A stretch of 64,000 nucleotides of DNA from Ruditapes philippinarum (taxonomy: Eukaryota). Below, piece after piece: positions 1-64,000 of this stretch. The position numbers and the translations under genes were made by a program. The stretch is from the NCBI RefSeq assembly GCF_026571515.1, contig NW_026864618.1, forward strand, positions 62,001-126,000, written 5' to 3'. Below the pieces are notes generated by a model. The model saw only the letters and a program-made list of their open reading frames with translations, had not been told where the DNA came from and did no database searches. Numbering within the stretch: the first letter of the stretch is position 1; the number at the start of each line of letters is the position of its first letter.

Positions 1-939
1 ATGTTACACAGAATTATTTATCTATGTAGAGATAGTGTTCCTTTAAAGTTATAAGTAAGAGGTTGAAATGAGCAAAGTGAATTAGAATATCAATCACTAT
101 AGAAGTAAACTGTGTGGAATCCAGCCAACTCCCTCAACAGACTACCTAAATATACTCTAACGAGAGACCACACTACCAAAGGTTTTTACCTCACGGTCTA
201 GACCGTGACAGGTTGGCAGAGCTATCAATAATTTTGTGGAATAAATGCGTTTAAACAGATAACAAACATTTTTTATTCTACAACCGTGCTTTATTTTGTT
301 TAACAAAATTGTTGTATTATAAGAAAACAAATGTATTAGATAGGCAAAACAAACTGAATTTGAGCTTCGTTGTATTTAATTAAAAAAAGGAGATAAGAAA
401 TACAGCGATAAGCATTTGTTTCTAAAATTGCACATATGCCTTACCTAAAAGCTAACACTGCCATCAACAAAAACATCAAGTATTTACGTCACAGAAGATA
501 TATATACATGCAATATTTCTACAAAACAACACATTGTTGATACGTTACTGATGAAAAACTAAGAGAGTCATGAGTGTTCTAACGAAGCTTTTGAAAACAT
601 AAGATAAATTAGATAAACTAGCAACGCTAGAGTGTCTGTACTATTTTTGGATTTTTAAAATCATTGTCAGCGAGTTATTTCTTCATTTCTAAATGTTCAA
701 TAGAGAGGGAAAAAAACAGTCTCTAGCTAAAAATTTCCTAAAACTGTATATATTGTATGATGTATATAGTAAATAACGTTCACCAGTTTTATTTTTGTTG
801 TTTTTTTTTCGAAGAATATCCGACTTTATATGTAATGGAAATTTCATAGTCTTTCGTAATGAGCATACCCCCAACCCACAGCATGTCGAAAAAGGGAATG
901 TTTAACTTAGGAGAACTATTAAATGTTATAATCAAAAGT

Positions 940-2270
940 TTTGTTAACAACGCAATGCACTCTGTCTCGCCGAGACATATCTGCCAGTAAATTCAAGTTG
1001 ATGCCTTCAACAGTTTTTGAGATAATTATGAGTTTAACAAAATCTAAGTATGAAAAAAAAACAACAACAAAAAAAAAACAAAGGGGACTTTCTGAAATGT
1101 ATGATAGCTATGATAGCAAGAAATATGTTTCTCTCTGCCTCGCCAAGCTATATGAACATGCAAAGTTTGATTTCGATACCTTTCTTTTAAGTTTTATAAT
1201 TTACAATGGGTAAATACTGAAAATTATGAAAGCCAGAATTATGAATTCATAATTTTTCACACTTTTCTCTGTCTCACCATGACCTGTCTATCGGTACATG
1301 TTTTATACTATATTGGAGATATGGACAGTATAAAATAAACTTGGCGGGACGTGACATTGCGTGTTTCCAATAAAGCGTCCAATATAAGTGGTTGGGTTTA
1401 AACTTGAAAATTATGGAGCGTCTGAAACAAGTGTGAAAAGGTAACACTCGTATTCCGAAAATGTCTGAATATTTCCATAGACAATAACGAAGAAAATCAA
1501 ATCACTAGTGTTTGACATTTTTGCATTTTGCTAAAAACTGTATCTACTTTCCACTCGGAACGAACGCTGCTTTTGCAATGAAACCTCTTAGTCTTCTATA
1601 ACTGGCTCCAAGAAATATCTTGACAAATATGTATTGCTGATGCTCTTTGCAACTGCTTGTAGTTGAAACCATTCTACAGCGCGTCCTTAATTCCTACAGT
1701 AGCTTTACTAGAATTTAAATTGAAAACATTTAAAGTATGCGTTACCTCATATTAAATAAAATACATATATATACAAATTAAATACAAAAAAATCCCTTAA
1801 TACATAACTGTATTACAAAAGTTTATATACAAATAACATGAACTTTGTTCTTGGTAGGTGTCCTAAGTTATTGATACTGAACAAGTGAATAAAGTTTCAA
1901 TATCCTATCATAACTGGTCCTTTATTGGACCATATCTTTCATAATCATTTTGACAAAAAAATTAGCTTTAAAAATTGGCATAAGTATGTCAAATTGTGAG
2001 CCACTCATACAAAACTTGGTCATTGACCTTAGATGTCAACACTTAATATGTGTTTTAAGTTTCAAAGGAATCGCTAAAAAAATGTTTGAGAAACCTTTTT
2101 TCATGAAAATTCTAAACCATAAATTCAAAGTCGAAAAAGAGGCATTTGATAACAATGCAATTTAGAGATTTCTAACTTAGAGCGTGTTCTAAACAAGTGT
2201 AAAGTTTCAAAGCTGTATGATTTATTGTTTTTGAAATACCATGTTTCATGAAACTTCTTAACTACAAATT
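940..2270. repeat. Degenerate repeat-derived region with ~150-170 bp internal periodicity (possible non-autonomous Helitron/Helentron-type remnants)
   Basis: Recurring aagtttcaa-type motif at about 990, 1162, 1891, 2057 and 2201; style resembles bivalve elements with internal tandem repeats; termini not identified. Confidence 0.35.
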
Positions 2271-2724
2271 TCTTTGTCAAAATAAGGCCTATAATTTGGT
2301 CTATATTCAATATAAGATGGACGAGGAATGAACTACGGGTGAAAACCGATTGAAACTGCAGCAAACAACAATGCGAGACTGGTTTGGATTTAAAACTGGA
2401 ACCCATATAAAAAAATAAAGCGTTTGATTCATTCGCTGTATGTCAATTTTAGATTATACATGTATATTCGTGTTTCGGAAATAAAAATAAAAATTTATAC
2501 CCAATGCAATGCAAAGCAAGCAAAGTATTTTCTTTTCTTAATCAATTAAAAAAGCTTATATAAGAATAACATTCTGTACTTGCATATAACCCCACATATT
2601 TTTTATTTAAATAAGTCTCCAGGACGCTTAGGTAAATGAACTTACCTCGTCTGAAACGTTGTCATATTCTGCCATATTTTCCTTGGAAATTATGAGGCAA
2701 GCACGTGGGACAATAAAAAATCCA

Positions 2725-2776
2725 TAAGTCAAAAATCAGAAGTCATAAATCAAAAGTCATTAATCAAAAGTCATAA
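2725..2776. repeat. Short 13-14 bp tandem repeat (ataaatcaaaagtc-like, about 3 copies)
   Basis: aaatcagaagtc ataaatcaaaagtc attaatcaaaagtc ataag. Confidence 0.8.
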
Positions 2777-4799
2777 GAAAATAGTAAAATAAATCTATAA
2801 GTCGAAACTCAAAAGTGACCCTCCAAGGCTTCCATACTACTCGACAGTCAGATTTATTTGTGTACTACGCTCTGGAGTATTCGGTAATCGACAAAGCTAA
2901 AAATAGCATTTTCATTGATTAAAATGATATTCATGATAATCCGAAGCTTTACGGAAATAGCCGAACATTTTTCATTGGGTAAAAAAGATATTCATCCGCG
3001 AAATTTGTGATTGTAACCTCATATTTCTGTTGACTAATCTAAACTTTTAATGCACTGTAATTCGTTAAATGCCTACATTAAAAATTATTCTTTCTTTTAA
3101 ATTGCTGGTTTTTAAGCAGTTTTGAGTGAGAACTACTTTGCGTTGTTAGGACTGTTAGGAAATTTTGTGTTAGACCGTGGATGTTAGCTATGTATTTACT
3201 GATCTTACGATCAGAAAATACAAAAACCTTCCTTATTGTAATATTCAATGACAAAATTTGTTCAGGCTTATCTTCAACAATGATAATAACCCTGCCCCTC
3301 TCACAAACAAAATGTTTTGTTTAAGTTGTAAAGATCTTTTAGATATTATAAACAATTTTTATTGCTTAAAGGATGACACTGTAAGAATTATCTTACCTGA
3401 TAATTAATTGCAAGGGTTTTTGTCGAAACTCTATACTGATAGGCCCAAAAGATAGTTCAATCTCTAGAATGATTTGAGAATTGTTTGATTGGTTTTAGCG
3501 CAATGCTTTTTTCTTTATCTGCTACCTGTAAGCTTCAAAACAAATAATATAGGTGAATGATAACCATGTTAATTAATCTGGATTTTATTTTTGCATTTTT
3601 AAAGCAAGATACTTTAACAAGTCAAATCAATTGTCGGCGAAAAAGCAAATGCAATTGCCTGGTCCAATTAAATAAGTAGCATGCTGAAGATTAGTTGATA
3701 CAATTACAGTATATTTAAATATCTAAGCAATTTTATAATAACATTTGACAGATGGGTTTTTTATTGTTGTTGTCTTTGTAATACAGTATGCCTAATCATA
3801 CTTCAACTTCTTTAATTTGAAACTGAACGAAGTGTTGACATTGGAAAAATTAACATTCATAACAAAGCAGTTTAATCTAACTATTTATGTAATAATGTTT
3901 TAAGTATATTTTTTAACTAAGACAAATGCATATTAAACACCAAAGTAAATTAGTTGATACAGTACTTCTTATCTTAGATAGCTAAGTAAACTGCGTTATC
4001 TTACGTTAATTCACAAATTAACCGGGTATATAAGATATTTATGTCATTTACAATCAAGGCAGTAAAGGTTACATAAAATCCTCGTGTCTCTGAACACTGT
4101 TGGTAAAAGTGTAAACAATAACAAAGTGATTATAACAGGGAGGCTGCTCACTGTAAAATTGTGCATCATAGAGCCGATACCTATTTCTCACACTATTCAT
4201 AATTTAAAACATCTGTAAGATTTTGAAGATTTTTGAATTATTTTAACTGATCTATCTAAATATGGCGACAATGGATTTCCTTACAACTGACGTCACGTGT
4301 AAAATGACTAAAATAATTCTCCACAAAACTCTTAGGAAAAGAATTGTTAAAACAACATATCTTATCATGATTTTTTATATCTATCTCAAATTAATAATGT
4401 TATGTCCTGCTTATCATTTTGCGAACAGATGCCAAAATGTATAGTCTTTCTTCATAGGTTTTATATTGTTTCAAACATGTTTCTGAGTTCTAAAAGTTAT
4501 ATTCTTTGTGTCCTAAATGTATACCAGGATGTACTTTTGTAAAACAAAAAAATGTGGTTTTCTGATACATGCGTCTAACATAAACGTCATAATTATGTGC
4601 CGGAACACATACAAATCATCGGTTATAATTCATATTAGTAATGATATTTTTACTTTGCGTCAGAATCCTGCTGTAAAACTTCCTATTTACACTAAATTTC
4701 AGTGGCTGCAGGTTTTATGTTTTTGTATACGGATATTAAACTTTCACAAAAATTTCTTTATCTGGCGGCACCTATTCTCTGATATTACTTTATATTTTC

Positions 4800-7700
4800 A
4801 CATAGTTTTACTATGTGAATAAAGCATTACCTCTTGGTCGTTACTATATTACAAACTCTGCAATATTAGCTTTACTCTGTTCATATGTCTTCACTGCGTT
4901 ATTGATAAAACGGGAATTATACTTATTACAGTGATCTTCAGATTTACCTAGCGTTTAAACTTACTTGCACAGAAAGTTTTGGTATTTTTGTTTCCATTTA
5001 AGATTTTTAAATGTTTGTTTTGCTCATGTCTTAAAATTGACTGAAATGGAATTACAAAAAGGAATATATTTTATTTTGCACTTTTTTGGAATTACATTTA
5101 TCAATTGTGAAACAAAAATAGCATCTATTGGATTACTTGATGATGCTCCGAAATATGGGACATATCCACATAAAAGCTCAAATGACCAATATATGGATCC
5201 TTGCAAAGCATGTAAGATTTATTTTTTCATTCTCATATATGTTCTTTTCTTCAAATTTTATGTCGATTTAAGCTGTGTTACAGTTTCGTCCAAATTTTAA
5301 ATGATTACTCTAGACGATTGACAAGTTTGATAAAATGAGTTAGTGTTCAGATAGATATAGGATGTTATTTCATAGAAATTTTTATAATTATTAATATTGC
5401 ATATTCTTTTAATTTGAAAAATGTTCTTTTACATACTATAAAAGAAGAAACTTAAAGTTTTATATTATTTTTATAAGGAAAAGACTTTAAAAAAACTTTA
5501 AAATGCCAAACATTAACATACTAAAATGATATGAAAATTTAAAATGTTGGCCGTTCATGTTGGTCACATTCATACCCATAAACTATTTAAATTTTCGGAT
5601 TTGAATAACAAATAACAGAACATTTCTTCTTTCATTACTAAGCACAATTCTTGAACAACATAAAACTACAAAAAAACGAGAATACAAAGAGAATGCAGGA
5701 AATAGGATATCTGCTTGTTTAGATTTTTGTTCTATTTCACAGATACATTTTAATTGAGTTATACTGATGCAAAAAAAAATGCGTTCTATAAACAAAACCA
5801 AATTAATTCTTTAGTACTAAGTTACACTGATGAGTTACTTTTATGTCTGAACTTCAAATTTTCGTTCATATATTTAGTATTTTTTACGTTTGGTATTTTA
5901 TAATACTTAAATTTATATCTATCAAATTTTATTTTTATCAAACACATTGAGTTCTAGATGAAAGGAATATAAACACGTAACTATTGTATAATTTTTTTTA
6001 ACATCATGAGACAAACGACCGTTTCTTATTAAATAGAAATTAAGTCTATATATATATATATATGTATATAAAAAAAAGGATTGTCAAATCAGTCCCTCTT
6101 TTTAGTCTCCAATAGGGTTTTGGACTGTTAATACTAAGATTATTTTATACAAATGCTGAATACATAAAAAATAGCATGTGACTTCTTTCATTCACTTTCT
6201 TTAAGTTGATTTTACACAATGACATTGTGGATAGAGACATGTTACGAACATTTTGTTTGATTGGTCCAACAAGACAATCCCGCTTAAAATCCTGTATAAG
6301 ATTTTTTTTACATCGAATAAAAAAACAACGTTTAGTTCGTTTGATCGAACAAAATAGGGCCACGAAAGAACACGTTGAACAATAAATTAACAGTTTGTTC
6401 GATCAAAATGCTATACAAAAGCATATTTAATTATATAAGGATCTTGTTGAAACGAATGAAAAAAACAAAAACAAAAAACTGACATATTATCCAATTGATC
6501 GAGCATAAAACGATAAATTACCACTGGAAATTGCACTGGAAATGTTTTGTTTTTGTTTTTGTATCGAACAGAACAAAACTAAAATCATAATAGAACACCT
6601 TGCTTATTTTGTTTCAAAAAGAAACATTTTAAACAAAAAAATGCTAATGTAGAAAATTTGTTTATGTATTATTGTGTTGTTTTTTTTCAAGCATGTATGC
6701 TTTGCACACTTTTGCTAGATGTAAACTTCTTCCAATTTTAGCATACTACTTCTTTGAGATAAACATTTACAGTAAACAAGTACCTTAGTAGAATTTGCTC
6801 TTTGATCGCCAGCCACACGTTAAACAAAATGCATTTTGAGTAAAATTAAAACACCAGATATTCGTGTAATTTTCAGTTAGTGGTATTGACATACAATTAC
6901 AAGACAGTTTCAATTAGAAATAATTTTGATAATAAGTGTCTGGTTTTGATGTTATTTGTTAGGATTACGACAGCAGTCTGTACAAATGATTTTGCTGACG
7001 ATGTTTTTAATTTATCGCTCTAACCACGCCGAGCTTTCAAACTTAGTACTTTATGAATTTTACATCGCAGTTTGTAATAAAAAGAATTGCATTTTTACAT
7101 TTCAGAAAGTTCCTTCCAAAATTCATTTGCTATTTTTACAGCATGTGTTTAAGTTTTTGAAAGACAAACTTTTAGGCTGGTTGTCTTAGTATCTGTTTGC
7201 AATGCAAAATGTCTAGCCTTAAATTGTAAATCATTATTTTATGTAATTTGATTGATTCAAGGAAATATTAATGGACGATTCTCAGGAAAGGATTCTCTGA
7301 AATGCATTATGACCAAAAAAATATTTCACTGAGGGTTTTTGACATGGCATGACTGCTGTCAACAATGTTTCAAGATTATTCTTCCATTTGATGTAGGATG
7401 CACAAATAACTTGTGATCAAAATTTCAAACCATACGCTCACACCTTTTTATAGAATATTTTTCTTATTGTGAAAAATGACCCAAAATTGAAAAGCATTGA
7501 AACGCTTTTCACTAAAATCGGAATAGAACTAGCACAAAGTCCGATTTTATTTCTGATTACATTTATTAATTATCTATTGCATATCATACAATTTTAAACG
7601 TCCTAACTGATCTTTGTAAGAAATTAAATTTTAAGATTTTAGGATTTACGACCTCAGTGGTGTACCTTTGATATCATTAAAAATGAATAAATTTAAAAGC

Positions 7701-7930
7701 ATTACAAAATGTTCCTTGATGTATTGTTTTTTACAACTTATCAACTGTTTTCGTTATTACATTGCAATTTCAACAGTCACATTTTATTGCTAACCTAATT
7801 ATTTTAATTCTGCTGATGCATCATCGAAACAAGAGCAGAACTATCTTTATACAGACACATATAGACAAAGCTTATTAGTTAATTATGATATGAAAACCAT
7901 TGCAAGACAACAAAACGAAATGTGCACGTT
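4800..7930 (+). repeat. Duplication unit A (promoter + exon 1 + 5' intron), paralogous to unit D (about 14890-17200)
   Basis: Colinear shared blocks, e.g. aagcattacctct..gttactata (4822/14907), gaatt(t/c)gct(c/t)tttgatc (6791/16332), catcatc(g/a)aaaca (7819/17094). Confidence 0.8.
5046..5211 (+). CDS. BMP1: BMP1/Tolloid first coding exon, variable copy A (intact): signal peptide + N-terminal propeptide
   Basis: ATG at 5046; MELQKGIYFILHFFGITFINCETKIASIGLLDDAPKYGTYPHKSSNDQYMDPCKA plus 1 nt (T), then donor GTAAGA at 5212. Phase 1 joins exon 2 (52361) to give DPCKA-Y-GFWGDIA, matching the BMP1/TLL prodomain motif DPCKAxxFxGDIA. Use in transcripts is not shown by the sequence. Confidence 0.75.
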
Positions 7931-8891
7931 TGAATAATACAATGCGGATAGGTAACGATACCATGTATCACATTTCCCCTATTCCATTTAACATTATTTT
8001 TCAGCAGGCAATCATCTTTTGAACAGAAGAAATCAGGTGTGTTTGTAGAAAACACAAGCATTTTATGTAATTGTTTTCGCGGAGAATACATCTGCACTTC
8101 CAGATACATATCTGTATTCTGTTAATGACATGAATATCATAAACTGTACTCTAAAACAGACATTTCACATCACACTTGATGATATTGAGACTTTTCATCA
8201 TTAATTACATTTAATGTATAAACACGTTTATTTAGCGCATATCTTTAAGCTTGAACCTGCGATTTTATTGTTTTATAGTTTGCTTCCTGCACATACGGTT
8301 TAGTTCTCAACACAATTGTCTTCATCCATGAAACAGATACACTACTGGTATTCATTTATTTGCCAAACCCTTTGAACAGAAACATTGATGGTAATCAAAT
8401 CGTTGCCTGTCCAGACTTTGCTTAATGTAAATATATTGATATCGAAATGTTAAAGTTCAATAAAATATAGTCGCAGCAATAGATAATTATTAAAGTTGGT
8501 TAATTGGCCTTGTGCTATTTTGTTACAGTTTTGTCAAGCGTTATAAATGTATGCACTTAGCAGACATTATAATATTACATTACCTATAGATGTTTATAGC
8601 TGTCTATATTAATTAATGATTATCAATAAGGTTAATTCTATATTATCTGCATTTGACTTCGTGTTAATTATCCTATCTAATTTTACACGCGTTCACAATG
8701 TGCATATTGTATCGTAAGGACATTCTTTCAGATGATTGATAAAGAAACAACCCTCCTCAGTGGTATTGTTTAACCATATTACAGTTAATATTCACTAAAG
8801 TGAGGATTATAAAGTGCCTTATTTATAGTATTCAGCAATTTGCTACAGTTTTGTGTAATAATTAGTAAATTTTATTTTCATTTGGATAAAC

Positions 8892-9063
8892 ATGAATATA
8901 ATTACATTGTCAGGTGTAATTTTTCAATCGTTTATGTTTTCAATAATTAAAAGTGATGTAGATATAAAACCCGCTTCTGTAGGATTAATTGAAGAAGCAA
9001 CACGATATGGAACCTATCCGCATAAAATCTCAGATGATTACTACATGGATCCATGCAAAGCTT
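8892..9063 (+). CDS. BMP1: BMP1/Tolloid first coding exon, variable copy B (intact, divergent signal peptide)
   Basis: MNIITLSGVIFQSFMFSIIKSDVDIKPASVGLIEEATRYGTYPHKISDDYYMDPCKA plus T, then consensus donor GTAAGT at 9064; phase 1, compatible with exon 2. Confidence 0.75.
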
Positions 9064-10910
9064 GTAAGTCAATTGATATTATGTATTATTTCATGTTATA
9101 TAAGCAATATTCTCTATATATGTGGTATTTCAAAGCATTATACACGTATATTTTAAGTATTACAAATATATATATAATTTTGCAAATCACTGAGAAGGCT
9201 TGATTGTGATACAATGTATTTACAATCATGTATTTATAATATTAATTTTAACTTGTGTAGAATAAAAAAATGTGTGACTTTTGTGTTGTATTGAAGTAGC
9301 ATAAAACACTTGAAACAAACTTTTAGATCTATTAACAATTCATTTCAATCCCAATTCTTAAATAAACAGACAACTGGAATTTCATGTTGCAAAGATAATG
9401 CATAACGACATAGTGTTTTTCTTTCAAAATATATTAAATCAAACACTCTCTATCTGTTGAAAAAGACTTTTTACCCTCAACATTCTGATTTTATGAATAA
9501 AATTACATATTGTTGACTGAAAATATTTTAAAAGAAATCTGATTTAATTCTTACAATCGTTTTCTATCACCTATAATTATCATTCATATCTACCCGGATT
9601 TCCGTCCACTTTAATCATCATTCGCGAGAAACCCGTGCATGTTAGAAATAGCACACACGTAGCAAATAACAAATATTTCTACGATGAAACCTGCAAACAG
9701 TATTTACTGACAGCTTCGTGTCAGCTCCAATTTGAGTAAATTTTAGTTAAAGGAGTCTGACGTTAACTCTTTTTTTGTGAATCCATGCTGAATGTTACAG
9801 GAAACATTTCTTATATCTGACAATAAATCGGGCCACGTTCGAAAAGTTTTTATCGGATGGTTGTACTTTAATAGAAAATTGTTATACAAAGAAACTGTTG
9901 TCGTTTCAATTCAGCCTTACCTTAAAACTCCAGCGTTAGATAATTAAAAAAAACACACACACAATTTTGATAAATCATCAAATCAAGTGTCTTAATATCT
10001 TTTGGTGGTTAGTTGAATTTATACACATATATACTTCTCTATACAAACGCTTTGATTTTATTACTATTTTGCAAGTGTTAACGATTTACTAGTCGTTTTC
10101 ATAATGAAATAATGTTTATGTTGTTTACACGATATTAACTTAAGGAGGAAAATAAAACTTTGAAATGTTGATATTACGTAATAATAAATGAAATATTGAT
10201 AGGCGTCAGTGCTCTCGATTGTCGAAGCAAAATATTAAAAAAGTAAATACTGCTTGGGGGTAAATTTCATTAGAGACATTACATGGGAAGTTAACAGTTT
10301 TGCATCAACGTATACTTTACAGCAGTACACGAAGATATTTAAAATATCCATGGCTCTGTTAAAGAATAAGATAGGTTAAATACTATAAGAGTGTACTTAA
10401 GCCTCATTAAAAATCCCATCAAAAGTTAGAGATATAATATCAAATCTAGTATAAATTATCTCATGTTCCGTTCCGAAGAGTCCCCTAATAACTTCTCTCT
10501 TTTATTATGACAATATGCAAGTTCACTATGTGATAAATTCTGATGAATAGGTCATGTTCAATTTTGTTACAGTTTAGTCAAGCGTTATACATTCTGCACG
10601 CAACTTACATTGTAAATGGCATTGCCTATATATTTTTATAGATGTTTTTAGTAATTAATGATTATCAATAAGGTTAATAGAATATTATCTTCAGTTGATT
10701 TAAAGTAATCTATTTTTAATTATTTTACACGCATTCACAATGTGCATGTTGTACTGTAAGGACGTTCTTTGAGATGACTGATAAAGAAGCAACCCTCCTC
10801 AATGGTATTGTTTAACCATATCTATAGTTTGCGGTATGCATATCGGTGCAAATTTATTTAGGGCCATACTTATTTTTTTTTAACTATTTGATACAGTTTG
10901 ATATAATATC

Positions 10911-11082
10911 ATGAATGTTATAACAATAACATTTGTACTTTTCCAATCGTTTATGGTTTCATGTATTAAATGTGATGTGAATATAAAACCCGCTACTGAA
11001 GGCTTAGTTGAAGGAGCACCACAATATGATACTTATCAGTCAAAAGTTCGAGATGATTACTGCATGGATCCATGGAAAGCTT
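10911..11082 (+). CDS. First-exon copy C (duplicate of B; frame open but DPCKA changed to DPWKA and donor weakened); functional or incipient pseudo-exon
   Basis: Hand translation from ATG 10911: MNVITITFVLFQSFMVSCIKCDVNIKPATEGLVEGAPQYDTYQSKVRDDYCMDPWKA plus T; donor reads GTTAAG at 11083 (one extra T relative to GTAAGT in B). Too short for the ORF track. Confidence 0.5.
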
Positions 11083-11435
11083 GTTAAGTCAAATGATATA
11101 ATTGATTATTTCAGGTTTCTCATAAAGCAATTTTCAATATATTTATCACATTTTATATTCAATATGCGGAACACGAAAATGTTATATGTATCTTTTTTGT
11201 AAAATCAATGAAAAGCTTGTATTTACTTGTGGTACCTGTCGGTAATATTTTGACACTCGTGCAAAAATTGTTGTGGTCGGTATTATTGTGTGTTGAAGTA
11301 AAATTAGAAATAAAATTTTATTAAGAATCCAATACGATCCCTGTCGTCCAGAACAGCTGGACCTTGTTGCTGAAAGTTGATATATAACAACGTACAGTGT
11401 TTTTCTTTCAAAATATATTAAAATCAAACGCTCTC

Positions 11436-11936
11436 CAATCTGATTAAAATCAGCTCCTAATTCTCCTTATTGATGCTACGCATTAATTAGCTGAAAACAC
11501 CATTAGGAGGTCATCTTTTCGTGATCTTTTTAACAGCCAATCGTCCGCTAACTTTCACAATTTTTTTAGGCGATGCGATTTCTAATGTAACCGCTGGAAA
11601 ACCAATCCTGAGTAGGTAATTTTCACGATTTCGAGAACAAAACATGGCGTTGTCCATAAAACAGGCAGGTAAACTGGCAAAACAAGAATTGAGTCTATTA
11701 TTTCCAGTTTATTCGTTTCAAATTACCTTAAACATTTTTTTTTCTAACAAAAATACACTATTTATTTTACTTCCACGGACACTGATATTTTGATACTTCG
11801 TCTAAGGACGATTTAATTGCATGGCTTACAATAGCTTTCTTAGGAATCCAAATCACAATGAAGGCGAAGCAAATAAGGTGGCAATCAGATCTACATGCAG
11901 AAATAACTTTAAGAGATCTGTACTTTTGTCAGATTG
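11436..11936. mobile_element. MITE-like non-autonomous DNA transposon (about 500 bp) with imperfect TIRs and a ~10 bp TSD
   Basis: Begins caatctgattaaaatcagctc and ends gagatctgtacttttgtcagattg; flanked by aaacgctctc (11426-11435) and aaactctctc (11937-11946); the paralogous site in unit B (9441-9450) is empty with a single aaacactctc. Confidence 0.75.
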
Positions 11937-12948
11937 AAACTCTCTCGTTCTGTTGACAAAGATTTTTACTGTTACCATTCTGATTTTATGACATATGGAA
12001 ATATTTCAAACTAAATAAGTATCGTTTTCTATCACCTATAATTATCGTTCATAGTTCCCCGGAATTCCGTCCACTTTGATCATCATTCACAATAAATTCG
12101 TACATGTTAGAAATAGGAAACACGTAGAATATAACAAAGATTTCTACGATGAAACCTGAAAACAGCATTTTCTGACAGCTCCGTGTCAGCTCCAATTAGA
12201 GTACAATTTAGTTAAAAGAGTCTGACTTTTACTCATTTATTGTGAATCCATGCTGAATGTTACAGGAAACATTTCTTATATCTGACAATAAATCGGGTCA
12301 CGTTCGAAAAGTTTTTATCGGATGATTGTTCTTTAATAGATAATTTCTATACAAAGAAACTGTTGTCGTTTCAGTTCGGCCTTAAATTAAAACTCTAACG
12401 TTAGATAATTAAAAAACTACACACAATTCTGATAAATCATCAACTCAAGTGTTTTAATTTCTTTTGGTGGTTAGTTGAATTTATATACATATAGACTTCT
12501 CTATAAACACACTTTGATTTTATTACTACTTTGCAAGTATTTACGATTTACTCGTCGTTTTCATAATAAAACAATGTTTATGTTGTTTACACGATATTAA
12601 CTTAAGGGGAAAAATAAAACTTTGAAATGTTGATATTATGTAATAATTAATGAAATATTGATAGGCGTCAATCCTCTTGATTGTCTTAGCAAAATGTAAA
12701 AAAGTGCGTGGGTTGAAAGTTCATCAGAGACATAACATGAGAAGTTAACAGTTTTACAACAACGTATCCGTTACAGTAATACACTCGTCTAGGGTCAGTA
12801 AATTTCGTTATACCAATTTATTTAATGAATTTAAATGCCTCCAGATTTACAATGATGCAAATTATAAGAAACTCCTGATAATGAAAAATCTGTTGTTCAA
12901 TAATAAATGATTTTACTACCTAGCTGTAAATAATACCAACCACGTATT

Positions 12949-12997
12949 ACTTTCAGCCACTGAGATTTATTCACTTTCAGCCACTGAGATTTATTCA
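12949..12997. repeat. 24 bp direct tandem duplication
   Basis: actttcagccactgagatttattc occurs twice in tandem, in the spacer of the large inverted repeat. Confidence 0.9.
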
Positions 12998-13329
12998 GAA
13001 GTAGGCAGTGTCACTTAAAGAACTAAAAAATCATTGTTGCAATCTATTTTTTATTATAAATTAAAAATATATATTTCTTTTACATTAGCCAATATTTTTG
13101 AGATATGCCGACACGTAAATGAATTGATAACATGAATATCAGACGTATTTATATAATAACAAACTATTTCTTTTACAAAAATATATCCTGGTGTGAATCT
13201 AGGACACAAAGAAGAACATTAACACTACTAAAAAAAAATGATTGTAACATCATAAATGCTACAAGATATGTTATCAATATTGGTAACATTTCTCGAAATA
13301 ATCATCAGGATATAACAAAAAATATATGT

Positions 13330-14379
13330 AAGATAAACATTTTCAAAGTTTTATTTTTCTACTTCAGTTTATATTATGTAAACCACATAAGCATTAGTTT
13401 ATCATGAATGCGGCGAGTAAATCGTAAACGCTTGCAAAACCCCCCAAAGTAATCAAAGTTATATGTATATTCAGAGAAGTCTATAAATATTTTTTTTTTA
13501 ATTTCTGAGTAAAAGAAAATTATAACACTTGAGTTGAATTGTATGTAGGTTTTTTAATTACTTCTCGTGGGATTTTAAGGTAAAGTTGAAATTAAACGGC
13601 AACATTTTTTTTGTATAACAATTTTACTGTTAAAGTACAATCATCCGATAATTACTTTCTGTATGTGACCCGATTTATTTTTTGACGTAAGAAACGTTTC
13701 TTGTAACATTCAGCAAACATTGACAATACAAGAGTAAACGCCAGACTCTTTTAACTAAAATTTACTCTAATTGGAGCTGACACGAAGCTGTAAGTTTTAT
13801 ATTCTTTACAGGTTTCATCGTAGAAATATTTGTTATATTCTCCGTGTGTGCTATTTCTAACATGCACGAGTTTCTTGTGAATGATGATTAAAGTGGACAG
13901 AAATCCGGGTAGATATGAATGATAATTTTGAGGTGATAGTAAACGATAGTTACTTCGTTTGAAATATTTCCAGTTATCATCAAATTAGAATCGTAGCAGT
14001 AAAAATCATTGACAACAGATAAGGAGCGTTTCAGTCTGACAAAAGTACAGATCTCTTTAGTTATTTCTTGCATGTAGATCTGATTGCCACCGTATTTGTT
14101 TCGCCTTCATTGTGATTTGGATTTCCCGAGAAAGCTATTTTTAGCCATGCAATCGTCCCTTACAGATAGGCATTAGACGAAGTATCAAACTATCGGTGTC
14201 CGTGAAAGTAAAACAAATTGTGTATTTTTGTTAGAAAAAAAAATTGTTTGTAGTTACAGTGTATTTGAAACAAACTGGAAATAATACACTCAATTCTGAA
14301 TGGGCAAGATCGTTTTGCCAGTTTACCTGCCTGTTATATTGACAACGCCATGTTTTGTTCTCACAAATCGTGAAAATTA
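13330..14379 (-). repeat. Inverted duplicate of about 11617-12640 (1 kb arms, ~0.7 kb spacer)
   Basis: Reverse-complement matches throughout, e.g. ggtggcaatcagatctacatgca (11877) vs tgcatgtagatctgattgccacc (14069); acaggcaggtaaactggcaaaac (11661) vs gttttgccagtttacctgcctgt (14312). Confidence 0.92.
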
Positions 14380-14845
14380 AAGTTATCAGGGGACTCTTCG
14401 AAACGGGACTTGAAATAGTTTTAGAATATTTGACATTTAATCTGTAACTATTGATGATATTTTTCAATGAGGCTTACGTATGTACTGTAATAGTATTTAA
14501 CTTTTCTTATTATTAACCTCGTCATGAATATTGAAAATACTTGACACTGTGTAAAATTTGAAAAATTAAACTCAATCTTTTCATAAGTAGAATTAATAAT
14601 ATATTCCAAAGTAAAAGACTTAGCCCGAGTCTCCGTAATATGTACGCTTTTAATATTTGCCTCATTCATTATCTTAATATAAACGAATTTGCGACATAAA
14701 TATGAAAGGTAATACTAAGTAAGACGCAGTGGACAAAAAGAACATTCATAATGGAACTGTTATCATTTTATTACCCGCTCGTGCAGCAAATGTCGTCTGA
14801 TTCAACTGCATACAGATATTTATCAATAAGTTCATTATCGTCTGC

Positions 14846-14936
14846 GCGTGACGTCGGGATCACTTCACTCTTTTATTACTACAATATACTTGTTCACTAT
14901 GTGATGAAGCATTACCTCTAGATCGTTACTATATAA
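14846..14936 (+). promoter_or_regulatory. Putative core promoter of copy D: CRE/ATF-like site + TATA box
   Basis: gcgTGACGTCg at 14849 and TATATAA at 14930 (81 nt spacing versus 87 nt in J), about 200 nt before the ATG. Confidence 0.55.
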
Positions 14937-15136
14937 CAAACTCTGCAATACTTGCTTTAATCACTTTATATTACTTTACTGCGTTATTGATAAAACGGTG
15001 TTTAAACTCTGCAGTGATCTTCAGGTTTTACAAAGCGTATAACTGGTTAGTGCATGCTTAACATGAATGTGAGCTTATTTTGTTTGATTTAAGATAGTTA
15101 AATATAAGGATATCTTAAGTTTTAAAATTAATTGAA

Positions 15137-15302
15137 ATGGAATTACAAAAGGGATTATATTTAATTTTGCAATTGTTTGGGATTACATTTATCAACTGTG
15201 AAACAAAGATAGCATCTACTGGATTAATTGAAGATGCACCGAAATATGGGACATATCCACATAAAAGCTCAAATGACCAATACATGGATCCTTGCAAAGC
15301 AT
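15137..15302 (+). CDS. BMP1: BMP1/Tolloid first coding exon, variable copy D (intact; sister of A)
   Basis: MELQKGLYLILQLFGITFINCETKIASTGLIEDAPKYGTYPHKSSNDQYMDPCKA plus T, donor GTAAGA at 15303, phase 1; upstream TGACGTC (14849) and TATATAA (14930). Confidence 0.78.
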
Positions 15303-18300
15303 GTAAGATTTTTTTTTTCCATTTTATTTTCAAATTTAATATTGATTTAGAAAATAGTGCTGTTTTTGTGTGTGAAGCTTCATTTTGATTTCCCTTAAAT
15401 GTTAAAATATATAAAGTGATTACATATAATTAATTATTGGATAATGATATTTAAGAGTTTTCTTTTATTTTTATTTTTAATTTTTAGATATCTCCTGTTG
15501 CACATTTTTGCCAAGCATTACTTATTATTCATATAACATACCATGCTCTACAACAATAATTATATTCTATAGTTTAATAGGGAGAAGGTTACCAATATAC
15601 GAAATTATACGAAATAGACAAAAAAATGTTTAAAACTATATCAAAATTTACAAACTTAAACTAAGATGTGAAGAATTTAAATGTTGCACGTGTAGGTTGG
15701 TTGCATTTATATTGGTAATTATTTAAATCTTCAGGATTTTAATAAAAAGAACACCTGTTCTTTCATAAAAAAGAACAGTTCTAGATTTCATTCATCAAAT
15801 AACATTTAAACCACAAAAATGATTAAAAAAGTGCAGGAAATAAGATATCTTTCCGTTTGGATTTTTGTCTATTTTACAGACAAACTTTTACTGAGTTACA
15901 TTGACACAAAAAGATTGCATTTCTAAACCAAACCTAATAAATTTCCCTGTTGATTTGATTTTAAATTGCTATCCATATTTTCGTATTTTCTTCTGAATAT
16001 TTATTATTTTTTTTAAAATGTCATTTCAAATATAGAATATTTTATATTTATCAATAATTTTAAATGGAATAGATAGAAACGTGGCTAAAGTATAGATACC
16101 GAAACGGCTGTTAATATCGTTGATTAATCTAAAGAGAATTGAAACCACTGGCTTTAAAACATTCAGTCAAAATAAATGTAATTAATTTGGAACGTCGTAA
16201 ATGTGTATAAATGAAATATTAATTAGATATTTAAAAAAACAACATTTTTGCACAATTTGACTCAATATTTCCTCGAATTTCTTGCTTTTAAACACTGAGA
16301 TGAAAACATAAAAAAAAACAAGTTCATGTGGGAATTCGCTTTTTGATCTCTAGCCATTTGCGGCACAGAATGAAGTTTGGTATGAAAGACACGAAATAAA
16401 CCAGATATTCATGATAATTTCTGTCGGTAGTATTAACAGACATGTACATGACAGTTTCAATTAGAGTTAATTTTGATTATGAGTGTCTGGTGATGATGCC
16501 TCGTGTTAGGATATGGTTTGCTTTCTATGCAAGTGATTTCTGCTGACGATTAAATGTATCGCTTTTAACAGACCAATAATTCAAGCATAGTTATTTCATT
16601 GGAATGGGTTGAAATTGTTTGGTAGTTAATGCATTTTTGTATCGCAATGAACAATTAATATAATTGCATGCTAGAAATTTCTTTACACTTTACATTTTGT
16701 AATTTCTGTCAGCATTTGTTACACTTTGTAAATATCGAGTTAAACCAAATTTACAAACTAAATGTCCTATGAGTTAAAGGAAAGCAATAACAAATGCAAT
16801 GTCTCCAACCTTAATTTTGCTAACCATTTTTCTTGTATTTTGATTCCTTCTGTTCAAGAAAATACAGACGGGCTTCAGGTCAAATACCCCTAAAATGTAT
16901 AGCGTCACATGTACAATTATATTTTAAACATTGTTAGAACAAAACGGAAACTAGATCAAAATCATGTATAAAGATATTCTTCAATGTATAATTGAAAAGT
17001 ACAACTCATCGCCCTATTTTCTTGACATGACGGCATTGCAATATTTACCTATACAACTAATTGTTTATTGTGTGTACTTTATCAATTTGATACATCATCA
17101 AAACACCAGCAGAAATATGTAGACACGGAAACATGCAGACAAAATCCTAACAGTACATTATGATATCCAAATCTTTGTAAAAAAACGACATATGCACGTC
17201 TAAAAACATGTAAGACAATGTCATCATGCATAAGTATTTACTGACAGGTTCTTGTCATTTCAAATTTAGATACATTTTGGTTAAAGAACCCTTTGCGAAA
17301 TACATTTGTTATGCCAATCTTACTGCTCTTCTTTATTTCAACACAATACATTTGTATTACTGAAAACTCTTTACGGTCAAATTCCTTGTCAGCGTTTCAT
17401 AGAAAAGCTTAAGTTTATCCTAAGTTTTATGACCATGAAATCAACTTTAGGACTTACTTAAGACCGTTTCAATAAATGTTTTTTTTACCTTCAGTCAAAG
17501 ACTAGACTATCATTTAATTCATTTTCCTGAGTAAGGTTAAGAAGTGCAATGGCACACCCTTTTATTATCAATCTGTCAGTGCTCATCTGTATTTCTGTTC
17601 AGAAATTAAAAGGGCCATGAAATAGGAGACATAAGTTAAGACGGTTTCTGATCTCAGTTTTGATTTTAAGACTGATTTTGTACAGAGGACTTCCAATGGA
17701 TCCGTCACTAAAAATTAAAAGTCAACATGAGAAAGAAGTTAACTTGTCCAATTTATGAAACGTTAAACACATCATGTTGACCCCGACGTTGTCTTTGCTC
17801 CAATTTAACAAATACAAATTTATATCCTGAAATTCTAAATTCTTTTTTAACAGACATGTTGCAATTGTATAATTGATTTAATTGGAGCTGAAACGAAGTT
17901 TTATTAATAAATATTATAAGATATTTCCCGCGAAACGTAACATTTGGACTCGAAACAGACATTTTTATCCATACAGTTGTTTTACAATTATAACATGGTG
18001 TTCTGCTTCCTGTATATGTGAACGTTTTATTCAACACCATCAGGTCCCTGGAACACATGTAGCAGATTAATTTGTAGATGAAAAATGCATATTCAGCGAA
18101 ACTATAATCACGAAGAGTACTTAAAGTCAATTATCAATTAGATTTATTTAATAAACGATATCATATCTATGCCTAAGTATTCTCTCCAAAATTGAAAAAT
18201 TGTCCTTAGTATTTAATTTACTTCAAACCCAACCTGTCCTATCTCTAAATCATTTTAATTGCGTAAGCGCATTATATTATTTCATATATTACTTATATGA

Positions 18301-21300
18301 CTTTCGGCTACAATTAAGACTTAATACTTACTATCCTTAACAAATTCTACGACAAACAAAATTCAAATCGTTTAGCATAATCAAAAATCAGCATAATTAC
18401 ATTTAGATATACATGTATTTATAACAAAAGCATATTAATGTATATTGTGACCAAAATGTTATGTTAGTATAATATCATTTCGGTGTTAAATTCTACTTAA
18501 AATCACACATATTGTTGTACTTTACATGTTACAGTTTACAGAATTTGACTTGACTAGAATGAAAACAAAACGATTTCCAATGGCAAAACATTATGAAACG
18601 ACGTTTAATGTCTTAAGTTTAAACAATATTTTATTGATAAACCACACATTTACATAATAAATTACATAAAATAAAATTTACGGATTGAGTAGGAAGCTTG
18701 AAAAGCTTTTTTGAAAACTCTCTCCGTAATCAGTATTTAACAAATTTCAAAAAAATGGTAACAAAATATAAATATCTAAACTAAACTATACATATCATAT
18801 CGACTTGTTCTTGCTTTCTTACTATACATACTTTGTTTATGTCAAGTATTCATGAACTAATTTTAAGATACATTGCTGTTAGATTAGAGGTATAAGCACG
18901 AGTATGAATTCATTTTTAAAGGGATATATTGTTTAATGTCTTTGAGTGCAAAACAGTATGTAATGCAAATATCGTATGCTTAAACCTTTATGTTTCACAA
19001 TGGTATGAAATGGTATGATATTTCCACTGATATCCAACAAATTATGCTGCCATTGTACATTTAATGATCTATTTGACACTGTATACCTTTGTTATACTCG
19101 TATGGCTAATGATAATCATTATAAACAAATGTTTGTAACTAAATTTAAAGAATCCGATAACAATTATGTAAGATGTCGAAAATCTACATTTAACAGTTCA
19201 AAAGAATTAATTTTGTTTAATTGCAAGATTGAATAGCTCTTCCCTATTGAACAAAATAGTATCAGTTTACAAATGATCAAGAAAGAATCTATCATTTATC
19301 TATAAACAAAGAGCGGCATTTCAAGATGAAAAAACTTTATCAAAATACTATTTTCTTTTAAGATCAGTGCAATATCTTATTATGATCTAATAAGTTTTTT
19401 TGATGCTATTGCATGTTTTGCATGATTAAAAATTTTCTGATATTTCAGTTTAAAGAGCGCTTGGATAATAAATCTGTTTTATGAAACTTTTTTTTTATAA
19501 AATTGATTACATTTTGAGATTGTATTATGGGCATATGGTGATAAAGAAGACATACCTCTATATGATTTTCTTCCATTGACATTTATAACAAGTATTAGCA
19601 AGCATAAAGAAAAGTTGAAATTTTGCGTGTTTGATTCGGATTTTTCTATTTCGAGTAAAATATCAAAATATTACAAGGTGGTCGATGAACTGCAAGTTCT
19701 ACAATTTCCTGAGGAAGAGTAAGAACCTCACTTGTCAAGTCAAAAATAAGCATATGAATATGTTTGTTCAAATTGCATTTTAGAAGAATATTCATGTCAG
19801 TGGCAAGACATGTTTTCTATCAATCTTACAGTTTCTATACATTAAAACTATTACAGTACGACTGAAATTGCACGATTGTATGTAACTTAATGGTATGCAA
19901 CTAATTAATAACGCGACTCGAAATGTTTACTACCCTACATGAAAATCTATGTTAGACACAAGTATGATATTAAAACTTGAAAAAAGGACCCTATAAAAAC
20001 TCCTTACCTTAGTTTTCAGTATGCTGTTTATTACTAGAAGTAATGTTTTTACCCATTATATGTAAAACCTTTCTCCTTATAACTCTCTAACAAAGGGTAG
20101 TTATAACAATTTACCTTATTTTTTATAAATAGTGCCCGTTTTTTTTTAATCATAACTACGTAAAGTACATTTGAGTGATGAATGATTTAGTTGTAGGATG
20201 ATACATATGAAATTTATTTTTCTCAATTCATCAAATTCTTTTGGACCAAATGACCTTGGGTGTACTTTTGTAGGAGTAATTTTAATCTGGTTTACATGGA
20301 ACATTTGTAAATCAGATATGAGTTTTTATGTTATACTTGCGTTTATATATCTACCTAATATACGTAAGTTATCAATTACTGTTTTGTAACAATTTCAATT
20401 AGATCAGTAATCAGCACTTATTTTAAAGCTGCACAGTTCTTTACGTTTTAGTGTTTAAGTGTTGTTAAATTTTTCTGGTCCTTGGGAATCTTTGATTCCA
20501 GCACATAAATTGTTGAAGATTGAATACAGCTTAGGCCGGTGATAGGGTGCGTGAGAGATCTTGCACATATACATATCTCTCATGAACAGACCGAGTCTGC
20601 AATTTTCATGTTACTATGTTTTAACGCTTCTGAGGAATTACCATTTTTCAGATTTCTAGTAAGTGCAAATTCTTCAAGAGAATGTTATTGTTTGCCTTCA
20701 TATGATCTTTTTAAAATACCCTTTCTTTGGTTAAGCCATGATGTACCAAAATATGTATATGACAAAGTTGAACGCTTTCTAGTTGTGACTAGTTTGTCAT
20801 TTTTTTTTTACATTTTATGTTGTTGTTTTTTGTTGTGATAGGGGATCTCCAAATTAGGCTATAATTATTCTCGCCTGATTTTCTTACAAATGCTCATAAT
20901 TTTTAACTTCTGAGCATATTTTTTTTAATATACTTACGATATATATGTACGATTGTCATATTTTTGTTTGTTTTGTTTCAAGGCTTTTTTAAAACTCAGT
21001 TGAGCTAACTATAATGGGATATCAAAACAACTATTATGAAATACTTTCCTCTTAACAGTTAATTTGATATGGGTCACCTGTCGCCCGCTTATGCTCTTAA
21101 AATGCATTTTATATATTGTCATTTTAAACTTGCGGTTGGAGAAACGAAAGAAAGAAATTCTATAGTTTTAATCAATCGTTTAATAAATGGACAGGTTAAA
21201 ACATTTTAATCTATCATACGTTTAAAATGATATAAACAATAATATCTTTAAAAGTGCACGTGCATTTCGAATTACTTTATTACTGATATCAATTTCTATT

Positions 21301-23655
21301 CCATCTCTTTACATTCCAAACACCACCTGTTCATGAAGCAAATGTTGATTTTTTTGTATCATTTATCATTTAATAACACTCAAAATAGGGGATCAAATAA
21401 TTGATATAATTGATACTTGAAAGAGTTGTATGTACGGTCGATCTTTACTCGTTTAATAGTCAAAATTGAATTGATAATGTTCTAAAGAAATCTTAACATC
21501 ACACATAATTAATAGTCGTCATATTTTTCTATTTGATTTTAAAAGTCTTTTTTTTTCATTCATTTAAGTTGTGCCGTAACTGTTGGTCATTATACCATAT
21601 GATTATAATGTGTATCAAAAATATATGCTGTAGGTGGAGTTTAATACGAAATTAGTTTGTTTTAACAATAAATATGGAGTACACATTTCGCCAAATATTT
21701 GCCAAGTATCTGAGAGATATAAATTGTTTAAAATGCCTTTGCCACTAATGTCACTCAAAGCATACAATACTCTCCCATAGCAAGACTCTTGTCACAAATG
21801 CCAACCCAAACATATGAAACACTTCCATGACCAGATTGCAAACAACAGAGTTCCTTTTTTACCTCATGTATTCTAGTTTTTCACTGATTCTGATTGTTGA
21901 AGTGGAAGCTCAAAAAACAAAAATATAGAAAATAACTAGTCAGTAGAATAAACAGTGCCTTGTGGCTGTAATTTGGTATAAACGGTATACATGTCCTGTG
22001 TGTATGTCTTTTTAGGAGTTTTTATAATTCTTATAACAATTATGCACTTTTAAAATTCTGAGACAAAAGAATAAAAAAAAGAAAAAGAAAGAAAACAAGG
22101 AATCAAGAAATAAGGATAATGATAGGATTAAGAATAAAAAAAGCAATAATAAGTAAATGAGGTAGAAAACTAACTGAAAATGAACTATGAGGTTTAAAAG
22201 ACATAGAATCATATATATCTGCATTAAACGGACTACTCAAAAGCTCATTTATGGCAATTGATTAAAAAAGATAAGTGTAACAATTGTGCCAAATAAGACA
22301 TGTTACGGGGTCTGCATCAAATAATGTAACAAACAAAACGTAGAAATAAAATAGCAATAGTTGTAAAGAGCGTGTTTTATTGAAAACAAACTAGCAGAAA
22401 GCACTGATCTACCTTGCACGTGATCAATCAAAGAGTAATAACGAACATATTCAGCTGTAGATTTTATATTAAAACTATTACACAATGTTTACGTGCACTG
22501 ATGAACGAGGTATGTTGATTAATTATATAATCTCTTTACAATACTCGTAAAATATATTTTTGCAATCTTATTGACAGCAACAAAATCAATAATAATATTA
22601 TCATTGTTAATGGAAGGTAAATCAATAGTCACATATATATACAAACACGTTTTCGTACTAAGACTTTCTATTTAACAGTTGTTTAACAACAAATAATAAA
22701 TTTCTTACCGTTCTCCGGAGGGTCTTAACCTTTACGATGACCTTGTTATTTTATTTATTTATTTATTTTTTGCTCTAAAAGACTCGACTATCTATCTCGA
22801 GGGTATTTGTTTACAGTTGTATCGAGGTTTTGCGCGACTTTCCGCTAAACAGTTACCCGAGAGCTAGAGATCCCCGTGATTCTTTTTCTTGCATAATACA
22901 CATTAATCATATTTCGGAAAGAAATAACAAAAACTAATATTTTCATTTAGCACCTTTTTATTATATAACCGTTTACGTATGAATTTACAACCACTCATTA
23001 TCGAAGAATGACGTAAAATTATTCATAAAATGCGCGTGGGAATGACGATTTTTAAAGCATGCAACTTGCCTTACACTAGGTGTGTAAGACAGGTTTTTTT
23101 CTAGCACCGGTGTAAACAGTTGATAATCCTGTCTTGTGTACAAGAACAATTCAAATATATTTAGCATCACTGTGATTGATGATGTTTACAGTATAAAGCA
23201 TATCAATAATATATAATATGCACGCCTCTATTTCATCCTACTGAAAATTATTAAATGAGAAACATCTGTTTTACATATATCTTTATTACTTCTTATAAAA
23301 GCACCTGACACAATGTGAATTTTTAAATCTGAGGCGTCACTGCTATTATTATGCCCAAGACATTATCTGCATAATGCTTTCACAAAAGATTGGACAAACA
23401 ACACGCCTTAAATGTGAACTTGACACGCCTTTATTTCCCACTTTGCTATTAAATGAGAAACATCTTTTACAGACTCTTTCATCAAATAAGACGCAATATG
23501 AATTATATAATCAGAGACGTCATAAGAATTTCCCGACAAATGATTTAACAAAGGTTTGGAATAACGACACTCATAACAAATCAAAATTCATACTATCATT
23601 TATTATTCATTTATATAAAGTTCGTTTTAATGATGACTGATTCGGTTATTAATTG

Positions 23656-23706
23656 TCCACATTAAACCTCCTCAAATGACCAATATCCTTGCAAAGCACG
23701 TAAGAT
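23656..23706 (+). pseudogene. First-exon relic E (3' fragment only)
   Basis: tccacattaaacctcctcaaatgaccaatatccttgcaaagcacgtaagat aligns to the end of copies A/D (tccacataaaagctcaaatgaccaatatatggatccttgcaaagcatgtaagat) with small indels; ATG and signal-peptide part are deleted, GTAAG donor retained. Confidence 0.75.
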
Positions 23707-25029
23707 TTTTTTTTGTTGTTGTTGTTTCTATTTTATATGGACTATTTGCTGGATAATTATTTATATTTAACAACATTCATCTTGGAGATAGTTTGTCTCT
23801 ATTTAAGTCAAACAGATATAAATCAGATGTCAAAAACAAAACAATTCTGTCTGAATTATTAGAAAAGAGAATCATTTGTCGCTTATATGTGATCTTAAAA
23901 TACAATACAAATATTACTCTTCTTGACCAACTGACAATGAAAGGCGTAAGTTCAATAATTCATATAAACTTAAAAAATCTAAAACATATAAAACAGTGAT
24001 TATATCTTTTCAATTTTGCACATGCTTACGAGCATATAAAAAACTGATATTAAATGAGATTTCATCTTAATGCATCCAAAACATCTGTTCATAAAGCAAA
24101 TGATGATTTGGGATTTTATTTGTCAAATAACACTTAAGATGTTATTAAAGAATTTAAGCAACTAGTACTTGAAACTGAGTATAATGTATATGAAATGTGG
24201 AGCGCGTACGGGTGCATTCTAAAATAATCTTTAATATCATAACTTTAAAAACCACTACCAGTTAAGGATCCAAAGCCCTGTGAAAAATTAAAACAGATTC
24301 CAATTATTCAGATAATATACGAGTACATGTATCAAATGAAAACCAGAAGAAATGAGATTCATTTATTGCAGTGAGGAATATTTGAGAGTTAAATGACATG
24401 CCTTTCAACTGCAACTTTCGAATTGTATTTATACTTTTAAAACACTTAGAATCATATTAACATTTGCACTAAGCAGGTCAATGATACTCAACGAGTCATC
24501 TATGGCATTTGATTAGACAGAAAGATAAGTGTACAAATTGAGCCAAAACGGCATGTTACATGGTCTGCATCAAAAAAGTAACAAACAAAGGCATAAGAAT
24601 AAAATACCTATATCTAAAAAGAGCGTATTTGTTTGAAAACTTGCTGAATAGCACTTGCCCACCTTGTAGGTGATGAAAGAGTAATTAAGAACATATTCAA
24701 CGAGCCATTTACCTGAGCTCCATCTTGAAAACGCTTTTAAACAATTATGCAATCTTTGCGTGCACTCGTAAAAAAATGATTTAGAAAATACATTATTGTT
24801 ATACATAACGATGACTGTAATTATTATGAAACACCCTTTACAATTTTTTGCTTAGTCATAATGGTGATTATATAGTAATTATTTCAACAGATGGAAAATA
24901 CAAACTATGTTTTGTCTCTGAAATCCTGTTAATTGCATAGTTCCACTACAAAAAGAATCGAAAATACAGAGTTTAGATGAAATATCAAGAAATATTTAAA
25001 ACGTACATTAATTCTCAGAAATGAATAAA

Positions 25030-25335
25030 GTTTTAGGCAAATTTTATAACGTTTTAATAGTAGTTTTAGCGCATGTTAGATACTTTTCACCTGAAGATCG
25101 TAACGATAAATGTGAAATAGTTTTTTTATAAGCTACTGTAGCAAACTGTAAACAAAGTAGTATTTTGACTTCATACAAAATACTTATTCGATTGCCAAAC
25201 AGCAACAGATGAAAAAGATTGTTCAGGTACTTGGCAAATGAGTAACATTTTGGAAATTATAACAGAACACCAAACATAAACAACTTTTGAGAAATAAAAA
25301 TAAAAGCATTTCTGAAGTAAAATTGGCCTTTAGGC
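25030..25335 (+). mobile_element. Dispersed MITE-like repeat family copy
   Basis: Shares aatgagtaac..tttgagaaataaaa..agcatttct with 57500-57600 and is reverse-complementary to 44617-44780. Confidence 0.65.
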
Positions 25336-27650
25336 AAAAACCATCGTCTTACAGTGGCGCTCCAGTAGGGTCTATCTGGGATGTTATATTTTGTGATATA
25401 TATGCATTCCCTTTTTTAGCACTTGGAATTTCTAATGATTATTTTAGCGCTTACTGTGAGCAACTTTTCATGATTTACAACCGCTCGTACAGCAATTTAC
25501 AATTTAGGATAACAGACAAGAAATAAACGAGATTATCATGATGATGGTCATCAGCAGCCATGTATCTGGCATTATACTAATTAAGTTATGAGTATTTGGT
25601 ATGGATATCTGTGGGTATCACTTTTTTCTTCTTTACTTGTCTTTTCTTGTACACGTATACAAACAATCTAAGGATGTCCATATATACATCGTCTACAAGA
25701 TAATAAATTATGATAAACTTTTAAGTCCATCCACATTTAACTTTACATAAATCTAGAATAAAGTCGAAAAGGAAGTGGGATGTAAATTTAGGTGGATGAA
25801 TACTTCGTTAACCGAAGTTTACATGAACAATTATGTTCTTAGGAAATAGAACAATTAGTACAATCATATTTATTAAGTTCATTTATATCAAAGGTTTTAA
25901 TTTTAAGTTATACCATTTTTCTAAAAGTACCTACAAGATGACAGCAAGGAATAATCGAATGTCTTAGTTATACATGATATAAATAGTAATAGTAATAGTA
26001 GATTAATGAATGAAAATATAATAGTAAACAGTAGTTACAGTCCCGGCAATCATGTTTAGATTCTTAAGATGCGCTTAACATGAAAATGCCACTGAAATTA
26101 ATTCATTAATGGAATGTTCCATCAGTTATATTAAGTCAAAGCAAAACAATAATTTCAAGTTTAATATTTACACTTAATTGTACGTATGTGATAAATGTAT
26201 AACATTATAAAAAGCTTTTCGTTGTTTTCTTTGTGAATAAAAAAGAAAAGAAGGTAATATACTCCATAATAGAAAATGCAAATGAAAAATGCAGGAAACA
26301 AACGCCATTTAAATGTTACAAATTAATTCGATATTTCTTTTATATTTATGAGCTTTTCGATTGGATAAATTTAATGAGTTGTATTACTTTTTGATTCAAA
26401 ATGTGCATGTTTCAAAATCAAAGCTGAGAAAAATTATTATACAAATTTAGAAGCAAAAGGGTTGATGTGTAACTATTTGTGCTAAACGAATAACGTGCTA
26501 CGCATATTCAGTGTATTAAGTGTTAATATTTTAAAGTTCTTCATACCAATGTAAGATAAATTTTTATCAAAAGTATTCGTATGAAAGGATTCAAGTTCAA
26601 CTTATAGAACTTAAAATTAAAAGAATTCAAATCCGATTATGCAGCCGATATCAAAACCAAAGCATATTCAGAAAGAATAACTTTGATTGTTTCAACACAA
26701 AAAGAGCAACTACGATTATAATACACCACTGCCAAACGAATGTATATAAAAGTGTATATATTAAGTTATTCAATTCACTGTGACTTAGATGTATGTTGTT
26801 ATAGCATAAACCGTATCAATTGTATAAAACAGACACGCCCTCCCTTTTCCCACACTTTTATTGCATGTGTAACTATTGCTTTAGTGACGCAATTTAAATT
26901 TTTAAACCATAAACGTCATTTTTATGATGCGTAAGACATTTTCCGTTTTTATACTTTAGCAAGGGATTGAAATGATAATTCATACAATTATTTATTGTAT
27001 TATTCATTCATAGGTAAAGTACATTTGGTGATGAATGATTTATTATCTGATGTTACATATATTCTCAATACTTACCTATTTATCTTGCTTGTGCATCAAA
27101 TAAACCAGGTAACCTTGGATGGATATTCTTGTGTAGAGGTATCTGCTTTATGATGTACATAATGCATTTATAAATCAGAATAAATCAGATATTCAGTTCA
27201 TGTTGTACTTGTTCTTGGTGTTCTTTTATAAATGTTTAAATTTTGTCTCATGCCCACAATACCCAATGTTGACTGATCCAATCATCGGATGTGATTTACC
27301 AATAAGATAATTGTTGCTTGCTTTTGACGTCTTGGCAACTCCGCAGTATAACTACTTTAATAGACTCGTACACCTTGTCTTTTGATCATTGTTATATAAC
27401 AATTATTGCTTTAATCATTTGATTTTACTTCACTGCTTGCTCTATGATGCTTGTGTTTAGATGAATTGTAAATTAATAAGCACTTGTAATAAAAACTTGT
27501 AGTGTCTATTGTTTTAGAATGTGGATAAATGGTTAATATAAATTCCACAAGAAAATAAGAAATTTGTTTCTTAGGAGATATTGAGAGTTATTTGTTTATA
27601 TTGAGGTAAACATTCTTTGTGTTTATTGATCAATTAACAATTAACTAGAA

Positions 27651-27812
27651 ATGGAATTACAAAAAGAATATGTTCTATTGTTGTGCGTTTTACTGCATAT
27701 ATTTTACAGTTTGTCTCTATTTATTGTGGACTGAAAACATCATCTCGTTATTCTTAAACAAGTATATGCAAGTATGATAATCATTATTTATTAAACGATC
27801 GTCCATGAAAAA
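27651..27812 (+). pseudogene. First-exon relic F (highly diverged)
   Basis: Starts gaaATGGAATTACAAAAAG as in A/D (MELQKEYVLLLCVLLHIFYSLSLFIVD then stop); a ccatgaaaaagtaag remnant lies about one exon length downstream; homologous promoter module upstream (TGACGTC 27325, TATATAA 27393). Confidence 0.6.
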
Positions 27813-27831
27813 GTAAGACTCTTCTATCTGT

Positions 27832-28165
27832 TTAAAGGTCCATTATGCCTCATGTCCCTATGCTTTTTTTTATTTCTCAAAAACTTTTTAGTTTTTGTGT
27901 ACTTTTATAGTATCAAACAGTTATTCATTGGCCAATTACCGGAACTTTCTTTTTCACCTGTTGCATTTTGGCAAATAAGTATAGTTATAGTGAATTAGTA
28001 TTTTGCATGGAAGTCAAAATACTACTTTGTTTACATTGTGCTACTTTCATGACAAATTATTTCTCATTTATCGTCACTTTTTTCAGGTAACAAGCATTTA
28101 ACATTTCTCTTAAACCATCATTTAAACATTATAAAATTCATGTTTGCCTTTTCTAAAGAATTAAA
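27832..28165 (-). mobile_element. Dispersed MITE-like repeat family, copy next to relic F
   Basis: Reverse complement of 57260-57600; starts ttaaagg; absent from the H duplicate. Related copies at about 25030-25335 (+), 44617-44905 (-) and 57260-57600 (+). Confidence 0.7.
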
Positions 28166-29766
28166 AGGTTATTTGTTTCTGAGACATATTGTGTTTTAAG
28201 TAAAATAATTAAAATTCAATCAGAATATAAAGTTCATCAATTACCTTATGAAGGAGTATGGAAAACGCCTTAAAAGTAAATATAGCACTTATCTGTTGCT
28301 TATATCTGCTTGTAAAATGCAATACAAGTACTACACTCCTACACAAATGTTTAAAAAGAAAGGATGAGAACTTTATAAAGAAAGTAATTTAATATGTATT
28401 AATTTATCAAAAGTGAAAAGGTGAATACACCTTAATATATCACACATGTTCAAGTTAAACATTGATACCTTTCCAATACAGCACGTGTTTGCGACTTGAT
28501 TTATTACTAGCATTAGATTAGATTGAATCTTAAATATTATAAACATCTGTAATGATTTTCGTTATTATATATCTGATAACATTAAAAACTCAGGAGAGGA
28601 GATTAAATAATTAATGCAATTGATACTGAAAATGAAATATGTGCTTGGTTGAATTCTATTAGTACGAAGTACGAACAATTGCGTACAAACAATATTTTAT
28701 TTAATCATAGAAACGAACACCAACATCGATCCAAACAGTTCTGTCATTACAAAGGTAGATAAACGGATCAACATTAATTATCTTATCGCTTTCTTGTTCG
28801 TGTTAATACGGAATAGCAGTAATAATTTAAAATGAAAACAAGAAAAATAGACATCGTCAATTTAATTATTTTATTGAAATATAAACATAATGGCAGTGAT
28901 GAACATTTGATTAATTTGAGATAAATTAACCGACTGTAAATGTATTTAATCATTCTAAATACCAAGAATCAGAATATGATTTGATTAATAAAAGATGGAT
29001 GTAACATTTGTGATTAAAACGGATGTAATAGGGTCTGCATCAAAAAGTCTCACAAACAAAAACATAGGAATAAAATAGCAACAGCTGAAAAAGCATGTTT
29101 GTTTGAAAACAAACCAGCAGAAAAGCACTGATCTACCTTGCATCGTATTTTCCAGCATTATATCTAGAAAATGTTTGTTATTGTTGTTATAAATGCAATG
29201 TGTACGAGCATTTATTAACGAAGTGATATATTCAGTAATATTAAATGACTTGAAAATAACACATAATTATTTTGTTCTGCAATATCCACCTTCCTTTTGA
29301 CAATAAAACAATTATAATATCTTTCTTAAACGTAGGTCACTAAGTAGTTCTAAACAAAAATAGTGATATCTTTTCAGGCCGATATTTTCGTCAACATATA
29401 ACTGCACTAAAGTGATTAGGCATGCTTCTCCCAATTATTTAGGATTTGAAAGTATTTGCGGTGCAAAAGTTCACGTTTATGATCTCTATAGTGTTACAAC
29501 AATATGCAACTAAGAATAGCAGACGAGAATTAAACAAGAAATCTTTAATGCAATAGCCTGCCTCTTCCAAAAACATCTTGTTTTACAAAATTGACATTCT
29601 GGTTAAGGACTTTTTCAAAGATTAGTTCCATCAGCCTGTTCTAATTTTTTATCTTTAAATCGAAACTCTTAGGCTTAACGATAAACTACTTAATTTTGTC
29701 TTCTTGATATTATGATACAAGCTAAAGAAATTTAAATTAAATATTTGAATTTAAAAATGCGACTTT

Positions 29767-30366
29767 AACCTTTTATTTAACTATTTTACCTTTTGTAACC
29801 ATAACTGTTAGAATTTGACTTGGCGGGGATTCATTTTATTTACACTGTCTCGTTTATAGGAACATGGTGGGGCTAAGAGCGAGGTTTGGTGCACCATTAC
29901 CGGTTTAAACTCCCCAGCAGTCATTATTATGCTGCTGACCGTTCCAAGGCGGCGCCCCTCTGTGTTCCTCAGATGTATGTCTATGTTGTTTCATACTGTT
30001 TTGGTGACACTTTTGCTTGTGTCCCTTGTTGTTTTCTCGTCTACGGTAAGTATCTTCCCCCTTTATCCCTGGTTTTTATTTGTTTGATTACCCCCCCCCC
30101 CTTCCCCCGGTCTCCTGTCCCCTTACCCTGTGCCCTTTGACTTTGTGGGCCTATTAGCCAATCATTTATTTATTTTCTTTGAATTCCTAATCAGTTACTT
30201 ATTATTTATCATTTAGTGATAAACCTGTCTGTGCTCTGTCTTGTGCCCTGTCCTGTTTTTGTTTGGGGTCCGCCTGGGCTCCTTGCCACTGGTTCATGTT
30301 TCTGGGTCGTATGGGGGTTGCGTTCATTGAACGCCGCCTTTCCTTGTTGATCTTGTGTATCATATT
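29767..30366. mobile_element. ~600 bp GC-richer interspersed-repeat insertion
   Basis: Present in the F+G block but absent at the paralogous site (about 36085); contains ccggtttaaactcccc...ctgaccgttccaaggcgg, a motif I associate with an abundant molluscan interspersed repeat; family not assigned. Confidence 0.65.
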
Positions 30367-31187
30367 TTTTACTTAAACAACGACGATTAAAAAATAGCTG
30401 TATGGCTTCAGTTAAAAGGTACAACGAGGAAACATCTTCGCAGTCTTACAATTATCAATGAGACACAATATCAAATATTTTTTAAACCATGGGCGTCACT
30501 ATCATAATGCTTAAGACATTCTCCGCATAATGCTTTAACAACGGAATGGAATAACATAACTAACAAATCAAAATTCAAACTATAAGTACTTTCCTTTCTT
30601 TTAATCATACATATGAAAGTACATTTTAGTGATGAATGAATTGTTACATAATCTTCAATACTATCATTTTAACTTCATTTTTGTACCAAATACACCGGGT
30701 AACCTTGAATGGTCTTGTTTAAAAGTAACTTCAATATGATTGACATGTTGTTCATAAATAAGATATCAATTTTATATTTACTTGTTTTTGTGTTTGGTAT
30801 TTTGTTCCAAACACTTGACCCCAAATGTCGTCTGATTTTATCATCTAAGGCAATATTTCGATAAATAAATTGTTGCCTTAGCATGACGTCGTAGCAACTT
30901 TGGTATACCATTACTACAACATACTCGTTCACCATTTGTATAAAGCATTGTCTTATTTGATCATTACTACATAAAACACTGCAAAACATGCTTTGATACT
31001 TCAGATTACTTTACAGTGTTATATTTTTTTGTATTGTAAGGAATGTGATAAGCAACAGTGTTAGTTCACTTGTTGGGTCAATAAGGTTAAAATTCGGATA
31101 ACTAGCTTACATAAATGCTTAATGGAAATGAAGAAGCGTTTCGTATTTTTGTTTCAAATTCAAGTTCATTTACTTAATTGACCAGTA

Positions 31188-31354
31188 ATAGAATAACAAA
31201 AAAGAATACATATCATTTTGCATTTGATAGCAATAACTTTTTCTAAACTGTGATTCCAAAAACTGATATGTTGGATTTAATGAGGATGCACCTAAATTTG
31301 AAACTTATATGCAAAAGCTATCAAATGATGAATATATAAATCCATGCAAAGCAT
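31188..31354 (+). pseudogene. First-exon relic G (full length, inactivated)
   Basis: ATG changed to ATA, in-frame stops, a +1 frameshift and no GT donor; 3' part still reads VGFNEDAPKFETYMQKLSNDEYINPCKA. Confidence 0.85.
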
Positions 31355-34300
31355 ATTAGATGATTTCAATTTTAGTCCCTGCTCTGTTTGGACTTAAATC
31401 CATGTTCTCTTCCATTTATTAGACTTTATGATAGGTATTGTATGACTCAGAAACTAGACTCTTTTTAATTAAAGTGAAATAGACAAAATTCAGTCAAAAA
31501 TGAAAATATTCTCTCTTTATAATCACTTTACGATTGAAGCTGTTTAAAATGTAGTACTTAATACTCAAAAAGGAGATTAAATGATTAAGGTAATTATAAG
31601 TCCTGGAAAGGAAATATCTGCTTAGCACTAATTTAAGGACACGTAACTTGAATTATATATAACGAAATAACGTGCACTTAGATAATCTTATTTAATCAAA
31701 AAACACAAACATCGATCAAAATTATTAACGGCTCTGTCATTACAAAGACTCAAAAACAGTACAAATTAATTTCCTCTATTTCTTGTTCGTGCTAGAAGTG
31801 AATAGCAACGGTATTTATTAAAAGTAAAAAACAAAATGAAAGAAATATCGGCAAAGTAATGTTTAACTGAAATATAAAGATAACCGAAATGATGAATATT
31901 TGATAAATTTGAGATACATTATCTGATTGAACATGCAATAAAACGTTTAAAAGTGCTTAGAATCAGACTAACATTTGCACTAAACGGGTCATTGATACTC
32001 AACTAGTCATCTATGGCATTTGATTAGAAAATGATAACCGAAGAATTTATGCCAAAACAGCATGTTACATGGTCTGTATCATAAAGTATAACAAACAAAA
32101 CCACAGGAATAAAATAACTTTATAACACCAGCAGAATAGGGTTGGCCCACCTTGGTTTTTGTGATCACAGAGTAATTAAGAACGTATTGAAAACGCTAAT
32201 AATCAATTATACAATGGTTATTTGCACTCAAAACATGTTTTCAAATATATGTTATCACAATATTATATAATAAAATATACTTCTATTCCTTTTTGATGAG
32301 TGATAATGATGATTAGGTAATGATTTATGAAACTATTGTAATGATACATTTTCCTGAATTGCCTATTTACTGTATATACAAAAAAAATGTTAGGCTTTTA
32401 TGATCTATTCAAGAAACATTTTTTTCGCTGTTTTGCTTGAGGGTGTAGTTGAATTGGAGGATAATGTTGAAAATACGGAATTGCTTGTAAATGTCGTCAT
32501 CGTTTAATCAGGTCAATTGACAACTATTCGCATTTGACTAATTAAGGTTAGGTTTTTGGCGTTCTTAAGGGATTCCGTGGTTCTTCTCTATTCTATTAGA
32601 TTTAATAACGATTATTATTTTAAGAACAATTGTCTCACAGTTGTGCTTCAAAACGAAATATCCGTTTCAGTCTATTCGAGGTCTTCTGATTGCAGTATTT
32701 GACATTCTTCTGCATGTTTCAGCGTTTCATGTCGATTTCCTTTGATCTCTACCCGCTGGTACAACGATATGCAATTTAGAATAACAGACCAGAAATAAAC
32801 CAGATTTCCACAAAGATTTCTGTTACTGGCATCAACAGACATGTACCTGGCAATTTCAATAAGTGTATTACAGTTATGAGTATCTGGTGTAAATGTCTGT
32901 TGTCAGAACACTTTTCTTCCCCTTTTCCAATCTATTGTTGTTGTTTTTATATTAATGAGCTTATAGTCAGAGTTTTAAGGTTACATAATTTCGCCTTATC
33001 GAAAAGAACCTACATGATGGCAACAAAACTGAATTAAAATAACCAAGTATCTTAGTTTAAAAAACAAATCGTGTCTTATTGTTGTTGTGGCTGTTGTTAT
33101 TGTTCAAAGAAAGTAAATGACACACTGATTTTCTCTATAGCAAACAATAGTAAAATAAAACAATGCCACATTTTAGATTATAAATTGATTTTATATCTTT
33201 ATAATATTGCATGTGTTTGTCTTTATGGTTTATTATAATGTTATTTGATCTCATTCCTTTCTTTTTTAATGTAAAATGTTGCATTAGTTTTTTGGGGTTT
33301 GCTTTTTTAATTTTATATTTGTCATCATACAAAAACAAACAAACAAAAATCAATGAACATCTGTATGTTTGAAATAGATAATGTTTTAAAGCTTCTCATA
33401 TTTCAGCAAAAAAATGAAAAAATAACAGATCAAAGCTTATAAAAAATCAGCACATTTTTATGATAGTTTTTACACGCATGTGTTTAATGATTGCAAGATT
33501 GTGTTTACAGTTATCCCGATCATCTTTTAATATAGGCTTACCTTAGTTTGAGTTTAGATAAACGTCTTATATATATATTTGAACAGTATTCTTACTTCAG
33601 ATTCTGGTCAGATTGTAAGGCTATTCGGATTGTCATTTCTATATATTTATGTGAATCATAAACGTTTGGAATGTCTGGGGTAATGTTAAAGGCTCTTTTG
33701 AAACAATAAAATAGTGTTTTGAGAGTAAAAAAAGGATTGCCGTTGGTGTACATTGACTAATTTCTAAAAGATGCTCATGTGTCTATACCAGCACTATAGT
33801 TTGCTTATTTGCTTCAAAATGACAGAGATGAAGCCAACTGTTACTGGTTATATTTTATTCACTCTATATATCGATGATTCACTCATAACGGCTTTTAAGA
33901 GGCTGGTATTAGTTTATAACTTTTTAATAGAGGAATAAATGTGTATCGAATGTGACAAAGCAACATATTTACCAAGTAGTAATTAACCAATTGATTATTG
34001 TTGCTTGCACGTGACGTCTCGGCCACTTCATAGTAAAACTGTTTTAATATACTCGTACACCTTGTGGTAAATTAGTGTCTTTTGATAATTGTTATATAGC
34101 AATACTTACTTTATTCATTTGTTTAATCGTTTGATTTTACTTCACTACCTGCTCTGGAATGCTTGTGTTTAGATAAAATGTAAATTCATAAGCACTGTTT
34201 GTAATAAAAATAACTTGGAGAGTCTTTTGTTTTAGAATGTGGATAAATAGTTACTAGTAATATAAATACCACAAGAAAATAAGAATTTGTTTCTTATGAG

Positions 34301-34374
34301 ATATTGAGAGTTATTTGTTTTAAATTGAGGTAAACATTCTTTGTGTTTATTGATAAATTAACAATTAACTAGAA

Positions 34375-34530
34375 ATGGAATTACGAAAAGAACATTTTCT
34401 ATTGTTTTGCGTTTTGTTGCATCTATTTTATTGTTGGCCTCTATTTTATGTAGACTTAGAGTTACATCTTTTCTTAAGTCTTAAACAATAATTCTGTATG
34501 ATAATCATTGTTTACCCAACGGTCGTCTTT
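34375..34530 (+). pseudogene. First-exon relic H (duplicate of F)
   Basis: ATG 34375: MELRKEHFLLFCVLLHLFYCWPLFYVDLELHLFLSLKQ then stop at 34489-34491; upstream flank nearly identical to that of F; no DPCKA or donor. Confidence 0.6.
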
Positions 34531-36894
34531 GAAATAGTTTGACTCTATTTTTTGCTTCAGTGAAATGAATTAAATATAATCAGATCTAAAGTTCAACATT
34601 TCCCTCCTGAAGAGGAATGGAAAACGCCTAAAAAGTAAATATAGCACTTATCATATGCTTATAACTGCTAATAAAATGCAATACAAGTACTACAATCCTA
34701 CACAAATGTTTAAAAAGAAAGGATGAAAGTTTTATAAAGAAAGTAATATAATTCGTATTAATTTATCAAAAGTGAAAAGGTGAATACACTTTAATATATC
34801 ACACGTGTTCAAGTTAAACATTGATACCTTTCCAATAAAAGCACGTGTTTGCGACTTGATGTATTACTAGCATAAAATTAGATTGCATCTTTACATATTC
34901 TAAACATCTGTTTATGATTTTTGATTTTTCTATCAAATAACATTAAATACCCAGGAGAGGAGATTAAATAATTAAAGCAATTGATTCTGAAAATGAAATA
35001 TGTGCTTGGTTGAATTCTATTAGTACGAAGTACGAAACAATTGTGTACAAACAGTTTTTATTTTATCATAGAAACGAACACCAACATCGATCCAAACAGT
35101 TCTGTCATAACAAAGGTAGAAAAACGGAACAGCAGTAATCATCTTATCGCTTTCTTGTTCGTGTTTATACGGAATAGCTGTAATAATTAAAAATGAAAAC
35201 AAGAAAAAAGAGTTATCGGCAATATAATAATTTTATTGAAATATAAACATAATGGCAGTGATGAATATTTGATTAATTTGAGATAAGTTAACCGACTGTA
35301 AATGTATTTAATCATTCTAAATACCAAGAATCAGAATATGATTTGATTAGTAAAAGATGAATGTAACATTTGTGATTAAAACGGATGTACAAACAAAAAC
35401 ATAGGAATAAAATAGCAATAGCTGAAAAGCGTGTTTGTTTGAAAACAAACCAGCAGAAAAGCACTGATCTACCTTGCGCGTGATGAAAAGTAATTAAGAA
35501 CACACTCAGTAATCGTATTTTCCAGCATTATATCTTGAAAAAATGTGTTATGGTTGTTATTAATGCAATGTTTACGTGCATTTATTAACGAAGTGATATA
35601 TTCAGTAATATTAAATAACTTGAAAATAACACATAATTATCTTGTTTGTCAATATTCATCTTCCTTTTGACAATTAAACAATTACAATATCTTTAATAAA
35701 CGTAGGTCACTTAGAAGTTATAAACAAAAATAGTGATATCTTTTTTGGCCGATATTTTCATAAACTTATAATTGAATTAAAGTGATGAGGCATGCTTCTC
35801 TCAATTTTTTAGGATTATACGCCAGCGTTACAACAATATGCAACTCAAAATAACAGACGAGAATTGACCAAGAAATCTTTAATAGCCAGCCTCTTCTAAA
35901 AGCATCTTGTTTTACAAATTTGACATTCTGGTTAAGGACTTTTTCAAAGATGATAAGTTCCATCTGCCTGTTCTAATTTTTTATCTTTAGGCTAAACGAC
36001 AAGCTTCTTAATTTTGTCTTCTTGATATTATAAAACAAGCTAAAGAAATTGAAATTAAATATTTGAATCTTAACATGCCGATTTTACTTAAACAACAATT
36101 AAAAAATAGTTGTATGGCTTCAGTTTAAAGGTTCAACGAGGAAACATCTTTGACAGTCATACAATTATCAATGAGAAACAATATGAAATATTTTTTTAAA
36201 CCATGGGTGTCACTATCATAATGCTTAAGACATTCTCCGCATAATGCTTTAACAACGGAATGGAATAACATAACTAACAAATCATAATTCAAACTATAAG
36301 TACTTTCTGTTAACCATTCATATAAAAGTACATTTTAGTGATGAATGAATTGTTAAATAATCTTCAATACTATCATTTTAACTTCATTTTTGTACCAAAT
36401 ACACTAGGTAATCTGGAATGATCTTGTTTAAAAAATAACTACAATATGATGTACATGTTGTTCATAAATAAGATATAAATTCTATATTTTACTTGTTCTT
36501 GTGTTTGGTATTTTATTCCAAACATTTGACACCAAATGACTTCTGATTTTATCATCTACGGCAATATTTCGATTATTGAATTGTTGCATTTGCATGACGT
36601 CGTAGCAACTTTGGTCTACCATTACTACAATATACTCGTTCACCATTTGTATAAAGCATTGTTTTTGATCATTACTACATAAAACACTGCAAAACATGCT
36701 TTGATACTTCAAATTACTTTACAGTGTTAAAATGTTTGTATTGTAAAGAATGTGATAAGCAACATAGTTATTAAACTTGTTGGGTGCATTAGGTTAAAAT
36801 GCGGATAACTAGTTTACATAAATGCTAAATGGAAATAAAGAAGCGTTTCGTATTTTTGTTTCAAATTTAAGTTCATTTACTTAACTGACCAGTA

Positions 36895-37061
36895 ATACAA
36901 TAACAAAAAGGAATAAATATCATTTTGCATTTGATTGCAATAACTTTTTATAAACTGTGATTCCAAAAACTGATATATTGGATTTAATGTAGATGCACCT
37001 AAATATGGAACTTATATGCAAAAAAACTCAAGTGAAGAATATATAAATCCATGCAAAGCAT
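36895..37061 (+). pseudogene. First-exon relic I (duplicate of G, inactivated)
   Basis: Shares the ATG-to-ATA change, stops and frameshift of G; 3' part reads IGFNVDAPKYGTYMQKNSSEEYINPCKA; donor lost (gcattctag). Confidence 0.85.
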
Positions 37062-40000
37062 TCTAGATGATTTCATTTTAGTCCCTGCTCTATTTGGACT
37101 TAAATCCATGTTCACTTTTAAAATACTTTATATTAGGTATTGTTTTATAACGATTATAACTGAAAAACTTGACTATTTTTAATTCAATTGAAAAAGATAA
37201 AATTCAGTCAAAAATGATAATCACTTGACGTTTGAAGTAATTTTTAAAAAGCAATACAAATGTTACTATTCTAAACCGATGTTTAAAATGAAAGAAGTAG
37301 TAGGGTCTATAACCCATATCAATTTATCAATTTAAATGAATAGGTCAGAGCACCTTAATCTATCACACAACAATGATATATTTCAAGTATTGCACGTGTT
37401 TATTAGTTTTTTCATTACTGATATTAAATTAGATTCCATCTTTACGTGTTCGTTCTTAAAGCAAACGATGAATTCCGATATAATTTATCAAATAAATCTT
37501 AATACACAAAAAGGAGATTAAATAATTAAAGTAATTATAAGTCCTCGAAAGGAAATATCTGCTTAGCACTAATTTAAGGACACGTTTAACTTGAATTACA
37601 TTTAACGAAAGAACGTGCACTTAGATAATCTTATTTAATCAAAAAACACCAACATCGATCAAAATTATCACCAGCTCTGTCATTACAAAGACTGAAAAAC
37701 AGTACAAATTAATTTCCTCTATTTCTTGTTCGTGCTAAAATTGAATATCAACGGTATTTATTTAAAGCAAAGAATAAAATGAAAGAAGTATCGGCAAAGT
37801 AATGTTTTATTGAAATATAAAGATAACCGCAATGATGAATATTTGATATATTTGAGATACATTATCTGATTGAACATGCAATAAAACGTTTAAAAGTGCT
37901 TAGAATCAGACTAACATTTGCACTAAACGGGTCATTGATACTCAACTAGTCATCTAAGGCATTTGATTAGAAAATGATAAGCAAAGTATTTATGCCAAAA
38001 CAGCATGTTACATGGTCTGCATCATAAAGTATAACAAACAAAAACATACGAATAAAATAACTAGAGCTAAAGAGAGCAAAGTTGTTTGAACACCAGCAGA
38101 ATAGCACAGGTCCACCTGGTTTTTGTGATCAAAGAGTAAGAACATATTTAAAACGCTTATTATCAATTATACAATGGTTATTTATACTCAAAACATGTTT
38201 TCAAATACAATCATGTAATCACAATATTATGATAATAACATATACTTCTATTCCTTTTTGATGAGTGATAATGATGATTAGGTAATGATTTATGAAACTA
38301 TTGTAATAATACATTTTCCTGAATTGCCTATTTATTGTATATACAAAAATATTAAGTTTTTATGATTTATTCAGAAACTTTTTTTTCGCTGTTGTGCTTG
38401 AGGGTGTAGTTGAATTGGAGAATAATGTTGAAAATAGTGAATTGTTTGTAAATGTCGTCATCGTTTAATCAGGTCAATTGACAACTATTCGCATTTGCCT
38501 CATTCAGGTTAGGTTTTGGGCGTTATTTAGAGATTCAGTTTTTCTCTATTCTAAGTAAAAGATTTAACGATCTTTATTTTAAGAAAAAATGTCTCACAGT
38601 TGTGCTTCAGTACGAAATATCCGTTTCACTCTATTCGAGGTCTTATAACTGCAATATTTGAAATTCTTCTGCATGTTTCAGCGTTTACGGGGAAACAAGT
38701 TCATGTCGATTTCCTTTGATCTCTACCCGCTGGTACAACGATATGCAATTTAGAATAACAGACCAGAAATAAACCAGATTTCCACAAAGATTTCTTTTAG
38801 TAGCATCAACAGACTTTACCTGGCAATTTCAATAAGTGTATTACAGTTATGAGTATCTGGTGTAAATGTCTGTTGTCAGAACACTTTTCTTCCCCTTTTC
38901 CAAACTATTGTTGTTGTTTTTCTATCAATGTGCTTATAGCCAATAGTTTAAAGGTTACATAATTTCTCCTTATCAAAAAGAACATACAAGATGGCAACAA
39001 AACTGAATTGAAATAACAGGGTAGCTTAGTTTACAAAACAAATCATGTCTTATTGTTGTTGTGGTTGTTGTTATTGTTCAAAGAAAGTAAATGACACACT
39101 GATTTACTCCATAGCAAACAATACTAAAAGTTAACTATTTTAGAATAAAAATTTATTTTATATCTTTATAATATTGCATGTGTTTGTCTTTTTGTTTTTT
39201 TTAATTATATTTAGTATCGTTCCTTTCCTTTTTTAATGTATTAGTTGCATTATTTTTTTGGGGTTTGCTTTTTAATGTTAATGTTTGTTTTCATACAACA
39301 AACAAACAAACAAAAGCACTGAACATCTGTATGTTTAAAATAGATAATGTTTTATTTTATCTAAGCTTCTCATATTACATCAAAGCTTATAAAAAGTCAC
39401 CACAGTATTTAGATAGTTTAAGCATGTGTTTTATGTTGGCAAGATTGTGTTAACTTTACAGTTAACTTTACAATTATCCGCTAATTTTATAATATAGACA
39501 TACCATGGTTTGAGTTTGGATAAACGTCTTATATATTTGACCAGTATTCTTATTCCAGACGCAAAATTGGGATTCTGGTCAGACTGCAAGGCTATTCCGA
39601 TTGTCATTTCTATATATGTATGTCAATCATAAACGTTCAGAAAGTATTGGGTAATAGCAAAGGCTCCTTTGAAACAATAGAATAGTATTTGAGAGTAAAA
39701 AAGGCATGCTGTTGGTGTAAATTGACTAATTTCTAAAAGATGCTCATGTGTCAATGGCAGCACTGAACATTGCTTTTTGAAATATTTACAAGAAATATGT
39801 TTGTTTTAAAATAACATTTTATTTTGGTTAAATTTTAATTGACTAATATATCAATGATTGATTCAGGGCGGGTTTGAAGAAGTTAATATTAGTTACTAAC
39901 TCTTAATAGAGGAGTAAATGTGTATCGAATGTGACCAAGTAGCATACTGCAAAGAGCGTATATTGAATTGAACATTAAACGTACAAATAATAATATGGTA

Positions 40001-43000
40001 ACAGATGAGAAAAGTACAGTGATATTTCACATGTGGTTTAAAGATCTCATGTGAAAAAGGGTAATACCCAGTAAACAGTAATCGGTTTGATCGAGTTGTT
40101 TTTTGTTTTTGTTTTTTTTTTCGTGAGGGAAAATAGAAAATGCAGTATATGCCATGCCCCTTGGCACCGGCTTAAGCTGTAATCAGATTTCAAAATTATT
40201 GAATTGTATTTATATTGTGATGTGTTGTTGCTTTTTTGTTAAACAGCATGAAATCATTCTAGATTTATTAATTTATTGGAAAGTCATGCTGGATTGATGG
40301 TTTTATAAATTGTTCATATCAGTAAATCGCCATTCAAGTGATAAAGCAATATGCATTCTGAAAAACAGACCGAAAGTTAATTTCATTGCCATGTCGGATT
40401 CTTAAAACAGTGTTTACAGACATGTCCATGTCAGAGTCAATTAACATTAATTTTCAATTACTGAGGGCTGGTGTTTTCAATGTAAGAAATGAAAAAGGCA
40501 TTTTCGTCTTTTTACATATTGATAAAGACTTAATGATGTATTTGTAAACAAATAAATTGCCAAACACTTAATTTCAAAATATATACAACAGGAGAATATA
40601 TGAAAATATTTAACAGCAAGAAAAAATTTCGGTATACATGTATGTTAATAAAATTATTTAAACGAATTCGGCAGTTAAGTTAGTAAATGTGTCACGTGAC
40701 TTTTAAAAAACAACAACAACAAACAAACAACAACAAAGAAAAAACAAACAAAAAACATGATTTTCTCAAATTTATATCGTAAGATATAACGTTCGCTAAT
40801 ACATTGTTTATTAAAAATTAAAAAAAATAATATGGAGAGTTTTAAGAGTTTTGATATTTTTTTTCCTTTTAAAACGTTAGTTTGAAATCGTTGTTTGTGA
40901 GATGCCTTAGCTCCATACATATATTTATAGCTTGAATATTTCTACAGCCTGACAGACTGACAAAAAGTCTACTTTCCGTCTCAGAAACGCTGAATTAAGC
41001 CACAGACAGTCAGAACTGTATGCAATAAATGTCCTCAATTATTATATTACTATACAAGCAAACTAAGGAAAATAAAATATCTTAGCAACAATCATCAACC
41101 TCTAGTCAGAAATAGTTTGAGTCTCTGTACATGCCAATTTTAGCGTATTATTCAAAGGAAAATTGTTATGATATCACCTACAGTAACGCATCGAGTATGG
41201 TTCCTAATTAAAATATACACATACAATTAATTATTTTTATTAATGCATATATACATGCATATTTTTAACAGTCTTTCATAATCCTCCTTTTGAACCTTTT
41301 CTAAATGCATCCTTTAATGTAACGTTTAATAAGTTGAATGAATAATTAGTTTCATTAACAGTTATTCATTATCTAAATTACCACAGTTTGTGTCTGCAAC
41401 ATTGTGCAGTACAAACATTCTTTACAACTAGAATGTGAATGCAAATAACAGCACTTTTAATAATGTTCGGTACGAATCACACAGGTATTTTAACACGGGA
41501 GGTGCTCATAATCAGACTAAATTCTAGAGTACAATGTGGTTTCTTTTACCTCATACCCACAGACTCGAATTTAAACAGCCATATATACATGTCTGATGAT
41601 GCTATTAACGCCAATTATCACAAATACGTGCATATCATTCCAAAAATGTATTTTCACTTTGTTGGCAGCTTAAGATGAAAGGAGATCTGCATAAACTTGT
41701 TTACTCGTAAAACTGTATTTGTATTCGTAAAAACTTTTTTTTTTAAAACATCGAAGAAGGCAAATTGAATATGTTGCAAGCTCGGCTTCAATAGACGACA
41801 GTGATGAATGCAAGCTAGCTTTCGAGCCCCTTGCACCGATCTTAACAGGACATAAAAATGTTTTTTAATATAGAATTTCATAACATAGCCTATGTTCTTC
41901 ATACGGCAGTGATCATGGAACCTTCACTGTGACACAATTATGCCATCCTTTTTTTCTCAGCTTCTTTATATAACTTTTATTGTATTTGTTAGACTACTAT
42001 TTGCGGACCTTGTTACATGAAGTTTTGGCATATTTCTACACTTATCTCTGGATAATCAAATGATTTGTCGCTGATATGTATAATAACAACCAGTTCAGAG
42101 GAAATATCTGTCCGATTCTAAATATATCAACCATATAAACCGAGTAGGTTATATCATATTTAGACGCTCGTTAAAGATATTCTATGCTCAAATTTTATAC
42201 TTGAAAAAATTCATAATTGCTACACAGTCTATTTTAAAACATTAAATAAATGTGATTTTATTTTACTCAAAGAAAATATGTTATGTTTTTAACTTTTACA
42301 AACTGTGGGGGCACATAATATGAATATATAGCGTCATTAAAAAACTGGCATTTTTTTTAAAGAAAGGACATTCTTTACATAATAGGGAATAATAGGAAAT
42401 GCAGCTTCCCATACATTGTTTGTGTATTCTTTTATTCAAATAAGATACATCTAATAAGAATTTCATAGATTATAATAAATTTCTACGATAAATGTATTTT
42501 TCTCAAAGATGAGCATAGTACATCTTTAATTTTTGCGTCTAAAAATTGAATAAATGCACAGTATGCATCATTGTAATTGTTTAAATGTTATATACATTTT
42601 TGTAATTAGATATTTCGTTTCTGACATATGCACAAGTAATGTTATTATAATTTATAGTACTGAAATGAGCAACCGTAGTAAAACAAGTGTTAAATGATTA
42701 TCATTAATTTATAAAATAGGTACACAATACGGCTAATTTAAAGAAAATTTACTTGTTATTAAGATTTTCAAATGGACACTACAAAAAACTCTTCGGGTAC
42801 ATGTATAATTGCGGCAACCGTTTAAAAAACTTAATGAAATGTACACATAACATTTGAGTATTTCATTTTACTGTTTTGTCTCGCTCAACGTTTTAACTGG
42901 AATATAAAGTGGAGATGTAAGCAGTCGTAACACCTCGGCCTGCTGGCGGTCATGTGACCAGTTCACACCAAGATCAGCCGTCTGCGCTGTTCGTTGTTCA

Positions 43001-44616
43001 GTCAGTCCAACTTTTAAGAATTTCCCTAAAATGATGGACAGGTCCATTTACAAAATTTAGCGTAGCAAACTTTATACACTTTATCAAAGTTTAGCATTAC
43101 ATCTTAATCACTCCTAATGGCTTTTATAGATAAATTTAAGTGTAGAAGACCGCATCGAACATTTAAATGCATTTACAAATAGCTTTGATAAGACAAAATC
43201 AGAAATGGTTGAAACAAAAGCACTTTACACGTTATTTATTAACATAAATCTCACTCAATTGAATGTCTTGCTTTGTACTTGGACTAGTCTTGCAACCAGG
43301 TATAACTTTATATCTATGATTATAAATTCGCGATATGTGTTTGTCATTATCGTTGTCAGTACTTAAACTGTTTGGAACTTACAAGACTTCTATAAATTCT
43401 TAGTACACTGGATTATGAAATATGTTTGATGTAGTTAGTTTTGTCACAAAGTGTTTGCCATTTACTCATATTTGCAGTTTAACGTCACCGTTGTGCTTAT
43501 AAATATGTACAAAATACTTACTTTCATCTCGGTGAAGAACCATGTTATAGTGCATTTTTGTCTGATTATATTGTAATTGTAACAAAACTATATAGTAAAT
43601 GATTAAAAAAATCTTGAAATAAGAACTTTCTTATTAAACAGGTATGATATGCCAGAGGAAAAACTGATTTTCAACACCATTTATCCACTTCACTGGGCTA
43701 ATGCAATGTGCTTTGTGAAAAAATTCTTATTATACACCACAATTCCACATAGAATTCCGGAAACAAAGTCCTTAGAACGTCTGGATGCGTTTTTATTTAG
43801 ATTTGTGGTAGCGGTATCTGGCGTTGAATAAGCGGTTTTCAGATCTTATCTTTCTAAAGATTATATCTGAAAAACGCTCAAAACGGCAAAATTAAAAATG
43901 TTGCAGGCTCGGTTAACACTTTATTCTTTAGGGGTAAGGAACTCAGTGATAAGAGTTGAATAGATTTTTGCGTGTCTACTTCTTCCATGGGCTTTCAATA
44001 TGATAAAAATTACTCTCACAATGGCTTTGGTATTCTGTATACCAGTATGTTCAAAACATAAATAACCATCTGAATTAGAGACATTTGCGCAACCTATCAA
44101 GAAAAGAGTTTTAATTTTATACTTTGCGTGCTTTTATCTTTACAGTTCTAGTGACAGTTTAATAAATTGAAGTATCAGGTAAAAATGTATAATATAAATC
44201 AAATTAGCATAATTAAAAGTTAAGTAAAAAATACGAGAAGCACGTGTTTGCACGATAATACTTATTATATATTTCTTACTAAATTTTCGTAATAAAAATT
44301 TGAACCAGAAAGCGTTACCCTTTGTTCAATCTTTATGTTTTTATACAGTTGATAATTTATCTTTCATCCAAAGATAACAGTAAATCTGGTTCCTTCATAT
44401 GTTGCGGTTTACCATCACTTTTATATGGTCAATTAAAAATAAACAGAAGTTAAAATCTAACACTGTTTTAAATGAGAAAAGAGCAATTCTGTGGCTTCTG
44501 GAATCTATCCCAGAATGCCATTATCAATGGTACGTAAAATTTGAACTTTTCAAATATATTTCTCAAATTAGCAAATTGATAGATTTTTTAAATGAAGTGA
44601 CAACCATGTTGTCGAT

Positions 44617-44905
44617 TAAAGGCACACTAGACCCCAGAAATGCTTTTATTTCTTATTCGTTAGAAGCTTTTATTTTTTGTCGTCCTGTTATAGTTTCCAA
44701 AAAGTTACTCATTTGTCCCATCACCTGAACCATCTTTTGCTTCTGTTGCTTTTTTTGGCAATCAGTAGAAATATAGTAGTTTCGTATTTTGTAGGAAAGT
44801 AAAAAAACTAATATGTTTGCATTTTTGCTACTTTCAGGACAGATATATTCACATTCAGCGCTACTTTCTTCATATGATAAGCATCTAAAAAGCTCTAAAA
44901 CCATT
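44617..44905 (-). mobile_element. Dispersed MITE-like repeat family copy
   Basis: ttaaaggcacactagaccccagaaatgcttttattt...gttactcatttg...ttttggcaat is the reverse complement of 25190-25335. Confidence 0.65.
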
Positions 44906-45154
44906 ATTTAAATGTTATTATAATTGTTCAGTTCTGTTATTATTGAAACTATTGTTTGCCCTTTGTAAACTGTGAAATAAAATATTCTTTTCTGAAGCAT
45001 AATTTGCCTTTAAGTTGTAATATGTCTTTATAAAAATACATTCTCTTGTCTATAAATGGTTTGTCCATAAAAAGTTCAAACAATTAAACAGATACTCAGT
45101 TAATCAGAGACTTGCTTGATAAACGTAAATAAAAAAAGATACCTTAAATGAAAA

Positions 45155-45293
45155 CGTTGGTCTAGTGGTTAAGGTTTCTGCCTCTCAAACAAGGACTAGT
45201 GGGTTTGACTCCCACTGCGGCCACGACCATGTTTCCTAAGATGACGTAAGTATTGGTTAGTGTGTGTTAGGAAGCGGACTAGAGAGTGATTCG
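45155..45293 (+). mobile_element. tRNA-derived SINE (degenerate)
   Basis: Pol III box A tggtctagtggtt and box B gggtttgactccc, followed by a non-tRNA body (ccacgaccatgtttcc...ggaagcggactagagagtgatt); no complete cloverleaf. Confidence 0.7.
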
Positions 45294-47050
45294 TCGGGCT
45301 AACGATATTTAAACTTAAATTTAATTTTTGTATGCTTCAGTATACTGGAACGCAACGGATGAAATTTCTCCGGACATCTGTTATAAAAGTGCAGAAATTT
45401 TTTTATGCTCGGCAAATACTGTGGAACATTGAGGTTATTATTCTATATCAAATATGTTTGATTAGGAAGATCTAGTCATTAATTTGCACTTTTAATTTCA
45501 CTTGATGCCTTTGTGTGGTTGTTCCCATCTGTTAGCAACAAAATCAGGGTATTAGTTTTCGGTAAAATCGTTTTCATGACACAAAAGCATGATTAATATT
45601 GGTTTGTTTAATTGCCAATTTGAAACCTTACCCTGAAAATGTGTGAACTATCCACGCAGAAAATTTTACAACAATACCGCAGTAGCATCTAATATCTTCA
45701 ATATTTCATTGTTTATTAACATGTCAGTTTTGTTATTTTACCCGTTGATGTATAAATTATTTGACATTAATAAAGTTTAAAATAGACACTGAAAAGTTTT
45801 ATTTCATGGTTTCCAATGACGCGGATGCTTTGACCGACAGAACTGAGGTCTCAGACATAAATTTAGCAGTTAACCAATCAAATTGCTCATCAGGACGGAA
45901 CGCTTTCATTGAGGACTGCGCAAGCGTGAAATGAAGCGCTCGCGTCAACGCAGTTTGACAATCATAACGCTTCTGCTGATCGGTGATGATAGGAGAGGGG
46001 GTAACCCTAATGGGATTTGAAGCGCAAATCAGACATTGTTATTTTGACGGCATAAATGGTTCGGTAACATTTTGTCCCACTTTTAAAAGTCATAGAAATA
46101 AAGCATAGGAATGGCATTGATGTTATAAAAGACATACCCATATAATTTACATTTATTTCTTATAGAATTCTAAACAAAAGTTGTTGTTTTTGCTTTCTTT
46201 ATAAAAAGAGTCTATATATCAAGAAATATAATCACGCGTACATTTTGTATTTAATTTTTCTGATTTTACGTTATAAGTAAACTATTAGATAGGCTTGAAT
46301 GCTTTTTTGATCCGGTATTGGAAAGACAGAATGGAAAATAACGCTGCGGTCGCCTTATCGTTCACATAATTCACACTTTGGTTTAATTTCACATTTATTA
46401 AGGTCCCATTGTGGTTTTTGTGGTCAACAAGATCCTTGGAGAAAATTTTACGACAATCTGCAAGCGTGATAACCAGACGAAGATCTTGTTACAGCCTTTT
46501 ACATTACCCACTAGACTCTCGTAAATGGTTTCATGTCAAAATTACAATGTCTGACAAAAATGTTATCTTTTACATTCACTCAGTGTACCCAATTTTTATG
46601 GAGTAGTATTATTAATACAGTAAAGCTTTTGATACATTTTTTTTTTTGTATTTAAAAAAAATGATTTTTTTTATCTATTTCGTTGTGAAAAGATTTACAG
46701 GCACTTTCAGATTTACGAAATAGATTTTTTTCAATCATGATAAAAAATGTAGTGTGACTTTGTTTATGTTGACATTGAGAGGCAGTAAAACGCTCAAAAT
46801 ACATTTGCGCAGTTGAAAAAATAATATATTTAAGCATGATTTGCCAAAAGGCTTAATAAATCTCTGGAATTAATTAATAGAAAAAAACCAACACGTAGGC
46901 CGAGTGTATAATAAGGGTGCATCTACTTAATTTTCATTCAATGAGATATCCAGTAAATATTATTAATATCAGTTTTACAGAGAGACACCAGAGTGGTTTC
47001 ATTCACCTGTTCATGGAAGAAAGGGAACTGTTAAGTTCATCTTAGCCTAC

Positions 47051-47147
47051 GCGTGACGTAGCGGCAACTATCCTAAAGTGTTATTGTACACCGGTTTACC
47101 GTGAGAGTATTATATTGTGAAACTTGCTCTCTGCGTTTGCTATATAA
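47051..47147 (+). promoter_or_regulatory. Putative core promoter of copy J: CRE/ATF-like site + TATA box
   Basis: gcgTGACGTAg at 47054 and TATATAA at 47141, about 280 nt before the ATG; the same arrangement recurs upstream of paralogous copies. Confidence 0.55.
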
Positions 47148-47426
47148 CCAACACGGCAATGCTTGCTTTTATAAATAATTGTTACCTCGCTACGCTAAGC
47201 TATTGAAGTTTAAATAAGAGTGTTATTTAACACCCTACTTTAGTTAACAACTTATTTGTGTTATTGTAAGGGTTTGATTTAAGGGTTTTACTTTAAACAA
47301 ACTTCTTTATTGTGGCTCTTTCTCTCCAGACTGAGCACGGATTAATGTGATAGCGAGATATAGGTGTATTATACATTAAGATAAACGTATATAGAAATAA
47401 ACCGTCACTTTATCATATTACTGAAA

Positions 47427-47592
47427 ATGGAGCTTCGGACAGGGATTTATTTCATTTTACAATGTTTTGGAATTTCTGTTATTAATTGTAATATTAAACC
47501 TGCTACCGTTGGATTAATTGAAAATGCACCGAAATATGGGGCATATCCATATAAAAGCTCGAATGACAAATACATGGATCCTTGTAAAGCAT
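47427..47592 (+). CDS. BMP1: BMP1/Tolloid first coding exon, proximal copy J (intact)
   Basis: Hand translation: MELRTGIYFILQCFGISVINCNIKPATVGLIENAPKYGAYPYKSSNDKYMDPCKA plus T, donor GTAAGT at 47593; nearest copy to exon 2; absent from the ORF track because a stop follows within the intron. Confidence 0.9.
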
Positions 47593-48624
47593 GTAAGTAA
47601 AATATCATTATGATATATTTAAAAAGATATAGAAAACTAAATATTATAGTATTTATGTTAAAGAAAATTTATACATACAGTTTGCTTTTGTGTTTGTTTT
47701 GCCACATGCTGAGTGCATTAAATGCATATAAAATATATTATAAAGGCCTTCAGTAAATTAGTTAATGTTAAGTATGGATTAGGAGCATACATTTCTCCGC
47801 ATGAACATTTTATCTTTTTCTTCATCCGGGCATTTTACCCTTATATTCGTCATCAAAAGAATTATAAAAATGCATGTATCTATTATTCCGTTTACATTAA
47901 GCCATTAATAGTCAGACTTAAGTTTTTGTTGTGATTTTTTTTAATTCAGCCAAAATTTTATCTATATCGTTTTTACAGATGTCTATAGTAATAGGTAAAG
48001 TTTCTATAAGAAATTGATATCATCTATGCGTGTTTTTGTGTGTGTTTTTCGTTCATTTTAGGTCGTATTTTAGTGGATTTTGTAGTTGATTAAGATATAT
48101 TATTAAGGTATATTTGGGAACTCTCTTAGCCTGTGTAGTGTCAGAATTTGTAATACTGTAAATAATGAATGTTTGAATTGACATTCTATCTGTTTTCTCT
48201 CGATTTTTATTCCAACCGAGAATGTAAAAACTGACAAGCGGGAAGGTGTTTTCTTAAAAGAAGACTTTCATAGTAAAATAATTGCTCCTGACAAAATATA
48301 AATTAAAGCAACATTATCCATAAAAGTTAAGGAAAAAATAGCTTGAAACTTTATCCTTATTGATATAACTAATTATATCTGTTTACATGTAAAGATTTAT
48401 TATATTATCTGTGTCTGTACGATGTGTTTAGATAGAAATCATTTCTGTGCGTTCTTCTGTTCTGTTATAATAAGTACATCCCCAGTTGTGCGGTCTTGTG
48501 TGGTCAAAGTTAACAAGAACTCCGTTAAGATGTCTGTGTCTTCATATACAGTAAATTAGTGGGTCTGTAAAGCAGATAATACATACAAGATAATAATATA
48601 TACATACATAATTGTCATGACATT

Positions 48625-48712
48625 TCTATTTATTTTATTTTATTTTATTTATTTATTTATTTACAGATTTATTTATTTATTTATTTACTTATTTATTTAT
48701 TTATTTATTTAT
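48625..48712. repeat. (ATTT)n microsatellite
   Basis: Imperfect run of tatt/attt units; explains the FIYL-repeat ORF 48617-48841. Confidence 0.95.
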
Positions 48713-51700
48713 TCTTTAAAATCAGAAGCGCTAGAAGTTTTCATGACAATTTTTAAGAAGAAAAAACATATTTTGTTGGTGTTGTTGTTGTTGAATTATT
48801 TTTTCAGAGCGTTACGACAGTCTATCCCCTTCCAAAAATAATTTGTACTAACGTACTTATGTACGCCACTACACCATTTCAAAATATAGTATTTTCTTAA
48901 GTGTTCACAACTTTGACATGAAGATATTGCAAGTTAAATTGCTTTGCTGGTACTAAAATTGGGGGAGAAAAAAAACTTGCGTAAAAATTCTACTAGATCC
49001 TATCTGTACGAAAATGATGTTACGAGATCATAATCTTTACGGCCTATGAAAATTTCTGATCAGTATCTTTATTATCTTTTACACTGTTAACCAACCGGTG
49101 TACATTGTTGTGAAAGAAAGAAAAGTGTGCAAAGTACATTGCGTAGAAGAAGAAAAAAGACCCTTTTAATGTACCGGTATACTAAAATCAGGTCGTGTGG
49201 TTTGGTTTTCTAGTGCATATAGAGTAACAATACTTTCGTTTACATTGATGTAAGTGATGAACGATTTGTCCTTGTCTTTAAAAGTTTCAGCATGATATCT
49301 TATATTAATTAATGAACTGAGAGCTTTTTGTTACTTATCGTTTTAGAAAACCTTTAATATAGTTAACTATTTTGTTAACACACCGACTGGCCGTGATTGT
49401 ATTTCAACGCTTACCCGCTCTCCACAAGCAGATATCGACTTATCCACTTGAAATGTTCAAGAGTGGAAAAGAGCGGTACAAATCAAAATATTTTTTATTC
49501 CATTATTTCAACCGCAGCGCAAAAAAGCAAACCATAAGCAAGCGCTCTTTTTGTCGAAACGTGTTCAATGAGCCTGAAGCAGAAGTTGCACGGAATTCTC
49601 GTGTAGATTGTTCGATTTGATATTTCCCTAGATGAGCTCAAGTATACCCCAAGAATAGAATCATATCATTTTTCACTGCTTTTCTCATTAAACCGAGTGA
49701 CCCGTAACAAATTTACTTGGATGAAACTATCGTACCTTTATGAACTATCTGAAATTTGATAAAAAAAAAACTCAATATTATTCCAAAGACTTCTGTGTTT
49801 ATTCCGCATAGACATGCATTCGTCATATCAGGTTATTCAATTAAGCAATTATACAATGTTCCGACGTTATCATTCTAAATAATTCTCATTTCGTATAAAA
49901 CATACCGATTGACGTTTTACATCCATTAATTTTTCTCTCTCTCTCTCTTATTTTTTTTCATTTTGTTAGATTGATCGACAGCTAAACATTTATCAATCAA
50001 ATGATAAACTGTCTATTCCACGGAGATTTTACATCATCGTAACAAGAAGAGATTAGTTTAACATCAGGTTGTTATGGGAGGGATTCATCTTCTAGATTTT
50101 GAAAAGTTTATGTACACGTGTTTTATTGACTAGTTTCTTAGAATATAAAACAAAAACTTTCTGCAGTAAACTTGACGTAACTGGAGATCGAACTTACAGA
50201 ACCCATCTTAATTAAAACAGCAATTATTTAAAGGCGGTATGGACAATGTTTAATTCTTGACTGTGACAGAATATATACATTTTGAAATTAAATATGGTGC
50301 ACGAAGTTCATTTTATTGCTTTTGCATTTATATGTAATTGTAGAATTCTACATTTTGCCTGTGACATTTAACTTTATTCCAGTAGTGAAATAAGTTTGTA
50401 AAAAAATATAAGAAATAGGTACGTGAAAAAATATGTTTTTTATGTACTAGTAGTATCGCACATGAGTTAGCATATAATGAAAATTATACCGTGGAAAAAA
50501 TTGTTATAAAGCGAGCCTCTGGTCAGTTATTCACATGACGTCATTTGGTCAGCTGAGTAGTGTTAAACTTATTTGAATAACTATCAGGCAACGCAAGGGG
50601 TCAGGAAAGGAGCAGAAAAACATGTAAATGTACAAGTATATCAAAATAGCTAGTGAACTTAAATAAACCGCCATTACAACATTTATCTCCCTAATATTTT
50701 AAATTTAAAATATCAAAAAATGGAATAGATACTTTAAAGCAGTTCTACTTTTACGTGCTTCACGTGCACAACGGTAAATGAAGATGACTGAACGATGTTA
50801 TTTATATGCTATTTAAACGTAATTGCATTACAGTATGCTTTCTGGAAGGATAAATATCAAATATATCGTATTCACCTTATTGCGATGCAAACACAGTGTT
50901 GCATGTGGGAAAAACCTGCAGACGCTCACTGGGTTTGATCATTATTCTGTAATGGTAACATTTAGAATTAAAATAAGCCGCAGTAAATAGCATGATGTCT
51001 TAATAAACGCTCGTCTCATTTCAAAGTGGCAAATGAACTGTGAATAAACGAGAGAAAATATCTCGTCTGCGTGGTAGGTTTTTTTGCCACTCGTTTGTTT
51101 GTTTACTTCCTTGATAGTATAACATGAGACAACCTTTTTTTAATTATCGTTCTTAAACGATCTCAGGTTTTTGATAATTATGCTCTTTTCATCTATGTGT
51201 AAAGTTTCCATTAGTGTTTCTTATGGTATCACACTACTAAATAAAACTATTAAATTACTTACGTGCTTTATTAGGAATGTGAAATCTAAAAATGATCAAA
51301 GCATCATATTAAAACTTTTCATTTTAGAAACTAAGTGTGTGTGTGTAATGTTGTTGTTGTTATTTTGTGTGTGATTTTTTTTGAAGTTTAATTTACAAAA
51401 GGTTTTAAGGTAATTGTCTTTGAACAAAGAAAATACATAAATGCTTTTTTTAATTTGCAAAAGGGCTTTAGGTAATTGTTTTTCAACAATGAAAATACAC
51501 AAATGCATTCACAGTACATGTTTTTTTACAAACCATTCAGTATGAATGTAGAAAAAAGTTATTTCATTCACTCAAAAGGATTTTTCATACTATATTTTGG
51601 CGAATAACAACAGTGATATGTAGAACGGACAACATTAAAAAATACATTTTACATTTTGCTGGAGAGTTCTTAGTAAAATATCATTGCAGTGCTTTTGCTA

Positions 51701-52360
51701 TAGTGTTTTGTACAAATTTGCCCGAAAAGTGATTACAATACAGCTGTCTATTTCTAACATATAGATGTCAGACGCTGTTCCATTACACTGTCTTCATTTA
51801 ATGGCCGCCATTAATAGCTTATCTGGACACGTGGACGAGGAAAAAGTACCACAAGCATACTCCCAAACCGATGATTGTCTTTGATTACAAACGATTGCCG
51901 GCAATACTATGGTCATTCCATTTACCATAAAGTTTATTTCCGCGTTTATTAACCCCGTAATTGTAGCAATAGTGTCCAAACACTATCCGAAGAGACATCT
52001 TAATGGCGACATCTCGTTGTAATAACCTAAACGTGATCTCATTACGAGACCTTAATGAGACTTGGTTTTCTCTCATAAAAGGTTTAATGCTAAAATTACT
52101 ACAATTACTGCCTAAATAAAAATTGCGAAATTGTTTTAGTTCAATCGTTTCATGTTTTAGAAGCTATGCCTATCTTTTAATAGGGACATTGCTTAGATAC
52201 GACAAAAAGAAATGACACGAATTAAAAAAAGAAAATTGTGATGAGGTTTCCATTCATGTCCGTCCGTTCGTTCGTTTGAAGGTTTTCCAAATTTGCAAAA
52301 TTGTTTTTTGAATTTTATCACGTTTGATAAACACACTACAAGTATATTGTATATTTTCAG

Positions 52361-52610
52361 ATGGATTCTGGGGAGATATTGCCATGTCGGAGGAAGAATA
52401 TAATACATTTAAAAATCAAGAATATTTAGAAGAAAAGATGGAAACATCTATTTATGATCTTCAAATTGAAGACCCCTTAACTATGTATGGTGGGGGAAAG
52501 GGGCCATATTCCCATTTAGACAAAGAAAAAGAAGAAAAAGAAAAGAAGATGAGTAAAAATCACAAAGATAACAAGAAAAAGAAGAAAACAAGAAAAAGAT
52601 GTAGTAAAGG
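52361..52610 (+). CDS. BMP1: BMP1/Tolloid exon 2 (prodomain with FWGDIA motif, acidic then Lys-rich)
   Basis: Acceptor ttttcAG ending 52360; (Y)GFWGDIAMSEEEYNTFKNQEYLEEK...KKKKKTRKRCSK(G); donor GTATGC at 52611, phase 2. Confidence 0.92.
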
Positions 52611-53128
52611 GTATGCAAGTTTTATATAATTATATGCATGATAGTATCCACATCTTTGAAAATAAGCGTTATTTTGATCACGAAATTACAATGTTTGATT
52701 ATCTTAGCATTCTTTACTATGCCCTGGCAGAAATTGAAATGTCTTTTTAACAAGGTCAGAAGAAAGTATATTCGTTCTTGGTCTGTATAATCGCTTAATG
52801 TCTAAACAGAGAATAAAAGTAAGAAACTGAAAATCCCGAAGATTAGATTTTATTCCCCGTGGTTTCAACACAGGCATCTCAGCTCATAAAAATGTCTTTT
52901 TGGCAAAGTATGGTTTTAAAATTGTTTATGCAATCAAGAAGATGCTGTAAAACAAATGAAAGCTCTGTTGCAATTAGCTAGACGTTTTAGATCGATGTAG
53001 GTAGACGTTTTAAATCGGTGTACTTAAACGTTTAACAATCAGTGCAGGTAGACGTGAAGGTTGAACACTACTAAATGGTAGTAATTTTAGTAATTTGCAC
53101 GCTGTTTAGAATTCTGTGGCCCAAAAAA

Positions 53129-53412
53129 GCCGTCCGGTTAGCTCAATAGATAGAGCGTTGGACTGTGTTCGATTCCAGGACGGTGCAGGTCACTTTCGTG
53201 ATTGATCATGAAATCCTTTCTACGGTTATTCGCACTGTACCTCTGCTCTTGCATGTACAGAAGAAATCAGATCCTTGCGAAAGTGAACTAGAACTAGAAC
53301 TGGTAAACTGCTTAACAGCCTGCCAAGGAACGATGCGGTGACTGAATTGTGCTCTGGTAAATTTAAATGTGGCTTGCTGTCTGACCCGGAGTGAAAACTA
53401 CCAACACCACCA
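53129..53412 (+). mobile_element. tRNA-derived SINE with 13 bp target-site duplication (intron 2)
   Basis: Box A tagctcaatagatagagc, box B gttcgattcc, body gattgatcatgaaatc..tctacgg..gcgaaagt..tggtaaactgctta..gcctgccaaggaa (resembles the molluscan Meta-domain SINE core, from memory), cca/cac-repeat tail; TSD ctgtggcccaaaa (53114-53126) / ctgtggtccaaaa (53413-53425). Confidence 0.85.

Positions 53413-64000: not shown

What the first reader, a model, noticed from the sequence alone, without database searches (positions are those of the whole stretch)
4800..52610. Protocadherin/UGT1A-like array of variable first exons upstream of a single BMP1/Tolloid constant region
Seen: at least 10 same-strand paralogues of the signal-peptide exon over 43 kb (5046, 8892, 10911, 15137, 23656, 27651, 31188, 34375, 36895, 47427), but only one exon 2 and one catalytic region in the window. 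Four copies keep an ATG, an open frame, DPCKA and a phase-1 T/GTAAG donor that splices in frame to exon 2. Established: the variable-first-exon plus constant-exon design with promoter choice is known for clustered protocadherins and UGT1A; BMP1/Tolloid proteases process chordin/Sog, procollagen and other matrix substrates. Inference: this locus may drive one protease from several independently regulated promoter/leader cassettes, all giving the same mature enzyme after furin cleavage. I do not know of this being described for a tolloid gene, but cannot search the literature.
Basis: partly seen in the sequence, partly recalled or inferred. Interest (0 to 1): 0.95.

Follow-up and report, generated by a model that had tools for sequence, protein, structure and literature searches.

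The report
Tolloid gene with duplicated first exons
A single BMP1/tolloid protease gene in an AT-rich animal genome is preceded by about twelve tandem copies of its promoter-plus-first-exon cassette; five are intact and under purifying selection, so they probably act as alternative first exons, though no RNA evidence could be obtained.

Summary
The window has seven clear same-strand copies of the signal-peptide exon (A 5046, B 8892, C 10911, D 15137, F 31189, G 36896, Z 47427). It also has three short relics (23656, 27651, 34375). Two more copies lie 8-11 kb upstream of the window. All copies sit on this one contig. Exon 2 and the catalytic exons are single-copy in the 1.4 Gb genome.

Five cassettes (U1, A, B, D, Z) keep the ATG, an open frame, the DPCKA motif and a phase-1 T|GTAAG donor. 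Their exons are far better conserved than their flanks, have no indels, and show dN/dS of about 0.1-0.4. The other seven are decaying. Each cassette carries a locus-specific upstream block with a TATA box and a CRE-like site. That block is shared with the proximal cassette and with a distant relative's single copy.

This fits a birth-and-death array of promoter-plus-first-exon cassettes feeding one constant region. All isoforms should give the same mature enzyme.

Use of the upstream cassettes in mRNA is inferred, not shown.

I rate it a new member of a known kind (multiple variable first exons). Unchecked first-reader notes of this scan, s1-794032 and s1-794109, cover the same stretch; other such notes report similar arrays elsewhere in this genome.

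The parts
4807..4913 (+). Cassette A: remnant of the upstream promoter-like block (TATA-like TATATTA; the CRE-like site is lost)
   Evidence: 86% identical to the D block, and the block is found only at this locus. Alignment A2.
5046..5211 (+). Cassette A first exon: ATG, signal peptide, ...YMDPCKA, phase-1 donor T|GTAAGA. Intact.
   Evidence: An identical exon appears in the independent JGI ORF P0005.
8600..8790 (+). Cassette B: B-type upstream conserved block
   Evidence: 87% identical between B and C and 72% between B and U2, against 49-61% in neighbouring sequence. Locus-specific.
8892..9063 (+). Cassette B first exon (B type, with a 2-codon insertion): ATG, open frame, DPCKA, donor T|GTAAGT. 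Intact.
   Evidence: dN/dS is 0.11-0.18 against the A-type copies and Z. A B-like ORF, P0011, is in JGI data.
10911..11082 (+). Cassette C first exon, probably dead: DPWKA (Cys lost), donor GTTAAG, conserved YG/YPHK residues changed
   Evidence: dN/dS is 0.8-1.1 against B and 2.4 against U2.
14790..15010 (+). Cassette D: upstream promoter-like block (TGACGTC at -288, CTATATAAC at -207 from the ATG)
   Evidence: It is 78% identical to the U1 block, against 53-61% for the adjacent UTR and intron.
15137..15302 (+). Cassette D first exon. Intact.
23656..23700 (+). Relic of exon 1 (internal deletion; donor CGTAAG kept)
27651..27680 (+). Relic: only the ATGGAATTACAAAAAG start of exon 1 is recognisable
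   Evidence: Unit-level homology 27291-29767 versus 33979-36086.
31189..31354 (+). Cassette F, dead exon (ATG lost, in-frame TGA, donor lost); its promoter-like block is still recognisable upstream
34375..34405 (+). Relic: only the start of exon 1 (MELRK) is recognisable
36896..37061 (+). Cassette G, dead exon, a recent duplicate of F. Exon and flanks are equally similar (86-94%), which is neutral evolution.
47040..47275 (+). Cassette Z (proximal): promoter-like block with TGACGT at -373 and TATATAA at -286, then the start of the 5' leader
   Evidence: The leader segment is 72% identical to the upstream region of a distant relative's single exon 1 (L008).
47427..47592 (+). Cassette Z first exon (the proximal, presumably ancestral one), donor T|GTAAGT
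52361..52610 (+). Exon 2, first constant exon: acceptor ttttcag|AT, then GFWGDIAMSEEEY (the FxGD propeptide motif). Single copy in the genome.
54690..63561 (+). Further constant exons: Lys/Arg-rich propeptide ending in RTKR|AAT, astacin catalytic exons ([24 protein letters not shown]) and the first CUB exon. The gene continues beyond the window.
   Evidence: ORF translations. CUB domains confirmed.

Best explanation
The 5' end of a single BMP1/tolloid-type gene (promoter, 5' leader, ATG/signal-peptide exon and its splice donor) was repeatedly duplicated in tandem. The result is a ~59 kb same-strand array of about twelve cassettes upstream of one exon 2. The array evolves by birth and death. 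Five cassettes are intact and selectively maintained as coding first exons: U1 (just outside the window), A, B, D and the proximal Z. Seven are decaying. The most likely working is promoter choice. Transcription starts at one cassette, and that cassette's cap-proximal donor is joined, in phase 1, to the only available partner, exon 2 at 52361. The later cassettes have donors but no required acceptor, so they are removed with the intron. The isoforms differ in promoter, 5' UTR, signal peptide and about 30 N-terminal propeptide residues. The FxGD propeptide motif, the RTKR cleavage site and the enzyme itself are constant, so the mature protease is the same. The gain would be regulatory: the same enzyme under several independently evolving promoters. 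SHOWN: the architecture, the copy numbers, selection on the exons, and the conserved upstream blocks. INFERRED: promoter activity, splicing to exon 2, and the regulatory purpose.
For: (1) Nine clear copies and three relics lie on the same strand of one contig. Exon 2 is unique in the genome, and no relics of exons 2-5 lie in the array.
(2) U1, A, B, D and Z keep ATG, open frame, DPCKA and T|GTAAG in the phase that fits exon 2.
(3) Exon identity far exceeds flank identity: A-D 92% against 64-66%; A-U1 and D-U1 83% against 45-61%; copies against Z 74-78% against 38-53%. The dead pair F-G is equally similar in exon and flanks, at 86-94%.
(4) There are no indels in the 166-nt exon among U1, A, D and Z. 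Flank indel rates predict 3-6 events, giving P0 of 0.002-0.05.
(5) dN/dS is 0.19-0.40 among U1, A, D and Z, and 0.11-0.18 for B against them. At dS of about 0.9 to Z, a neutrally evolving partner would give a pairwise ratio of 0.5 or more. Changes on the terminal branches of U1, A and D are 11 synonymous to 15 non-synonymous, where 19% synonymous is expected (p = 0.006).
(6) A 170-nt upstream block with a CRE-like TGACGT and TATATAA lies 200-370 nt before the ATG in U1, D, F, G and Z, and is weaker in A. It is better conserved than the leader next to it. B-type cassettes have their own conserved block. Both blocks occur only at this locus. Z's leader and D's CRE region align to the upstream region of a distant relative's exon 1.
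(7) Related species also hold several distinct intact exon-1 ORFs, all reading 'DPCKACK', which means the GTAAG donor is kept. P0006 is A-like. P0009 shares the B-type two-residue insertion.
Against: There is no transcript evidence of any kind, not even for the proximal Z-to-exon 2 junction. Every database protein matching exon 1 or exon 2 is a genomic ORF that reads on into the intron. The selection tests rest on 55 codons, and single branches are weak (A: 2 synonymous to 4 non-synonymous). Cassette A has lost the CRE-like site, and its upstream block is no better conserved than its flanks. The species of origin of the related ORFs are unknown, so 'several copies in one related species' is an assumption. 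A more distant relative (L008) shows a single exon 1 within about 10 kb. An acceptor-like site (polypyrimidine tract plus CAG, ending at 47332) in Z's leader could capture upstream transcripts unproductively.
Confidence: 0.6

Rival explanations
1. The upstream copies are silent relics of tandem duplication. Only the proximal cassette Z is ever used, and the intact look of U1, A, B and D is chance or recent loss of function.
For: Seven of the twelve copies are plainly dead. No spliced product was found in any protein collection. Cassette A's promoter-like block has decayed. The more distant relative has one copy within 10 kb.
Against: dS to Z is about 0.9, yet the frame, ATG and donor are intact and there are no indels, where flank rates predict 3-6 events. 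Pairwise dN/dS is about 0.2, where 0.5 or more is expected if one partner were neutral. Terminal-branch changes are enriched for synonymous ones, p = 0.006. The really dead copies (C, U2, F, G) behave differently.
Confidence: 0.2
2. The upstream cassettes are transcribed and under selection, but not as tolloid first exons. They might splice to other, unrecognised exons, make short secreted peptides on their own, or yield non-productive or regulatory transcripts, for example by splicing into the acceptor-like site ahead of Z's ATG.
For: Selection on the exon shows coding use, not the splice partner. An acceptor-like tract ends at 47332 (alignment). Splicing a phase-1 donor there would run into a stop at once.
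Against: Exon 2 is the only known in-phase partner, is unique in the genome and lies downstream on the same strand. No other conserved block or ORF above the neutral background lies between cassettes. Sequence just after each donor diverges with indels, so a read-through peptide is not conserved. The donor itself is conserved in every intact copy and in all relatives.
Confidence: 0.15
3. The array is an assembly artefact: haplotypes or reads were mis-joined into false tandem copies.
For: The assembly is fragmented (15,874 contigs).
Against: The copies are 8-40% diverged, with different flanks, indels and states of decay. Copies A and B recur in an independent JGI data set (P0005, P0011).
Confidence: 0.02

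Closest known systems
Multiple-variable-first-exon clusters of vertebrates (UGT1A, clustered protocadherins alpha/gamma, GCNT2), as described in PMC1885805 and the work it cites (Zhang, Haws & Wu 2004; Wu & Maniatis 1999)
   Same: A tandem same-strand array of paralogous first exons, each with its own upstream block and 5' splice donor, lies upstream of one set of constant exons. It evolves by birth and death, with pseudo-exons and relics among the working copies.
   Different: In those clusters the variable exon encodes the business end of the protein (substrate-binding domain or ectodomain), so the array diversifies the protein. Here it encodes only a signal peptide and about 30 propeptide residues, and the mature enzyme is unchanged. 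Usage in mRNA is not shown here. The gene family (astacin/tolloid) and the host (an AT-rich invertebrate-like genome) are different.
Genes with several alternative promoters and leader exons (for example NOS1, plectin and the glucocorticoid receptor, listed in PMC1885805 as multiple-first-exon genes)
   Same: Several first exons, each with its own promoter, give essentially the same protein under different regulation. This is the closest match in purpose.
   Different: Those first exons are mostly unrelated, often non-coding leaders. Here they are coding paralogues made by recent tandem duplication and kept under purifying selection.
BMP1/mTLD, TLL1, TLL2 and Drosophila Tolloid/Tolkin (from my own knowledge of the family)
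   Same: The domain plan is the same: signal peptide, propeptide with DPCKA...FxGD, furin-type site RTKR before AAT..., the astacin zinc motif and Met-turn, then CUB domains.
   Different: Known isoform diversity of BMP1 arises at the 3' end (BMP1 versus mTLD). I know of no report of an array of duplicated first exons, and two full-text searches found none.

Membership tests
BMP1/tolloid subfamily of astacin metalloproteases | Astacin zinc-binding motif HExxHxxGFxHExxRxDRD and Met-turn SxMHY | tested here: met
   Read directly from the ORF translations: [19 protein letters not shown] (58095-58313) and GSIMHYARN (60716-60976).
BMP1/tolloid subfamily of astacin metalloproteases | Propeptide with a furin-type site directly before the mature N-terminus AAT...PER.W..GVIP, and the FxGD propeptide motif | tested here: met
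   The sequence reads ...MVRTKR|[19 protein letters not shown] and exon 2 starts GFWGDIAMSEEEY. The role of FxGD as a latency switch rests on my own knowledge of astacins.
BMP1/tolloid subfamily of astacin metalloproteases | CUB domains C-terminal to the catalytic domain | tested here: met
   Pfam CUB (PF00431) hits with E 6e-10, 2e-21 and 2e-37 on three downstream exons.
BMP1/tolloid subfamily of astacin metalloproteases | EGF domains interleaved with CUBs, and the full CUB-CUB-EGF-CUB-EGF-CUB plan | not tested
   Only the first about 20 kb downstream was fetched, and the EGF exons were not sought.
Multiple-variable-first-exon cluster (protocadherin/UGT1A type) | Tandem same-strand array of paralogous first exons upstream of one shared set of constant exons | tested here: met
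Multiple-variable-first-exon cluster (protocadherin/UGT1A type) | Each variable exon has its own promoter | tested here: inconclusive
   A conserved, locus-specific upstream block with a TATA box and a CRE-like site sits in most cassettes, and B-type cassettes have a separate block. Promoter activity was not measured.
Multiple-variable-first-exon cluster (protocadherin/UGT1A type) | Each variable exon ends in a 5' splice site whose phase fits the first constant exon | tested here: met
   U1, A, B, D and Z end in T|GTAAG, phase 1. Exon 2 supplies the other two bases of the codon.
Multiple-variable-first-exon cluster (protocadherin/UGT1A type) | mRNAs exist that join each variable exon to the constant exons | not testable with these tools
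No spliced protein is in the collections.
Multiple-variable-first-exon cluster (protocadherin/UGT1A type) | The variable exon diversifies a functional part of the mature protein | tested here: not met
   The variable exon holds only the signal peptide and about 30 propeptide residues, upstream of the RTKR cleavage site.
Multiple-variable-first-exon cluster (protocadherin/UGT1A type) | Birth-and-death evolution with pseudo-exons and relics | tested here: met
   Five cassettes are intact and seven decayed. F/G are a recent neutral duplicate pair. C and U2 show dN/dS of about 1.

The most novel reading that the evidence does not exclude
Several upstream cassettes are live promoters, each with its own tissue or stage pattern, all splicing to exon 2. 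That would make this a protocadherin/UGT1A-style promoter-choice array serving a developmental protease of the BMP/chordin pathway. The variable N-terminal propeptide and signal peptide might add isoform-specific secretion or latency. This genome may use such first-exon arrays widely, since first readers of this scan flagged several others.
Probability: 0.45. Interest if true: 0.65.

Novelty: new member of a known kind. Interest (0 to 1): 0.5.

Why it matters
Tolloid proteases set the shape of BMP gradients and process matrix precursors, so when and where they are made matters. A set of duplicated, independently evolving promoter-plus-leader cassettes in front of one enzyme would show regulatory subfunctionalisation without duplication of the gene. 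This kind of layout is mostly documented in vertebrates. If the other arrays noted in this genome are real, the lineage could be a good system for studying how variable-first-exon loci arise. If the upstream cassettes prove silent, the locus is only a tidy example of tandem duplication and decay.

Tried and rejected
**RNA evidence**

**Searches for spliced products**
- I searched with the exon-2 ORF, exon 1 of cassette A, A's 113-aa open frame scored on the exon part, which reaches proteins of 62-198 aa, and a profile of six window/locus copies plus three relatives against 1.84 billion representatives.
- Every hit is a genomic ORF that runs on into the intron; none is spliced. Because of length limits and 50% clustering, this blank says little.

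**Other checks**
- Capture and dispersal by a mobile element is rejected. The exon copies and both upstream blocks occur only on this contig.
- Gene conversion from Z as the cause of intactness is rejected. The A-type copies are at dS of about 0.9 from Z.
- Duplication of larger gene pieces is rejected, because no relic of exons 2-5 is present.
- The exon-1 peptide tree was too poorly resolved to date the duplications. Only the B-type clade and A+P0005+P0006 have some support.
- Literature searches for a tolloid/BMP1 first-exon array found nothing.
- The organism was not identified.
Full report
**What is there**

The window is AT-rich (27-34% GC). It corresponds to G000:C13105:62001-126000 of a 1.4 Gb genome in 15,874 contigs.

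At its 3' end lies a BMP1/tolloid-type gene.
- The first coding exon (47427-47592) reads MELRTG...YMDPCKA and ends in a phase-1 donor T|GTAAGT.
- Exon 2 starts at 52361 behind ttttcag and reads (Y)GFWGDIAMSEEEY.
- Later exons hold a Lys/Arg-rich propeptide ending in RTKR|[19 protein letters not shown].
- They also hold the astacin motif [19 protein letters not shown] and the Met-turn SIMHY.
- Three downstream exons match Pfam CUB.

**The array**

Protein, DNA and profile searches with exon 1 find strong same-strand copies.

| Cassette | Window coordinates |
|---|---|
| A | 5046-5213 |
| B | 8892-9065 |
| C | 10911-11084 |
| D | 15137-15304 |
| F | 31189-31354 |
| G | 36896-37061 |
| Z | 47427-47594 |

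- There is an internally deleted relic at 23656-23700.
- At 27651 and 34375 only the first ~25 nt of the exon survive, inside units whose flanks match the F/G units.
- A six-frame search of the whole genome finds copies only on this contig. Two lie upstream of the window:
  - U1, at contig 50678-50845, is intact.
  - U2, at contig 53879-54019, has a stop after its ATG.
- Exon 2 is unique in the genome.
- The array holds no relic of exons 2-5.
- The duplicated unit is therefore the 5' end of the gene only. The array spans about 59 kb.
- The next thing upstream is a long retroelement-like ORF.

**State of the copies**

- U1, A, B, D and Z keep ATG, open frame, DPCKA and T|GTAAG.
- C has DPWKA and a GTTAAG donor.
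- U2, F and G have stops or lost donors.
- There are two sequence types. A-type comprises U1, A, D, F and G, with Z related. B-type comprises U2, B and C, and carries a two-codon insertion.
- The order U1-U2, A-B-C, D suggests that an A+B pair was itself duplicated.

**Evidence for selection**

- In the multiple alignment, exon identity far exceeds that of the 5' leader and intron:

| Pair | Exon identity | Leader and intron identity |
|---|---|---|
| A-D | 92% | 64-65% |
| A-U1, D-U1 | 83% | 45-61% |
| copies vs Z | 74-78% | 38-53% |
| F-G (dead pair) | 90% | 86-89% |

- Among U1, A, D and Z the 166-nt exon has no indel. Flank indel rates predict 3-6 events, giving P0 of 0.002-0.05.
- Nei-Gojobori dN/dS is 0.19-0.40 among U1, A, D and Z.
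- dN/dS is 0.11-0.18 for B against them.
- dN/dS is 0.7-2.4 among C, U2 and B.
- dS to Z is about 0.9. If the upstream lineages had drifted, the pairwise ratio should be 0.5 or more.
- Changes assigned by parsimony to the terminal branches of U1, A and D are 11 synonymous to 15 non-synonymous, against 19% synonymous expected (p = 0.006). Single branches are weak.

Conversion from Z cannot explain the intact state at that divergence.

**Upstream blocks**

- A ~170-nt block lies 200-370 nt before the ATG in U1, D, F, G and Z, and is eroded in A. It holds TGACGT(C/A) and CTATATAAC.
- It is better kept than the leader next to it: D-U1 78% against 53%.
- B, C and U2 share a different block: B-C 87% and B-U2 72%, against 49-61% nearby.
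- Both blocks occur only at this locus.
- A marine-metagenome contig from a more distant relative (L008) has one exon 1 in about 10 kb. Its upstream region aligns to Z's leader (72%, E 7e-11) and to D's CRE region.

These blocks are therefore plausibly the gene's ancestral promoter and leader, copied along with the exon.

**Relatives**

- All database proteins that match exon 1 or exon 2 are short genomic ORFs. Those with exon 1 read '...DPCKACK', which means the GTAAG donor is kept.
- They include an exon identical to A (P0005) and a B-like one (P0011) from JGI data, so the copies exist in an independent data set.
- From other sources come an A-like ORF (P0006), one with the B-type insertion (P0009) and others.
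- Their species are unknown, and the tree is poorly resolved.

**What could not be done**

Not even the proximal junction is confirmed by RNA.

**Reading**

The best explanation is a birth-and-death array of promoter-plus-first-exon cassettes feeding one constant region. Five cassettes are maintained by selection. Exon 2 is the only in-phase partner and lies downstream on the same strand, so use as alternative first exons is the most economical account (about 0.6).

All isoforms would yield the same mature protease, because the variable part lies before the FxGD motif and the RTKR site. The likely gain is regulatory.

The layout is that of the multiple-variable-first-exon clusters (PMC1885805). 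In purpose it is nearer to ordinary alternative-promoter genes. Two literature searches found no such array reported for a tolloid gene.

First readers of this scan flagged several other first-exon arrays in this genome. Those notes are unchecked.

Noticed in passing
L002:1655-5104 (contig C13105:43655-47104; about 3.5 kb upstream of cassette U1): A stop-free frame of 1,150 aa on the + strand, preceded by shorter overlapping frames. It looks like a non-LTR retrotransposon and marks the upstream limit of the array. It was not scanned against Pfam.
   Followed up: no
window 25038-25332, 27860-28193, 44636-44918, 57286-57579: A ~330-bp interspersed repeat, present in both orientations. The first look found more than 6,000 candidate copies genome-wide, and the scored copies are 82-89% identical. 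It is SINE- or MITE-like.
   Followed up: partly
window 9441-10330, 11937-12784, 13325-14379 (inverted); contig 54471-54745: A ~0.9-1 kb locus-specific segment follows each B-type exon (B, C, U2). One inverted copy lies between C and D, which points to an inverted duplication inside the array.
   Followed up: partly
window 47300-47332: A Z-specific insertion in the 5' leader ends in a good acceptor-like site (ctttctctccag|A) 95 nt before Z's ATG. It could be an acceptor for an upstream non-coding exon, or it could trap transcripts from upstream cassettes; a phase-1 junction there meets a stop at once.
   Followed up: no
window 10488-10537: A 50-nt fragment of the A-type promoter block (84% to D) lies about 400 nt upstream of the B-type cassette C. 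B-type units may therefore derive from A-type units by insertion or replacement of the leader.
   Followed up: no
window 52519-52610 and 54690-54950: The propeptide holds long Lys/Arg/Glu-rich low-complexity runs (KEKEEKEKK..., [30 protein letters not shown]...). This is far longer than in the vertebrate BMP1 propeptide as I recall it.
   Followed up: no
other pieces of the same genome (notes s1-811292, s1-803701, s1-792524, s1-803717, s1-803704, s1-811301, s1-803760): First readers flagged several other 'variable first exon' arrays in this genome, involving a lipoxygenase, a GPCR, a claudin-like gene and signal-peptide leader exons. If real, tandem duplication of first exons is a genome-wide habit here. 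These notes are unchecked.
   Followed up: no
L008:5001-5171 (ENA marine metagenome contig OREC01000935): A more distant relative (37% GC) has a single intact exon 1 with a GTAAG donor, and no second copy or exon 2 within 5 kb on either side.
   Followed up: partly

What the first reader, a model, noticed from the sequence alone, without database searches (positions are those of the whole stretch)
5046..15302. Distal exon copies A and D look conserved by selection
Hand alignment of A (5046-5211) and D (15137-15302) gives 13 substitutions in 166 nt and no indels: 6 synonymous and 7 mostly conservative replacements, with the last 22 codons (DAPKYGTYPHKSSNDQYMDPCKA) identical in protein. The flanking UTR and intron of the same duplication units are visibly more diverged and full of indels. 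An exon conserved more than its flanks 37-47 kb from exon 2 argues that these copies are used. Exon-limited gene conversion is the alternative explanation.
Basis: seen in the sequence. Interest (0 to 1): 0.8.

Follow-up and report, generated by a model that had tools for sequence, protein, structure and literature searches.

The report
Clam tolloid gene's alternative first exons
Two look-alike exons 37 and 47 kb upstream of a tolloid/BMP1 protease gene are working alternative first exons kept intact by natural selection; this is a tidy but ordinary case of one gene with several promoters.

Summary
A (5046-5211) and D (15137-15302) differ at 13 of 166 bases with no indel, 6 synonymous and 7 replacement changes. 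Homologous flanks differ at 29-31% and carry 12 indel events.

Both are copies of exon 1 (signal peptide plus start of the prodomain, ending DPCKA|GT) of a canonical tolloid/BMP1 gene. Its exon 2 starts at 52361. The array has at least 12 copies; Z1, A, B, D and J are intact, and Z1 lies upstream of the window.

Selection explains the pattern:
- Replacement changes are about five-fold too few (7 against about 38 expected, P=5e-10).
- Synonymous changes are not significantly too few (6 against 9-10 expected).
- Differences fall 2:1:10 by codon position, against 6:5:5 in the decayed pair G/I.
- The codon model gives omega 0.18 (P=8e-8 against 1).
- I found no conversion-tract signal.

Use is shown for A. 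Contigs from two independent studies begin near 4824, run to 5211 and continue with the first 30 bases of exon 2, a 47 kb splice. D is supported only indirectly, by RNA reads with D-specific letters.

No paper describing this was found. Earlier notes of this scan report similar first-exon arrays elsewhere in this genome.

The parts
4807..4909 (+). Conserved island at the transcript start of unit A (core promoter and first ~85 nt of the 5' UTR)
   Evidence: 86% identical to 14893-14994 of unit D, against 31% mismatch in other flanks (p=0.001). Also conserved in Z1, G and I. RNA contigs begin at 4824 and 4827.
4824..5211 (+). First exon A: 5' UTR 4824-5045 and coding part 5046-5211 (55 codons + 1 nt; signal peptide and start of prodomain); donor GTAAGA at 5212
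   Evidence: A 2514-nt contig in X5 and a 350-nt contig in X1 cover it. The loose end behind 5211 equals exon 2. ORF and donor.
8892..9063 (+). First exon B (B-type, 57 codons + 1 nt, two extra codons, MNIITLSG... start, intact, donor GTAAGT)
   Evidence: Exon-limited low read depth in RNA run X23 (6.3 against 0.14 and 0.9 in neighbouring bins). Its allele seen in X23 matches protein P0003.
10911..11082 (+). Exon copy C (B-type): open frame, but the invariant Cys is replaced by Trp and the donor is weakened to GTTAAG; probably dying
14893..14994 (+). Start-site island of unit D
15137..15302 (+). Coding part of first exon D (55 codons + 1 nt; donor GTAAGA at 15303)
   Evidence: RNA reads of X23 laid on A carry D-specific letters at 5064, 5105 and 5117.
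23655..23698 (+). Fragment of an exon-1 copy (3' end only)
27651..27744 (+). Decayed exon-1 copy F (keeps MELQK start only)
31188..31354 (+). Decayed exon-1 copy G (ATG lost, frameshift, stops)
34375..34410 (+). Decayed exon-1 copy H (paralogue of F)
36899..37061 (+). Decayed exon-1 copy I (paralogue of G), used as the neutral control
47427..47592 (+). Proximal intact first exon J (coding part; donor GTAAGT)
52361..52610 (+). Shared exon 2 (prodomain, GFWGDIAMSEEEY...). The start is fixed by RNA; the end is predicted from the G|GTATGC donor
   Evidence: for the start; unique in the genome; sequence.
54692..55056 (+). Predicted exon 3: Lys/Arg/Glu-rich prodomain, RTKR cleavage site, start of mature protease ([19 protein letters not shown])
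   Evidence: Boundaries come from the sequence only.
57707..57865 (+). Open frame holding an astacin-domain exon
   Evidence: Pfam Astacin E=2.6e-7.
58062..58310 (+). Open frame holding the zinc-site exon ([19 protein letters not shown])
   Evidence: Pfam Astacin 3.6e-28. Best solved relatives are TLL1 at 3.7e-34 and BMP1 at 8.7e-33.
60650..60973 (+). Open frame holding the last astacin-domain exon
   Evidence: Pfam Astacin 1.6e-22.
63202..63561 (+). Open frame holding the first half of CUB1
   Evidence: Pfam CUB 5.7e-10. The remaining CUB and EGF exons lie downstream of the window (L014).

Best explanation
A and D are two of at least five intact, tandemly duplicated alternative first exons of one canonical tolloid/BMP1-type metalloprotease gene. 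Each unit carries its own transcription start about 220 nt upstream of its ATG. Each encodes its own signal peptide plus the first ~34 residues of the prodomain, and each has a phase-1 GT donor that splices to the single shared exon 2, across 47 kb for A and 37 kb for D. Signal peptide and prodomain are removed from the mature enzyme. The copies therefore mainly supply alternative promoters, while each must still encode a working secretion signal and the conserved prodomain start (...APKYGTYPHKSSNDQYMDPCKA). That requirement is the purifying selection keeping the exons at 92% identity while neutral flanks have drifted to about 70%. Shown here: the anatomy, the selection signature, and the transcription and splicing of A. 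Inferred: splicing of D, the role of the promoters, and the signal-peptide function.
For: Gene identity: astacin exons, closest solved relatives TLL1 and BMP1, and the order CUB1-CUB2-EGF-CUB3-EGF-CUB4-CUB5.
Array.
Exon against flank: 7.8% against 29-31% mismatch, p<1e-9.
Neutral expectation from the flank substitution spectrum: 9.1-9.8 synonymous expected against 6 observed (P=0.15-0.20); 38.5 replacement expected against 7 observed (P=5e-10).
Nei-Gojobori dN/dS for A-D is 0.25 (p=0.021), and 0.17-0.36 for all pairs of Z1, A, D and J.
ML codon model: omega 0.18, LRT 28.75, p=8e-8.
Codon positions of A-D differences are 2:1:10 (p=0.0036). The decayed pair G/I gives 6:5:5, with exon identity equal to its flanks.
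RNA: the X5 contig of 2514 nt (depth 86) and an X1 contig cover 4824/4827 to 5211 and continue as ATGGATTCTGGGGAGATATTGCCATGTCGG. That 30-mer matches the window only at 52361, and exon 2 is single-copy in the genome.
D: in X23 most reads over the exon carry D-only letters (5064T in 8/8, 5105C in 10/11, 5117G in 9/12).
The same prodomain motif is conserved in exon-1 ORFs of other organisms.
Against: Splicing of D to exon 2 was not seen directly. D-type reads were detected only by laying them on A at 90% likeness in one run, at about 10 reads against a background of about 1. No D-type contig was laid in X1, X3 or X5.
Synonymous divergence (dS 0.22) is nominally lower than flank divergence (K about 0.40), though not significantly. 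An old conversion followed by selection therefore cannot be excluded.
High identity extends about 20-30 nt beyond the coding part on both sides.
The signal peptide is judged only from hydrophobicity, not from a dedicated predictor.
Confidence: 0.78

Rival explanations
1. Gene conversion and selection both act. An A-D conversion covering roughly 5026-5240, some time after the duplication, reset the exon's divergence. Purifying selection has shaped the changes since then.
For: dS in the exon (0.22) is about half the flank distance (0.40). Identity stays high for about 20 nt upstream of the ATG and about 30 nt into the intron. In X23 the D-type reads carry T at the position matching 5168, the letter of copy Z1, which could be a trace of exchange between copies.
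Against: The synonymous deficit is not significant (P=0.15-0.20). The run test finds no tract for any pair (p>=0.29). The exon tree ((A,D),Z1,J) agrees with the flanks, where only A and D share intron homology. The start-site island is conserved separately, across a 63% trough, so two tracts would be needed. The ratio of A-D distance to Z1 distance is about the same in the island (0.47) and the exon (0.44), my arithmetic from the identities.
Confidence: 0.14
2. Exon-limited gene conversion alone. D (or A) is an unused relic kept similar to a used copy by repeated conversion, without selection on it.
For: D's splicing to exon 2 was not shown directly.
Against: Conversion erases synonymous and replacement differences alike, yet the 13 differences are strongly skewed: positions 2:1:10, dN/dS 0.25. 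Polarised with Z1 and J (my reading), the A branch has 3 replacement and 2 synonymous changes and the D branch 3 and 4, so neither branch looks unconstrained. Decayed copies G and I in the same array were not rescued. D-type reads are present in RNA.
Confidence: 0.05
3. The exon segment is a younger, patchy duplication. The exon looks conserved only because it was copied more recently than the surrounding sequence and has not had time to decay.
For: The array is a mosaic of duplications of different ages, including an inverted copy just upstream of D.
Against: Youth does not explain the skew by codon position or omega of 0.18-0.25. A is transcribed and spliced.
Confidence: 0.03

Closest known systems
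Variable first-exon arrays (clustered protocadherins, UGT1A)
   Same: A tandem row of homologous first exons, each with its own start site and donor, each spliced to one shared set of downstream exons. The array is built by tandem duplication with birth and death of copies.
   Different: In those arrays (from my own knowledge) the variable exon encodes the functional, diversity-bearing domain. Here it encodes only a signal peptide and about 34 prodomain residues that are cut off the mature enzyme, so the diversity is chiefly in promoters.
Alternative leader exons of secreted-factor genes (IGF1 exons 1 and 2; BDNF 5' exons), from my own knowledge
   Same: Several promoters, each with its own leader exon, give the same mature secreted protein with different signal or pro-peptide N-termini.
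   Different: Those leader exons are not recent tandem paralogues of each other. Here the leaders are clear duplicates (92% to 47% protein identity) with decayed siblings alongside.
BMP1/mTLD/TLL and Drosophila tolloid/tolkin
   Same: Astacin protease followed by CUB1-CUB2-EGF-CUB3-EGF-CUB4-CUB5. The prodomain has ...DPCKA followed by an FxGD-type motif and a dibasic cleavage site before AAT(A/S)RPER.
   Different: Known isoform diversity of vertebrate BMP1 is at the 3' end (from my own knowledge). I found no paper describing a first-exon array for any tolloid.
Other first-exon arrays noted by this scan in the same genome (CCK-type receptor, neuroligin)
   Same: The same genome and the same layout of tandem alternative first exons (s1-803704, s1-813803). 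These are AI notes that I did not check.
   Different: Those vary part of the mature protein; this one does not.

Membership tests
Alternative first-exon array | Two or more homologous first exons in tandem upstream of a single shared exon 2 | tested here: met
   At least 12 copies between contig positions 50.7 and 109.6 kb. Exon 2 is single-copy in the genome.
Alternative first-exon array | Each usable copy has an ATG, an open frame and a donor in the same phase | tested here: met
   Z1, A, B, D and J all end ...DPCKA + T|GTAAG in phase 1. C is doubtful. F, G, H, I and Z2 are broken.
Alternative first-exon array | Own transcription start for each copy | tested here: inconclusive
   A: RNA contigs begin at 4824 and 4827 in two studies. 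D: only the conserved start-site island. Contig ends are not exact start sites.
Alternative first-exon array | RNA joins each first exon to the shared exon 2 | tested here: inconclusive
   Met for A (X1 and X5). D and B have exon-matching reads only, with no junction shown. J was not tested.
Protocadherin/UGT1A-type variable-exon system | The variable exon encodes the domain that differs functionally in the mature protein | tested here: not met
   The exon encodes a signal peptide and the prodomain start, upstream of the RTKR site.
BMP1/tolloid subfamily of astacins | Astacin catalytic domain with the HExxHxxGFxHExxRxDRD zinc site, closest to BMP1/TLL | tested here: met
   Pfam Astacin on three exons. 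TLL1 scores 3.7e-34 and BMP1 8.7e-33, against meprin at 1e-17.
BMP1/tolloid subfamily of astacins | C-terminal CUB1-CUB2-EGF-CUB3-EGF-CUB4-CUB5 | tested here: met
   CUB1 lies in the window. The rest lies in order in L014, downstream of the window.
Gene-conversion tract | Synonymous and replacement differences reduced alike within the tract | tested here: not met
   Synonymous 6 against 9-10 expected (not significant); replacement 7 against about 38 expected (P=5e-10). Codon positions 2:1:10.
Gene-conversion tract | A significantly long run of shared variable sites (Sawyer-type test), or a tree that conflicts with the flanks | tested here: not met
   Permutation p=0.82 for A-D. The grouping ((A,D),Z1) is the same in exon and flanks.

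The most novel reading that the evidence does not exclude
The array is a promoter-choice system. Each intact leader exon (Z1, A, B, D, J) drives the same tolloid enzyme in a different tissue, stage or condition, and the small differences in signal peptide and prodomain start additionally tune secretion or zymogen latency. The hint is that sample X5 shows only A (depth 86) while X23 shows mostly D-type reads.
Probability: 0.3. Interest if true: 0.45.

Novelty: new member of a known kind. Interest (0 to 1): 0.35.

Why it matters
Tolloid/BMP1 proteases control BMP signalling and matrix maturation. Here regulatory complexity of such a gene has been built by duplicating the promoter together with its leader exon, rather than the whole gene. 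The locus also carries its own neutral control, the decayed sister copies, which cleanly separates selection from gene conversion. Together with the other first-exon arrays noted in this genome, it suggests that tandem first-exon duplication is a common route to alternative promoters in this bivalve. It does not change how tolloids or alternative promoters are understood.

Tried and rejected
- Gene conversion: tested through the synonymous expectation, codon positions, a run test and tree congruence. No signal was found.
- Profile search of the exon-1 peptides against 1.84 billion representatives: it returned only short genomic ORFs that read through the donor. No full-length annotated isoform appeared.
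- Word search with the D ORF: it found an allele of A (P0012) and copies from other organisms, but no spliced form.
- Metagenome pattern scan: one marine contig (L013) with a single diverged exon-1 copy, no flank homology and no exon 2 within 5 kb. No orthologous array was available for comparison.
- De Bruijn-style reasoning from X1 contig depths (20, 64.5, about 164) as evidence for D: rejected, because no D-type contig was laid over the diagnostic positions in X1.
I stopped that step and took coordinates from open-frame tables instead. An earlier script had held two typed peptides and ran.
- I built no joined spliced protein model, so no full-length search or fold was run.
- The species name (Manila clam) comes only from earlier scan notes and was not verified.
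Full report
**What is there**

The window (30% G+C; contig C13105:62001-126000 of a 1.4 Gb animal genome) holds the 5' part of one gene on the + strand. Open frames at 57.7, 58.1 and 60.7 kb match Pfam Astacin. The zinc-site exon is closest to solved TLL1 (3.7e-34) and BMP1 (8.7e-33), far ahead of meprins. A CUB half-domain follows at 63.2 kb. Just downstream of the window lie CUB2, EGF, CUB3, EGF, CUB4 and CUB5 exons, in that order. The gene is therefore a canonical tolloid.

Exon 3 (predicted 54692-55056) ends the prodomain with RTKR, followed by [19 protein letters not shown]. Exon 2 begins at 52361 behind ttttcag and encodes GFWGDIAMSEEEY....

**The array**

It comprises an ATG, a hydrophobic leader and about 34 prodomain residues ending ...YMDPCKA. 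One further base follows, then a GT donor, which fits the two-base start of exon 2.

BLAST and nhmmer find copies at these positions:

| Copy | Start in window | State |
|---|---|---|
| A | 5046 | intact |
| B | 8892 | intact |
| C | 10911 | open, but Cys to Trp and donor GTTAAG |
| D | 15137 | intact |
| fragment | 23655 | 3' end only |
| F | 27651 | decayed |
| G | 31188 | decayed |
| H | 34375 | decayed |
| I | 36899 | decayed |
| J | 47427 | intact |

Two more copies lie upstream of the window. Z1 is intact at contig 50678-50843, and Z2 is a B-type copy with a stop, near contig 53915. G, I, F, H and Z2 have lost the ATG or carry stops or frameshifts.

**The observation**

It holds exactly: 13 substitutions in 166 nt and no indel, 6 synonymous and 7 replacement. 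All replacements are conservative. Four lie in the hydrophobic leader and three just behind it. The identical C-terminal stretch is 23 codons.

The identity profile along the A and D units is as follows:

| Region (relative to A) | Identity |
|---|---|
| 4810-4909 | 86-87% |
| 4910-5045 | 63% |
| exon | 92% |
| first 30 intron bases | 83% |
| next ~220 intron bases | near background |
| intron blocks further down | 69-72% |

Pooled homologous flank blocks have 237 mismatches in 818 positions and 12 gap events. Against the exon this gives p=6.5e-10, or 5.7e-11 without the island.

**Selection or conversion**

I used the substitution spectrum of the flanks as the neutral expectation for the exon.
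- Expected synonymous differences are 9.1-9.8; 6 are observed (P=0.15-0.20).
- Expected replacement differences are about 38.5; 7 are observed (P=5e-10).

The exon's excess identity is thus almost entirely missing replacement changes. Purifying selection on the protein predicts this. Conversion does not, because it erases both classes alike.

Further results point the same way:
- Nei-Gojobori dN/dS is 0.25 for A-D (p=0.021) and 0.17-0.36 for all pairs among Z1, A, D and J.
- A Goldman-Yang model on these four gives omega 0.18 and kappa 1.5, with LRT 28.75 against omega=1 (p=8e-8) and tree ((A,D),Z1,J).
- A-D differences fall 2:1:10 on codon positions (p=0.0036).
- In the decayed pair G/I they fall 6:5:5, and that exon (90.4%) is no better conserved than its flanks (90-95%). 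This is a control from within the locus.
- A Sawyer-type run test finds no tract for any pair.
- Only A and D share intron homology, which matches the exon tree.
- Polarising the 13 changes with Z1 and J (my reading) gives 3 replacement and 2 synonymous changes on the A branch and 3 and 4 on the D branch, with one ambiguous. Neither branch looks unconstrained.

An older conversion followed by selection cannot be excluded, because dS (0.22) is nominally below the flank distance (0.40).

**Use in RNA**

Fourteen RNA-like runs hold 33-69% of the sampled words of 4807-5240, and six unclassified runs hold 58-76%.

I laid four runs on 4000-9400.
- In X5 a 2514-nt contig (depth 86) matches 4824-5211 with 7 differences.
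- That contig then continues with ATGGATTCTGGGGAGATATTGCCATGTCGG.
- X1, from another study, has a contig covering 4827-5177 and a separate contig with the same loose end behind 5211.
- That 30-mer occurs once in the window, at 52361, and exon 2 is single-copy in the genome.

Exon A is therefore transcribed from about 4824 and spliced across 47.1 kb to exon 2. The conserved island is the start of this transcript.

For D the evidence is indirect.
- In the raw RNA reads of X23, most reads lying on exon A carry letters unique to D (5064T in 8 of 8, 5105C in 10 of 11, 5117G in 9 of 12). They also carry the letters D shares with Z1 and J.
- Depth is about 10 against a background of about 1.
- No junction was seen for D, and X1, X3 and X5 showed no D-type contig.

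B has exon-limited depth in X23, in an allele that matches protein P0003.

X5 shows A only and X23 mostly D. This hints at differential promoter use but does not prove it.

Alleles of A seen in three runs differ from the reference at six or more places in the 222-nt UTR. They differ at two places in the 166-nt coding part: K36R, and the synonymous 5192. P0012, an A allele from another sample, is identical in all 55 residues while its intron differs.

**Wider conservation**

Short genomic ORFs from other assemblies and one marine metagenome contig carry diverged copies of this exon. They share VGLxExAPxYGTYPHKxSxDxYMDPCKA and the same donor. The constraint on the last 23 codons is therefore a general property of this prodomain start and is not special to A and D.

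**Mechanism**

Each unit combines a promoter with a leader exon. Signal peptide and prodomain are removed, so the mature enzyme is the same whichever unit fires. The array provides alternative promoters, and selection keeps each used leader able to direct secretion and to supply the conserved prodomain start.

Homology between A and the other units stops about 17 nt upstream of A's start site, whereas D, Z1, G and I share upstream sequence with one another. This fits divergent regulation. These last points are inference.

**Comparison, novelty and limits**

The layout is that of variable first-exon arrays, and functionally it resembles genes with alternative leader exons. I found no paper on a tolloid first-exon array. 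Earlier notes of this scan report similar arrays in other genes of this genome and name it the Manila clam. I did not check those notes or verify the species.

The single read-laying run could not cover D itself.

Noticed in passing
G000:C13105:50678-50843 and about 53915-54015 (11.3 and 8.1 kb upstream of the window start): Two more exon-1 copies. Z1 is intact (MEYQKWLY...DPCKA|GTAAGA), 63.5 kb from exon 2. Z2 is a B-type copy with an early stop. The A-type then B-type pairing (Z1-Z2, A-B) suggests a two-exon duplication unit.
   Followed up: partly
window 7457-7522: A ~65-nt element with RNA depth in the hundreds to thousands in all four runs, on both strands. Reads are 90-95% alike and run on into many different sequences, so it is a dispersed repeat present in many transcripts.
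   Followed up: no
window 13325-14379 against 11617-12638 and 9553-10180: The intron segment downstream of B and C is present again, inverted (79% identity), just upstream of unit D. The array is a mosaic that includes an inversion.
   Followed up: no
window 8502-9119 against 10546-11142, and 9441-10330 against 11937-12784: In the B/C pair the exon region (74%) is less conserved than the intron behind it (85%). C has lost the invariant Cys (DPWKA) and has a weak donor (GTTAAG), so C seems to be decaying while B stays intact.
   Followed up: partly
window 52520-52610 and 54700-54930: The prodomain exons 2 and 3 carry long Lys/Arg/Glu-rich low-complexity stretches (KEKEEKEKK..., [31 protein letters not shown]...). 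This is an unusually long charged prodomain for a tolloid.
   Followed up: no
window 5152, 5192; 9001, 9004: Coding polymorphisms seen in RNA runs. A has K36R in X5. The synonymous 5192 is T or C, and the reference T is the derived state. B has a T->I plus R->Q allele in X23 that matches metagenome protein P0003.
   Followed up: partly
window 25042-25313 against 57286-57579: A 270-290 nt repeat (71%) is shared between the decayed part of the array and an intron of the protease region. It is probably a transposon fragment.
   Followed up: no

Follow-up and report, generated by a model that had tools for sequence, protein, structure and literature searches.

Motif-bearing modules duplicated with the first exon of a tolloid gene in Ruditapes philippinarum as likely remains of each copy's promoter

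Main finding

The TGACGT(C/A) and TATA-like words repeated in this DNA of Ruditapes philippinarum are one part of a larger duplicated unit. In the window, that is, the whole stretch of 64,000 nucleotides that was analysed, and upstream of it, the 5' end of a tolloid/BMP1 gene is tandemly repeated in 12 copies (10 within the window and two upstream), the repeat unit being a module of ~200 nt and an exon of ~55 codons that runs from the signal peptide to DPCKA. All exon-1 copies were found on one contig only, and a single exon 2 lies downstream of all 12 paralogous first exons. The motifs are probably the best-kept parts of a likely promoter-proximal module, copied together with exon 1 into an array that feeds one gene body, and as such they probably represent what is left of the promoter in each copy. 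Searches for papers on tolloid or BMP1 turned up no description of such a first-exon array.

Layout of the array

Five copies are intact (Z2, which lies upstream of the window, and A, B, D and J), and seven of the 12 are dead or decaying. All features in the window are on the forward strand. The module of A, identified by profile match (4723..4923), carries TGGCGG at 4763 in place of TGACGT, 82 nt ahead of its TATA-like word (TATATTA, 4845), and precedes the intact exon A (5046..5211, GT donor at 5212). Before the intact exon B (8892..9063, GT donor), a degenerate module (8609..8772, profile match E 1e-5) reads TGACTTC and has no TATA-like word at the homologous place. Exon copy C (10911..11082), preceded by a module piece found by profile match (10469..10558), keeps an open frame, reads DPWKA, has an altered donor (GTTAAG) and shows a dN/dS of 0.74 against B, and is likely decaying. 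In D, the module (14809..15015) carries TGACGTC at 14849-14855 and TATATAA at 14930-14936, followed by the intact exon (15137..15302), which is joined to exon 2 over 37 kb. Relic E (23655..23699) is the 3' end of an exon with its GT donor, with no module found.

The next four copies keep both words ahead of relic or dead exons. Module F (27285..27476) has TGACGTC at 27325 and TATATAA at 27393, with a 14-nt deletion between them, and its relic (27651..27700) is homologous over the first ~15 codons only, with a stop after 27 codons. Module G (30844..31054; TGACGTC 30884, TACATAA 30968) stands before a dead exon (31189..31355) without ATG or donor and with an in-frame stop. Module H (33972..34188; TGACGTC 34012, TATATAG 34093) precedes a relic of the 5' part only (34375..34420), and module I (36555..36762; TGACGTC 36595, TACATAA 36676) precedes a dead exon with stops and neither ATG nor donor (36895..37061). 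Among these copies, F pairs with H and G with I as sisters. Last comes J, with its module (47014..47229; TGACGTA 47054, TATATAA 47141) and an intact exon (47427..47592) that is spliced to exon 2. The shared exon 2 (52361..52612; YGFWGDIA..., phase-1 acceptor) is followed by later shared exons at 54693..64000, where tblastn with the product P0052 places the remainder of the prodomain, the RTKR site, the astacin domain and the first CUB domain; the gene extends beyond the window end. No tRNA genes were detected by ARAGORN.

The five intact exons, judged by their codon substitutions, are shown to be under purifying selection, with dN/dS of 0.17-0.36 in each of the 10 pairwise comparisons of Z2, A, B, D and J (every p<0.025, the pairs not being independent) and dS among live copies of 0.2-1.7. 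New copies would arise by unequal crossing-over and die through loss of the ATG or the donor, and dead copies would mostly keep the motif because they are young.

The motif words

A sequence-only reading had reported six TGACGT(C/A) sites and seven TATA-like words, all of which are present where it placed them, and the distance between the two, which it put at about 70-90 nt, measures 68-87 nt (D 81, F 68, G 84, H 81, I 81, J 87). Its description of a module repeated ahead of most cassettes holds as to the repetition; the count, by profile search, is eight full modules rather than six, with A in the window and Z2 upstream added to D, F, G, H, I and J. The composite pattern matched six times against 0.09 expected and none of 100 shuffles reached six, a comparison made with a pattern fitted to these sites and with the wrong null, since the six sites belong to paralogous copies of a single ~200-nt module. 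Six more TGACGT(C/A) sites occur on the forward strand of the window, all outside any module, and the only two full TGACGTCA palindromes (4288 and 50536) are among these six.

The identity assigned to the words fares less well. Over nine modules, among them that of the foreign locus L013, the full CRE (TGACGTCA) is found in none, and the half site is present in seven of the nine and lacking in the expressed copy A and in L013, both of which read TGGCG, so that a CREB/ATF element as the common key is not supported; Z2 carries TCACGTCA at the homologous place. A bZIP half site fits best as the candidate at TG(A/G)CG, being matched in seven of nine modules, and would not be needed in A. A canonical TATA box was likewise not borne out: scored with the TATAWAWR consensus, none of the nine modules matches (the words of D, F and J are one base off), and four of eight RNA 5' ends lie 106-215 nt upstream of the TATA-like word. 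It could also be proposed that the element is a GC-rich Smad1/Mad-type site, through which BMP would feed back on the very protease by which it is released from chordin. The GRCGNC consensus, given in passages of PMC9508838, fits six of nine modules, copy A included; however, the word is short, it does not fit J, Z2 or L013, the Mad/Medea composite (a Medea site spaced 5 nt from GRCGNC or GGCGCC) occurs in none of the nine, and we hold this proposal to be highly improbable.

Conservation of the module

Among live copies, both blocks are more alike than their flanks, in support of the sequence-only reading. The TATA block is alike at 0.63-0.85 in six of six live pairs (control 95th percentile 0.59) and the core block at 0.70-0.73 in D-J and Z2-D, against 0.48-0.59 for far upstream and intron sequence (control 0.57); the core block is at control level in three of the six pairs, each involving A, and Z2-J is borderline (0.57). 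Ahead of dead exons constraint finds no support, the core block being alike at 0.63-0.67 between the F/H and G/I lineages, whereas alignable flanks reach 0.76-0.84. Nor is the survival of CpG in the motif special, as had been supposed: CpG observed/expected is 0.60-1.17 over 32 bins, and in five duplicated blocks CG was kept in 0.78 of 217 cases and GC in 0.78 of 286, CpG decaying no faster than GpC.

The module is also recognizable outside the species. The foreign loci L011-L013 hold one exon copy each in 2.9-8.2 kb, stretches too short to reveal arrays. The J module aligned to the sequence upstream of the L013 exon with a score of 60, reached by none of 300 shuffles; J and G (8 of 300) were the only two among six copies of the array to match this locus, to which J is the closest copy. 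The two best profile matches in 15.6 kb of foreign loci (E 0.013 and 0.61) are the two motif blocks, in order, ahead of the exon, and the best cross-species block sits just downstream of the TATA-like word; L011 and L012 gave no significant module match (best for L011, 14 of 300 shuffles). By these alignments the module is a real footprint, kept above flanks in live copies and preceding the same exon in another bivalve-like locus.

These data bear on the model in which a CREB/ATF site plus TATA box would act like the protocadherin CSE, with CpG methylation setting the choice and dead cassettes competing. TGACGT is indeed the longest invariant run among D, F, G, H, I and J (P 0.018, column permutation), the half site is widespread, and the G-I module is more alike than its flanks (0.954 vs 0.906, P 0.034). 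However, P rises to 0.24 once Z2 is added, no invariant run of four or more exists when all eight modules are compared, copy A is among the most used without the site, and the F-H module (0.83) falls below its flanks (0.91). CpG loss is not seen in the region, bins holding H and I have an RNA depth of 0-0.03 in the two cleaner runs against up to 1.7 for J (low depth throughout), and a CTCF consensus, with up to three mismatches, gave 65 matches against 65.6 expected, none at one shared place across modules. We regard this model as quite improbable, and the motif claim taken by itself, with its CRE, CpG survival and methylation, as the weak part.

Transcripts and their 5' ends

RNA contigs join D and J directly to the shared exon 2, in X5 record 9 for D (490 nt of D and 23 nt of exon 2) and in X1 record 6, X5 record 12 and X7 record 20 for J, and in four of four RNA runs, from four studies, the overhanging ends at the donor carry exon 2 sequence. 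There is no RNA cover at 15341-15400 (intron) or 14720-14788. Copy A is transcribed, with A-specific letters in X5, X7 and X24, and we infer its splicing to exon 2 from its depth in X7 and from RefSeq, the contigs listed holding no such joint. By this RNA, at least three copies are in active use. Z2 is weakly transcribed (depth 2.7), and exon B was not seen in RNA mapping at an 80% cut-off, which is above its likeness to D. Raw reads of four runs mapped to 33600-53500, where repeats dominated (a single 36-nt piece drew about 10,000 reads), gave no J-exon 2 joint among the 15 of 28 joints listed.

Contig depth, a poor measure of expression here given unlabelled tissues and different animals in each run, was 173 for D and 64 for J with no A in X1, 59 for D, 62 for J, 31 for A and the 2.7 of Z2 in X5, and 61 for A, 9 for D and 6 for J in X7; X24 gave about five D reads, two J and one A. 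The order of D, J and A thus flips between runs, and the missing A of X1 may be copy-number variation, because the runs come from different animals.

The D contigs stop within the module or close to it and carry no exon from farther upstream, although contigs cannot show a start. Across copies, the eight 5' ends are scattered between -215 and +62 relative to the TATA-like word, and four of them extend upstream through both motifs. This would fit an unlikely account in which the TG(A/G)CG word lies 20-55 nt downstream of the transcript start, the blocks work mainly as parts of the 5' untranslated leader (or as promoter elements downstream of the start), and the TATA-like word is no TATA box. 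Ends upstream of both motifs in D (14795 in X7, 14813 in X5), J (47035) and A (about 4630; J and A assuming no 5' intron), the lack of TATAWAWR and the position of the best cross-species block agree with it, but the other four ends lie at -7 to +62, two of them (X1 and X24, one a single read) sharing base 14992 across two studies, few upstream starts suffice to lengthen a contig, and RNAalifold over seven modules found no conserved RNA structure (3 pairs, -0.71 kcal/mol). In the promoter-proximal reading that we prefer, transcription would begin within each module or shortly ahead of it, with splicing from the first donor to exon 2 past every downstream copy.

Fate of the variable peptide

The gene product contains Pfam astacin, five CUB and two EGF domains (P0052, P0048, P0046, P0056, which map to the window's exons), and by these domains the gene is a BMP1/tolloid protease. 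In other animals, tolloid frees BMP from chordin and processes matrix proteins; tolloid proteases carry a signal peptide and undergo furin-type cleavage. The variable part covers residues 1-55, RTKR is at 233 and the astacin domain begins at residue 246. Cleavage by signal peptidase and by a furin-type enzyme at RTKR would together leave nothing of what the variable exon encodes, predictions that rest on hydropathy and general knowledge of tolloid proteases. The variable exon is therefore predicted not to diversify the mature protein, and because its peptide would be cut off, all isoforms would yield the same mature protease. PMC4988381 offered nothing on the prodomain or promoter.

Alternative N-termini are already present in automated RefSeq models ('tolloid-like protein 1', XP_060567546-551 and XP_053392425-432, unlabelled isoforms). 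Those with the A (XP_060567551.1), B (XP_060567548.1, which begins at the second Met of the exon), D (XP_060567549.1) and J (XP_060567550.1) N-termini all share one tail. An exon J query found no match among longer proteins, a limit of sensitivity, since such proteins exist.

Turnover and the use of many copies

In Mercenaria, seven distinct but near-identical N-termini are found on one tail. They are 88-98% alike and have no one-to-one match with the copies of Ruditapes philippinarum, which argues that copy turnover is fast. A tree built from 21 exon-1 peptides leaves 12 of its 18 inner branches open and gives neither genus a supported clade, so that separate expansion in the two genera rests on pairwise identity only. 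Mya, Sinanodonta and Potamilus have one full N-terminus each among the records listed, which is weak evidence of absence.

The place, time and amount of protease production would be set by the array, which likely lets tissues differ in the start they use for one and the same enzyme. Our tentative view, held at a little below even, is that the venerid tolloid promoter is a fast-turning switchboard, in which separately expanded or homogenised arrays let tissues or stages choose starts for an unchanged enzyme; the count in this view is 12 copies in Ruditapes philippinarum and at least seven in Mercenaria. It is possible, though we think it doubtful, that the copies are redundant partial duplications with no regulatory division of labour, the differences between runs being genotype, copy number or noise. 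The same architecture is assumed there, purpose alone differing: a unit of promoter and exon 1 would duplicate easily, and any copy that fires would be kept in frame, by drift or dosage. That seven of 12 copies are dead or decaying, the rapid turnover seen against Mercenaria, the predicted constancy of the mature enzyme and the origin of the RNA runs in different animals are all consistent with redundancy. However, the live copies have long been separate while holding a dN/dS of about 0.2, the ranks of D, J and A flip, and arrays are present in two genera.

Comparison with known arrays and meaning

The parallel with protocadherins stands for tandem first exons behind related modules, spliced to shared exons, and breaks down in that no word is found in all copies. 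In Pcdh genes the variable exon encodes a recognition surface, whereas in the clam its 55 encoded residues are predicted to be cleaved away. Like the clam array, the vertebrate Pcdh alpha/gamma clusters have tandem variable first exons with an upstream element each, constant exons and relic exons, and according to passages of the same sources a ~22-bp CSE present in all promoters binds CTCF (PMC3333863, PMC1885805), unlike the clam modules, which share no common word and show no CTCF consensus excess. Signal peptides on each variable exon, shared constant exons, birth-and-death and pseudo-exons are common to the clam array and the UGT1, GCNT2 and UGT2A clusters, for which parts of PMC1885805 also describe lineage-specific duplications; there Li and Wu also list PLEC1, NOS1 and GR as having multiple variable first exons. 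The variable exons of UGT1 encode the substrate-binding half under positive selection, in clusters described as vertebrate-specific in those parts (PMC1885805), whereas those of the clam have no catalytic or binding domain and are under purifying selection. Another invertebrate set of tandem 5' cassettes is that of chelicerate sDscam, whose cassettes were duplicated with their promoters and differ in use between tissues; as passages of PMC4835542 have it, they comprise 2-4 exons, encode Ig domains and diversify the protein, whereas the clam cassette is one short exon.

The layout is thus protocadherin- or UGT1-like, and since cleavage is predicted to remove the variable part, the array would vary expression and not the enzyme. 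Whereas the Pcdh, UGT1, GCNT2 and sDscam arrays mostly diversify protein, here the layout is found on a single mollusc developmental and matrix protease, and a second genus has it too, with other copies. With an enzyme predicted to be unchanged, the clam array would isolate the regulatory value of variable-first-exon arrays. The copies vary in the motifs themselves, A being without the half site, B without both words and F-I keeping both before dead exons, so that what a bivalve promoter needs is testable by ordinary means. If the switchboard view is true, the clam would have a protocadherin-like array whose only diversity is regulatory, and its live, mutated and dead promoters would form a natural series from which mollusc promoter grammar could be read.

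Organization of the first-exon array

A tolloid/BMP1 gene on the + strand occupies the right end of the window (30% G+C; whole genome 1.41 Gb), and exons in the window correspond letter for letter to the N-termini of public Ruditapes philippinarum proteins named 'tolloid-like protein 1', whose models contain an astacin domain, five CUB and two EGF domains. Judged from its sequence, every cassette is a copy of the 5' end of this gene, comprising an upstream module, a leader and a first coding exon. The exon has 55-57 codons, includes a hydrophobic run whose Kyte-Doolittle value over 11 residues is 2.1-2.35, and ends in DPCKA followed by a phase-1 GT donor, matching the phase of the acceptor of exon 2, the first shared exon, at 52361. 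Twelve copies span ~59 kb, in the order Z2, Z1, then A to J. Intact exons are found in Z2 (contig 50678, upstream of the window) and in A, B, D and J within it; the frame of Z1 (contig ~53860, also upstream) is interrupted by a stop, C reads DPWKA with a changed donor, E retains the 3' end only, F and H the 5' part only, and G and I lack ATG and donor and carry stops. A genome search with exon J gave nine scored candidates, all on the array's own contig. The five intact exons are under selection, with dN/dS of 0.17-0.36 in 10/10 pairs, each at p<0.025, although the pairs are not independent; for B versus C the value was 0.74. F (27651-27734) and H (34375-34491) still have the ATG, from which a short hydrophobic frame runs for 27 codons in F and 38 in H before a stop.

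Repeats also occur in and around the array. At 9441-14539, between B and D, a ~0.9-1 kb block is present in three copies, the third inverted, 79-85% alike. Upstream of the array (L005:3655-7104, contig ~43655-47104), ~3.3 kb before Z2, lies what appears to be a young non-LTR retrotransposon: its 1150-codon reading frame is open and encodes a reverse transcriptase domain (Pfam RVT_1, E 7e-40), and a frame of 145 codons comes before it. Fragments of repeats that are transcribed in abundance (~10,000 reads in two runs) lie at window positions 43879-43914 and 53127-53413. The latter appeared tRNA-derived by eye, although ARAGORN detected no tRNA in it, and a related element apparently lies at ~62840-63050. 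A long poly-A-like low-complexity stretch in L001 (~7287-7931) is possibly an assembly artefact.

Conservation of the upstream module

The sequence-only reading had proposed a repeated CRE-like and TATA promoter module, and its six TGACGT(C/A) sites, at 14849 (D), 27325 (F), 30884 (G), 34012 (H), 36595 (I) and 47054 (J), were all recovered with their TATA-like words, 68-87 nt apart. The composite pattern occurs six times against 0.09 expected by shuffling, although the sites are paralogues. A module profile found eight full copies, before Z2, A, D, F, G, H, I and J (the same eight from which it was built); B is preceded by a degenerate match (E 1e-5), C by a piece of the module.

Among live copies, the module is more conserved than the DNA on either side. 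Likeness in the TATA block is 0.63-0.85 for 6/6 live pairs, above control (95th percentile 0.59 for this block), and far-upstream and intron DNA is 0.48-0.59 alike, at or near control. The core block, around the TGACGT word, reaches 0.70-0.73 in D-J and Z2-D, 0.57 in Z2-J and control level in all three A pairs. L013, a metagenome contig presumably from a bivalve, carries the same exon at 55% identity; the J module aligns to it with a score of 60 (0/300 shuffles as high), and the profile's two best matches there are the two blocks in correct order (E 0.013, 0.61). The module match in L011, another foreign locus with a matching exon, was not significant. The claim that the motif is kept above adjacent sequence holds among live copies but fails among dead ones, where the core block between the F/H and G/I lineages is 0.63-0.67 alike versus 0.76-0.84 in their BLAST-alignable flanks, and F-H 0.83 versus 0.91; G-I alone tends in the opposite direction (0.954 versus 0.906, P 0.034). 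Among D, F, G, H, I and J, no invariant run is longer than TGACGT (P 0.018); adding Z2 gives P = 0.24, and across all eight copies no run of at least 4 is left.

Nine modules, the eight own copies and L013, were scored for the named elements. A full CRE is present in 0/9 and the half site in 7/9, copy A being well expressed without TGACG; TATAWAWR is found in 0/9, and GRCGNC occurs in 6/9. Because A and L013 both read TGGCG, TG(A/G)CG describes the common word better. CpG, whose survival had been thought remarkable, shows no depletion over the window, and in duplicated blocks its rate of loss does not exceed that of GpC; its survival therefore requires no explanation. Overall, the sequence-only reading is borne out as to what it observed and in part as to what it proposed; the interest of the locus rests on the first-exon array, not on the CRE or methylation idea.

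Transcription and use of the copies

An RNA search of 33600-53500 in four raw runs was overwhelmed by repeats; depth in the two cleaner runs was 0-0.03 for the bins with H and I, against 0.2 and 1.7 for that with J. Copy D (14720-15400) was then searched at 80% likeness in three contig sets guessed as RNA and one raw RNA run, from four studies. The loose end at the D donor is exon 2 in 4/4 runs, the intron at 15341-15400 is without any cover, and a 513-nt contig joins 490 nt of D to 23 nt of exon 2. J, carried by three contigs each with 23 letters beyond the donor, is likewise spliced to exon 2. A and Z2 are also transcribed, with A-specific letters in 3/4 runs and a Z2-type contig in 1/4, among the records listed; B is too distant for 80% likeness, hence outside this search. 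RefSeq models add copy B, starting at its second Met, and two further models (P0049, P0051) start MDPCKA, without a signal peptide, and were not assignable to any one copy. An AG near 8912, inside B, is a candidate internal acceptor.

Contig depth, a poor measure of expression in runs from different animals lacking tissue labels, was D 173, J 64 and A none in X1; D 59, J 62, A 31 and Z2 2.7 in X5; and A 61, D 9 and J 6 in X7, with ~5 D, 2 J and 1 A reads in X24. The order of copies reverses between runs. Separate roles for the copies and redundancy among them are about equally likely.

Half of the eight RNA 5' ends fall before the core word, 106-215 nt short of the TATA-like word, and the other four at -7 to +62 of the latter; RNA ends do not map the start, and positions for J and A presuppose absence of a 5' intron. 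These ends are consistent with initiation near the TATA-like word together with further starts upstream, or with the blocks acting in the leader. The J leader (47258-47345) has a GTAAGG donor-like site at 47266 and a strong acceptor-like site at 47329, which could form a 64-nt intron or an entry for upstream non-coding exons; its stretch GTGTTATTGTA recurs in the L013 leader. A minimal ATG-TGA frame, which would be an upstream frame in longer transcripts, lies between the two blocks in D (14899), A (~4814), C (~10529) and Z2 (L006 ~415), and is absent from F-J.

Other clams and proposed mechanism

In Mercenaria, eight models share one common tail behind 7 distinct N-termini (judged from protein records). 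These are 88-98% alike mutually; compared with Z2, A, D and J they score 66-80%, and these four copies are 64-86% like one another; on these likenesses, both genera have an array without one-to-one match. The exon-1 tree is too weak to part independent expansion from gene conversion. Around residue 713 of the shared tail (P0049/P0051 and P0047/P0044), some models of each genus contain a 4-residue segment (VSIN in one clam, VSLN in the other) that others lack, which reads as a conserved 12-nt alternative splice. Dreissena records P0009, P0072 and P0073, from two neighbouring-numbered loci, have 510-520 residues and the N-terminal half of tolloid only, possibly another kind of partial duplication.

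The same layout is described for clustered Pcdh (PMC3333863, PMC1885805), UGT1 (PMC1885805) and chelicerate sDscam (PMC4835542). The suggested protocadherin parallel extends to layout, but two testable Pcdh features differ in the clam array: no single element is shared by every promoter, and the mature protein is predicted not to vary. Literature on tolloid (alternative first exon, alternative promoter, mollusc, Ruditapes, Mercenaria) and BMP1 (alternative promoters, signal peptide, tandem duplication), mostly open-access and for Ruditapes by title or abstract opening, gave no description of a tolloid/BMP1 first-exon array. The array is new to the literature searched; its isoforms already exist as automated RefSeq models.

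Each live module may act as a promoter-proximal region, with the first donor encountered joining exon 2. J lies nearest to the shared exons, resembles L013 most and is likely closest to an ancestral single promoter. Tolloid proproteins are proteolytically processed; with RTKR at residue 233 and the astacin domain starting at residue 246, the variable 55 residues would be cut off the enzyme, and the array would therefore tune expression, not the enzyme.
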